Positions 1-64,000 of a stretch of DNA of 64,000 nt are shown here, piece after piece. Source of the stretch: Mobula birostris (lineage: Eukaryota); the NCBI RefSeq assembly GCF_030028105.1, contig NC_092384.1:12798316-12862315 (forward strand), read 5' to 3'. A model generated the notes under the pieces. That model was given only the letters and a program-made list of their open reading frames with translations, was not told where the DNA came from and ran no database searches. Position 1 is the stretch's first letter. Every line of letters begins with the position of its first letter. The translations under genes were made by a program, and so were the position numbers.

Positions 1-2020
1 CTCCGCTTCGGTACCTGGGAACTCCCTCTCCGAGTGTTTTCCCGTCCTTCACACACCCGCCCGAAATGTCCCTCTTCACCACAGTTATAACAGACAATAC
101 CGGTCGCTCTACTTCTCGCAGAGCCGCGTTCACTTGCAGCCCTCTGCTTAGTCCGTCCCCTCAGCGGGTCCGACTCCATGTCGGTTTTATCGTGCGGTGT
201 GGCCGTACCCGCCAGTCACAAGCGGGACATCTCAGTCCTAAACTCTGCCATAAGCTCCTTTACCACTCCCCAGCGTGGGCTATCAGTGGTCACTTCAGCC
301 AAGAGGCTACTACCGAGGGCTGTACCCTGCTGACAGAGGACTCCCGCGCCTCCATCGCATTATCCTCCTCTCTTCGTTCTCTGATCACCTCGACAAACGA
401 GGGAAGGGGTGCGTCTTACGAGACATTTGGAGACCCCAAGCGATCAAGACCTATGACTGAGCGCCTTTCGCCACTTGGCCCATTCTTAACTGACTCACCT
501 CAGACATTTGAATGTCCATCACCCCCACCCCCCGCACCACCACCACCTCCATCATCACCACCTAGCCGCAGGCAACTCAGCCACCTCTCTCGCCGAAAAA
601 TGTAGGCGGAAAGTTTCGCCCCTTTCTCCTGAAACATGTTCTAGAACCCCATCATAAGTTCCTTTGTGTTTCCCGGCACGCCAAAAGCATTTTCTAGCGC
701 TTGTGTGCAGCCTGCAGAGGTAGCAAAGGAATTCTGTGTCATTAGGGATCTCACTACGTCCGTATCTGGCCGCCTCAAACTCTATATGCCATCGTTATCT
801 TTTACGTCATCAGAGCACTACCACTCATACTCCATCTGAGAGGACTGTCTTATACCCCTCTTCCCCTTTAGGGGTGGGCTTCATGTCCCGAGAACATTTT
901 TGCCTACCCTGGCTGGGACTCTGAACCTAGGCATTTGCCGTTTATTAGCCAGAAAGGTAAGGGTCGCTACCAACACAGAATGCTCACCCCACGCTGGAGG
1001 ACTTATTAGACCTTTCACATCATACCGCTCCTTCCCCTCGCTCCGCAGAAACGAGAGCTTACTGTCTCAGCCCCCAGCTAAGGGAAACTCGGCTTCCGAT
1101 TCGGCAGGCTCTCCTACACTCCCCTCCTCCCGGAAAGTATGAAGAGCCCACGCCCGCTCCTTCCTATCCCGGGGCCCCAGTAGTACCAGGCAGTTTCAAT
1201 GCCATTACGTCAGCGCAAGTCCGAAGTACGTATAACAAAGTTTTTGCCCGCCATTCTGTCAGACATCTGCTGCATGATCGAAACTGTTCCTAATGCTTTA
1301 ACGGTATTTAAAATCCGAATTAACAATTCATTGGGATTACGAATGTAATCAATACACACGCATTTGTTACCGGTAACCCCGTGGATTCGCACCATCGCTC
1401 AGCCCCTGCAGCGTCCGTAGTCACATATCTTAATCACTTTATCGGACAATAGTTTAACACAGGGTTAAACACGCAAGCCACCGGATCAATGGTCAAGGCA
1501 ATCAGACAGCATCCAACGAAACCGATCTGGGGCGATACCCCACAAATGAAACCTTGCTGGTTTCCTCGCCTGCGTAGATCTAGGTCCCTCCAAACTCTTA
1601 AGATTGAGACGGATCTCCTACCCCAAACCCCGGTTTGTGTGGATGCTGTGTAAGAATTATATTTATGAAACTGAACTAAATGGTTAGTAAAGAAAAGAAA
1701 GAAACAGGGCCCATTATAATTAAACAGTCAAATGTTCACAAGTTGGAGATCAATTCACCGATCCTCAATTGATCTCGCCGCTTGGCTCCATCGAATCACG
1801 GGCTCCCCACCGGGTCGTATCTTACGACCAGTTCGCTCCAGCTTCTTCTTTCTTCCTTTCCCGTTCGACAAAAGAACCAACTCACATTTCAAACAATCCG
1901 TTATCTCTAACCATAACCCAAAACATTTCTTTTACAGAAATACCATTACATTAGCAGTGAACCATTTCCCAGGGAAAAGTGAAAACAGATCTCTGGAAAG
2001 TGATCTAAAGTAGGAACAAA
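1..2020 (-). mobile_element. Decayed Gypsy/Ty3 LTR retrotransposon 5' part with PNMA-like gag, cut by the window start
   Basis: Minus-strand translation, with stops and frameshifts, gives a PNMA-like N-terminus (ORF 1210..1395: NELLIRILNTVKALGTV), a capsid-like segment (QALENAFGVPGNTKELMMGF*NMFQEKGAKLSAYIF; PSFVEVIRERREEDNAMEARE) and a CCHC zinc knuckle VCYNCGEEGHFGGVCE near 45-95. Probable LTR remnant at about 1650-2020. Boundaries approximate. Confidence 0.75.
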
Positions 2021-2035
2021 AGTAAAACAGAAGGT

Positions 2036-4143
2036 AATTAATTGCATAAATATTCACCCCCCTTTAAGTCAGTATTTAGGAGATGCACGCTTGGCAGCAA
2101 TTACAGCCTTGAGTCTGTCTGGATAGGTCTCTATTAGGTCTTTGGTCGACACAATTTTTCCGCAAAACTGCTCAAGTTTGTTGGATTGCACTGGGACAGT
2201 GAGTCATCAGCCCTTTTCAAATCCAATCATAAATTCTCAGTTGGATGGAGGTCTGGGGTCTGACCAAGACTTCAGCTTTCTTGTCTTAAAGCCATTGCTA
2301 TGTAGCTTTGGCTTTATGTTTTGGGTCATTGTCTTGCTGGAAAACATATCTTCTCCCAAGTTAAATTTCTCTTGCAAACTGCATCAGGTATTCCTCCAGG
2401 ATTCCCCTGTATTTTGCTGCATTCAGTTTTCCCTCTACCTTCACAAGCTTTCCAGGGCCTGCTGCAGTGAAGCATGACGCAAAACACCATGCTTCACAGT
2501 AGGGATGGTGTGTTTTGATGATGGGTGGTGTTTGCCTTACGTCAAACATAGTGATAGATCTGATGGCTGAAAGCTCAGATTTGGTTTCATAGACCATAGA
2601 ACTTTCTTCCAGCTGATTTCAGAGTCTCCCACATGCCTTCTAGAAGACTCTACCCGAGATTTCATGTGAGATTTTTTTTTAAAAAGTGGCTTTCTCTTTG
2701 CCACCTTCCCATAAAGCTGCGACTGGGGAAGAACCCAGGCAACAGCTGTTGCATGCACTGTCTCTCCCATCTCAGGAGGTGAAGATTGTAACCCATCTAG
2801 AGTTATCAGAGGGCTCCTGTTCACCTCCTTCACTACTCCCCTTCTATCACGGGCACTCAATTTTTTGTGGACGGACTGTTCTGGACAGCATTACAGCTGT
2901 GCCATATTCTTAACATTTCTTGATGATTTACTTAACTGAACTCCAAGATTTTCCCCTGATTTGTTTAATGTGTACAGTGAAACAATATTACAAAAAAATG
3001 AGACATCACGGGAATCATAGTTGGCGGTGAAAACGTCAGTAATTTCAGATATGCGGATCTGTGTTAATTGCAAGTACAGAGGAAGAACTACAAAACTTAA
3101 TTGGTATAGTTGTTGAAGAAAGTACAAAAATGGGTCTATCGATCGATTGCAAGAAGACAGAATGTATGGTGATATCCAAAAAGAAGGGGAAACCTATCTG
3201 CAGGCTGAGAATAAATGGGAAGAAATAAAACAAGTACAGAACTTTTGCTACTTAGGAAGCTGAATGAAATCAGATGGCAGGTGCGACAAGGACATCAAAA
3301 GAAGAATAGGAATGGCAAAAGACACCTTCACGAGAATGAAGAGTATACTGACCAACACTAAACTGGGCATGACAGCCTTCCTCAGAGTACTGAAACGTTA
3401 CGGTTATCCAGTTATGTTATATGGCTCAGAATTTTGGACAATATCTACTAACATGAGGAAACGAATTGAAGCAGCAGAAATGTAGTTTAGGGGAAGATGC
3501 AAAGAATATCATGGACGAAACGGATATCTAACGAGGATGTCATGAACAGAGCAAGAACTAATGTATGAGATCATGAAAAGGCAACGTAACATCATTGGAC
3601 ATGTGATTAAGAAAGAGGAGTTAGAATGCACGGTAATTATGCGAAAGATTGAAGTGAACAAAACAAGAGGAAGGCAAAGACAAATGATGATGATGGAGAC
3701 AGCAGCCAGAGAACTGGAAATGAATAGCAATGAATTGATCCACTTGATCGGAAAAAGGAGTGTGTGGGCCATGGCAGTCAAAGCTCAAACTGGGCATGGC
3801 ATCTGATGATGATGATGATGATGGACTCCAAGGTATATACAGTGTCTTGGAAATTTTCTTGCATCCCTCTCCTGACCTCTGCTTTTTCGATAACCTTTTC
3901 ACGATGTTGCTTGGAGTGTTCTTTTGTATTCATAGTGTAGTTTCTGCCAGGATGCTGATTCAGCAGCAGTTGGACCTCCCAGACACAGGTGTATTTTTAC
4001 TACAATCAATTGAAACACCATGACTACACACAGATCTCCAAAATCAAATCTCCATTTAACTAACAATGTGACTTCTAAAACCAATTGGCTGCACAAGTGA
4101 TGATCTGTGTCATATTAAGGGGGTGAAAACTATGCAATCACTT
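2036..4143 (-). mobile_element. Tc1/mariner DNA transposon, degenerate, interrupted by an RTE LINE
   Basis: Minus-strand transposase fragments: KRKPLFKKKSHMKSRVESSRRHVGDSEISWKKVLWS and CFTAAGPGKLVKVEGKLNAAKYRGILEE. Degenerate inverted ends: attgcataaatattcaccccctt at about 2041 and aagggggtgaaaactatgcaatcact at about 4118-4143. Confidence 0.8.
2948..3824 (+). mobile_element. 5'-truncated RTE-clade LINE with (GAT)n tail
   Basis: RT C-terminal peptides DKDIKRRIGMAKDTF and VMLYGSEFW. Tail tgatgatgatgatgatg. Flanked by the direct repeat ACTCCAAG at 2940-2947 and 3825-3832 (TSD). Confidence 0.85.
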
Positions 4144-4149
4144 ATTTTG

Positions 4150-5830
4150 TGTTTTCTTTGTAATTTCTTTATTGAATTTCATCATCAAACAAACATTTCC
4201 ATAAAATGTATTTCAGATACTCTACATATATATCATATTTGTCACAAATCTCCACATAATATTTACCTGAGGTATACAATTATAGAAAGGAGAGGAAAGA
4301 AAGAACAATCGAAAGAAGAAAACTATGTACAGAGTAGAGAGTGATTTCTTTTTTAGAGCATATTCGTTGGCTTCTCAGTATAAAATCATGCCTATGAGGT
4401 GTTATGTAGTTAAACCATTTTTCCAGTATGAATACAATTGTTCCAACTTATGATTAACAGATGCTGTTATCTTCTCCATTTTGTAAATGTCCATTGTAAT
4501 TTCCATCCATACATTTAAAGTTGGTCTCACCTGTGATAACCATTTCCTGGTAAGGGACTTTTTACCAGCCACCAGCAATATATTCTTTAAATATTTATCT
4601 CTTTTCAACCATTCTTGAGGCATATACCCAAAATATATGCTGTTACTCTCTAAGGGTATTTCACATTTAAAGATGTCTTGTAGGGCATTATGTATCCCAC
4701 TCCAATAGTCTTTGATAACGGGGCATTCCCAGAAAATATGATAATGGTTTGCATTTTGATTCCACAATTTGTTCAGAAAATTGGGGGGGAGGGGTTACTA
4801 ACATAATGGGATTTCTGAGAGGGTTTTTCCACCCGAACTCCCTCCATTTCTGTGAACTGGTACACTTCCATTGATACCTCCATATTATTGTCCAGTCTTC
4901 CTCAGATATTATTATCCCTCCTTCCTTCTCCCATTTTGTTTTAATGTATGAAGTCGAATGTGCTTTAAGATTTGACAACCCCTTGTACACGCTTGAAATT
5001 ATTCTACTAACGTTGTCTGAATAATCTGCTTTTCTAAATAGCTCTATCAGACATGTACTTGCCTTGGTTCCATTTTTAACAGTCCAATTAACATACCATC
5101 GCATCTGTAAATACCGGTAAAAGTCTTATTTTTCTAATAAGTGTTTCTCTTTGAGTATTTCAAAACTGAACAGTGCTCCTTATTTCACTATATTGCAAAT
5201 AGCTGTTATTCCTTTAGCTGTCCAGTCCTTAATCTAGCATCCAGTTTATTCAGCATAAAATCCAAGTCATATGCACACCATTTAAGAATTGCAATATCTC
5301 CTTCTAATGTGTATACTTTTATAATAGTTTTCCATATTTTAAGAGTCCATTTCATCCATGGGTTGTCAATATTATTTATATTACTTTGTAGGCTGTAATC
5401 AGCCAACATATCCTGTATGGGGATGGAAAGTATTCTCTCCTTAATACTTTTCCATTGAGTATCATATGATGGGTTGCACCGGCATATCACGGCTCTCAAC
5501 TGTGCTGCAAAATAATAATCTCTAACAGAAGGTAGACCCCATCCCCCCTTTTCCGTTGCTAATTGCAAAGTTTTGAGACGAACCCTAGGCCTTTTACCTT
5601 GCCATATTTATGCCGTGTCCCTTTCATAGTAATTCTCCTGATATCTTCATTTTGTCTGCTATATTGAGCTAATGGTTCCAGATATAATGCGAAGAGTAGC
5701 GGTGACCATGTACAACCCTGTTGTAAGTCAATAAAACATGAAACCTTCCAAGGGGGTTGGGGGCGAATTCCTTTTATAGGCACTGTATACAGTATATATA
5801 TAATTGCAATACATGTGTTGCACTGTCCTG
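4150..5830 (-). mobile_element. L1-clade LINE ORF2 3' fragment
   Basis: QQGCTWSPLLFALYLEPLAQ (RT), KGGWGLPSVRDYYFAAQLR, and the C-terminal NHYHIFWECPVIKDYW motif. Frameshifted. Boundaries approximate. Confidence 0.8.
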
Positions 5831-7445
5831 GGGACACAAAATAACAAATGACTTGACATTATCAGTGATATTATACCTACCTCTAATGTCTGATTCTACA
5901 GTGGTAGAATCCAGCAGATCCATTTGAAATGTTCAATGCTAATGTCTGTTCCAAAGCCAGACACCCGAAAACACCCTTTATATTACAGTGTTGAGGAATG
6001 GCTCCATGAATATGTACTAATTAAACTGTGTACAGGTTTCATTTCTTGAAAGCCTAATCCATAATTGCATTATCTATGATGTCATGACTCCAAAATGATC
6101 TCTAAGAGCCAAAAAGGAAATGAGTCTTGCAACACATTGCTTATATCTGGAGTGCACCATTGCACTTGATCAGATCTCACACGAACTTGTAGACGATGCC
6201 TTATACAGATTTGAGAAGGATAATTCATAGGGTTACATAAGGGAAAACGTAGAGAATGAACTCGGAGGTAATCTGTGAGTTATTCTGTATGGTGAGTTGC
6301 CCTATACATGTCTCAACCTCGCGTGTGGCATATGAACCTGCACGAATATTCTCACCCACACAGCCAGCTCTTCCCTATTTAATGCCCACACTACAAGGCT
6401 TCGATCTCCGCAAAGGAACTTGACCAGTGTTTTTAGGGTTAACTGCTGACATGGAAGTCAGCTTATTGCTATAATATTTGTGTTCCCTTTTCACCACAGT
6501 CTTTACAATGGCCACACAGGCCGACTGGAGCTTGTTATTCATTGCCAGAACTGTAATAGACACTGCAACTTAAAATAGGCCATTGGATAGATTCACAATT
6601 CCGTGCAGTTTACTGAGAATATTCAACAGTGTTAAATAGTGGGCTACTGGGAAAGACTACTGATTTATAATTGTTCTTTCATTCAGTATCACTCTGAGCA
6701 GAAAGAAGCCACTGAACTCCACAAAGCTATTCTGGATGAAATCCTTAATTGTCTGTACCTCAGTCAGGTGCACTCATCAGTCTCGTGAAACCCACAAACA
6801 ACAAAGAATGACCGATTTTTGCCTGGAAAGGCTCAATTTTACTTTGGGTGGAGAGAATTCCAGTTATACAGGACTGTGTTGAAAATTCCCCCATGTGTTT
6901 ACTCTTGATCTGCTAACGTTAACTAAGGATTCAGTCACCTCATTCTTCAGCCTTTGAACAAAAGGAAATCACTTTGCTGCTTCCACTCTTTTTAGCATTT
7001 TGCACACTTAGTTCAAATCTATCCTCGTGATTGTAGGGAGAGATTCAAATGTATATGATCCTCAGGGATCTTCACAGGATGGAGATGGAGAGGATGTTTC
7101 TTCTTGTGGGAGAGTCTAGAACTAGGGCTCTGAGGAAACAGAGCTAAACACGCTAGTATCATTGCCGATTATCTGGACTTTGAAAACTCAAACTTCTTCC
7201 CCAAAAACACATTATTCTTACTTGTGCACAGCGAAAGCAGCCTGGTCCCTATCGCCACATTGTTCTGAAGTTGGAACAATGAAATCTAATTTTTCTTTGC
7301 AGATATTCACTATTTGGTAACATTGTGGATCATCAAATTGCTTATTAACTTGATTAATCACCAACCACATTACGACAATACAGGAATTGATAGACAATAC
7401 AATTTCCAAGTTAAACGCTAATAACACTTCAACATTAGTAAAACG

Positions 7446-8170
7446 TGTTGTGTACTTAATATTTCAGTAATATTTAATTAATGTTGTAAATATATTGTTT
7501 GATAGGGTACTACTCGTTGTTTACATAACTTATTATGGGTTAATGTAAAGTACTTGAATGCCTTGTCTGATTACAGCAACATGTCCTATGAGCACAGCTC
7601 ACTGAAGTAGAATGAAGTAGACACACTTATCCACAGTTACCGTGTTTTACTTTTAATTAGTTTCTCCAGTTGCAAAATATAACGGAGGTGATGAGGTAGT
7701 TTAACAATTAACCAGAGAGGACTACCTATCTGCTGAAACGCAGCACGTTTTTGTCTTCGCAAGGGGAGAGGGACATTCGAGTTAAAAAGAAAGTGCAACA
7801 CGTATTTCTTCAGAAATGGTAGATTTTAAAAGGCAGCAAACGGATGAATTCACAGGTTCATAAACAGTGAGTGCCGGAAATAATAATAATAAATAATTAA
7901 AAGCAAAATTGGCTGGCAACAGCAGAAATATAAATGTGTTTGATTACACAAGAGATAACTACATAATGTATAATGAACAAAATGAGCAGTGGAAGCAAAT
8001 TAAATAGCTAACGAAAAGAAGGTGCCCGTTTTGCTGAGAATAATAGGTGCAAAAGCATACAGTTTACTTAGAAGTTTGACTGCTTCAGCCAAACCAGCTG
8101 AAGTGAGATTTGTTGATAAAAGGAAAGACTTGCAGAAACTTTTAGAAGGTCTTTTACAAGGTACTGTTCA
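7446..8170 (+). mobile_element. Truncated Gypsy-like element: probable LTR plus gag 5' fragment
   Basis: tgttgtgtac...aaaatataac LTR-like segment at about 7446-7683, a degenerate PBS-like ggtgatgagg, then decayed gag resembling VPVLL..IGAKAYSLLRSLTASAKPAE. Confidence 0.5.
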
Positions 8171-9710
8171 TGAAGCAGCTTAAAAAGTTAAGCGTCCATG
8201 GCATTACATAAAAGATACTAGCATGGATAGAAGATTGGCTGACTAGCAGGAGACAAAGTGTTAAAATACAGAGGGGCTTTTCTGGTTGGCTGCAGATGGC
8301 TCCACAGTGCTGCTCCACAGGGTTCGGTTTTGGGAATGCTTCTTTTCAACTTTTTTTGTAATTTATTTTTATTGAAGTACATCATCAAACAAACATTTCC
8401 ATAAGATGTATTTCCAATACTGTACATATATATCATATAATCATGTTTGTCACAAATCTCCACATAATATTTTTCTGAGGTATACACTTATAGAAAGGAG
8501 AGGAAAGAAAGAACAATCGAAAGAAGAAAACTATGTACAAAGTAGGGAGTAATTTTTTTTTTGCAAAATATTCATTGACTAGTGAGAATAAAATCAGGCC
8601 TCTGAGGTGTTATGCAGTTAAACCATTTTTCCCAGTATGAATCAAATTGTTCCAACTTATGATTAGCAGATGCAGTTATCTTCTCCATTTTGTAAATGTC
8701 CATTGTAATTTCCATCCATACATTTAAAGTAGGGCCCTCCTGTGATAACCATTTCATGGTAAGGGCATTTTTACCAGCCACCGCAGTATATTCATTAAAT
8801 ATTTATCCCTTTTCAACTCAATGATTTGAATGAGAGAATTGATAGCTTTGTGATCCAGCTAATGGGCGATACCGAGACAGGTGGAGGTGCCAGCACTATT
8901 GAGAAAGCAGGGAGTCTGCAGACAAACTTAGAGAGTACGGGAGAATGGACAAATTGGCAGATTGAATAAACTGTAGGGAAGTGGATGCTCATGCACTTTG
9001 GAAGACTGAATAAAGACATTGAGTATTTTTAACCGGGAGATTAACTTGCAGGTTGAATCGATGGTAAGGATGGCAAATGCAATATTAACATTCATTTCCA
9101 GAGTACTAAAATACTAAAGCACTAAAATACAGGTATGTAATACTGAGGCTTTATTAGACATTAGTCAGACCGCACGGAGTAGTATGAGCAGTTGTGGGCC
9201 TCGCATCTAAGAAACGATGGGCTGACATTGAAGAGGGTCCAGAGGAAGACTTAGGGAATGCTTCCATGTGAAAATGTCAACATATGAGGAGCGTTTGATG
9301 CCTTTGAGTATGCATTCGCTGTAGTTTAGGAGAAGAAGGAGGCACCTCATTGTAGTCTATCGAACATCAAATGGCCTGGATAGAGTTGATGTGGAGAGAA
9401 TGTTTCTTACAATGTTTCTTACAGATGGGACTAAGATAAGGGAGCGCACTCTCATAATAGAGGGGCGTCTATTCAGAACACAGATGCTGAAGGAAGAAAC
9501 TCTTTAGCCAGAGCGTAGTGAATTGATGCAACTCATTACCAACTCATTGCATATATTTATAGCATAAGTTGATATGTTCTTGATTTGTCGAGATATCAAA
9601 GGTTTTGGAGCGAAGACAGGAGAATAGGGTTGAGGGCATGTTGGATTTGCGAGGTGTCTCAATGAGCCGAAAGGTGTAATTAATCTCGTATGTCTTATGG
9701 TCTTGCGGTC
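8170..9710 (+). mobile_element. CR1 LINE RT and 3' fragments, with an inserted L1 3' end
   Basis: Typical CR1 text (gcatggatagaagattggctgact; gagcagttgtgggcctcgcatctaag) and CR1 3' tail tatgtcttatggtctt near 9690. Confidence 0.65.
8345..8815 (-). mobile_element. L1-clade LINE 3' end, second copy of the 4150-4600 family
   Basis: ORF 8572..8781 (LTMKWLSQEGPTLNVWMEITMDIYKMEKITASANHKLEQF) closely matches ORF 4402..4767, and the 3' UTR is shared. Confidence 0.8.
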
Positions 9711-11213
9711 TAATTCGGAGAACTGAAACTGCATGCAGTATATATTTAGCCTCCGGCCCTAGATGACGACGTACGGATTTTAGTTTTGAAATGTACTGAG
9801 TGTGTTAGCTGTAACTGGTCGGGTAACCTCACATACAACGACAGTGTTCTTTTTTCCATGACCATGCAAGCCTTCTATCAATTCCTATTGTGGTGGTCCA
9901 GAGATCTTCAGAAAACTTCTATAAAACACAGATTGGAATGTAACCTCAAACAGAAGTTGTTGAACTGCAGAAGAGTACCCTGGAAATATGTTTGTATTTT
10001 ACCTCCATATCCTCCGAGTCTTTCGTGTTTTTACAAGTACGTGGACAAGGATTGGATGAAATTATTAATTTTTTCCCAGAGCGATGTTTGAAATACTTAA
10101 GAATCACCTACTTCTTTTGTAGAATACCTTTCCATTCATGGCCCAAAATCTCATATGCTTCACACAACACAATTTTGATTAACCGACTACTTTCAGTTTA
10201 TTTCTGCACAGCATTCAGAACAATATAATTTCCTCTGTCCTTTCTATCCTCGTTTATTTTCATAGGGTTTTTTTTTTAACCATGTCTAATGCCTTGCTCT
10301 GGTTTACATAGTTTTCCACCAGTGAGTGCATGACGATCATAGAAGAAATATATTTAGGAAGAAACAACGCAGAGGGAGAAAAACAATTAAATTGAAATAT
10401 TTTAACACCATGAAATTCCTGCAAGATCTCTCTTCTTAAGAAACACTCTGGTTTCCTCTGTAACGTATGTCTAAACCTCGCCGTAAATTTTCACTCTTAC
10501 ATTGAGTACCTTAAACTTAAACATCGGTGACTCAGATTCTCGCGTAGTGACGAAGTATAGTGGAGTTCAGAAATGCAATATATTTCGTCCCTCTAACATA
10601 CTGTTGTGTAACTAAAACTCCAAAGCTCTTCCGAAGGAAACTGTAGTTGACTTGAAATTAACTTTGCCATCAGCGGTCGCAATTCTCCGTACGAATACGA
10701 ACACCACTCAATTTCTGATCCCAATCCTGCACGTTTACTTATCCCATCGTTCTGAAACACTCACCGTGATTTTCTGTTACCTCTGAGTTCCACTATTCAG
10801 ATAAACTGTTTCTGCATTGCTGTGTTAGATAAACACAGTTATAATGCCTTTTGATTCTATAGGTTTGGTGCCGACTAAATTACTGAGATATGCAGCAAAA
10901 GTGCATCGTCATATTTGAATTAAGGCCGTTTTATATCTCTCCACGCAGCCTTTGCTTTCCTTCTTCTGTAACCTCTTCCTTGGCATTGATATTTCAGAAT
11001 ACCTCAGTTTCATTGTTTTGAGGTTTCCCGAGTATAACTCTGATCGTGTCGATTTCTCCCTTGCTCTAAAAACTCCAACTCTTCTAAGCCCAGTTCCTTA
11101 TGTAATAATCTCTTCGATGCTTCTTTTTTGTTCCATTCATCTGACTGTTCTCCTGTGAAATCCTTGCGGTTCAGCGCTAGTTGTACTTTGATTTCCGTTG
11201 CTTCGCCAATGAA

Positions 11214-11222
11214 CAGGAAGTG
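11214..11222 (+). promoter_or_regulatory. Candidate ETS/PU.1-type site (CAGGAAGTG) about 130 bp upstream of the gene A start codon
   Basis: Motif match and position only. Confidence 0.3.
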
Positions 11223-11347
11223 TAGACCTACACACGTCCGAAGAAAACCAAACGTCATATCATAGTCCTTCGATGTAAAACAGAGCAATCATTACTTTCA
11301 TTTATCAAGAAAGCGAAGCATAAGTTGATTGCTTTGCTCAGAATGTT

Positions 11348-11402
11348 ATGACTGCAATGTTTCTGTTCTTGTTTCTGTCTCTCTCGAGGATCACTTGCTC
11401 AG
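11348..11402 (+). CDS. Gene A exon 1: signal peptide MTAMFLFLFLSLSRITCS
   Basis: ATG at 11348, hydrophobic core, phase-1 donor G|gtattt, in frame with the V exon. Confidence 0.75.
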
Positions 11403-11657
11403 GTATTTGTACGTTATTTCAAACTTTTCCAAGTACTAGAATATGAAGAAGAATGATTACCTCAACTCAGTAGAATCTATTGCTTTAATAGATGATTGAA
11501 TGGCGGAGCAGACCGAATGGGGCAAATGGCTTATTTCTGCTCCTATGTCTTATAGTCTTATGATCTGATATACTTCCTACTTTCCATGCCGAAATGTGTT
11601 CTGAAATGTTTAATGCCACGTTGAATACAACTAACCAATTTCAACACGTTTTAATAG

Positions 11658-11978
11658 TTGCTGAAGAAGCTTCGATTATCGTGACACAGATTCCTGATCG
11701 AGAGATTATATGGATGGGAGGAAACATCACTTTCCATTGCATAATCCCTCTTACGTATGACCAGTCAGGAATTGAAGTGCGCTGGCGGAAGCAGGGGAAG
11801 AATGAATACCTACAAAATGAACTTACCGGCAGGAAGAGAATAGGCAGCAAAAATAAAGGAGGGGGCTCTTTTCAACTGCTGAACGCGACTGCCCAGGATA
11901 CGGGAATCTATCAGTGCGTAGTCATGCGTGACGGAAAAATCATAGGAGAAGGAGGAGAATCAAACCTGACAGTGTGTG
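11658..11978 (+). CDS. Gene A exon 2: Ig V-set domain, germline-joined VJ type
   Basis: Acceptor ttaatag|, donor G|gtgagt, 321 nt, phase 1/1. Motifs: ITFHC, VRW, FQLLNATAQDTGIYQC, and J-like G strand GEGGESNLTV. Confidence 0.93.
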
Positions 11979-12438
11979 GTGAGTAGAATGAGTGAGCGGG
12001 AACATCTGAAATTATTATATATCGTTACCATATCACTTTGAGATTTCTGGAAATATAAGGACCCAACAAAATTTGTTAACTCTGCTAAATGCATTATCTA
12101 AAGCTTCGTTTACTGCCTCGTTTTACAATTCAATTTTTTTATACAGAAAAAAAATGGAAAGGTTAGAATGACAGCAGGTATTCTATATTTCATACCAAGC
12201 AAAACTACAAACTGAAGAGCAAGCTAATATAAATCCGAACCAATCTCGGCTTCTTGCGCCCCATTGTGTGAGCTAACCAATATCAGTAATTCATCTGTTT
12301 GGCACTTGAAAAGACAGGCTGATAGGTGCAGATTTACTGATAAAAACACGGTCTTACAGAGGATGCCTTTATTCTCTCACATTCTGTGTTTAATTTCCTC
12401 CCCTCAAAATGTTTTGTTTTACACTTTGTACCCCACAG

Positions 12439-12747
12439 CTGCTCCAACTCCATTGACGCTTTCATCCAGGGTTCTCAAGGACTCATCTGCGACTTTGGCA
12501 CTTGTCTGTGAAACGGCTGAGTTTTACCCTGGAGAATTAACTGTTACATGGTATAAAAACGGTACTACGGCCACAACAGATACAAGTACCTATAAACACG
12601 AAAATACTGAAGGGTTGTTTAAAGTTTCCAGTTCCTTGCAAGTAAAACAATCAGAGGTGAACGAGACTGTTTACATATGTTTGGTGCAACATATCTCGCT
12701 AAGGACTCCTGCCATTGCTATCCACACCGTTCCGAATTCTTACCGAG
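12439..12747 (+). CDS. Gene A exon 3: Ig C1-set domain
   Basis: Acceptor ccccacag|, donor G|gtatga, 309 nt, phase 1/1. Motifs: LVCETAEFYPGELTVTWYKNG, GLFKVSSSL, VYICLVQHISL. Confidence 0.93.
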
Positions 12748-12939
12748 GTATGAAGTGAACACGCAATTAAATTTTCTGACTTGCCTTTGAATTCTAATTT
12801 TATTGGTGTTGATGACATTAGGTGATGAAGTCAATATACATTGCAATATCCCCTAGTTCTAATTTTCTAGAAATAGTCGGCTAGTCCAGACAGCTTTCAG
12901 TGTATGTATATACGGTGGAGTGGTGAGTTTCTACTAAGC

Positions 12940-13930
12940 AGTCAGCTTGAGCCTCCTGATGAGTATTAAGATCTTTGAGTCCCCAGGGCCTAAATGGATT
13001 TACCTCGATCTATTGAAGGAGAGAAGAGACGAAAATGCTGGGGTCTTGACGGGTATTTTCGTGTCCTGCCTCGGCGTAGGTCAGGTCTCGGAGCACTAGC
13101 GAGTGGCTAATGTTGTGTCTCTATGTAAGAAAGGATCAAGGAAAATTCTGGGAACGAAACACTGGTGAGTCTCACGTCAGTGGTAGGGAAATTGCTGGAG
13201 AAAATTCTAACGGATTGGATATATGAGTATTTGGCCGAGTTAGAGAGAGCCAGTATGGCTTTGTGCGGGGCAGCTCGTGACTTACTAACTTGATTGCGTT
13301 TTTAACGAGACGAGAGAGATTGATGAAGATTGGGCAGTGGAAGTTGTCTACGTGGAATTTAGTCATATGTTTGACAAAGTCGCTCGTGGGTGGCCACTCC
13401 AGATGATTAAGGTGTTTAGGGTCTGCGGCAAACCGGCTTGCGCATGGAAGACAGAGGGAAATGGTTCAAGGAACTTATTCGATCTGGAGGTCTGTAATGG
13501 ATGGTGCTCCACAGCGATGTGTGCTGCACATTTTCTGTGGTTTGGGACCTCTGCTGTTTGTGATGTATAGAAATGACTTGGATGAAAATGCAGATGGGTG
13601 GGTTAGTAAGATTGCGAATTATTCAATCTTGATGGAGTTGTAGATAGTGTAGAATACTGCAAAAATACAGCGTGATATAGATCAGTTGGGCAGAAAATGT
13701 CAGATGGTGAGGCAACTTGTAAATGTAAGGTGTTGCACTTTGGCAGGGCTAGTGCAAGGAGACAGTGCCACAAAACTTTTAACAGTGTTGCTTAGTGGAG
13801 AGACCTTGGATTCTAAATCCACAGCTCCTAGAAAGTGTCGATGAGGTTATTAAGAAGGCCCGTTTTTATTAGTCAGAGCGTTGAATTCAAAAGTCAAGAG
13901 GTTATGTTGCAAGCTTATAGAACTTTCAAC
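12940..13930 (+). mobile_element. Old CR1 LINE RT fragment in gene A intron 3
   Basis: Decayed EVVYVEFSHMFDKVARG and LLFVMYRNDLDENADGWVSKIAN motifs. Confidence 0.7.
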
Positions 13931-14244
13931 AAGAGAATATTTCTGAGACTATAGGGACTATGAAGCCTCATATATTGTTGTAATATCAATACCAGTCAAA
14001 CAACATAAACGTTACTACCTTTACTAGTATCTGTTCACCTGAAATCCCATTCGCTTTAACCACAATTCAACACACTGGAAGCTGATAGAGTGCAGTTATT
14101 TCACAGAACTCCGATCATTCAGACCACAAATTGCACTTTTTAAAAATTACTTAAAATCCGTTGAATCAACGAATAATTCCAAAACCTATTCTTTAAATTA
14201 TATCCACTAAACAGAAATCACAATCTACCTTTCTAATATTGTAG

Positions 14245-14355
14245 AACTCGATGGCAAATTTACAACCATCTGGGCTTTTGGATGCGCAATTGGTGGCATG
14301 GCAATTTTGATACTTCTAATTATCGCTGGCAAGAAATGCATTTTCATAAATAAAA
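14245..14355 (+). CDS. Gene A exon 4: uncharged transmembrane segment (ELDGKFTTIWAFGCAIGGMAILILLIIAGKKCIFINK)
   Basis: Acceptor aatattgtag|, donor A|gtaagt, 111 nt, phase 1/1. About 21 hydrophobic residues followed by a KK stop-transfer. Confidence 0.88.
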
Positions 14356-14552
14356 GTAAGTATTGGGCTTATTGTCTGTTTCCAGGTAACACCGTGAGTA
14401 AATAATGCATTTTACTTCCGTTTTCGTGCATGAGGAAACTTCACACGAACAGAATAATTCCAGAACGAAAGTAATTCCATTTTTATAATTGAAATCGTGT
14501 TCTGATCATTTACAAGAGGAAGATCGAGTATGCGATATGTAATTAATGATAT

Positions 14553-14665
14553 CTAACCATATAACAATTACAACACGGAAACAGGCCATCTCGGCCCTTC
14601 TAGTCCGTGCCGAACGCTTACTCTCACCGAGTCCCATCTACCTGCGCTCAGCCCAATATAACCTA
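14553..14665 (-). mobile_element. Short CR1 3'-end fragment in gene A intron 4
   Basis: aaccatataacaattacaacacggaaacaggccatctcggccc is the reverse complement of a typical CR1 3' end. Confidence 0.55.
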
Positions 14666-16631
14666 ATGAACTGATTTATAAAATCCGTGCCGGAGTACTG
14701 TGATATCCATGTCAATTCTAGAGGTAATGAACATAAAGAAGACGCTTTCCGTGTGGAAACGTCTCAGGAAAAATAATTGTACAAATTTAAAGATCCTCAA
14801 TCCACAGAGAGGGTTTTCTCAATGCATTATCTAGCCTGTTCCTTAGGAAACGCAGACGATTGTTCTTATTTGTTGCATCTTAAAATGTATTTCTCTGTAA
14901 GAATTGCTTCTTCACACTGTTTTTAAAGTTATCATTTGCCTGTATCTGTGAGAGTCCTCCAGCAACCCAAGGCCGCCATATTCACAGTTAAGATTCCACT
15001 TCCTTGGAACTCCACACCGCAATGATAATGCCAGTCAAGACAGTGGATCTATACGAATTCCAACAGGACAACGATGGCTCAGCCGATTAACACCCGAGAT
15101 GTAATTGTAATGAGCTCTTCGGACCTGCACAGGGAGCCGAAGGACGCTTAGATGCGAGATTTCTAGAGCACCCAAATTTGATTTTCTTCAAATTTGTTAA
15201 GTTTATTTTCACTGACATGGGTATTGTATGTTCTGTGATTAAACACACTCCCGATTTGCACAGAATCCCACGAGTTTATCAAAATGAATTTAACAAGTTT
15301 AAACCGAAAGCACCAGGAGACTGCATTACAAAGAACGAGGTAAAATACAAAGAAGTCCAAACAATGAACAACTATTAATCAAATCAAGTGCTCTGAAAGT
15401 CTTGGAGCCGATGCTCCCGTGCTCCCATTACAGTGCTCATTACAGTACTCCTCTTCCTAAGTAGCTTAGAGAAATAGAGGGCTATGGATAACCTAGGTAA
15501 TTTCTCAAGTACGTACATGTTCGACACAGCATTGTGGGCCGATGGGCCTGTATTATGCTGTAGGTTTTCTATGCTTCCATGGCCGGCATCTGACGGCCCC
15601 AGTGAGATCTGCGGAACTCGGCAGGCACCTACGAAATTCGAGTGGGACCTCGGAATCTCGAGACAGAGACAACATTGATAAGAACCGGGGAAACATTAAA
15701 TGGGCCATGAGAAAACTAGAGGGCCCCGAGTAACCTTAAAAACGTTGAAGATACTAACGACCTTGAGAACCGAGGATGCCTCGACCATGACAAAGCTTTG
15801 AGAACCGGAAAGACCTTGAACATAGACAAGAAAAGCTCCGACTGTGGACATGAGAACACCTCAAGCCGAGCGATGTCCACACAGTGCTGGGTCCAAGTGC
15901 GGAGGAAAGACAGACTCTGATACAGAGTCAGAAACCACAGTTTATTCATAAGAATTTCAACAGAACATCAGTGGTTCGGTCGAGGAACATTGCGAGACAG
16001 AGCGTTCTCAAAACTAGCATTCCGCGACAAGTACTAGTCAGGCGTCCACTTAAATAATATGAATGACATGGAATCCCAGAGACTAACAAAATAACCTACC
16101 AAACTTAAACAGAAACTACCAGGAGACTGTTCGAGAAAAAAATAGTGCTCTAAAATTCTCGGAGATCAAAGCTCTCCAGCTCCCCGCACAAGCCCGAGGT
16201 GCTCTCTACAGTTCCTACTATGAAAGCAGTCTTGTCTTTCATCTTTGTGAGAAATTTGATCATTATTTTCGTTAAAAACACATATGGATCGAATAAATGG
16301 AACATGTATTGCAGTGTTGCAAGTTTTATCGCATTTCTCGTCTGACCTTCATTGAACCTAATGTTCAATAATGTTCAGTCATTGATTTTCCTCGATGCTG
16401 CAGATGGATGTTTTTATCAAACACTCTGTAAAAGTCTTAATATATCTTAATGTTATGGTGTTCATTCTAGACACAGCCATGTCAAGTTAATACAGCCCTC
16501 TGTATTTCAGCGTTCAGTTCCATAACTTTCCTTAATGTAAATCTAAGCTCTTGTTCCGCTTGAATCGGACCGTCGTGGATAGCCATAAGAATCTAAAATA
16601 TCATATTTAAGTAAATGTCATTCATTTCTAG

Positions 16632-16672
16632 GTAAGCACGGAGATACTGATACTGCCGACCATGAAGATTTG
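16632..16672 (+). CDS. Gene A exon 5: cytoplasmic micro-exon (SKHGDTDTADHEDL)
   Basis: Acceptor ttcatttctag|, donor |gtacgt, 41 nt, phase 1 to 0, which is the bridge needed between exon 4 and exon 6. Confidence 0.75.
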
Positions 16673-17156
16673 GTACGTGTTTGTGCGCATTTTTATACAC
16701 GAATGAGTTTTAAGTTTCAGTAAATATAGGAATGGGGCGAATAATATGGCGGAACATTTCCCGAAAGTAATAATCTCTACCTCGGATCATTCAAATTATG
16801 TTTGCACATTTGCCTGACCGTAGTTCTGACATTGCTGTAAGTGGATATGTAGGAGAAAAATAAATTGGTAGCTTTATTCATAACGGACTTAGATAATTAA
16901 TGTGTGCCAATGCAATCCTTATGTTTAGATTCAGTAATTACTCTTATTGATGTTGACTGAATTACTGAAACCGACATAATTAAGTCATATTTATATACTG
17001 GTCAGAGCCTATGCAATTGGACCAGCATTGTTTTTTTTTATCAATTCCCCTTTCAACATTCATATGAAATCTAGGCTATTCTCCTCACTGACTAATCACC
17101 AGACCATTCGTTACCGCATTTAACAGTCATATAAAATACTTTTATTTCTGACCCAG

Positions 17157-17255
17157 GTTGAAGAGAATAAGATCCTGACTTATGCTGCTGTAGATACGAG
17201 CAATTCCAGCCGGAAGCGGAGACAGAAAGGTGAAGAGGAGTCATCGTACGCACAA
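17157..17255 (+). CDS. Gene A exon 6: cytoplasmic, ITIM LTYAAV and SSYAQ(V)
   Basis: Acceptor tttctgacccag|, donor |gtgaga, 99 nt, phase 0/0. Translates VEENKILTYAAVDTSNSSRKRRQKGEEESSYAQ. Confidence 0.85.
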
Positions 17256-17448
17256 GTGAGATTCTGCAGTACATAATAGGTCATATGTAACACGTGACTC
17301 ATGAAACCTATAGCAAAATGACAATAATTGTTATGGTATTGACACTAGTGGTGCGTTCTAAAGGGGATCGTGGGTGCTTTGACATCGTCCCTGATCAGCA
17401 AGGCACAAGATGATTTAAAAAGTGAAAATGTTCGCAATTTTTTTTCAG

Positions 17449-17580
17449 GTAAAGCAAGAGGCTGTGCAGGAAGGACTGACATATGCTACTGTAAAATTGT
17501 CTGAATCAGGAAAAACAGAAAAGCTCAAGACAAAGAGTAAGAACACGGAGTATGCTGAGCTGCAAAGGGCAAAGCCTTAA
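17449..17580 (+). CDS. Gene A exon 7 (terminal): ITIM LTYATV and ITSM-like TEYAEL
   Basis: Acceptor tttttttcag|, 132 nt ending in TAA. Translates VKQEAVQEGLTYATVKLSESGKTEKLKTKSKNTEYAELQRAKP*. Confidence 0.87.
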   Translation, partial: VKQEAVQEGLTYATVKLSESGKTEKLKTKSKNTEYAELQRAKP

Positions 17581-17974
17581 AAGACCAAAGGAAGACATAC
17601 ATGCAAGAATAAGAATAACATGTAACTAGATAGCGATAATTTCAATTTCCTGGATTTTTTTTTATCCTGCACAAATTTCAATGGAAAATTATTTTTTTCG
17701 GATTCGAAAAGTGACGTAGGCCCGCAGTTGTACTTTTCTGCGAAAGCAGTTGAAGGCTTCATTAAGGCTTCATTGGCTTGTGCTAGCCAAATACCGAAAC
17801 CGACATTCATCTTTAATTATTCAGTTATTTGTCTGCAAATTAGATTAGTGCAACAAAATCTATTTTACAAAAAATCAGTTATTTGAAAACTGAAGAACAT
17901 AATAATTAGGTTTATTGATTATGAAGTGACACGCTAATTAAAGCTAAATGCTGCAAATCCGATTTCATTGATTG

Positions 17975-17980
17975 AATAAA
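17975..17980 (+). terminator. Candidate polyadenylation signal AATAAA for gene A
   Basis: AATAAA about 395 nt after the stop codon. Confidence 0.4.
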
Positions 17981-18559
17981 AATCGCGCCTTGTCTTTTAA
18001 AAGAAAATGAGAACAATATTTTCCTTCATATTTTCCTTTCTTCTATTGTAGCTCATCCTCTTAAGAGTTGTTAGTCAGTACGGGGATCACGTTTCACGCG
18101 AAATTGGCTGGTTCGCTATTCCTTCTTGGATAGTATATTGACAATCCTTTCGAAGTGCGCGGACTCGATTTTGTCTTCTTGAATTATCAATGTACGAAAC
18201 GCTCGATAAAATATTCTGGGGGGAAAGCAGAATCCAGGGATACTGCATGTACTGTAAATTTATTTATGTAAAAATATGAACACAGACTTCTATAAACCGA
18301 CAGTATCAGAATCATGATCTAAATACTGTAAAAATTCGCACGGGCTCTTCAGATGAGATTAGAGCAAGCGGTTTGATTTTTATAATAAAGCCCAAAGAAA
18401 AGAGCGGATAACCTACCATCATTGCATCCAGAACATTATGGTTAGTAGGTTATGTTGTCGGACAGTGATATGGAAACAGAAGCATAAAGTTCCGGGATTA
18501 AAATATGTGTAATTGGTAACAGGAGCGTAGCGTACTCCATGGAACAGTTCTTCGTTTGT

Positions 18560-21500
18560 CTGACATAGAACATAGAACAGTACAACAGAAGAACAAGCCC
18601 TCCGGATCACAATGTTGTACCGAACAAACTAAAATCTGTATAAAAAGCCCAACATCTAATCCTCCCCCACCACAATGTCCATATCCTTCCATCTTCCTCA
18701 TATTCATATGCCTACTAAACGTCTCTTTAAAACCTCTAATGCCTTTGCCACCATACCAGGCAGCGCATTCCAGGCATCCATACTTTGAACATATCCCCTA
18801 TCACCTTCAATACATGCCCTCTGGTATTGTTTCCTGGGGAAAAACATATTTCCTCTCTACTCTATCTATGCCTCTCATAATCTTACAAACCTCTATCAGG
18901 TCTCCCCTCAGACTACACTACTCCAAAGAGAACAACACGTTTGTCCATTCTCTCATGATAACATACGCCCTTTAATTTGGGCAGTATTCTTGTAAACCTC
19001 TTCTGCACCTTCTCCAAAACTTCAACAGCCTTCCTTCAGTGTGTCGACCACAACTGTATGCAATACTCCAGTTGTTGCCGAACTAGAGTTCTATAAATTT
19101 GCAACATAACCTCGAGATATTTAACTCATTGCCTCAGTGAAATAAGGCATGCATCCCATTGCCTACGTAGCCACCCTATCAACCTGTGTAGCCTCTTTCA
19201 TGGAGCTATGAACTCGAACCCCTAAGATCTCACTGCTCAGCAAGGTCCTTGTACTTAACAACGTACTGTCTCCTTACATCTGCCCTACCAAGGTGCCACA
19301 CCTCACATTTATCTGGGTTAAACCCCATCTGCCATCTTTCTGCCTATATCTGCAAATGATCTATATCGAGCTGTATTTGCCAGAATTCTACATTATCCAT
19401 AACTCCACCAATCTTGAGATCATCCGAAAAGTTACTACCCACATTTTCATCCAGGTCACTTATCACAAACGGCAAAAGTTTCAGAACAGATCCCTGTGGA
19501 ACACCGCTAATTACAAATCTCCAAGTGGAATAAGTCCCTTTGACCACTTCTTTCTAAGGCAAGCCAGCTCTGAATCTACACAACCAAAATGCCGCAGACA
19601 TCATGCATTCTAATCTTCTGGATTAGTGTCCCATTGTCATGGTCCGGTCCGTGAAGTTCGTATTCCGGTTCACGGTCCGGTCCAGCGATCCTTGCTCCAG
19701 GTTTTCCTGACTACCCTGTTTCTGGCTTGTTAAGCTCTAATTGAGTCAGCTGATGCTCGTAGGGGCTAACTGCATAAATACCTTCAGAGACCAGGGTGTA
19801 GCGGCTGGATTGTTCTTGTCCTTACTCCTTGTAACCCTTGTTCTGCCTTCTGTTTCCTCGCCTGAAGCCCTGCCTTGTCTTGCCGGTAACTCTCGCCTCG
19901 CCCGAAGTTCTCGTCTCGCCTTGCTTTGCCAGAAGTCTTGCCTTGTCTTGCCGGTAACTCTCGCCTCGTCTCGCCTGCAGTCTTGTCCTGGAGCCACCCT
20001 GTACCTAGCTCCCTTCCTGTCCCTTGCCTCCGCCCAGGTAAACCAGGTCGTCTAGCCGTTACCTGCAGTTGGTTCTGTCCCAGGTCGGGTGGTGATCCGT
20101 ACCCTGCCCAGGAGGAGCCTGCCTCGCCTCCAGTCTCCTGCCTCCCGCCTCGCCTCCAGTCTCCTGCCTCCCGCCTCGCCCTTCCCTAGTTCTGGGGTCC
20201 GAGCCAGAGGCAAGACCCAGGTACTGGGTCCTTGTCCAGTCTCTGGCTCGGAGTCCAAGCCCGGGCTCCTAGCTCTCTTGTCCAGTCCTGTTCCAGGTTC
20301 CTGGTTTTCCTGTCCATGTCCTTGCCATCGCCCTGTATCCTAGTCCTGTCCCTAGTACTTCAGTTTCTGTGTCTTGCACTTGGGTCCGTTCCCAGCCACC
20401 ACCCTATGATACCCATGAGGAATTTAGTCAAATTCCTTTACTAAAATCCATGTAGACAACAGCCACTGTTTTATCTTCATCAGTCTCTCACGTCACCTTG
20501 TCTAAAAACGCAATCAAGTTGGTAAACTTCGGCTTGCCCCACATAAAGCTTCTCCCTAATTAGGCCATGGGTCGTATATACTAACCAAAGAATTTTCTCC
20601 AGCAATTTCCCGATAATTGACGTGAGACTCACTGGCCAGTGATCAATCTTTCGGAACCTCGCTTTTGCCTACAGGGGATACGAAGATACTGTTGAAACCC
20701 CAGCAATTTTGTCGTTTGCCTCCCTTAATAACGTAGGGTAAATCCCATCAGGCTCTAGGGACCTATCCACCTTAATACTCATTAGGAGACCCAACATTTA
20801 AAGACCCTTGACTTTTAAATGTTCTAACATATTTGTACACCCAACGCTGATTTCCTGGTCCTTGATAAATACTGAAGCAAGACACTCGTTAAGTACTTCA
20901 CTCACATTCTCCGCATCCAAGCAACTGTTACCTCTTTATCCTTGAATTGTCCTACCCGGTATCTAGTTATCATCTTGCTTCTGATGCATATATAGAACGC
21001 CTTGGAATAAACCTTAATCCTACTTACCAAGGACTTTTCATGGCTCTGCCTTGTTTTCCAAATTCCTTTCTTTAGTTCCTTTCTCATTTTTTCCTAATAA
21101 ATCACTCCAGTTGATCCTAAATTTCGAAGCTGTACATACTTTTCCTTTCTCTTCCAGACTAAGCTCATCATCTCTCCGGACGTCCAAGTTTCTCTTATCT
21201 TTCCATCTAACAAGAACATACCTTTTCGATACTCTGTGCAATTGATCTTTAAACACCTCCACATGTCTGATGTGGACAGACTAGAAAAAAAGTGCTCCTA
21301 ATTGACTCTTCTTAGTTCCTGCCTAATGCTCTCACAATTTTGCCCTACTCCAATTTGAGGATCTCCACAAGAACCACATCTATCTTTATCTGCAGCTATC
21401 CTGAAAGTTAAAGAGTGGTGTCACTATTCACTAACTGCTCACCCACTGAAATATTAGTCGCCTGACCGGGTTTAATACCCAACACCAGGTCCAGTAACAC
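18560..21500 (-). mobile_element. CR1 LINE fragment(s), split by a solo LTR
   Basis: 3' end at catagaacatagaacagtac. ORF 19344..19547 (SGVPQGSVL...FSDDLKIGG). CR1 text resumes after 20411. Confidence 0.7.
19635..20411. mobile_element. Solo LTR (TG...TA; terminal CA mutated), family shared with 29354 and 36973
   Basis: Starts tgtcatggtccggtcc and ends ctatgata. 5-bp TSD CCCAT at 19630-19634 and 20412-20416. Contains internal tandem duplications. Confidence 0.8.
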
Positions 21501-22680
21501 ACATCAAAGTTACTGGTGAACGCAGCAGGCCAGGCAGCGTCTCTAGGAAGAGGTACAGTCGACGTTTCAGGCCGAGACCCTTCGTCAGGACTAACTGAAG
21601 AAAGAGCGAGTAAGAGATTTAAAAGTGGGAGGGGGAGGGGGAGATCCAAAATGATAGGAGAAGACAGGAGGGGGAGGGATGGAGCCAAGAGCTGGACACC
21701 TGATTGGCAAAAGGGATATGAGTTGATCATGGGACAGGAGGCCCAGGGAGAAGGAGAAGGGGGAAAAAACCCAGAAGATGGGCAAGGGATATAGTCAGAG
21801 GGAGAAAAAGGAGAGTGAGAGAAAGAATATAAATGACGGATGGGGTACGAGGGGGAGGTGGGGCATTAGCGGAAGTTAGAGAAGTCAATGTTCATGCCAT
21901 CAGGTTGGAGGCTACCAAGACGGAATATAAGGTGTTGTTTCTCCAACCTGAGTGTGGCTTCATCTTGACGGTAGAGGAGGCCGTGGATAGACATGTGAGA
22001 ATGGGATGTGGAATTAAAATGTGTGGCCACTGGGAGTTCCTGCTTTCTCTGGCGAACAGAACGTAGGTGTTCAGCAAAACGATCTCCCAGTCTGTTTCGG
22101 GTCTCGCCAATATATAGAAGGCCACATCGGGAGGACCGGACGTAGTATATCACCCCAGCCGACTCACAGGTGAAGTGTCTCCTCACCTGGAAGGACTGTC
22201 TGCGGCCCTGAATGGTGGTAAGGGAGGAAGTGTAAGGGCACTTGTTCCGCTTACAAGAATAAATGCCAGGAGGGAGATCAGTGGGGAGGGATGGGGGGGG
22301 GGGACAAATAAAGAAGGGAGCCGCGTAGGGAGCGATCCTTGCGGAAAGCAGAGAGGAGGGGGAGGGAAAGATGTGCTTAGTGGTAGAATCCCGTTGGAGG
22401 TGGCGGAAGTTACGGATAATAATACGTTGGACCCGGAGGCTGGTGGGGTGGTAGGTGAGGACCAGGGGAACCCTATTCCTAGTGGGGTGGTGGGAGGATG
22501 GGGTGAGAGCATATGTGCGTGAAATGGGGGAGACGCGTTTGAGGGCAGAGTTGATGATGGAGGAAGGGAAGCCCTTTTCTTTAAAAACGAAGACATCTCC
22601 CTCGTCCTGGAATGAAAAGCCTCATCCTGAGAACAGATGCGGCAGAGACGGAGGAATTGCGAGAAGGGGGTGGCACTTTA
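21500..22680 (-). mobile_element. Penelope-like element 3' part: RT C-terminus, GIY-YIG endonuclease and pseudo-LTR tail
   Basis: ORF 21866..22186 - reads FTCESAGVIYYVRSSRCGLLYIGETRNRLGDRFAEHL...LIFRLGSLQPDGMNIDF, a GIY-YIG domain of the PLE type. Confidence 0.88.
21555..21592 (-). ncRNA. Minimal hammerhead-ribozyme-like motif in the Penelope tail
   Basis: Minus strand reads gtc-CTGACGA-agggtctcggcct-GAAAC-gtcgactg: both conserved core boxes around a short stem II. Confidence 0.55.
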
Positions 22681-24120
22681 ATCGCGAGAATGGTCCACGT
22701 GCAGTATAGCCCCTTCTCCCGTTGGTCCGCCAACATATTGATTTAAGACAGCCTCCCTGATGCACTTCATAAATTTTTCCCCATCTAAACTCATTGCACT
22801 CAGAAGGTCCCAGCTTATATGAGCGAAGTTGAAATTTCCCATGGCAACCACATTATTTTTACACATTTTCTTAATCTGTTTATATAAATCCCGGTGGCTA
22901 TGGGGGTTGGGGTGTGGAAGAGTTGTATAATTCCATCAGTTTGGTAGCACATTTTCTGTTACTGAGTTCTGCCCAAATGGATTCAACGTCTGCACCCTCC
23001 ATTATCTTTCCTAAGTACAGCTGTTATATTGTCCCTGATTAGTTGTAGTACTTCTCCACCCCTTAACCACCTTCTCTGTCTTTAACGAGGTGTCGAAAAC
23101 CAGGTAAGTATTTCTGCCCCTCCCTGAACTAAATCTCAGCAATTGCTACAACATCGTAGTTCCATGTACTGATCCTTGTTCTAAGTTTATCACCTTTCAC
23201 CATTATACCCCAAGCATTAAAATACACACAGTTCAAACTGCCCGATCAATCATGCCACTTATTTCGATTTTCCTGTCAATACTATTTCTGACATCCACCT
23301 TCCTGTCCGATCCTTTGTTTACTGACCTGGTGCTCGTTTCCCATTACCCTGCAAAACTAGTTTAAACCCTACCAAGTAGCATTGGCAAATGTCCCGGCCA
23401 GGATACTGGCTCCCCTGCAGTTCAGCTGCAACCCCTCCCTCTTGCACAGGTCAACGCGTACCCAGAAAAGATTCCAATGGCCCAATAGAATCTTGACCCT
23501 GTATCATCTCGTCATTCATTCATTCAGTCATTCAATCATCTGTGCTATCATTCCATTCCCGCCCGCACTAACCTGTGGCGCAGGGAGTAATCCAGAGATT
23601 ACTAGTTTGGTGGACATTCTCTTCAGTCTCTTTCTTAAGGTCTATATACTCACTCCATAGCACCTATTCCCGTTTTTGCCAATGTTATTTCTGCACCACG
23701 ACCTCTGGATATTCACCCTCCCGTTTGAAAATATCAGGCGGCCGCTCCAATGCATCCTGGACCCTAGAATCCAGGAAGCAACACACTATCCTCATGTCTC
23801 TTTTGCAGCCACATAATCTCCTGTCTATCCCCCTAACTATCGATCCTTCTTTACCATTCCTGCTGAGCCTTAGAACCAGCTATATTGCCAATATACTGGA
23901 TGCTGTTGCTGTGCTCTGATTGGTCATCTCCCCCCACCCCACCCCAACAGTACTCAAAGAGTACTTATTGCTGAGTAATATGACCATAATGGATCTCTGC
24001 ACTGGCTGCTTTATACCCTATCTCCTGTCTGAAGCCTGTACTCTGGTTGTGACCATCTCTTCAAAAGTTTCATCTATAACGTCTTCAGAATCCAGGATGT
24101 TCCTGAGTACAATTCTGTGA
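22680..24120 (-). mobile_element. CR1 LINE fragment (ORF1 esterase and endonuclease region)
   Basis: NVVAMGNFNFAHISW and other decayed CR1 EN and ORF1 sequence. Confidence 0.65.
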
Positions 24121-24759
24121 CCCTGTCAGTCAGAAGCTGAAATTGCTTAGTCTTCGGCATATCTGGTCATCAGGGAAACCAGCAGGTATCCTGAATTTCC
24201 ACACCTTACAGGAGAAGCATTTCATACGGATTACTCTGTACTTCAAAAACATGTTTACCTCTTCTTATCTTTGTTTTCTCCTGTTTTCTCCGAATCCCGT
24301 TAAGCCAAATTTGAAAATGAATTTGTATTTGAAATCAGGAAGCGTCGAGACAAATTAATACTCTAGTTATTAATACAATTAATACTCTTTGGGTAGTTCA
24401 TGCTGTGGTTCATCTCAAGGTCGAGGCTGCCGTGTGTGTTTTACATATCTCAAGAAAAACGTCATTGTAATAGCAAATTCCACCTTTTTTACGCAACAAA
24501 GTGTTATTAACTTCAAAGTACGAAAATATAAGAAACACCTTCAGCATTGTCACAATGCATTCATTTTGGCAAAGGTGTTGCATTTGCTTTTTATGATTAG
24601 TAATGTTTTAACTGTCTTCGCTTTTGCTATTTTTCCTGTCCCAACGACAGTAATGCAGCAATTGTCGCAAACGTGCAAGGTTTTCATGTTCTCACAATAC
24701 TTTCCTCGATTTGTCTAATGAATGTCGTTGTTTCCCCAATTGCTACGTAAGATCAGTCC

Positions 24760-25046
24760 TGTGGCGACCCACTTTCTAGCGCACACGAACCGGCCCACGA
24801 AACAGCGCGCGCAGGCAGAGGGCCGGCCCCAGAAAGGGCGCCAGGCCATCTTCACCAGCAGGGGGAAAATCCCGCGCGCGGGAAGGGTCTGGGAATATGC
24901 ATTCCCCACAGCAATCTTGCCCCAGGGAGGGCGGGAACGGGAAGGCTTTAAAGCAGGCCACGAAGTTTGAATAAATCTCTTTATCGCAACTCCAGTTCAC
25001 CGACTCCGTGTGGTTATTCTAGCACTGTGTGTAGCGCACCGCTACA
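24760..25046 (+). repeat. 5' LTR (287 bp)
   Basis: About 17 substitutions plus one 2-bp indel versus the 3' LTR by manual alignment. Confidence 0.95.
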
Positions 25047-25086
25047 TTTGGTGACCCCGACAGCCCAAACGATATTTGGGCCAGAG

Positions 25087-28000
25087 ATGACCGACGCCGC
25101 ATCTGTTCACGCAGTTTCCTTAAAATTGCCAAGCTTTTGGCCGCTGAGACACCGTCTGTGGTTTGAACAGGCAGAAGCACAATTCCACATTCGGCAGATA
25201 ACCTCGGAGTCCACTCGTTACTACTACGTGCTGAGCTCTCTCGACCAAGAGACTGCTGCACAAGTTGAGGAGTTTATACGGTTGCTCCTGGAGAACGGCA
25301 AATACACAGCATTCAAAGCCCTGCTCATAAGGACTTTCGGACTCTCATGGCGCGAGCGAGCACGCCGCTTAATGCACCTGGATGGTTTGGGAGACAGGCC
25401 GCCATCGGCATTAATGAACGAAATGCTGGCCCTGGCTGAAGGACACAAACCCTGCCTCATGTTTGAGCAGGCGTTCCTAGAGCAACTGCCCGAGGACATA
25501 CGCCTGCTGCTGGCCGACACAGATTTCAGCGACCCCCGGGAGGTGGCGGCCCGGGAAGATGTGCTGTGGAATACCAAGAAGGAGAGAGGAGCATCCGTCG
25601 CACAAATCACCAAGCCGCGTGCCCAACGGCAGACCAGACCAGGCCCGGCAGCAGAGCCCAACGAACAATGGTGCTTCTACCACCAGCGGTGGGGCACAGA
25701 GGCCCACCGCTGTAGACCACCCTGCAAATTCCCGCGAAACGCCAAGGCCCAGCCGCCGCCGATCGCTACGGCGGCTGGCCATCAGGACAGCCTCCTGTAC
25801 GTCTGGGACCAGCAGTCGGGACGCCGATTTTTGGTCAACACCGGAGCAGAGATCAGCGTTTTACCTCCAACGAGTTACGACACCCGCAACAGAAAATCGG
25901 GACCCACCCTGAGGGCGCAAATGGCAGCACAATACGAACCTACGGCACCCGCACGGTGCGGCTAGAGTTCAGCTCCAGCCAGTTCACATGGGACTTCACA
26001 CTGGCCGCCGTGGCCCAACCACTCCTGGGGGCGGATTTTTTGCCAGCCCACAGCCTGCTGGTCGACCTGCAAGGGAAGCGATTAGTCCACGCCAAGACTT
26101 TTCAAACGTTCTCCCTGGGTGAAGCAAAGTTGCCAGCCCCACACCTGGACTCCATCACGCTGTCCAACGATCAATTCACCAGGGTCCTGGCGGATTTCCC
26201 ATCAGTACTGACACCGCAATTCATGGCAGCCATGCCCAGACACGGAGGACAACACCACATCCCGACCCAGGAACCACCCCTCCACGCCCGTGCTCGAAGG
26301 CTTCCTCCGGACAAGCCCTGACTGGCGAAGGAGGAGTTCAAGAAGATGGAGGAATTGGGGATCATACGACGGTCCGACAGCCCATGGGCCTCCCCCCTGC
26401 ACATGGTGCCCAAGGCAACGGGGGGCTGGAGACCATGCGGTGACTACCGCAGACTGAACACAACGCCAGACCGTTACCCTGTGCCGCACATTTAAGACTT
26501 CGCAGCAAACCTACACGGCGCAAGGATCTTTTCCAAGGTAGACCTCGTCGGGGACGACATCCCCAAGACAGCACTCATCACCCCGTTTGGACTTTTCGAA
26601 TTCCTCCGAATGCCGTTTGGCCTGAAGAATGCCGCACAGACGTTCCAGCGGCTAATGGACGCGGTGGGACGCGACTTGGACTTTGCATTCATCTATTTGA
26701 ACGACATCCTCATAGCCAGCAGTAGTCGTCAAGAGCATCTGTCCCACCTCCGCCAGCTCTACTCCCGCCTGAGTGAATTCGGCCTTACAATCAACCCGGC
26801 CAAATGCCAGTTCGGACTCGACACCATCGACTTCCTGGGCCATAGGATTACTAAAGACGGGGCAACCCCTCTGCCCGCCAAGGTAGACGCGGTCCGCCAC
26901 TTCCCCCGACCCAACACAATCAAAGACCTGCAGGAATTCGTGGGTATGGTGAATTTCTATCACCGTTTCCTCCCCTCAGAAGCCCGAACCATGCGCCCCC
27001 TGTTCACTCTGATGTCGGGTAAGGGCAAGGACATTACCTGGGACGAAGAGGCCGCAGCCGCTTTCGTTAAAACCAAAGAAGCCTTGGCAAACGCCGCGGT
27101 CCTAGTGCACCCCAAAACGGACGTTCCTACTGCCCTCACGGTGGACGCACTAACACAGCAGTCGGTGGAGTGCTGGAACAGCTCATCGAGGATCGCTGGC
27201 AACCCCTGGCGTTCTTCAGAAAACACCTACCATCACCCGAACTCAACTACAATGCTTTCGACCGGGAGCTATTGGCACTATACCTGGCAATCCGACATTT
27301 CAGGTACTTCTCAGAAAGTAGGCCCTTTACCGATTTTACAGGCCACAAACCGCTTACCTTTGCGTTCACGAAGATGTCCGACCCCTGGTCGTCCCACCAG
27401 CAGCGACATCTGCCCTACATCTCCGAGTACACGACGGACATCCGGCATGTCTCGGGAAAGGACAACGTCGTGGCGGACGCACTATCCAGACCTACCATAC
27501 AGGCCCTGTCCCAGGGGGTGGACTATGGAGCGTTGGCAGAGGCACAGCAGGCAGACGCTGAGATCCCCAGTTACAGGACTGCAGTCTCCGGTTTGCAGCT
27601 CCAAGACCTCCCCGTAGGCCCAGGTGAGAGGACCCTACTATGTGACATAGCTACCGGCCAACCCCGCCCCGTCGTCCCGGCAGCCTGGCGCCGGCGGGTT
27701 TTCGAATCCATTCACAACTTCGCGCACCCCTCCATCAGGACAACCGTCCGGCTGGTCTCCAACAGGTTCGTGTGGCATGGGCTGCGTAAACAGGTCAGTG
27801 AGTGGGCCAAAACGTGCACGCAGTGCCAAACGGCCAAGGTGCAGCGGCACACCAAGGCTCCGCCGCAGCAATTCGAACCCACCCGCCGGAGGTTCGACCA
27901 CATCCATGTGGATATCGTGGGGCCCCTGCCAGTGTCACGAGGAGCATGGTACCTCCTAACTATCGTAGACCGGTTCACCAGATGGCCAGAGGCGATCCCG

Positions 28001-28670
28001 CTCAGCGACACCACCTCCGAATCCTGCGCCCGAGCACTGATCGCAACCTGGGTAGCCCGCTTCGGAGTACTGGCCCACATTACCTCCGACAGGGGCGCCC
28101 AGTTTACCTCCAGCCTGTGGTCGGCTATGGCCAACCTTTTAGGATCGCAGCTACACCACACAACTGCCTACCACCCACAGTCGAACGGACTACTGGAGCA
28201 TTTTCACCGTCACCTGATGTCGGCTCTCATGGTCCGCCTGGAGGGGCCTAACTGGGTGGGCGAGCTTCCCTGGGTCCTGCTCGGAAACCGCACGGCGCCC
28301 AAAGAGGATCTGCACACCTCGTCGGCCGAGTTGGTGTACGGCGCACCCCTGGTAGTCCCAGGAGAGTTCATACCAGCCCCAAGGGGTCAAGAGGAAGAGC
28401 CCGCAGCAGTCCTGTACAGACTACGGGAGAGGATCGGTAACCTGGCCCCCATACCCACTTCACAGCACGGACAGAGCCCGACCTGCGTACCCAAAGACCT
28501 GCAGAACTGTAAGTTTCTTTTTGTACGACGGGGCGGACACCGGGCCCACGTTCGTGCTGGACATTGGGTGGAGAGAGAAGGTTTTCACGGTGGACCGACT
28601 CAAACCGGCCCATGCGGACTTGGAGCAGCCGGTCCAGGCTCAGGCACTGCGGCGCAGGGGTAGACCTCCC
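25087..28670 (+). pseudogene. Gypsy gag-pol, frameshifted
   Basis: gag MTDAASVHAVSLKLPSFWP; protease FLVNTGAEISV (catalytic D to N); [22 protein letters not shown] and FIYLNDILIAS (YLDD to YLND); RNase H FDRELLALYLAIRHFR; integrase zinc-binding region and HIHVDIVGPLP, TSDRGAQFTS, YHPQSNG. Confidence 0.92.
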
Positions 28671-28745
28671 AAACAGAGGCTGATCCAGACTGTGGACATT
28701 GGGGGAGGTATCGCCGGTTCTGGGGCGGGGGTGGGGGGGGGGTTA

Positions 28746-29030
28746 TGTGGCGAGCCACTTTCTGGCACACACGAACCGGTTCACAACAGCGCGCGCAGGT
28801 AGAGGGCCGGCCCCAGAAAGGGCGCCAGGCCATCTTCACCAGCAGGGAGAAAATCCCGCGCGCGGAAAGGATCTGGGAATACGCATTCCCCACAGCAATC
28901 CCGCCCCAGGGAGGGCGGGAACGGGAAGGCTTTAAAGCAGGCCGCGAAGTTTGAATAAATCTCTTTATCGCAACTCCAACTCACCGACTCCGTGTGGTTA
29001 TTCTAGCGCTGTGTGTAGCACACCGCTACA
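28746..29030 (+). repeat. 3' LTR (285 bp)
   Basis: Direct repeat of 24760-25046, followed by the TSD GTCC. Confidence 0.95.
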
Positions 29031-29353
29031 GTCCGACAATTTCTTAAGCTGCGTCACTTTATGTCAAATCACGTCTTCTCACATTTTCTACCATCCCTAA
29101 CCTAAGTTCCAAACATACCATAACTGCACTAAATATCAGTCAGGTATCGTTCCATTTTCCTCCTCCATTGTTGGCCTCCTTACTGAAGCTCAAAGAAGCT
29201 GCGAAGAAATTCTATAGAAATACCAAAAAGGCACCAATGACCAAGATTTCTGCACTTGCTGGTACTTGCACACCTAGCTCACAATTACAAACAGAGCGTT
29301 AAAAATAACTTCATTTCTGCGTACTCAAAAATATTATTTTCACATTCCAATAT

Positions 29354-30695
29354 TGTCATAGTCCAGTCCGTGAGATCCGTGTTCTGGTTAACGGTCCGGT
29401 CCATGGTTCCTTGTTCCGGGGTTTCTCGTTTTCCCCAGTTTCTGTTGTGGGCACTTATTTCTCGTTTTGGGGCTGAGACATAAATAGCACTGCAAACCAA
29501 AGATTCGCTGCTGGACTGTCCTGTTCCCCTCCCTGTCTTTTTCCCCCTCGCCTGACCCGCTGCCTGGATACCTCGCCTGACTCTCTGCCTGCTCAACTAG
29601 CCTAGATACCCCGCCTGTATACCCCACCTGTATCGCTGAAATCTTACCACCGGAGCAAGACCGGAGCCTTGTTAGGTCAAGATAAGGAACTGTCTTTCGT
29701 TGTGTGGAATTGTCTTTCTGTGTCCACGCCTTCGTTAGGTAGGTTCGACCGTTTGCCATTACCTAGTGTTGGGATCTGTCTCTGTGTGCACGCCTTCGCT
29801 AGGTGGGTCCGGCCGTTTGCCGCCACCTAGTGTTGGGATCTATCTCTGTGTCCTGGCCTTCGCTAGGTGGGCCTGGCCGTTTGCCACCACCTTGTGTTGG
29901 GATCCGTCTATTCATGTTCAGTGTTCTGTGTATGAGACCCGACCCTACGTCCTGTTCCCATAGAGTGGTCCCTGCTCTGTGTTATATGTGTGAGTCCCGG
30001 CCCTACGTCCTGTTCCCAAGGAGGGGCCCCGGCTCTGTGTTCCGTGATCCCGTCTCTTTTAGTCCAAGGCTCCGTGCTCCTGAAGGCCCTCGTCCAGTCC
30101 GTGCCTAGTCCAGTCCTATCCGAGTCCTGTTCATGTGCCTTTACCCGTCCTTGAGTCTCGCCCTACCCAGAAGTTCAACACCCAAGCCATGACCAGTCCT
30201 GTAGCCTCGTCTTGTCCTCGCCTAGTTCTGGAGTCCGAGCCCGAGTCAAGTCCCAGGTTCTGGGTCCTTGCCCAGTCTCTGGCTCGGAGTCCGTACCCAA
30301 GCCTCGAAGTAACCTAGACCCGAGACCCAAGATCCCAGCCTGCAGGCTTCAAGACCAAGACCCCAGCCTGTCTCCAAGCTGAAGCCTCAAGACCAAGACT
30401 CAAGCCTTCAGACCAAGACACAAAGTCTGTCTCCAAACCTCAAGCCTCAAGACCCCAGCCTCCAGTCCTGCAGTCATGTCATGTCCATGCCGGGTTCTGG
30501 AGCACGAGCCCGAGGCAAGATCCAGGTTCTCGGTCCTTGTCCAGTCTCTGGCTCGGGGTCCAAGCCCGAGTCTGCGTTCTTGTCCCTGCTCCTTTCCTGT
30601 ATCCTGTCACGTCCCTACTCCAGTCAAGTCCTGTTCTTTGTGCTTCAGTGTCTCTGTCTTGCATTTGGGTCTGTTGCCAACTCCCCGTTGTGACA
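29354..30695. mobile_element. Solo LTR (1342 bp) with internal tandem repeats
   Basis: tgtcatagtcc...gttgtgaca. Perfect 5-bp TSD AATAT at 29349-29353 and 30696-30700. Shares its 3' third with the 19635 and 36973 copies. Confidence 0.85.
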
Positions 30696-31199
30696 AATAT
30701 CTCTTGCACTGGCTACTAATTCTCCATTCATATTTCTGCATATATTATATAATTTTTCTTCGAGGTTTTATCATCTCTATATTCATTTACGAAACTTATT
30801 TTACGTAGTGCTAGAATCCTCAGATTCGGACGTTAATTGCTACTGTTGGCAACGAATTAAGGCAGCTCTATCAATCCATCTATGAAATCCTTAGACATAA
30901 GTTCTTCCCATTCCAAGCAACTTCTCTTTACCTTTGTACCTTTTTTGCATACCAATCACACTTTGCCATTGTCAACACATTCCGCGACGCTGAAGACATT
31001 AAATGGTACACACACGACAGATTAGAAATTTCCTTCAGCTGTTAATTCAAGGTATTCTTTGAGAAACAGCAATCACACTCTGTGGAGTTAGTGCACATTG
31101 TTTGGCGTAAAATTTAGGGAAAATAATATTAAGTAATTAAACCAGCAAAACATGTTGAAAATTAATGTCTAATAACGACACAAACTTCATGATTATATG

Positions 31200-32360
31200 A
31201 AGCATAGAAACATAGAAAACATACAGCGCAATACAGGCCCTTCAGCCCACAAATCTGTGCCGAACATGTCCCTACCTTAGAACTACCTACGTTTTATCCA
31301 CAGCCCTCTATTTTTCTAAGCTCCATGTAGCCACGAAGGGGTCTCTTAAAGGGGTTTCTGCCTCCACCACCGCCGCCGGCAGCCCATTCCACGCACTCAC
31401 CACTCTCTGCGTAAAAAAACTTACCCCTGACATTTCCTTTGTACCTACTTCCAAGCACCTTAAAACTATGCCCTCTAGTGCTAGCCATTTTAGCCCTGGG
31501 GAAAAGCTTCTGACCACCCACACGATCATTGCCTCTCATTATCTTGTACATCTCTATCAAGTCACCTCTCATCATCGGTCGCTCCAAGGAGAAATGGCCA
31601 AGTTCACTCACCCTATTCTCATAAGGCATGCTCCCCAGTCCAGGCAACATCCTTGTAAATCTCCTCTGCACCCTTTCTATGGTTTCCACGTCCTTACTAT
31701 AGTGAGGCGACCAGAACTGAGCACAGTACTCCAAGTGGGGTCTGACCAGTGTCCTATATAGCTGCAATGTTACCTCTCGTCTCTTAAACTCAATCCCACG
31801 GCTGATGAAGGCCAACGCAGCGTATGCCTTCTTAACCACAGGGTCAACCTGCGTAGCATCTTTGAGTGTCCAATGGACTCGGACCCCAAGATCCCTCTAA
31901 TCCTCCACACTGCCAAGAGTCTTACCATTAATACTATATTCTGCCATCATATTTGACCTACCAAAATGAACCATCTCACACTTATCTAGGTTGACCAGCA
32001 TCTGCCACTTCTCAGCACAGTTTTGCATCCTATCAATGTCCCGCTGTAACCTCTGACAGCCCTCTACACTATCCACAACACCTCCAACCTTTGTGTCATC
32101 AGCAAACTTACTAACCCATCCCTCCTCTTCATCATCCAGGTCATTTATAAAAATCATGAACAGTAAGAGTCCCAGAACAGATCCCTGAGGCATAGCACTG
32201 GTCACCGACCTCCGTGCAGAATATGACCCTTCTACAACCACTCTTTGCCTTCTGTGGGCAAGCCAGTTCTGGATTCACAAAGCAATGTCTCCTTGGATCC
32301 CATGCCGCCTTAGTTTCTCAATAAGCCTTGCATGGTGTACCTTATCAAATGCCTTTCAAA
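31200..32360 (-). mobile_element. CR1 LINE 3' fragment
   Basis: ORFs 31897..32241 (PQGSVLGLLLFMIFINDLD...SKFADDTK) and 31294..31839 (LYRTLVRPHLEYCAQFWSP). Tail catagaaacatagaaaac. Confidence 0.9.
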
Positions 32361-32621
32361 TATGAAAGCTCAGTGCTTACATATTCGTCGGCTACAACTG
32401 AAATGTCAACCAATAGAAAAATGTGTCGTGCGATGCAAAGCAGAAGTTCATCGAGCTTACATAGCAAAACCTAACCATCGCCTGAAAGGTAGATTCTAAT
32501 CGGTATTTTTTCCATTGCAGTTTCTGGCTCTATGAATGATCATACTTTAAAAAGGATGAATACTTTCTATACTTTCCCTTTCCCGTATTAGGTTGTGCAA
32601 GAACGGTGATCATTTGATATA

Positions 32622-32624
<3 letters not shown>

Positions 32625-32660
<36 letters not shown>
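32625..32660. repeat. (GT)18 microsatellite
   Basis: Read directly from the sequence. Confidence 0.95.
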
Positions 32661-32662
<2 letters not shown>

Positions 32663-33699
32663 GTTCTGCAGAATGTTCACTAGCCTACACACGTCAAACT
32701 TTTCTTTATGTAATGATCGGATTTTCCTTTTTCCTAACTACCTGGTAACTCAATTATTAACTGAATCAACCCCACTCCCTGTGTTTTATATTATTTTATT
32801 GAATGAAACTTCACCATCATCTAAGCGGTAGCATCCAGTATTGGAGCAGATTTCTCATTTCGGGAAAAAAAGAGCATGAGGCTCTCAACTAGTCTATGCA
32901 AATTGCTTGAGATGGTCAATAAAACAAAAACAGTGGAAACATGAAGTGTTACTTCCGATTTTTGTGAAAATTTACTTCCGCTAATTTATTCCAGCCTTTC
33001 CGCTTCTATGTTTTGTGTCATTTGCCCAATGCCAGTTTGATGTTTGGTGACAGAGATGATCAGACGCAGTGATCATGCAAACTACATATCTGCTAATGGG
33101 CTGGAGAGAGAAACAAGTTGAGATATGGAGTTGAGATAATTGCAAATAATGAGAACCGCTGCTGTTGCTAAATTTTAGGAAAATAATTGACGAGTCTGAA
33201 CACTGTTCACAATGATGCCCATGTACACCAATTATCTGGACAGCCCATCAACCCGGAATTTCACTTTTGGTTCTGGGAACATATTTAGGTCAATATTTAT
33301 GATTTCAACATCAAAATGCAGAAATTCCTATCAGACTTCACAAAACTGGGACGTGAGTGCCGCCTAATATCAATCGGATTTTAGACACAGTTAATTCTAA
33401 TGCTATTAATACATTCGGTAGCATGGCGACACAATCAGACTGCGCAACCACTCTGGGTTCAATCAAAGGTGTATTTCTTCATATTTTACAATCGCAAGTC
33501 TCTGCTGGATACGAAGAGCGTCACGTACTGCAGAATCATCTCATCAGCGATTTGCGCGACAGCAGTGTAGCTGGAGTTATTGCATAACCTCGTTATGCTA
33601 TTGTCTGGATTTACTGCTTACCGTTGTGCTGAGATGGTGTGCGGTACAAACAAAGGTGGGAGTAATTGTCTTCGACATCTGATTGTCAGTGCATGACAC

Positions 33700-34210
33700 T
33701 GTTGGACATTGGTAACAAAGAATATTGCAGGTCCGATTCACTGAATCATTAGTGGGACGTAGGGCAAGGGAGCTGCGTTGCTTCAGTTGTTGCGCAGAGA
33801 AGACCCTCGTCCCTCCGAGTCACCTGTTGCGGTCGCCAGCGAAGGAGTCGTAGCAGCTGGTCGTGCACCGCTGGATTTCGTACCTGGTTGGGGTTTGCTG
33901 CTTCCGTTGGTGATACCCTTTAGTGCTCGCTTGGTGCTGCCGTCTAGCGTTGGCTAGGTGGAAGGACAAGCTGGACCAGGACAACTGAGGACCGAGCTAT
34001 ATACATTTTCTCTCTTTGTGACTGACTTTTTTTTTTCCGAAATCGTAACCGCATATGCTATTTGAGCTATGAGCAAATTGCTATGTGCGGTGTAATGTGT
34101 GCTGTTGGTAATATTTTGCATCTTATCCCCGGGAGTATGCTGTTTCGTTTGGCTTTATTCATGCAAGCTGAATAACAATTAAACTTGGAATTTTAAACTT
34201 GAAAGCGTAA
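33700..34210 (+). mobile_element. Unclassified non-autonomous retroelement-like repeat
   Basis: GC-rich head and LINE-type 3' end gctgtttcgtttggc...aataacaattaaacttg. Family not identified; boundaries approximate. Confidence 0.4.
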
Positions 34211-34829
34211 ACTTGAAATCCTGTTTTGCCTCCGTCCTTGAAACTTTGGCATTGTTCAAACTATGGATGAATTCTCTGTCTGGAAAATTAGTGAGATACT
34301 TCAAACTGACTGTTCAAAGGCAAAGGTGAATGCACGTTTGACAAACCAACCTGAACTAGAGTCACTGAATACAAGCCATCGGCTGCTGTACAGCTGCACT
34401 GGAACAAAGAAATTAACTAAATGGAATAATTATAATGAAGCAGCTGCTGGCAATTTGAAGCAAAGTGACAACATGATGGAAACACTCAACCTGTCGGAGA
34501 GTAACTGAAGATCTGTTACATAACTCGCTAGAACTGGGAAAGCTTGGAACTATATTTTATGTTACAGAGGAAGGAAGGTGGGGGAGGTTGCGCAGGACAA
34601 ATTGAACATCTCTGCTATATGGAGCCCAATGTTCCCATGTTGTAGGCAAAGACTATGCAGAAAAGAGCAGTCTGAATTTGTATTAGAACTGAGCATTCCT
34701 TTGTAACAAACCCACCTGTGACATTGGCCCAGCTTTATCTTGCCAATTATCACAATCTAACATCTGGGCATTTCGCAAATTTGATTTCTTTCCCTGTACT
34801 AATCACGTTCGATTTGTCCTTGTTTTTAA

Positions 34830-36972
34830 GTTCTGCAGGAAAGCCAGTTCTGAATCCACCTGGCCAAACTTCCCTAGATCCCATGCCTTCTGACTTTCTG
34901 AACAAGCCTACCGTGTGGAACCTTGTCAAATGCCTTACTAAAATCCATATAGATCACATCCACTGCACTACCCTCATCTACATGCCTGGTCACCTCCTCA
35001 AGGAACTCTGTCAGGCTTGTTAGACATGATCTGCTCTTCACCAAGCCATGCTGACTGTCCCTGATCAGACCATACTTCTCTAAGTGCCCAGAGATCTTAT
35101 CTCTGAGAATCTTTTCCAACAGCTCTCCCACCACAGACGTAAAGCTCACTGGTCAATAATTACCCGGACTATCCCTACGACCTTTTTTGAACAAGAGGAC
35201 AACATTCGCCTCCCTTTAATCCTCCGGTACCATTCCCGTGGACAACGAGGACGTAAAAATCCTAGCCAGATGCTCAGCAATCTCTTCCCTCACCTCGTGG
35301 AGCAGCCTGGGGAATATTCCATCAGGTCCCGGGGACTTATCCGTCCTAATGTATTTTAACAACTCCAACATCTCCTCTCCCTTAATATCAACATGCTCTA
35401 GAACATCAACCTCACTCATATTGTCCTCACCATCATCAAGTTCCCTCTCATTGGTGAATACCGAAGAGAAGTGTTCATTGAGGACCTCGCTGACTTCCAC
35501 AGCCTCCAGGCACATCTTCTCACCTTTATCTCCAATCGGTCCTACCTTCAGTCCTGTCATCCTTTTTTTCTTCACATAATTGAAGAATGCCTTGGGGTTT
35601 TCCTTTACCCTACTCGCCATGGCCTTCTCTTGCCCCCTTCTTGCTCTTCTCAGCCCCTTCTTAAGCTCCTTTCTTGCTTCCCTATATTCTTCAATAGACC
35701 CATCTGATCCTTGCTTCCTAAACCTCATGCCTTCTACCACCTGACTAGATTTTCCACCTCATTTGGCATCCATGGTTCCTTCACCCTACCATTCTTTATC
35801 TTCCTCACCGGGACAAATTTATCCCTAACATCCTGCAAGAGATTTGCAGACATCAACCACATGTCCGTAGTACATTTCCCTGCAAAAACATCATCCCAAT
35901 TCGCACCTGCAACTTCTAGCCTTATAGCCTCATAATTTGCCCTTCCCCAATTAAAAATGTTCCTGTCCTCTCTGATTCTATCTTTTTCCATGGTAATGCA
36001 GAAGGCTAGGGAGCGGTGGTCACTGTCCCCAGATGCTCACCCACTGAGAGATCTGTGACCTGACCCGGTTCATTACCTAGTACTACATCTAGTATGGCAT
36101 TCCCCTTAGTCGGCCTGTCCACATACTGTGACAGGAATCCGTCCTGGACATACTTAACAAACTCTGCCCTTTCTAAACCCTTGGAACTAATCAGGTGTCA
36201 ATCAATATTAGGGAAGTTAAAGTCACCCATGATAACAACCCTGTTATTTTTGCACCTTTCCAAAATCTGCCTCCCAATCTGCTCCTCTGTATCTCTGCTA
36301 CCAGGGGGCCTATAGAATACTCCCAATAGAGTAACTGCTCCCTTCCTATTCCTGACTTCCACCCATACTGACTCAAAAGAGGATCCTGCTATTTACCTAC
36401 TCTTTCTGTATCTGTAATAGTATCCCTGACCAGTAATGCCACCCCTCCTCCCCTTTTCCGCCCTCTCTATCCCTTTTAAAGCACTGAAATCCAGGAATAT
36501 TGAGAATCGGTTCCTGCCCTGGTGTCAGCCAAGTCTCTGTCATGGCCAATACATCATAATTCCATGTGTATCCAAGCTCTGAGTTCATCACCTTTGTTCC
36601 TGATGCTTCTTGCATTGAGGTACACACATTTCAGCCCTTCTACCTTACTGTCTTTACACCGTTTATTCTGCTTCTCTTTCCTCAAAGCCTCTTATATGTT
36701 AGATCTGGCTTTACTCCATACACTTCTTTCACTGCTCTATCGCTCTGGGTCCCATCCCCCTTGCAAATTATTTTAAACCCTCCCAAACCATGCCAGCGAA
36801 CCTACCTGCAAGGATATTGCTCTCTCTCCAGTTCAGGTGCAACCCATCCAATCTGTACAGGCCCCACCTTCCCCAAAAGAGATCCCAATGATCCAAAAAT
36901 CTAAAACTCTGCTCCCTGCACCAGTTCTCAGCCATGCATTCAACTGCCATCTCCTCCAATTGTTAGCATTAC
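34830..36972 (-). mobile_element. CR1 LINE fragment (ORF1 end, EN, RT start)
   Basis: SFRFLDHWDLFWGR; RTDKSPGPDGIFPRLL; AVDVIYMDFSKAFDKVPHGRL. Confidence 0.9.
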
Positions 36973-37798
36973 TGTCAGGCCAACCTTGCCGTTACCCTGT
37001 GGTTGGATCTGTTCCTTCCCGTCCTCGCCTCCATTGGGTAAGTCAGGCCGTCTTTGCCGTTACCCCGAGGCTGGTCTGTTCCCTTCCCCTCTCCATCTGA
37101 ATCCTTGACAATTTTCTCGGCGGTTACCTTGGCAGTCATCCCGGTCCCTGATCCTAGTAAGCATCCTGGCCTGGCGTCCAAGGAAGGGGCCCGGCCCTGC
37201 GTTCCAAGAAGGAGTATCTCATCCTGCCCAGGAGTTCTTCGTCCTGCCCAGTAGTTCATAGGCCTGCCCAGGAAAGCATCGAAGAATCCAAGCCTCGTCC
37301 AGTCCTGTAGCCACGTCATGTCTTCTCTTAGTTCCAGAGTCCGACCCCGAGTCAAGACCCAGGTTCTGGGTCCTTACCCAGTCTCTGGCTCGGAGGAGTC
37401 CATACCCAAACCTCGAAGAACCCAAGCCTCGTCTAGACCTGTAGCCAAGCCTCGAAGAACCCAAGCCTTGTCTAGTCCTGTAGCCAAGCCTCGAAGAACC
37501 CAATCCGAACCCAAGCCATGTCCAGTCCTATAGCCACGTCATGTCCTCGCCTAGATCCAGGGTCCGAGCCCAAGTCAAGACCCAGGTTCTGGGTCCTTGT
37601 CCAGTCTCTGGCTCGGAGTCCAAACCCACGCTCCTAGTTCCCAGTTCCTTGTTCTGGTCCCGCTTTCCCAGCCAAAGTCCTCGCCCAATTCCGTGTTCCT
37701 GTCCCAGCTCCTAGTCTGTGTCCAGTCCAGTCCAGTTCCCAGTACCTTAGTGTCTGTGTCTTGCATTTGGGTCCGCCTTCAACACCCACCGTTTGACA
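36973..37798. mobile_element. Solo LTR-like element, third copy of the 19635/29354 family
   Basis: tgtcagg...gtttgaca. Shared block caagacccaggttctgggtccttgtccagtctctggctcggagtcc. TSD imperfect (ATTAC versus ATTCT). Confidence 0.7.
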
Positions 37799-39344
37799 AT
37801 TCTTCGTGCATTTGATCTCCCAATAGGCAGCACCTCACCCTTGTCCAGATTAAATCCTATCTTCACTTCTCCATCTAAATTTCCATTTGGTCTAGTTCTT
37901 GCAGTGTACTTTGACAACATTCTTCAATGTCCATTTCTCTGCCATTTTTGTGCCATCTTCATATTTACTACTCAGACCATCCACACCTGCATCTAAATAA
38001 CATAGGTGTATTACAAAAACATATCTTTGCGGAGTTCCACCGGTCACAGACTTGCAGTAAAAAAAAATACTCCTGTATCCAACTTTCTGTCGTTTATGAC
38101 CTCGGCAACTTTTTATTCAACGTAACAACTCACGGTAGATTCCTGGTGACTTAATATTTGATACCTGGCTACTGTGAGGGATATTGTCAAGTGCTATACT
38201 GATTTTATGTAGATAATATTCACTGTCCGATGTTGACTGACCATCTTATTCACTTTTCAAAAGTAGGAGCATCCCCACAGAAATCCATGCTATCTGGAAA
38301 AAAAAAACTGTCTTTTTTGTCCCCGTCAAACTTGTCCAATCATCTCCATACCAATGATGTAAGGCCCATTGCGTATGATTTCCTGAATTACCCCAGTTGA
38401 CCTTCTTAAACAGATAAACATCACTAGTTTTCTCAAGTATTCTGAAATCTTACCTTAGCTAATGATTATATAAACATTGCTATCAAGACTCCAGCAATAT
38501 TTTACCTTGCCTCGCTCAATATCATGGGTATTACAATAAAGACTTCAATACTTTTCTACCTCTTTCTTTGTAACAGCAACATGACCTAGAATACCAACAT
38601 ACCTCTCCCTGATCTCAATATTATCTATGCCTATCTTCTTGTAAGTCAGATCTCTCCAATTTAGGAAACACGAGGGTCAAGGATTGTATCGTCTGCAAAA
38701 TTGTTTGTGATTTAGGCCTTCAAAAAGAAAAAAACTGCAGGCTTCACGTTCTGGTGCAGAAATCTGAGATCATCTGAAGAACTGTTTCTTCCGTTAGGTT
38801 TCAATAATCTAGAAGCTGGCGTTTCTGTTCACGGTATATTTGATGCCGAATGACGTGGAAGTTTTACATTCAGCCCAGTACCAGTGCCAGCTTTGGTAAT
38901 CAATCACTCTTTTGTGTGAATAATGGCATTTCCTTTTCTGTTTTCAGGATATTGACCTGAAAGTGTCCTAGAGAACCATAAGGCAATACACCCGAGATGT
39001 CGATAATGCAGACGCATGGAAAATCGTGATTTTGTGCTACTTGTAGCAGGAAGTAGGGGCTATTGGGGTTCTACTCTGTTAATTCTCTTGTGATTATTTA
39101 TGAAGTTAAAACATTCAGATACTTTGTTTAATGAGTAATAATTTTCATTCTTGCAATTTATTTGCTATAAATAAGAATAATGTTTAGCGGCAAAAATATG
39201 TGGTTTTCCTGAAAAACGTGATGAACCTGACGTGAATAACGTGATTCCAATAAATAAGCAAAAATAGCTAATGAGTGCCATAATATGGCTTGGTTCGTTA
39301 TCACTCTTGAATTAATGTCCGTGGAAAGCAGTGTTCACAAATAA

Positions 39345-39452
39345 GAGAAAATCTGTGGATACTGGAAATCCAAGCAACACACACAAAATGCTGGAGGAAC
39401 TCAGCCGGTAAAGAGTATAGTCGTAGTTTCGGGCCGAGACCCTTCAGCAGGG
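39345..39452 (-). mobile_element. Penelope-like pseudo-LTR tail fragment with a degenerate hammerhead core
   Basis: Same family text as 21500-21592 (tgctggaggaactcagc...gtttcgggccgagacccttc). Core reads CTGCTGA...GAAAC. Confidence 0.65.
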
Positions 39453-39454
39453 TT

Positions 39455-39705
39455 TAAGTCCGCTGCTAACTTTAAGAAGTCTGTACATTCTCCCCGTTAC
39501 CGGGTTGGTTTTCTCCGAGTACTTCGGTTTCCACAACCCAAAGAGATACGGTTAGGGTTAGTAGGTTGTGTACATGCATATTGGCACTGGAAGAGTGGCG
39601 ACACTTGTGGGGTGCCTAGCACAATCTTCGCTGATTTGATTTCTCGCAAACAACGCATTTTAGACTTACACGTGACAAATAAAGGCACTTTAATCTTTAG
39701 ATTAG
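39455..39705 (+). mobile_element. V-SINE / HE1-like SINE
   Basis: Central-domain-like text cattctccccgttaccgggttggttttctccgagtacttcggtttcc and tail gtgacaaataaaggc. Confidence 0.6.
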
Positions 39706-40387
39706 CCATACGTAAATTATAAAACCAATTTCTGCCAAATGCTATTTCGCTGTCAATCTTTACTCTTGAGGGATCTAACGTCGAGGACTCACTTGCAGAT
39801 AATCGGGTGTTTGATTCTTTCTTCCATAATTCCCATTCCATAAATGTTTTCAGCTCCATCACAGGATTTATAGTTCTGTTCCAACGTCTGGCCTGTTTCC
39901 CCCCCAAAGCTATTAGAATGTTATCCAACGACCTGTCGGATGGTTTAAGTTCACGAAGCCGAAATCGTCTTTTTCTTAAACAAACTGGTTGTTTTCTACC
40001 ACTAATCGTTGTTTCTTACTGTGTCTGAACTTTACCGCATTCTGACTTATGAAAAGAAATAAAGTACTTAAACTAATTAAAATAGGGATATATGAGTTTT
40101 GGATATCAGTACCTTCCTGTCGTTAATTCAAAGGTCGGTAATATCAACCTCGGTTTGACTGATTCTATCAAGTATCCTATCCTAATGCCTGCGTGGATCA
40201 AAATTTACGAACATAAGCAAACGATTACAGTAACTTGATATAACATTCGGAACTGGGACGAGGCTGCACTTCTCGCAAGTATATTCCATTCTGTAAGCTC
40301 ATTGGATGGCACAAATGACGGACAGGTAGTGTCATACGTCGTTTCCTCGCAGTTCATATCACTGACATTGCTCAGTGATTACAGTTC

Positions 40388-40448
40388 ATGTTTGATGCCT
40401 TCAAGATAACTGTATCGATCACTGACATGTATTTTTTCGCTGCGCTCG
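40388..40448 (+). CDS. Gene B exon 1: probable leader MFDAFKITVSITDMYFFAAL
   Basis: Phase-1 donor G|gtagta 132 nt upstream of the V acceptor, in frame. Only moderately hydrophobic, so the start is uncertain. Confidence 0.5.
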
Positions 40449-40580
40449 GTAGTAACCAACTCGTGGGGATTATTTTCACCGCAGTTTCCTTCAGTTCGTT
40501 TTATATTTCTTTCTGTATCTCTATTTCTCATTCTAAATCTTACTTTGTGTTTTGTAATAATAATTCATGTTCGTTTTCAG

Positions 40581-40895
40581 TAGTTGCTGCCGACGAGGTA
40601 TTTCAAGTAGTCCAAACCCCCGAACGTACCAGATCATTCGTTGGTGAAAATGTCATTTTCAACTGCACAATTTCCAACTCCGAAGAAATGTCAAAAGTCA
40701 ACATTTACTGGTGGAAACTTGGAGAAATAGAGCTCATTCAACCAGATAGCAGGAAATATATTGACATTGGGGAAGAAAAGGTCTCACTGCAGCTCCTGAA
40801 TATCAGTATCTCCGACTCTGGAGTCTATCACTGTGGAATCAAGTTCAGAGGATTAAATGTGGCAAATGGCAGTGGATCACAGCTTGTTGTCAGTG
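40581..40895 (+). CDS. Gene B exon 2: Ig V-set domain, germline-joined VJ type
   Basis: Acceptor cgttttcag|, donor G|gtaaga, 315 nt, phase 1/1. Motifs: VIFNC, IYWWK, LQLLNISISDSGVYHC, and J-like NGSGSQLVVS. Confidence 0.93.
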
Positions 40896-42541
40896 GTAAG
40901 ATTCAGATAAAGTTCAGATCATTTGCGATCTAGATGTGATAATCCAACCCCGTACACGTGGGCTGCGCCTTGCTTTAATATTTACATCAGGAAACAAAGT
41001 CCTCTTTTCCATAAATTGATATCGAAAACACTTGTAGATTCACTTCCTTGGCTATTAACATGTTTGAGTGCTTTGATGGTTAACTTTTTTTTCTCTCGTA
41101 AGCATACAGAAGAGTGTTTTACGTGCCATATTAGGGGGAATGCAGTTTCTGCAATTACATAGCCTTTTCCTATTACTTATTAATGCCGATTATTAAATTG
41201 TTTCAATATTCATAATCCTGACCATCCGAACTACGAATCTCCCGCTAAAGGAATATGCGTCCAAGCATTTCTCCGAAATGATTTTCCATGAAGTGCATGC
41301 CAAATCTCGATGCGATTTGCAGAAACATAATGCGTTTTATTGTTGCTTGCGCCTGACAACACTTAGCAGTTCTTGAAAGGTACATATTTCTGTGAATTTG
41401 GAAAACAGTAAAGGCAACATAGATTCAGCAAGGCGTATATGAGACTATGAGATGATCTTCAAAGCTCTAATATTGCTACTTGACTCAGAATTATTGCCTA
41501 AGGCACCATAGCAAGTGCCATGCTTTTGTTTATTTCAAATGCACTAGAAGAGGCAGACGTAGAATATCACATAAGCATCTCCTGACTTCGACCCCACCTT
41601 CGAATTTGCAACAATTCTGGAGTGTGCACTAAAGATTTACTCTTGCATATGTTCAAACCGCAAGATTTGGCTGAGAGCTCAAAACTTGGGAAAGAAGAGT
41701 GCTGCATCTGTGCCTTGGCCGAAACACTCTGCCTTATATTGACCGATCTGTGTCTGATGCCAGGGGCCTTTCTAGTCACAAATGCACAGCTTAAGGTAAC
41801 CCCAGATGGGAATCCTACTTATTGAGTTCTCATCTGATTTGCTCAAATATGAGTATCATCAAATCACGTGTAATTTCCTTTCTTCCAACCAGCTAAGAAT
41901 GGCTCTCGCAACTGGAGCTATTCTGGAAAATGAAGATTTTTTCCCCTAACAATGTAGATTCCTGAATATATTTCAATCTATTCTCGTGGATGGAAATTGA
42001 TGATATATTCTATTTCTGACGATCCGCAGGTGTGAGCGTATCTTCACAACTTATCACGGAAGTCCTGAAACCCCATGTCCTATTGTTGCAGAGAGGAGAT
42101 TTTTTTTTTTACATACTGTGATACTGTTGGTTACGGAATTAGTCCTTCTATGTTCTATTCAGGGGATCAGAAGATACGGGAATTGGTAGGGTAAACACGT
42201 GAAATTGTTGAGATCCAAAGTGCACTTGAAAACGTGAGAATTACGTTCATTGCTAACATTCAGCTGAGATTTACATACGAAGTTGGCAACTTTTGTAAGT
42301 TGAAGAAATAAGATATGCGATTTAATTAGACAGATATTCGGTAGCGACCCTCTTTTTGCAATTCCATGAACTGTAATTTTCACTACTTAAAATGTAACAT
42401 GGCCATTTAATTCGTAACTGGTTTATTGCTCTCTGATTATAATGCTGCAGGTTTAAAATGGAAAAGCTGCTTGGGCTCAGGGTGTTATTTTAAAATCCAA
42501 TTTTTAATGTAAACTTATAATTATCCTTAATTTTTCATCAG

Positions 42542-42829
42542 CTTCACCAACTCCTCTGCAAATTCTTAGAAATCCATCAACTCTCTCCTGTAATATGGCT
42601 CCATTTTACCCGGCAGGAGTGACTATTATTTGGTATAAAAATAACAAAACCATTTCGAATGGAATAAATACCACTCAACGGCTCAACAGCGCCGGCATGT
42701 ATGAAGCTTCTAGTACTCTTCATGACGCACAGCTTGCCCAGAGCGGTACTGTTTACATCTGTCTGGCAGCTCACATAACTCTGAAAATTCCAGCCATGGC
42801 AGTTTATTTGGTTCCTAATTCCAATCCAG
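42542..42829 (+). CDS. Gene B exon 3: Ig C1-set domain
   Basis: Acceptor tttttcatcag|, donor G|gtaaga, 288 nt, phase 1/1. Translates ASPTPL...LSCNMAPFYPAGVTIIWYKN...VYICLAAHITLKIPAMAVYLVPNSNP, clearly paralogous to gene A exon 3. Confidence 0.92.
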
Positions 42830-43162
42830 GTAAGATATATTTCTTGGCAAACCAGCGTCAATCAGCAGTCTACGAGTGCAATAATTCGACAATGGGGGAC
42901 ATTTGACTTTTAATACATGGGAATAGAAGTTGTCTTGCCTAGTACAGTCAGAGGTAACTGGTAAATACTAATTGGTAAATTTCAATGACATTAAACTGTC
43001 TTAGCTGTTTTCCACTGTACGGAATTGTCTCGTTCATCGCCCTTCCCCTTTTTTACATAGTTAAGCGGTGATGAATGTATTTTCAGCAAATTCAGATAGT
43101 TACTAAGTCTAGTAAGAGGTTTGTTGACAATTTCAAATGTGAATTTTATACTATCCTTCCAG

Positions 43163-43285
43163 ATCGAGACGCCTGGACTTCGATTAATTTTTATTTAAAG
43201 GTTTTTGGATGCATAGGGTTTGCATTGACATTTTTTCTTCTAATGGTCATTACCAGAATCCCGTTCAGGTTCATCAACTGTAGAG
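43163..43285 (+). CDS. Gene B exon 4: transmembrane segment containing Lys (DRDAWTSINFYLKVFGCIGFALTFFLLMVITRIPFRFINCR)
   Basis: Acceptor atccttccag|, donor G|gtaaag, 123 nt, phase 1/1. If this donor is not used, the frame reads on to a stop at 43335. Confidence 0.85.
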
Positions 43286-45524
43286 GTAAAGTACCCTTTC
43301 AGTTTAACACGCAATTTTGTTTGAATGCAGATTGAACTCTAGTAGTTGTTTATGTTCATCATCTGTACTCCGGAAGTGCAGTATATATCTTAAGTTGAGC
43401 GGATTTGTAATGAATTATATATCTAATTTCACTCGCTCTATTACAATTAGATTTATTTAAAGATAGGCAGAAAATATTTCTTATGGTCATATGGTATAAA
43501 AACACTGAACCTTTGAAGGCAGAGTAGACAAGTTATTTACGATTTTCAACCAGCACTAGTACTCCACTGATCGTCACCAGATGATTCGACGGGAAGAATA
43601 ATATCAGGTTACGAAATATTTGATTCGTTTAGATTACTCAATCAATCTAAATTGACATTTGTCTTAGATAATGCATGACATCTTACGTCATTTTCCGAGA
43701 AGTTTTCAAATTTTGCTTTTCTGTCCGAAATAAACGAAGAAGTAAACAATTCGATATATGTTGTTCGCCTGTGTTTGTGTAAGTTTACGTTGTTCCCTAA
43801 CTAAATCACATTAGGGCAACAACACTGACGCAGAAGATGGCACCAAAGCGATTCTTCCAGCTCTGGTGTGTTCATTGTGTCCGGAGTAGCAACGTACCCG
43901 ACATCAACCTGCCTAACACCACTGTAAGCAACTCTGCTGACTAGTCTGAAAATGAATACTTGTAGCCGGATAGCCAGAAGTCCGCTCTCCCGTTTATTTT
44001 CCAGAAGCCCGTTGAGTCTGTACAACTGGACAACTTACTTAAATGGCATTAGAAGACAAAACCTGGCATAATTGACAGTTATAGCATTTTCCCTAACTAA
44101 CTTACCCAAGAGAAACAGCTACTCCTTCGGCAAATATTTAGAAACTAAACTTGGAAATTTTCTCCACTACGTTATCTTTTTGAGAGTGAGGCATTAACTT
44201 AAATTCTTGATTCAGCAACAATTATCTGACTATATCCATGGCAAGATTTCACTGTCATTTCAAGCTCTGCAAAGAAACTTCAAATGTTCGCTCAGATTTT
44301 GTTGGAGCTAACGGCACAATAGTGAGTTGGCACTGCATATGTAAGTTTGCTTTTTATTCTGCACGCATGAGGTAGTTATGGCTAAATATACAAAATAATT
44401 ACAACCAATGCATTTCAATCGGACTTGAATAGATTCAGTTTCTATCCCCACGTCATGTGCAATGCTTTGAAATTTCTGTTTACTTCTACGAGATGAATTC
44501 AGCTTTTGTTGTCATTGATGGGTGACTACGGTGCAATAATTTAAACATAATTAACTGCCTGTTAACTCAGATGACCAGGGCTTAAGAAAACAGCAATCTA
44601 ATTTCAGGCGTTTCTTCGATATTCTTTAGTAATGCCTCCTTGATAAAACATTACAACTGTTTAATGGAATTGTTTTTGGGGCACCAAAAATATTCCATCT
44701 CTGATAAACTCAATGATGAACTAGAGATAGACAATGAAATATTTCAGATTTATTTAACAAACTAAGGGCTCCTTTCACTAAATAAAACAAAATGATAAAT
44801 AAACACACTTCTGCCTGAGAGGTATCATAAAGAAAGAAGATTAAAATATTGATAGAAGTTCACTACGATCTGCATACAGGAAAACTTGGGACATCCATTT
44901 GCAAATGTCTACCTGTTAGGTTAACAATGTTAACAGATAAAAGCAGCATGAAAATATTTTATTGCAGCTATCATACTTCTATATGCGTACACAAAGCAAC
45001 CACTTCCAAATACATAGAATTATTATAACAGAAGGATGTCACACAGACAAATTTGTCAAACACAGCCCTTAGGATCCAGATTGACTGAGTAACTGGACGT
45101 AGATTGCATGCAAGAATGGTTGTGTTTTATGATTTGCAAGATAGTGTGCCTGATAGTTATGTGCTGGGGCCCTAATGCTTTCTAATTTATATAAATGACA
45201 TGCATGATCGCATGTATTGTTAAAGCTAGTATTGACACCAACTATGTAAGAAAACAAGATTAGAAGAGGACAATAGGATACCAAAGAATTACCAAAGAAT
45301 GGGCCAGCTACAGTATAATGTAACTCTGAACTTACTGAATTTATTAAGTTAGGATATATATATTTTTAATATGAAACACAAAATCACAAAATGCAGAACT
45401 TTGAGATGTGGAAGCATCTGGGTGTCCCAATGCACGAGTCACGGGTAGTACCAGCTATTAAGAAATAAAGCAAGCTATTATCATTATCTATATGCGAATT
45501 GAATAACAACATGTATTGAATTGA

Positions 45525-45800
45525 ATTGACTTTATTTCTTGCATCTTTCACATACTTGAGGAGTAAAAATCTTTACGTTGCATCTCTGTCTGGATGTGCA
45601 ATGTGCAAATTATAGAAATTTGTTATAAATAGTATGTAGAGTAAGATATACAAAAGAACAGTCATTATAGCTTAGAAATGCAATTGAGTCTGCGTGAATC
45701 AATCAGTCTGATTGCGTGGTGGAAGAAGCTGTCCCGGAAACTGTTGGTCCTGGCTTTAATGCTGTGGTAGCGTTTCCCGGATAGCAGTCAGGAAGGTTCC
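45525..45800 (-). mobile_element. Rex1/Babar-like LINE 3' end
   Basis: Reverse complement of the 50520-50710 3' UTR, with a (caatt)n-type tail. Confidence 0.65.
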
Positions 45801-46699
45801 CGGATGTACTTCCTTTCTGTAGAACATTAATGTAACAGAATATGGAAAATTGTGTATAGCATTTGTCTTTGTGCTCAAAGAAAGCTATTTAACTAAGATT
45901 TACCTGCTCTCACATGTAGCATAGCGAAAAAAGAGCATAGCTTATCCCTAACGACCATCCAATATTTACCATGCAATCAACAAACATTAAAAGAAAACTT
46001 TCCGCTAAGTATTTTTGCAGTGTTGTTCTTGGCAATTACTTAGCAATTCAATGAAATCTGTTGTACAACAATATATACATAATTAATATGTAATATAACA
46101 ATATTAATAAATACTTATTAATAGCAATTATATATATATAGCTTTCTGGCACAGATAGAATATAAGAAGACTTTCTTTTACTTTTTATACTCCCAACATT
46201 CGTAAGCATTTCTCGTGACATTTTTATTTCTGTTTCCCTCGGATACTTTTATTATGCCCCCGTCAGATGTTTCCAGTATTTTCCTGTTCTTATCACTCTT
46301 TGGATAAGTACATTTCTCCATAATCCGCAAAGGAAAATACTTCCTGTGGCTCTGATTTTGTACTTCCCTCCAAAGCAAACATGTCAAATGATTCCAATAG
46401 CTATCAGAACTCTTCCCTGCATAGTTTTCTCCAAGAAGAAATACAAGCAATTAAGTTGAGCTCGATGAATTCCAATTTGATGTATATTATCACATGCACC
46501 GAAAGATTGCGTTGCAGACATAAAGATCAAATTATTACACAGTGAATTGGGATAGTGCAAGGTACAGCAATAACAAAATGCAGAATAAAATGCAACAGGT
46601 ACAGAGAAAATACAGTGCGGATAAACAATTCGGTTACAATATCACAACGAGATAGATTGTAAGATCAGAAATGCATCTTATCGTGCTAGAGAACCATTA

Positions 46700-47900
46700 A
46701 GTAGTCATAACAGCGGGACAGAAGCTGCCCTTGAACCTGGCGGTGCGTGCCGTCAGGTTTTTGAATCTTCTTCGTGGTGGAAAAGGAGAGAAGGGAGAAT
46801 GTTTGCGTGGGTGGAGTCTTTGATTATGCTGGCTGCTTTAATGAGGCAATAAAATTTACAACGGAGTCCACGTGGGGAGGGGGAAGGGGGGCTCGTGTCC
46901 GCGATGGACTGGGCTGTGTCCACGACTCTCCGCAACTTCTTGTAGTTCATGCGCCGAATGTTTATGCATCCAGGCAGGATGTCTTCTGTGGTGCTCAGTG
47001 AAACTGGTTGGGATTGGGTGGGTGGCGTTGGGGGTCATAGCAAATTTCTTTAACCTTCTGAGGAAGCAGAGGAGTGTGCGAGCCTCCTTGGCCGTGACAT
47101 TAACGTGATTGGGCCAGGAACTTGAAGCTCTCAACCCTCTCAACCTCAACACATTGAGGTAGACAGCAGCATGTGCATTGACTCCTTCATGAAATCAATG
47201 ACCAGCTCTTTTGTTTTGCTGACATTGAAGGAAAGGCTGTTACCATGGCACTCTATCTCCTTACTGTACATCAACTCATCGTTATTTGAGATACTGCCCA
47301 CTATGGTGGTGGTATCGTTTAGAGACTTGTTGACATAGATAAAACCCCTGCCAGGCAAGCGCGAGTGTATAGAGAGTAGATTAAAGGGCTGGGGATGTAA
47401 CCGAGAGGAGCACGAGTGTTTAGATCAATCCTGGCGGAATTGATTCTGCCTCTTCTTACTGATTGCAGTCTGTTTGTTAGGAAGTTCAATATCCCGTAGC
47501 ATTAGTACGCAGGGTCCTGAGTTTGATGATCAATTTGCTTAGAATTATACTCTTGAAGGTATAGATGCCGGCAATAAACAATAGCTGACGTATGAGACTT
47601 TACTATTCAGATGTTTCAGAGACGAATGTAAGGCCAGGATATAGTCCTGTTTCGGCGGCAAGCGAACTGCAGTGAGCCCAGAATGCCTTAGACCCTGCAG
47701 TTAATGGATATAATGACCACGCACTTCGTGAAGGTAGATGTCAGAGCCAATGGGCGGTAGTCCTTGAGGCACGTTATCACGTTTTGCTTTGGTACCGGAA
47801 TTATCGTGGTCTTAAAACAGGTAGGCCGCAGGTCGAAACAGGGAGAGGCTAAAACCATATGCTAATAGACCAACAGTAGATGTGCATAGGATCTAATGAC
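46700..47900 (-). mobile_element. Decayed Rex1/Babar-like LINE RT fragment
   Basis: NVTAKEARTLLCFLRRLKKF; LSFNVSKTKELVIDF. Confidence 0.65.
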
Positions 47901-48198
47901 ACATCTATGGATGCTATCCAGTCCAAATACTTTTGACGACTTCAAGGATAAATTCCACGGTTTCACTCTCTAAAAAACTGATTATTTGATTAACTCATAT
48001 GCAGTAGCAAAATGGGAAGTTTTAACTTCTATTGACTCTGATCAGACTTTTTTTTATTTACAGACCGTTGACAATTAAAAAGTAGCAAACCACTGTGGCA
48101 AACAAGCTTTATGCGTGGGATTCTGAGAGGAAAATTCAGAGATGAGGACTTCAATCGTTTCATTCTTATTGCCATTATACTGCCGTGAAAATAATAAA

Positions 48199-48327
48199 NN
48201 NNNNNNNNNNNNNNNNNNNNNNNNNNNNNNNNNNNNNNNNNNNNNNNNNNNNNNNNNNNNNNNNNNNNNNNNNNNNNNNNNNNNNNNNNNNNNNNNNNNN
48301 NNNNNNNNNNNNNNNNNNNNNNNNNNN
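48199..48327. other. Assembly gap (129 N)
   Basis: Run of N. Confidence 1.
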
Positions 48328-49389
48328 CCGATAATTGGTCTCAGTATGGAGATTATATATTCTCTCCAGCGCAGCATTTTGGTTCTCCACCTACCTGTCT
48401 AATTTCTTCATTAGAAACCTGTTATTACCTGGCTGGTGAAAAGTTCCAGTGCTGATCTTCTACATGAAAATTCCAATCCGGTTGCTCACTAAGGTATTAA
48501 ACACAATAACGTCATTGTTTTTCGTCTACAACTTAGTACCTCTGAAATATCTGCCCGATGATACGGAGAATGCGGCTGAGAAGAATAATAAATCGGCCAC
48601 GATGGAACGGAGGATCAGGTTCGATTGGGCCGAATGGCTTAATTCTGCTGAATTGTCTTATGCTGTTATGATCTTAGGTTCTTAAAATGCCTTTGGCAGT
48701 GTTTTATGCTCTGCAGTTTGATCGTTATTCGCTGAGACATAATGAAAAAGTTTTGGGCAGCTCTCATGCCATTTAGATGGGCTTTTATTTAAATTGCAAA
48801 AAAATACTTAATGTTCATTCGTGATTTGCTGTGGAGAAATTAGGTATTAATAAACCGGAACTAAATGCCCGTTTGCGCAAAGTGAAATGTTCGTTTCTGG
48901 AAGACAATTTTCCGAAGACGGGCACTTCTGTTTGGCGTGCCGTTATACCCCATTAATAACCATTCATTTAATGGCTCTCTTCCTGCTAATTATTCTTACA
49001 GTTCCAACCTCCGTTTCTTATTAATATCAAACTGTGGCCTATTTCAAACGTTTCTACGTATTCCTTCACAATCATCTTTCACTACTGCATCATCCATTAT
49101 CTAGGTCAGCCTTCTAAAACTTTTTGCCCTGAAGGAACCCTTGAAATAATTTTCAGGTCTCAGAGAATCCCTGCATAAGAACTATAACATCTAGAGCTCA
49201 CGGTACGTTAGCATAATCAGTAGGTTGTACGTAAAATAATCCAAAAATAATTATCAATGCTCTTTGGAATAGAGAATAAATTTTTAGCCAACCTTTCCTG
49301 AAAACAAAACAGATAGTTAAGCTTAGTTTACATTTCTTGAATTTACTCTTTCATTCTCTTTCATAAATTTTTAAAACTCTTAAGGCAAA

Positions 49390-50710
49390 CAATAGCTACT
49401 GCTCTACTACATACCGTTCTTACACATCTGGAGAAGAAGGAACACGCACAAAACGTTGGAGGAACTCAGCAGGTCGGGCAGCATCCGTGGAAACGAACAG
49501 TCAACGTTTCCACGGATGCTGCCCGACCTGCTGAGTTCCTCCAGCGTTTTGTGCGTGTTGATTTGATCCCAGCATCTGCAGAATATTTTGTGTTGGAGAA
49601 GAAGGATGTTTATGTGAGAATGCTGTTCTTGGACTACAGTTCAACATTCAACACCATAGTTCCATCCAGGCTCGACAAGAAGCTCAGGGACCTCGGACTT
49701 GACCCTGCCTTGTGCAGCTGGATCTTGTACTTCTTGTCAGACCGCCAGCAGGTTGTAAGAGAAGGCTCCCTCACCTCTAACCCTCTGACTCTCAATACAG
49801 GAGCCCCTCAAGGCTGCGTACTGATTTCCCTTCTTTACGCCCTGTATACCCATGACTGTATCGCCACCCACAGCTCCAATCTGCTGATTGGCCTTATCTC
49901 AAACAATAACGAGGTGGCCTACAGGGAAGAAGTCATCTCTTTGACACAGTGGTGTCAAGAAAACAACCTCTCCCTCAATGTCGCAAAAACAAAGGAGCCG
50001 GTTGTGGATTAGAGGAGGAATGGAGACGGGTGAACCCTAATTGACATTAATGGATCTGGGATCGAGAGGGTAAACAGCTTGAAATTCCTCGGCATCCACA
50101 TCACTGAGGACCTCACGTGGTCCATACACACCAGCTGTGTGGGGAAAAAGGCATGACAGCGCGTCTTTCACCTCAGACGGTTGAGGAAGTTTGGATGGGC
50201 CCCTAAATCCTAAGAACTTTCTACAGGGCCACAATTTAGAGCATCCCAACTGGGTGGATCACTACCTGGTATGGAAACTGTACCTCCCTTAATCGTAGGA
50301 CTCTGCGGAGAGTGGTGTGGACAGCCCAGCTCATCTGTAGTTGCGAACTTCCCATGTTTCAGGACATTTACAAGGACAGGTTTGTAAAAAGGGCCCCTAG
50401 GATCATTAGGGATGCACGCCATTCGAACCACAATCTATTCCAGCTGCTATCATCTGGGAAGCGGTACCGCAGCATAAAAGTCAGGACCAACAGGTTCCAG
50501 GACAGCTTCTTCCACCAGGCCATCAGACTGATGAACTCACGCTGATTTGAGTGTACTCTATATTACATTGACCGTTCCATTTATTATAAATTATTAAAAA
50601 TTACGGTGATTGCACATTTAGATGGAGACGTAACGTAAAGAGTTTTACCCTTCATGTATGTGAAGGATGTAAGAAATAAAGTCAATTCAATTCAATTCCA
50701 TTCGATTCAA
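49390..50710 (+). mobile_element. Rex1/Babar-like LINE 3' half
   Basis: MLFLDYSSTFNTIVPSRL...LNTGAPQGCVL...YTHDC; RTNRFQDSFFHQAIRLMN; tail aataaagtcaattcaattcaattc. Confidence 0.85.
49442..49593. mobile_element. 152-bp Penelope-derived fold-back insertion with 13-bp TSD
   Basis: 55-bp inverted arms at 49441-49495 and 49505-49559, 9-nt loop, one mismatch. Flanked by TGGAGAAGAAGGA at 49429-49441 and 49594-49606. Confidence 0.85.
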
Positions 50711-51599
50711 TATAATAAATTTCTGAATTCTGGGTCGAGCTTGAGATAAACACACACGAATTTTGTCTTCAGTTAAAATGACGATTTCTGTCCTTGCTCT
50801 TGATGCTTCTCAAACAAGAAAAAGCTTGTTCACACATGTAAGAATTTGAAAGCTACAGGAAAATACTTATTGCTTTCCTGTGTATGACACGATGTACTTC
50901 TTCCAGAGCTTGTCCAGGGGCAGGTCAGTAAATCTCATCTTCGGTGCATGATCAGAGTGCAGCTCACAAAGTTCTTCCTCTTCCCTCAAAGTCATTTTCT
51001 CAGGCTGAGTAGATGATTCAAATACAGAATCCCTCACCCAGTCGAACACGTGTTGAAAGAGAAGGAAAATACTGATCAATTTTGTTCTGCAGTTCTTCCA
51101 GGTGGTTTTCAATAAGACTCGAGACTTCCTGATATCCTTCCTCACTCTCAAGCCCATACTGCAATGGAATTCACTTTACAGCTCACACACCCTGTTGAGA
51201 ATTCTTCCTCTGCTAAGCCTCCGGATTTCTGTATGCAGCAGGAGATTAGTTGTGTTTTTTGTCCAGGTTTTCACACAGTTTTCTAAACACTCTCGAGTGA
51301 TCTGGTTTTAAAGTTACTAAATAACTTGAATCTTCAATGTGACTGTGACTTTATTTTCAAAAGCTTTAGTCTGCTTGTTTTGAGATTCTAATAGTCGTTT
51401 AAAATAATCAGTACTTTTACGTGTCATGTGTCTGTGAATTGTAGTTAAATGTCTTTTCAATTTTGCTGGAGCCATTGCTACATTTGTAAATTGTTTGCCA
51501 CAGACTAGGCACGATGGAAAATGACAATTTGGATCTCCAGTCCGTATAAAACCCATTGATAAGCAGCTGTTATTGTAAATATATAGTACCTGCTGATTA

Positions 51600-53610
51600 C
51601 TTTAGTCCCGCCCACTGCTTTCGTCTCCAGGACCCAGAAGAGGCTGGTGGACTTCTTCTGGGGCAACAGGAAGCATTGGGTCTCTGCTACGGTCCCGAGA
51701 CTGCCGATTGCGGAGGACGGTCAGTCATTGGTGTGCGTGCGCTCCCAGCTGGAGGCTCTCAGCCTTAGGAACCTGCAGAGATACCTGTATATCGACCACC
51801 CTTCGAGATCGTGTGCGTTGGCGATGCATCTTCTCCGCCAAGTGCACTGCTTGCAGGAGGGCACTTGGCTTCCAGGGGACAGCATCAGCCGCGCTGCTTT
51901 GAGGGAACTGCCTCGTTTTCATCGAGAACTGTTGCGAGTCTAGTCTCATCCAGACAGGGTGCTCCTGCGACAGTGGGGGGGGGGGGGAGCAGTGATCTAG
52001 CTGCGAGGGGGACTGGTCCCATCCTATCACGGTGGGTGTCGATGCTCGGGAAAGTGCAGAGGAAGTGCATCTGGTAGCGGAGAAGCTCCCCAGTGGAAAC
52101 CTTGTCAAGCAAGGGTCTTTCCCCTGAACATTGGACACCTGGGGTGTAAGGTGTTGCATAGAGCAGTACCGTACAATATGTCTTTAAGCAAGTCCAATGA
52201 CAACCGTCCACCTGTCAATTCTGTGGCCGGGACGAGTCGGTGTAACATGTTATATGGAATGTGAGAGGTTGCAGCCCGTCTTTGAGTATCTGAAGGTGCT
52301 GCTGCTCACGTTCTGGTGCACTTCAACCCCGCGCTCCTTATATACAGGCACCCAATACGGAAGGGGGCGGGTGGCGAGTAGGATCTACTGCTGGGCTTGC
52401 TCCTGGGCTTGGCCAAGATGGTCATTCACGGGTCTACGGGTCTAGGCGGCGAAAAGTTGGGGGTTCTGCCAGGATTGACTGCCTGCCCCTCTTCCGAGGA
52501 TCAGTTCGTGCCCGGCTGTCCTTGGAGAGGGAGCATGCGGTCACAATGGGTACAGTTGGAGATGCCCAGGGGAAGTTCCCCCTCCAGGGAATTGACTGTT
52601 TTATAGACAGTAGTAGACATTAGTAATCATGTTTTAATTTGAATTTGTTCACTGTCTTGTGTTACGTACCCCGTAACTGGGTTGCCAAACCAGCAGAAAT
52701 GGATCACTCAGTTGGAGTCTGGATTACTGGAACTAAGAAAGTTTTATTAAAGAAACAAGCAACACAGTACTCTAATCAAAAAGATAATAAATGCAACAGT
52801 TCAGCAATGATAAACACACATGTACACAGAATTAGGATAACAGGATCAATCAAGCTCTATCGTCGTCTAGGGGTAAATGATCAGTTTCAAAGTGACGCAA
52901 ATTTCAGTTCAACTGAGTTCAGTTCAGTTCACAATAATCACTGCCGTGGCGATGGACAGTGGGGGGAAGGAGAGAGAGAGCAAAAACGGATGAATATTCA
53001 AACGGCTTCCACACAGACCTTCGATATTCTTCGCAGTCAGCTTTCGGGCGAGCCCTTTGTGATGTCTTCTGAGGTCACCGACCGTGACCCCTCCGTTTCC
53101 AGATACGATCGTTTCTCTGCGGTGAACCTGGCACCCAGGCATGGGCGGACACACACCAGGTTCCGGCCGATCGTACCTTTCCACCCTGTGCGTCTATGGC
53201 TTGGTCCCGCGCACCACCGTCCAAAAACTCCCACCGACTTGTGGGAGGCGCACTGCTTCCAGGGTCTCGTTACCTCGTGGTGTCGTGTGTGTCTGCCTTA
53301 GCGAATCTGTCCCTTTTTATCCCCCTGCTGGGGTATCGCCTGTCCATCACTTCAAACAGTTCAGGGTTCAAAGGGGGAGCCAATCTTGACAGCTCTCTTT
53401 CCGTTAAACTCTCCCGTCCCTTCATTAACATCTCCAAATGCTGCTCCATTGTTTTCCTTATCTCTCTTTCTCCTGAAGACAGGTGGCAGACCAACTGATG
53501 ATCCCACTGGTGCCAGCACAGGACAGCTAACATCTTAATCTATGTGTATTCTCGTCACACTTGCAAATACTTACTCTTTGTACTTTGTGTGTTTGTTGTA
53601 TAAATAAACT
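51600..53610 (+). mobile_element. Tx1-like LINE 3' fragment, interrupted by a solo LTR
   Basis: DFFWGNRKHWVSATV...EDGQSLVCVRSQL...LQRYLY. The 3' UTR continues after the LTR to taaataaac. Confidence 0.65.
52660..53559. mobile_element. Solo LTR (900 bp)
   Basis: tgttacgtacc...ctcgtcaca, with 4-bp TSD CTTG at 52656-52659 and 53560-53563. Confidence 0.85.
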
Positions 53611-54129
53611 TTCATAGTTTTGTAAACAAAAGATTTTTTTTTGTCTCTGTTGTTGCACTAGTGCAGTGAAATGACTCAGAAATAGTAATTCTTCACCGGT
53701 AACCTTAACAAAACTGTCTGTAGGCCTAGGCCTAGAATCTCACACCTCCTCTTCAAGAATGGTCACACAGGACCATCTCTAGAATGCAAATATCCCTCCA
53801 ATTTTCTATTACACCAAAAAAGTTTGTTCGCTCCTCAAAGTTAGTCGTCAGCGCCTAAAGAGAATTCGGGGAGGTAATCAGGGAGTGAAAGGCTGACTTC
53901 ACAGCCCGAGTTGGACGTGTCCATTCAATGCTCGGAGAAAGCACTTCAAGCTCCTCATCAGCCTACCATCCTCCCTTCCGTGCAATATAGCACTCACCAA
54001 TTATCAACGGCCTCCTCTATCTTGCGTCAAAACCAGAGAATGGACCCAACTAAATGAACACGGTCCTGCTGCGCACTGCCATACTGGGCTGAGACACCGC
54101 TAACGAGATGATCAACAGGGCTACTCGGT

Positions 54130-57100
54130 TACTGCGCGTGACGTCAGCCAGTAGAGCAGGAAAAGTTTAAAAAGAAGACCTCCATTTCCGGCGGGCAGCG
54201 GAGTGAGAGGGTAGCAGAGTGATAGGGATTTCGCTCAACGGGCTTAGGCTGTAACAGGACGAGGCGAGGTACGTTTACCTGTGTCAATTGCGGAAAGGAA
54301 GTATGTGTGTGAGGCCGGTGTTCTGTGCTCGTTGTCAGATGTGGGAAATCCTGGAGTCTCACAGCGTCCCGGACAGACATATCTGCTCCCGGTGTGTCGA
54401 GCTACAGCTCCTAAGGGACTGCGTTAGGGAACTGGAGTTGCAGTTCGATGACCTTCGTCTAGTCAGGGAGATCGAGGAGGAGTTATAAACAGGTGGTCAC
54501 ACCGGGGCCACGGGAGACAGACAAGTGGGTAACAGTCAGAAGAGGGAAGGGGAAGAGTCAGGTACCAGAGAGTACCCCTGTGGCTGTCCCCCTGAACAAT
54601 AAGTACTCCTGTTTGAATACTGTTGGGGGGGGGAACAGTCTACTTGGGGGCAGCAACAGTGATCGTGCCTCTGGCACAGAGTCCGGCCCTGTGGCTCAGA
54701 AGGGGCCAGGCAGGTGATTCAGTGGACGCAGGAAAGAAACTCGGATGGTAGTTTTCCTCCCAGGTGCCAGGGTCCGGAATGTTTCAGTTCGCGTCCACGA
54801 TATCCTGCAGTGAAAGGGAGAACAACCAGAGGTCGTGGTACATATTGGTACCAATGACATAAGTAGGAAAAGGGAAGGGGTCCTGAAAACAGACTACAGG
54901 GAGTTAGGAAGGAAGTTGAGAAGCAGGACTGCAAAAGTAGTAATCTCGGGATTACAGTCTGTTGCACTTGACAGTGAGTATAGGAATAGAATGAGGTGTA
55001 GGATAAATGCGTGGCCGAGGGATTGGAGCAGGAGACAGGGATTCAGATTTCTGGATCATTGGGACCTCTTTGGGGGCAGGTGTGCGTGTACAAAAAGGAC
55101 GGATTGCACGGAATCCCAGGGGAACCAATATCCTGGCGGGGAGGTTTGCAAAGGCTACTGTGGAGAGTTTAAACTTGAATTGATGGGGGGTGGAAGCAGA
55201 ACTGAAGAGACTGAGGAAGAGGCGGTTGGCTCACAAATAGAGAAAGCTTGGAGACCGTGTGTGAGGGAGCATGGGCAGGTGATAGAGAAGGGACGCGCTC
55301 AGACCGACGGTTTGAGATATGTCAACTTTAACGCAAGGAGTATTGTGAACAAAGCGGATGAGCTTCGTGCGTGGATCAGTACTTGGAGATATGATATGGT
55401 GGACATTACAGAGACTTGGATGGCTCAGGGACAGGAATGGCTACCTCATGTGTCGGGTTTTAAATGTTTCGGAAACAACAGGGAGGGAGGCAAAAGAGGT
55501 GGGGGCGTGGCACTGTTGATCAGAAATAGTGTCACTGCTGCAGAAAAGGTGGACGTCATGGATGGATTTCTACGGAGTCGCTGTGGGTGGAAGTTAGGAA
55601 CAGGAAACGGTCAATAATTCTACTGGGTGTTTTTATAGGTCGCCCAATAGTAACAGGGATATCGAGGAGCAGATAGGGAAACAGATCCAGGAAAGGGGCA
55701 ATAATCACAGAGATGTCGTGGTGGGAGATTTTAATTTTTCAAATATCTACTGGCATCTCCCTAAATGGGGTAGAGTTTGTTAGGTGTGTTCACGAAGGTT
55801 TCTTCACAGCATATGTAGATAAGTGTACAAGAGCAGAGACAGTGCTTGATTTCGTATTGGGAAATGAACCTGGTCAGGTGTCAGATCTCTCAGTAGGAGA
55901 GCATTTTGGAGATAGTGATCATAATTCTATCTCCTTTACAAGAGTATTGGAGAGAGATAAGAACAGACAAGTTAGAAAAGCGATTAATTGGAGTAAGGGA
56001 AAGTTTGAGACTATCAGGCAGGAACTTGGAAGATTAAATTGGGAACGGGTGTTCTCAGGGAAAGGTATGGAAGAAATGTGGCAAATGTTCAGGGAAAATT
56101 GTGTGGAGTTCTGCTTCGGTACGTTCCAATGAGACAGGGAAGTTATGGTAGAGTACAGGAACCATGATGTACAAAGGTTGTAGTAAATCCAGGCAAGAGG
56201 AAAATAAAAGCTTCACAGAGCTAAGTAAAGTTAGAGATCTAGAAGATTATAAGGCTAACAGGAAGGAGCTTAAGAAGGAAATTAGGAGAGCCAGAACGGG
56301 CCATGAGAAGGCCTTGGCGGGCAGGATTAAGGAGGACCCCAAGGCATTCTACAAATATGTACAGAGTAAGAGGATAAGACGTGAAAGAATAGGACCTAGC
56401 AAGTGTGACAGTGGGAAAGTGTGTATGGAACTGGAGGAAATATCAGAGGTACTTAATGAATACTTTACTTTAATATTCACTGTGGAAAAGGGTCTCGGTG
56501 ATTGTAGTGATGACTTGCAGCGGACTGAAAAGCTTGAACATATAGTTATTAAGAAAGAGGATGTGCTGGAGCTTTGGGAAAGATTCAAGTTGGATAAGTC
56601 GCCGGGACCGGATGAGATGTAACCTAGGCTATTGTGGGAGGCGAGGGAGGAGATTGCTGAGCCTCTGAGGATGATCTTTGCATCATCAATGAGAACGGGA
56701 GAGGTGCCGGAGGACTGGAGGGTTGTGGATGTTGTTCCCTTTTTCAAGAAAGGGAGTAGAGATAGCACAGGAAATTATAGTCTAGTGAATCTTACTTCAG
56801 TGGTTCGTAAATTCATGGAGAAGATCCTGAGAGGCAGGATTTATGAACATTTGGAAAGGTATAATAGGATTAGGAATAGACAGCATGTTTGTCAAGGGCA
56901 GGACGTGCCTTACAAGCCTGATTGAATTTTTTGAGGATGTGACTGAAAACATTGATGAAGGAAGAGCAGTAGATGTAGGGTATAAGGATTTAAGCAAGGC
57001 ATTTGATAAGGTACCCCATGCAAGGCTTATTGAGAATGTAAGGAGGCATGGGATCCAAGGGGACATTGCTTTGTGGATCTAGAACTGGCTTGCCCACAGA

Positions 57101-58075
57101 AGACAGACAGTGGTTGTAGACGGGTCATGTTCTGCATGGAGATCAATGACCAGCCTTACACCCTTACTCTTCGTGATTTTTATAAATGACCTGGAAGTGG
57201 AGAGATGGGTTAGTAACTTTCCTGATGACACAAAAGTTGGGGGTGTTATGGATAGTGTAGAGGGCTGTCAGAGGTTACAGAGGGACATTGATAGGATTTC
57301 AAACATGGGTGAGAAGTGGCAGATGGAGTTCAACCCAGATAAGTGTGAAGTGGTTCATTTCGGTAGGTCAAATCTGACAGCAGCATATTGTATTAATGGT
57401 CAGATTCTTGGCAGTGTGGAGGATCAGCGCGATCTTGTGGCCCGAGTCCATAGGACACTCAAAGCAGCTGCGTAGGTTAACTCTGTGGTTAAGAAGGCAG
57501 ACGGCCTTCATCAATCGTGGAATTGAATTTAGGAGCCGAGAGGTAATGTTGCAGCTATATAGAACCTTGGTCAGACCCCACTTGGAGTACTGTGCTCAGT
57601 TCTGGTCGCCTCACTACAGGAAGGATGTGGAAACCATAGGAAGGGTGCAGAAATTTACAAGGACGTTGCCTGGATTGGGGAGCATGCTTTATGAAAACAT
57701 ATTGAATGAGCTCAGCTTTTTCTCCTTGGAGCGACGGAGGATGAGAGGTGATGTGATAGAGCTGTATAAGAGGCATTGATCTTGTGGATAGTCAGACGTT
57801 TTTTCCCAGGGCTGAAATGGTTTAAGAAGAGGGCACAGGTTTAAGGTGCTGGAGAGTAGGTAGAGAGGAGATGTGAGTGGGATGTTTTTCACGCAGAGAG
57901 TGTTGAGTGTATGGAATGGGCTGCAGGCAACGGTGGTGGAGGCGAATACAATAGGGTCTTTTAAGAGACTTTTGGATAGGTACATGGAGCTTATTAAGAT
58001 AGAGAGCTGTGGGTACCCTCGTGATTTCTAAGGTAGGGACATGTTCTGCTGTAGGTTTTCTATGTTTCTATGTTT
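54130..58075 (+). mobile_element. Near-full-length decayed CR1 LINE (ORF1 zinc finger and SGNH esterase; ORF2 EN-RT)
   Basis: CARCQMWEI...HICSRCVELQLL; VHIGTNDISRK; FNARSIVNKADEL; DKSPGPD; SKAFDKVPH; FPDDTKVGG; tail gtttctatgtttctatgtttct. Confidence 0.9.
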
Positions 58076-58567
58076 CTCTCTTTCACTGCGACAGCTATCA
58101 TCGCGCGTCACGCGAACTTCAAAATTTAATGTTCTTTTAATCACGAACTCTTGCAGAACCCCAAACGAATTCTCAGGGAACCCCGGTTGAGAAATCTTGA
58201 CCTAGGTTATTCCAGTTTTATGTTTCATTCACAGAGATAACATATTTTTTTTAAATTTTGATGAACATCGGTTCCTATGGTTTTTTTAAAACAGAATTCT
58301 CTCTTCATCTGCCTATACATTCTCTGCAATATTATGTTTTTTTTATTTTAATTACAGATATGTCATATCCTGCTTTAGCTGTAACCTATATTATAAAGCT
58401 ATAAAGTTCAACAACTCGAACCATTTGCACTTCGTTCCCACTGCAACATTGCTATGGACCATGTAACTTTCTACTCTCTCCATTGACGTGAGTTAATTTC
58501 ATGTTCTTCTAATTAGTTCTTACTCATTCAAGTTCCTACTCGGCTGCATTTTGTGTTATTTCTGTTA

Positions 58568-59302
58568 CATCAACTCAAGTCAAGTCAAGTCGCTTTTCAT
58601 TTTCATTTTGACCATAAACTGCTGGTACAGCACACGGTAAAAAAGAAACAACGTTCCTCCAGGACAAATACCTGGGGATACGAATTGACAATAAACTGGA
58701 CTGGGCAAAGAACACCGAGGCTGTTTACAAGAAGGGTCAGAGCCCTCTCTATTTCCTGAGGAGACTGAGGTCCTTTAACATCTGCCGGACGATGCTGAGG
58801 ATGTTCTACGAGTCTGTGGTGGCCAGTGCTATTATGTTTGCTGTTGTGTGCTGGGGCAGCAGGCTGAGGGTAGCAGACACGAACAGAATCAACAAACTCA
58901 TCCATAAGGCCAGTGATGTTGTGGGGATGGAACTGGACTCTCTGATGGTGGTGTCTGAAAAGAGGATGCTGTCTAAGTTGCATGCCATCTTGGTCAATGT
59001 TTCCCATCCACTACATAATGTACTGGGTGGGCACAGGAGTACACTCAGCCAGAGACTCATTCCACCGAGATGCAGCACAGAGCGTTATAGGAAGTCATTC
59101 CTGCCTGTGGCCATCAAACTTTATAACTCCTCCCTTGGAGGGTCAGACACTCTGAGCCAATAGGCTGGTCCTGGACTTATTTCATAATTTACTGGCATAA
59201 TTTACATATTACTATTTAACTATTTATGGTTCTATTACTAATTATGTAACAAAAACCAATTTCCCCCGGGATCAATAAAGTATGACTACTACTACTACTA
59301 CT
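58568..59302. mobile_element. Rex1/Babar-like LINE fragments: a minus-strand tail at 58568, then a plus-strand 3' part at about 58650-59302
   Basis: LRMFYESVVASAIMFAVVCWG...TERYRKSFLPVAIKLYN; tail aataaagtatgactactactact. Confidence 0.75.
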
Positions 59303-59319
59303 GACAATGGTGCTATATG

Positions 59320-60710
59320 AAACAACACAAACTACATTAGACTAAGTGAGACAACTCAAGGCTACACTAGACTATGTAAGACAACACAAAAACTACACTA
59401 GCCTACAGACCTACACAGGACTACATAAAGTGCACAAAACAGTGCAGGCAGCACAATAAATGATAAACAAGACAATAGGCACAGTAGAGGATAAATTACA
59501 ATATAATAATAAATGATATAGATGTCAGTCTGGACACTGGGTATTAAGGAGTCTGATGGCTTGGGGAAGAAACTGTTGCACAGTCTGGTCGTGACAGCCT
59601 GAATTCTACGGTACCTTTTGCCAGATGGCAAAAGGAAGAAGAGTTTGTATGAGGGGTGCATGGGGTCCTTCACAATGCTGTTGGCTTTACGGGTGCAGCG
59701 TGTGGTGTAAACGTCTGTAATGGTGGGAAGAGAGACACCGATAATCTTCTCAGCAGACCTCACTATCCGCTGCAGGGTCTTGCGATCCGAGACGATGCAA
59801 TTCCCGAACCAGGCAGTGATGCAACTGCTCAGGATGCTCTCAAAACATCCTATGTATGATGTGGTGAGGATGGGGGGTGTGAGATTGACTTTTTTCAGCC
59901 TTCGCAGAAAGTAGAGATGCTGCTGGGCTTTCTTGGCTATGGAGCTGGTGTTGAGGGACCAGGTGAGATTCTCCACCAGGTGAACACCAAGAAATTTGGT
60001 GCTCTTAACGATCTCAACGGAGGAGCCATCAATATCCAGCAGAGAGTGGTCGCTCTGTGCTCTCCTGAAGTCAACAACCACCTCTTTTGTTTTGTTCACA
60101 TTCAGAGATAGGTTGTTGGCTCTGCACCAGTCCATTAGCCACTGTACCTCCTCTCTGTATGCTGACTCGTCGTTCTTGCTGATGAGACCCACCACAGTCG
60201 TGTCATCGGCGAACTTGATGATGTGGTTCGAGCTGTGTGTTGTAGCACAGTCGTGGGTCAGCAGAGTGAACAACAGTGGACTGAGCACACAGCCCTGGGA
60301 GGCCCCCGTGCTCACTGTGATGGTGCTGGAGATGCTGCTCCCCATCTGGACTGACTGAGGTCTCCCAGTCAGGAAGTCTAGGATCCAGTTGCAGAGGGAG
60401 GTGTTCAGGCCCAGCAGATTCAGCTTTCCAATCTGGTGCTGAGGAATGATTGTGTTGAATGCTGAACTGAAGTCTATGAACAGCATACGAACGTGCGTGT
60501 CTTTTTTTCCAGGTGGGTGAGGGCCAGGTGGAGGGTGCTGGCGATGGTGTCCTCTGTTGAGCGGTTGGGACGATATGCAAACTGCAGGGGGTCCATTGAG
60601 GGGGGCACAGGGTTTTGATGTGCCTCATGACGAGCCTCTCAAAACACTTTATGATGATGGATGTGAGTGCATTGGGACGGTAGTCGTTGAGGCAGGACAC
60701 TGAAGACTTC
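59320..60710 (-). mobile_element. Rex1/Babar-like LINE RT 3' half
   Basis: ORF 59398..60486: [15 protein letters not shown]...[20 protein letters not shown]...[14 protein letters not shown]. Confidence 0.9.
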
Positions 60711-61784
60711 TTCTTCCATACAACTATTCCTTGTGTGAGGAAACTGCCCATCATTTCACCTTTAGGTCTTATTCTCACTTTAAACATCGACCTTCTAGGT
60801 TTGTTTATGCCTATGATGGGAAGCAGATTCTGGCTATATACCTGTACCTCTTAATTGTCATTGTCTATCTATCATGGTAGCTTTCAGAATTCATTGTTCC
60901 AGAAAAATAAAACTAGCTCAGCCTGTTTATTCTCTCCCCATAACTAAAGTGCTACAATGCTTCCAATATTCTGGTGAATGTCCTTGGCAGTGGTTGCAGT
61001 GCAAACACGTTGTTCCTAAAGATAGTGACCAGAATTGCACACAATACTCCAAGCGGGATCTAACCAACATTTTCTACACTCTAACATTATGCCCCATCTC
61101 TTATGCTCAGGGCCTCGTTTGCTGAAGGCGAACATGCCATATAGCTTCTATTAGATGTCCTATTTTCAGTTAATTGTTTATTTCTGACCCTATATCTCCA
61201 TTTAACAAAACTCCTCAGGGACCTGCTACTGTATATATGTCCTGACCATGTCTAACTGCTCAAAATGCACCATTTTGCACATCTCTGAAATTGCTCACTT
61301 TCCAGCTGTTCAATATCTTTATTTGCACTTCAGCATAACGGAAACATATTTGTGTCATCCACAACCTCTTGTTACATATATTCCCATCAGATTTTTTCAG
61401 TCATCCTGAGTGCCACCTGCAGCTAATGCAGTTAGAAAATTTTTTGCCAACTTTTCTCTGCGCTGAACTCATTGGCTTCAATTTCATTCTCGACAGTAAA
61501 TACGGACCAGAAATGTTAATTTAGTTTATCACCTACTTCTTGTAGCTCTACATCGATGACCATATTGATCCTTAAGGGGAACTCTTCCGTTCACTTCCGC
61601 CCTTTCTTAATAGTTTCTTAATATAACCTTCCTCCATATTCCTAATCTATTACCCTTAGGCTAATGACCTCCCGTATGGCACAATAGGGAGGGTAAGTTG
61701 AAGCAAGTTTTACGCATGTAAAGCTGAAAATATTGGTGAACTCAGGCTGAATATAAAAAGCTGAGTAAATAAGAATGACAACAG

Positions 61785-62425
61785 TAAAGATATGCCGGAG
61801 GAGAAGATGGCGGCACGCCTTCGTGTGTGCAGCCCTCTGGTGAAAAATGATATCGTATCTGTTAAATAGGGGCCGTGGACAATTCTGATTTGATGGAGAA
61901 TGTATGTGAAAGCACAGAAGAACATCTGGAGAAATTTCTGAAACGCCCATTCACTGCAGTCGTTACTGTGTGGTCGGGAAGCTTCCGAAGGGTAGGCCTC
62001 ACAATCCCTGGCCTTGCCTGCTTTTGGCGACCGAGAAGGTGGTCGAATCGTTTGGACAGAGTGGCGCTCAGTACTCGGTGTCGGAGAGGTGATCAGAGCT
62101 CGAAGTTTTCGGATGACTCAGAGTCGGATTGTGGTCGGCAAGGCAGGGAAAGGTTTTCTTCCTTCTCCCATCTGCGTGAGATGTGGGACATTTGAGAAAC
62201 TTTGAACTTTACTGTGCTCATGGACTTCTTCATCAAGTTATGGTATGGTTGCACTGTCGTAACTATGTGTTATAATTATGTAGTTTTGTCAGCTTTTTTC
62301 AGTCTTGGTCTGTCCTGTGTTTTGTGATATCACACCGGAGGAAATAATGTATCATTTCTTAATGCATGCATTACTAAATGACAATAAAAGAGGACTACGT
62401 GTCTTTGTATTCATCATAATCTTAT
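61785..62425 (+). mobile_element. Unclassified non-autonomous repeat
   Basis: Head gaagatggcggc and LINE-like 3' end cattactaaatgacaataaaagaggact. Family not identified. Confidence 0.45.
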
Positions 62426-62769
62426 GAACATATTAACATCTGAAACAGTGGAGTTCCAAAGTCTCTTAATGGCATTCACACCAGAAATTGATAGTAAAGG
62501 GAGGAGCCTGAAAAATATCTACGCTGGAAGATGATGGGCACAATTGGAAGATTTAATAGTTATTTTATAACTACCACTTACCAAACTGGCAAGGCAGGAT
62601 GAAGGCAATAGAGAAAATAGACGAGATGAAAATTAATAAAAGGAATGCGCTTGAAATGATGGTTATTCCTGAAGTAGATGCAACCTGGATTTGAGAAGAT
62701 CCAAGGACACTGTTAGAATTCTGGAAGAGTATTACAGAAGTGACTCCCATCTAATTATTTCATCCAGTT

Positions 62770-64000
62770 TAATTCCATTAAAATGCTAAATGTCACATTT
62801 ATCCTCTGAGTATGAAGATCAAATTTTTCAATACGTTATAATCAATTTAACATTGAGGAACCATTTAGAATTGCAATGGACATCACAATGGCATGAGAGG
62901 GTAACCGGCCAATGTTGACTGGAAAAGGACAATAGAGAGAAGAACAGCAGTGTAGCAATGGCTGAAGCTTCTGCAAAAAAGAGAGAAGTGCAAGAAAGAT
63001 ATATCCCAAATAAGAAGAAATTTTCGAATGGAAGAAGGACACCACTGTAGCTGACAAGTGAAGTCAGACCAAAGTAAAAGCAAAAGAGAGGGCATACAAG
63101 GAAGCCAAAGGTAGTGGGAAGATACATGATCAGGGAGCTTTTAAAAACCTGTAAAAGGAAACTAAAAAGGTCATTGGGAAGGAAAAGATGAATTATGAGA
63201 GGAAACTGGTGACTAATATCAAAGAATATACCAAAAGCTTTTTTAAGTATATAAAGGGTAAAAGAGAGTTGAGGGTAGATATAGGACCAATAGAAAAAGG
63301 CGCTCGAGATATTGTAATGAGAGATGCAGAGATGGCAGAGGAACTGAATGCGCATTTTGCCACAGTGGAAGACGTCTGCAGTATACCGGACATTCAACAG
63401 TGTCAGGGAGGTGAAGTATGTGCAGTGAAAATTACGACTAAGGTGCTCATGAAGCTTAATGGTCTGAGGGTGGATAAATCTCCTGGACCTGATGGAATGC
63501 ACACTCATGTTCTTAAGGAAGTAGCTGGAGAGACTGTTGCGGCATTAACAATGATCTTTCAAAAATCGATAGGTTCTGGCATTGTAGCAGATGACTGGAA
63601 AATTGCAAATATTACTCTGCTATTTATGAAGGGTGGGAGGCAGCAGAAAGGAAACTATGGACCTGCTAGCCTGACATCAGTGGTTGGGAGGTTGTTGGAA
63701 TCAGTTGTTAGGGATGAGATTGTGGAGTACCTGGAGACACATGACAAGATAGGCCAAAGCCAGCAATGTTTCCTGAAAGAAAAATCCTGCCTGACTAACC
63801 CACTGTATTTTTATTAAGAAATTACAAGCAGGGTAGACAAAGGAGATGTAGTGGATGTGGTGTACTTGGGGTTGCAGAAGACCTTTGACAGGGTGCCGCA
63901 CTTGAGGCTGCTTATGAGGACTGGAGGGTGGCTAATGTAACCCTGCTTTTTAAAAAAGGAGGGAAAGAGAAACCGGGGAATTATAGACCGGTTAGCCTAA
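62770..64000 (+). mobile_element. CR1 LINE ORF2 fragment, running off the window end
   Basis: ORF 63188..63817: TKSFFKYIKGKR...RVDKSPGPDGMH...WKIANITLLF...SCLTNP. Confidence 0.9.

Follow-up and report, generated by a model that had tools for sequence, protein, structure and literature searches.

Two divergent, non-rearranging V(J)-C1 receptor genes of putative inhibitory and basic-transmembrane design in Mobula birostris

The locus contains two genes with a common exon layout. We analyzed a 64,000-nucleotide stretch of Mobula birostris DNA (NC_092384.1, positions 12,798,316 to 12,862,315; hereafter the window) and found gene A (11348-17580; seven exons, 355 amino acids) and gene B (40427-48071; five exons, 266 amino acids), both on the + strand. 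Each encodes, in order, a leader, a germline-joined VJ domain, a single C1-set domain and a transmembrane segment (Table 1). All proposed exons have AG/GT splice borders, and the leader, V, C1 and transmembrane exons are joined in phase 1. Positions, borders, and Pfam V-set and C1-set matches agree with the shared layout described in an initial annotation of this DNA. By tblastn within the window, these two genes were the only V and C1 copies in the 64 kb, and the flanks of the window consisted of transposons alone and offered no synteny.

Table 1. Features of genes A and B in the window.
Feature	Position	Strand	Content and support
Gene A exon 1	11348..11402	+	Signal peptide, ATG at 11348; hydrophobic leader, phase-1 GT donor
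Gene A exon 2	11658..11978	+	V-set with degenerate J-like end GGESNLTV, one exon; Pfam V-set E 2e-8; placed in family alignment A1
Gene A exon 3	12439..12747	+	C1-set domain; Pfam C1-set E 3e-14
Gene A exon 4	14245..14355	+	Short stalk, uncharged transmembrane segment, conserved membrane-edge Cys (AFGCAIGG)
Gene A exon 5	16632..16672	+	41-nt cytoplasmic exon SKHGDTDTADHEDL; AG/GT borders, frame restored
Gene A exon 6	17157..17255	+	Tyrosine pair 1: LTYAAV, SSYAQ(V)
Gene A exon 7	17449..17580	+	Tyrosine pair 2: LTYATV, TEYAEL; stop 17578-17580
Gene B exon 1	40427..40493	+	Signal peptide, Met probably 40427; RNA contigs start 40399
Gene B exon 2	40581..40895	+	V-set with J-like end GSGSQLVV, one exon; Pfam V-set E 1.5e-9
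Gene B exon 3	42542..42829	+	C1-set; Pfam C1-set E 1.5e-11; joints either side in four runs
Gene B exon 4	43163..43285	+	Transmembrane segment, Lys four residues ahead of conserved Cys (YLKVFGC), then RIPFRFINCR
Gene B read-through	43286..43335	+	Alternative tail GKVPFQFNTQFCLNAD-stop, donor unspliced
Gene B alternative last coding exon	47611..47675	+	DVSETNVRPGYSPVSAASELQ-stop; AG acceptor; Tyr without ITIM consensus
Gene B last exon in RNA contigs	48064..48198	+	Codons D, R, stop 48069-48071, 3' UTR; AG acceptor

The corrected model of gene A has the uncharged transmembrane segment and four tyrosine motifs previously described for it. The V, C1 and transmembrane exons lay where the initial annotation had placed them; the cytoplasmic exon 5, which is required for the frame, had been overlooked. 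In the Pristis orthologue P0007 the residues of this exon correspond to KHGKTAGHEDLG. The motifs are spaced by 23 residues (LTYAAV to SSYAQV) and 24 residues (LTYATV to TEYAEL), and the tail tyrosines of human SIRPalpha have a similar layout. A Pristis RefSeq model named SHPS-1-like is 68% identical to gene A over 309 amino acids and has all four motifs in common with it. The exon joints of gene A are predicted, with indirect support from the Pristis match and from RNA: runs X1 and X2 contained 0.26 and 0.25, respectively, of the sampled words from 11300-14400, where the exon fraction is 0.257.

Gene B is spliced and expressed, and its reading frame is intact. RNA from four runs and two species contained its joints, including those from exon 2 to 42541/2 and from 42829 to 43163, the latter together with the donor at 43285 in all four runs. 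The joint from 40493 to 40581 (GT..AG) was present in runs X3 and X6 and corrected the leader end to 40493. The RNA contigs were colinear with the DNA over exon 2 and joined the C1 exon directly to the transmembrane exon. Both the leader intron, which is 87 nt long and in frame, and the last intron were often retained.

The principal RNA form of gene B ends well downstream of the end initially proposed for it. The initial annotation had ended gene B at 43335, which corresponds to an intron-retained form of lower depth: unspliced contigs (43256-45516) had a word depth of 10-15, compared to 31-98 over the transmembrane exon. In contigs from all four runs, the sequence beyond 43285 mapped uniquely to 48064, giving ...FINCR-D-R-stop, and the 3' UTR has an AATAAA immediately ahead of an N gap. 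The alternative exon at 47611..47675 matches the tail of M. hypostoma RefSeq isoforms X1 and X3-X5, with Cys replacing Tyr; its assignment is based on the acceptor and on these sister-species isoforms, as the reads compared do not cover it. The resulting tails, of 13 amino acids or of 32 with the alternative exon, contain neither an ITIM nor an ITAM. The transmembrane lysine and the lack of an ITIM tail, both previously noted, were seen in the gene model and in the RNA contigs. A downstream ITIM-bearing exon had been named as an observation that would speak against this description of gene B. Downstream exons do exist, and we found no ITIM exon 3' of gene B, either by tblastn with the gene A tail exons or in the two downstream exons themselves.

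Gene B has diverged from its Mobula hypostoma counterpart at approximately the rate of its introns. The two proteins are 96% identical, that of M. hypostoma also ends in ...FINCRDR, and the transmembrane exon is identical in the two species. The M. hypostoma copy has a 9-nt insertion after 42573 (a 3-codon indel), and there are seven nonsynonymous and three synonymous substitutions (dN/dS about 0.7). Because this coding divergence is similar to that of the introns, constraint on gene B is weak.

In both genes a single germline exon contains the V and the J-like part without interruption, and gene B RNA gave the same sequence, in agreement with the earlier description of the genes as non-rearranging. 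Since V is not separate from J, we rejected identity as rearranging Ig or TCR genes. We also rejected a heptamer-like GACAGTG at the end of the gene A V exon as a recombination signal, as it consists of the codons for L-T-V. A and B are 32% identical in V (E 1e-12) and 41.6% identical in C1 (E 3e-23) by tblastn within the window, bearing out the claim that the C1 domains are paralogous and the V domains more divergent; the whole proteins are 34% identical. The C1 domain of gene B is seven amino acids shorter than that of gene A near its N-terminus. There was no second C1 exon in either gene by tblastn within the window, or in the RNA of gene B.

A and B belong to a multigene family found throughout the cartilaginous fishes, from chimaeras to batoids. 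A homologue search gave 803 matches at E<1e-3, dozens of which are single-C1 V-C1-transmembrane proteins, and all of the named ones that we looked up are chondrichthyan, consistent with the initial description of a chondrichthyan locus. The Callorhinchus milii loci that we fetched contained further family members and no other flanking genes. Word-indexed searches, for which a full-length relative and a profile of 27 sequences served as queries, found no homologue outside the cartilaginous fishes and no bridge to tetrapod SIRPs, and in our searches the family appears to be confined to this group. We set aside the Caretta turtle 'SHPS-1' (P0147) as a SIRP reference: its gene model is atypical, having multiple C1 domains and an internal transmembrane segment. 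The J-like motif GxG(S/T)xLxV is found inside the V exon family-wide, including in gene B, and is degenerate in gene A; a cysteine at the start of the transmembrane segment is common to many members, including A and B. The initial annotation had suggested a possibly undescribed family. RefSeq already predicts relatives in at least 12 cartilaginous fishes, although its automatic names for them are inconsistent and include SHPS-1-like, SIRP-beta-1-like, tapasin-related-like, Ig-lambda-like and NCR3LG1-like; we found no published description in the literature searched. A and B are old, divergent members of a large family that databases already predict, and they do not represent a novel type of gene.

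Across the family, a basic transmembrane residue is linked to loss of the ITIMs in the predicted proteins. A lysine or arginine in the outer part of the transmembrane segment was present in none of 17 ITIM-rich members and in 13 of 24 ITIM-poor members (Fisher p 1.5e-4, a value that overstates independence, as the sequences counted are related to one another and come from automatic gene models that are truncated in some cases). The family tree contains at least nine switches between the ITIM and basic-transmembrane states, and a basic residue at the depth of that in gene B recurs in independent short-tailed members.

A and B are ancient paralogues and cluster neighbours rather than a matched pair. 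They fall in different starred, well-supported clades, each with shark members, indicating that the paralogues are old. The earlier claim of a tandem pair of opposite design holds for the design, an ITIM-type tail in one gene and a basic transmembrane residue with a short tail in the other; the separate clades and the 34% identity do not fit matched paired receptors with a shared ligand, and A and B probably bind different ligands. Closer ITIM and basic-transmembrane sister pairs are found elsewhere in the family (P0120 with P0125, and P0148 with P0013).

We think it probable that A and B are two divergent members of a V(J)-C1-transmembrane family that shows the signalling dichotomy known from paired receptors such as the SIRPs, gene A being inhibitory and gene B activating or non-signalling. 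Gene A has a VJ domain, which would bind the ligand, atop a single C1 stalk, followed by the uncharged transmembrane segment and two tandem tyrosine pairs. Once phosphorylated, these pairs would recruit the tandem-SH2 phosphatases SHP-1, SHP-2 or SHP-2L, and activation would be damped. In gene B, the lysine, in the outer third of the transmembrane segment, would pair with an acidic transmembrane residue of an ITAM adaptor, for which DAP12-like or FcRgamma-like proteins are candidates. The signalling is read from the motifs, and we infer that the tyrosines are phosphorylated and recruit SHP phosphatases and that the lysine pairs with an adaptor, as well as the cell type and the ligands. The lysine of gene B is near the outer membrane edge and may snorkel instead of binding an adaptor.

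Comparisons with solved structures and sequences do not separate SIRP from B7-H6, TAPBPL or the Ig light chain as the nearest relative. An AF2 model of a gene B-type ectodomain (pLDDT 92.9) had its best global superposition with SIRPalpha d1-d2 (TM 0.76). In PDB searches with single exons and family profiles, multi-domain Ig, titin and contactin chains dominated through summed scores, the profile searches were dominated by Ig heavy chains, and the C1 domain of gene A matched Ig CH domains, UrIg2 and SIRPalpha d3. Because of the summed multi-domain scores, these searches cannot rank SIRP, B7-H6 and Ig. TAPBPL has a large N-terminal domain ahead of its Ig domains, and its match covered only residues about 191-411 of 451-468. 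Despite the RefSeq name of its orthologue, gene B is not a tapasin-related protein, as in its 266 amino acids the signal peptide is followed directly by V.

B7-H6 (NCR3LG1) is a ligand of NKp30, and family members might be V-C1-transmembrane ligands of this type for NKp30-like receptors rather than receptors, which we consider quite unlikely. Among solved structures, B7-H6 matched the gene B-type ectodomain best (Z 17.0, rmsd 3.4, 25% identity), it was also the top Swiss-Prot match by E-value, some members are named NCR3LG1-like, and B7H6 and NKp30 copy numbers reportedly co-vary from sharks to mammals, a finding attributed to Flajnik et al. 2012 (Immunogenetics 64:571). However, SIRPalpha superposed better globally than B7-H6 (TM 0.76 against 0.65-0.66), RefSeq names most of the long-tailed members SHPS-1-like, and a buried basic residue with a short tail, recurring opposite ITIM-rich tails, is the signature of a receptor. 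We know of no such dichotomy among B7 molecules. A ligand role and signalling can also coexist. Descent from the PRARP or UrIg lineage, and not from anything SIRP-like, seems highly improbable to us. The common plan of non-rearranging VJ, C domain(s) and a transmembrane segment would fit, as would the place of UrIg2 among the better PDB matches of the C1 domain, and both PRARP and UrIg are cited as VJ-bearing relics (PMC10751288). The single C1 exon of A and B differs from the VJ and at least three C domains of UrIg and UrIg2 (nine to eleven in UrIg2), which have no paired-signalling design (PMC12227049), and the named close relatives of A and B are all chondrichthyan.

It is also conceivable, although we regard it as unlikely, that gene B does not signal and serves, in the manner of SIRPgamma, as a decoy or in adhesion, or that it is a copy on its way to being lost, with a lysine that has no adaptor partner. 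SIRPgamma has a tail of four amino acids and does not bind DAP12 (PMC12975943), and the tail of gene B is likewise very short. The position of the lysine near the membrane edge, the frequent intron retention, and the coding divergence from M. hypostoma, calculated from ten substitutions and the indel, would be consistent with such a role. On the other hand, gene B has an uninterrupted reading frame, two species express it in spliced form, the transmembrane exon is identical between them, and independent short-tailed members have a basic residue at equal depth. In addition, immune receptors commonly have ectodomains that evolve fast.

Elsewhere the C1-set occurs only in antigen receptors, in MHC molecules and in a small number of associated proteins, and for this reason non-rearranging V(J)-C1 genes, such as SIRP, UrIg, PRARP and B7-H6, are examined as remnants of the precursor of antigen receptors. 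Our results indicate that rays carry intact, expressed single-C1 V(J)-C1 receptors of apparently inhibitory and activating design, with RNA support for one gene, in a family that is large, fast-evolving and inconsistently labelled in databases. The main gains are corrected models of A and B, a uniform interpretation of a family that now goes by six unrelated automatic names, and a defined gene set for dating the origin of SIRP-type paired signalling; the current picture of the paired-receptor mechanism is left unchanged. The family could be a simpler, V(J)-C1 counterpart of the SIRPs in cartilaginous fishes, near the hypothetical non-rearranging precursor, its members forming TCR-like homo- or heterodimers through C1 and the conserved membrane-edge cysteine, possibly of ITIM and basic-transmembrane chains. 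We give this idea little chance of being correct. C1-set domains are otherwise limited to antigen receptors, MHC, beta2-microglobulin, tapasin and SIRPs, and are stated to pair with a partner domain in every case (PMC2785349).

The predicted design of A and B is SIRP-like, and on C1 count they are not SIRPs proper. Like SIRPs, A and B have an N-terminal V-set domain with a J-like G strand and no rearrangement, followed by a C1-set domain, in a type I topology (PMC2785349). SIRPalpha has ITIMs and SIRPbeta a basic transmembrane residue and DAP12, and in both families inhibitory members have tandem ITIM-type tyrosine pairs and their counterparts a basic transmembrane residue and a short tail (PMC12975943). 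The SIRP-like reading of the initial annotation thus stands for the inhibitory and basic-transmembrane design and falls for SIRP membership, as A and B have one C1 exon each and SIRPs two. Moreover, the chondrichthyan family is much larger, and A and B are only 34% identical, in contrast to the highly homologous ectodomains of SIRPalpha and SIRPbeta (PMC12975943). B7-H6 has the same V-C1-transmembrane architecture. UrIg and UrIg2 have in common with A and B a non-rearranging VJ exon, a split leader, C1-type domains and a cartilaginous-fish host, but are single genes with three to eleven C domains, linked to MHC or to an antigen-receptor complex (PMC12227049), and lack the contrast of ITIM and basic transmembrane residue. 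KIR, LILR, PILR, CD300 and teleost NITR families resemble this one in having ITIM members beside short-tailed members with a charged transmembrane segment, and in switching repeatedly between the two, but their domains are of the V, I or C2 type.

Gene A (11348-17580), a candidate inhibitory V(J)-C1-TM receptor gene, and gene B (40427-48071), whose product has a basic TM and a short tail, are 23 kb apart on the + strand, surrounded by the remains of transposons. Reading all six frames and running tblastn within the window recovered the exons of the initial annotation. By tblastn, identity between the two genes is 32% for the V exons (E 1e-12) and 41.6% for the C1 exons (E 3e-23), and no third gene copy, nor any homologue of the gene A tail exons elsewhere, was found across the whole 64 kb. 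Pfam placed the first Ig exon of both genes in the V-set and the second in the C1-set (E 3e-14 for A and 1.5e-11 for B). A degraded LTR-type retrotransposon (24967-28663, +) with frameshifted ORFs (gag-like DUF7041, RT, RNase H, integrase zinc-binding, and integrase core domains) occupies much of the interval between the genes. LINE remains lie at 54835-57779 (+) and 59398-60486 (-); in one ORF a GDSL-lipase-like part is joined to an apurinic-type endonuclease, and the opposite strand has an RT with an ALKBH8_N-like segment.

Exons and RNA-supported joints of genes A and B
Feature	Position	Strand	Content or evidence
Gene A exon 1	11348-11402	+	leader
Gene A exon 2	11658-11978	+	VJ domain
Gene A exon 3	12439-12747	+	C1 domain
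Gene A exon 4	14245-14355	+	stalk and TM
Gene A exon 5	16632-16672	+	small cytoplasmic exon, 41 nt
Gene A exon 6	17157-17255	+	first tyrosine pair
Gene A exon 7	17449-17580	+	second tyrosine pair, stop
Gene B joint	40493>40581		GT..AG, two RNA runs
Gene B joint	about 40895>42542		RNA contigs
Gene B joint	42829>43163		4/4 RNA runs
Gene B third 3' end	47611-47675	+	counterpart of Mobula hypostoma RefSeq isoform tail

Gene A encodes 355 aa in seven exons, all with canonical AG/GT borders. The phase-1 junctions proposed from the leader through V and C1 to the TM hold in this model, as does the rest of the proposed exon set, except that exon 5 had been overlooked; the frame requires it, since the upstream TM exon finishes in phase 1 and exon 6 opens in phase 0. 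Exon 5 encodes KHGDTDTADHEDL, which corresponds to KHGKTAGHEDLG in the sawfish orthologue. The TM is free of charged residues, as first read, and all four expected tyrosine motifs are found in the tail, with the second Tyr 23 residues on in the first pair (LTYAAV, SSYAQV) and 24 residues on in the second (LTYATV, TEYAEL). The fractions of sampled words from 11300-14400 present in RNA runs X1 (0.26) and X2 (0.25) are near the exon fraction there (0.257), which is indirect support for the exon model. A Pristis pectinata RefSeq protein (68% identity over 309 aa), which carries the same four tyrosine motifs, supports the model indirectly as well.

The RNA extended gene B well beyond its proposed end. 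We placed contigs of four runs (X1, X2, X3, and X6) on 40150-46149. Run X1 (organism A) had zero differences from the gene B exons, and X2, X3, and X6 (organism B) were ~1.5% different and had a 9-nt insertion after 42573. Organism B is a sister species, Mobula hypostoma as judged by protein match; its insertion at 42573/42574 encodes Arg-Arg-Glu in the A-B region of the C1 domain, within the part in which gene B lacks 7 residues relative to gene A. The 87-nt intron after the leader is in-frame and was retained in other runs. At 43285, contigs of 4/4 runs depart from the window, and the loose letters beyond have a unique placement at 48064, with AG immediately before, so that the coding end is ...FINCR-D-R-stop and the protein is 266 aa. 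The last exon (two codons, then stop) extends to an AATAAA that directly precedes the N gap (48199). The end at 43335 in the initial annotation proved to be only a read-through form (depth 10-15 vs 31-98 on the TM exon). The M. hypostoma orthologue, XP_062923439 ('tapasin-related protein-like', 96% identity), has the same C-terminus, FINCRDR. In the third 3' end, the Tyr in RPGYSPV, replaced by Cys in the sister species, is not part of an ITIM because Pro is at position -2. Downstream exons are present and none has an ITIM, so this refuting result, one of those named by the initial annotation, did not occur. The TM lysine of gene B is also confirmed: the TM reads YLKVFGCIGFALTFFLLMVI, with the Lys aligned to a Trp of gene A and a common Cys four residues further.

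Other features of the RNA were seen around gene B. Word depth at 45350-45950 was about 86-840 in four runs vs 10-15 nearby, with numerous loose contig ends at 45514-45516 and 45775; this looks like an abundantly transcribed repeat within the last intron. At 42422, 120 nt upstream of the C1 exon, a contig of 4/4 runs enters from sequence that the window lacks (CCCAAATTTCTTGATACAGTTAGTTAAAAA), which could be a chimeric contig, a repeat-derived transcript, or an insertion allele.

Relatives of the two genes form a family in cartilaginous fishes. A full HMMER scan with the gene A C1 exon matched 803 proteins (E<1e-3), including dozens of V-C1-TM proteins of 240-420 aa. All named single-C1 members that we looked up were chondrichthyan (Callorhinchus, Heptranchias, Heterodontus, Mustelus, Scyliorhinus, Chiloscyllium, Pristis, Mobula, Amblyraja, Narcine, and Hemitrygon). 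Members within one species are on a single chromosome-scale contig, two of those in Callorhinchus being 174 kb apart. Proteins from other animals that we looked up proved to be models of multi-C1 or MHC type and were ruled out as members. Among the matches, P0001-P0004, P0147, and P0088 are giant predicted proteins from sharks, frogs, and a turtle; they contain 4-16 C1-type domains, and in some of them a TM segment lies internally (e.g., Caretta 'SHPS-1 isoform X2'). Fusion of gene models may account for them, or they may form a multi-C1 family of their own. We found no published description of the family in the literature searched, and RefSeq already predicts members in many species, as 'tyrosine-protein phosphatase non-receptor type substrate 1-like', 'signal-regulatory protein beta-1-like', 'tapasin-related protein-like', 'immunoglobulin lambda-1 light chain-like', 'NCR3 ligand 1-like', or 'FcRn-like'.

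An ectodomain of the gene B type, residues 53-262 of the M. hypostoma protein, was modelled with AlphaFold2 from a 32-row alignment (pLDDT 92.9). Among Swiss-Prot models, SIRPalpha d1-d2 gave the best global superposition (TM 0.76, rmsd 3.4; SIRPbeta1 0.73), and B7-H6 and TAPBPL gave the best E-values. The top solved structure was B7-H6 (Z 17.0, 25% identity); Ig light chains came next, with an elbow angle unlike that of the model. B7-H6 remains a rival for the ancestry of the ectodomain. As modelled, the ectodomain is of the general V-C1 class, and SIRP, B7-H6, TAPBPL, and IgL are not separable by structure, which explains the inconsistent automatic names.

Within the family, tail motifs and basic TM residues tend to exclude each other. 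We compared 41 distinct TM cores from single-C1 members: a K or R within the twelve outermost TM positions occurred in 0/17 members with at least two ITIM/ITSM-type motifs and in 13/24 with one motif or none (Fisher p 1.5e-4). This p-value serves as a guide, since it was computed on related sequences that include truncated models, and 2/13 basic-TM members are window mis-registrations. Basic TMs recur in two styles, Arg directly ahead of a conserved Cys ([IL]RC) and an R...VDH type. Many members of both the inhibitory and the basic-TM type, genes A (14287-14289) and B (43207-43209) among them, have a Cys at the outer TM edge (G-C) that could form an interchain disulfide.

Genes A and B, which the initial annotation read as a tandem pair (11348-43335), are old paralogues rather than matched partners and fall in separate supported clades of an ML tree of 49 ectodomains. 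The gene A clade (support 100/99) contains Heterodontus, Scyliorhinus, and Chiloscyllium proteins, one with a basic TM; the gene B clade (95/87) contains Heterodontus and Mustelus proteins, one with ITIMs; the branch between them has support 95/93. Both clades include sharks and a ray, which suggests that the split predates the shark-ray divergence. The tree requires at least nine transitions between the ITIM and basic-TM states. Signalling type has changed many times over, a pattern shared with other families of paired receptors.

The tyrosine pairs of SIRPalpha have a layout similar to the 23-24 residue spacing in gene A. By analogy, the tail pairs of gene A probably mediate inhibitory signalling; SIRPalpha signals via ITIM-type tyrosine motifs (PMC12975943). 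DAP12-using SIRPbeta-type receptors are defined by a basic TM residue and a short tail (PMC12975943), and the TM Lys and short tail of gene B might likewise provide adaptor-dependent activation, a reading that we hold tentatively. The main alternative is a non-signalling, SIRPgamma-like gene B. Gene B and the sister-species copy differ by a 3-codon indel and by substitutions at 7 nonsynonymous and 3 synonymous sites. This coding divergence is about the intron rate, as would fit an immune receptor under rapid evolution or, alternatively, a gene under weak constraint.

The proposed mechanism of genes A and B is unsurprising; the use of the finding lies in corrected annotation and in material on the origin of V-C1 receptors. 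The A/B design works similarly to that of the SIRP family, but A and B have one C1 domain each and fall outside its two-C1 definition, and they differ from UrIg and UrIg2, which have many C domains (PMC12227049).
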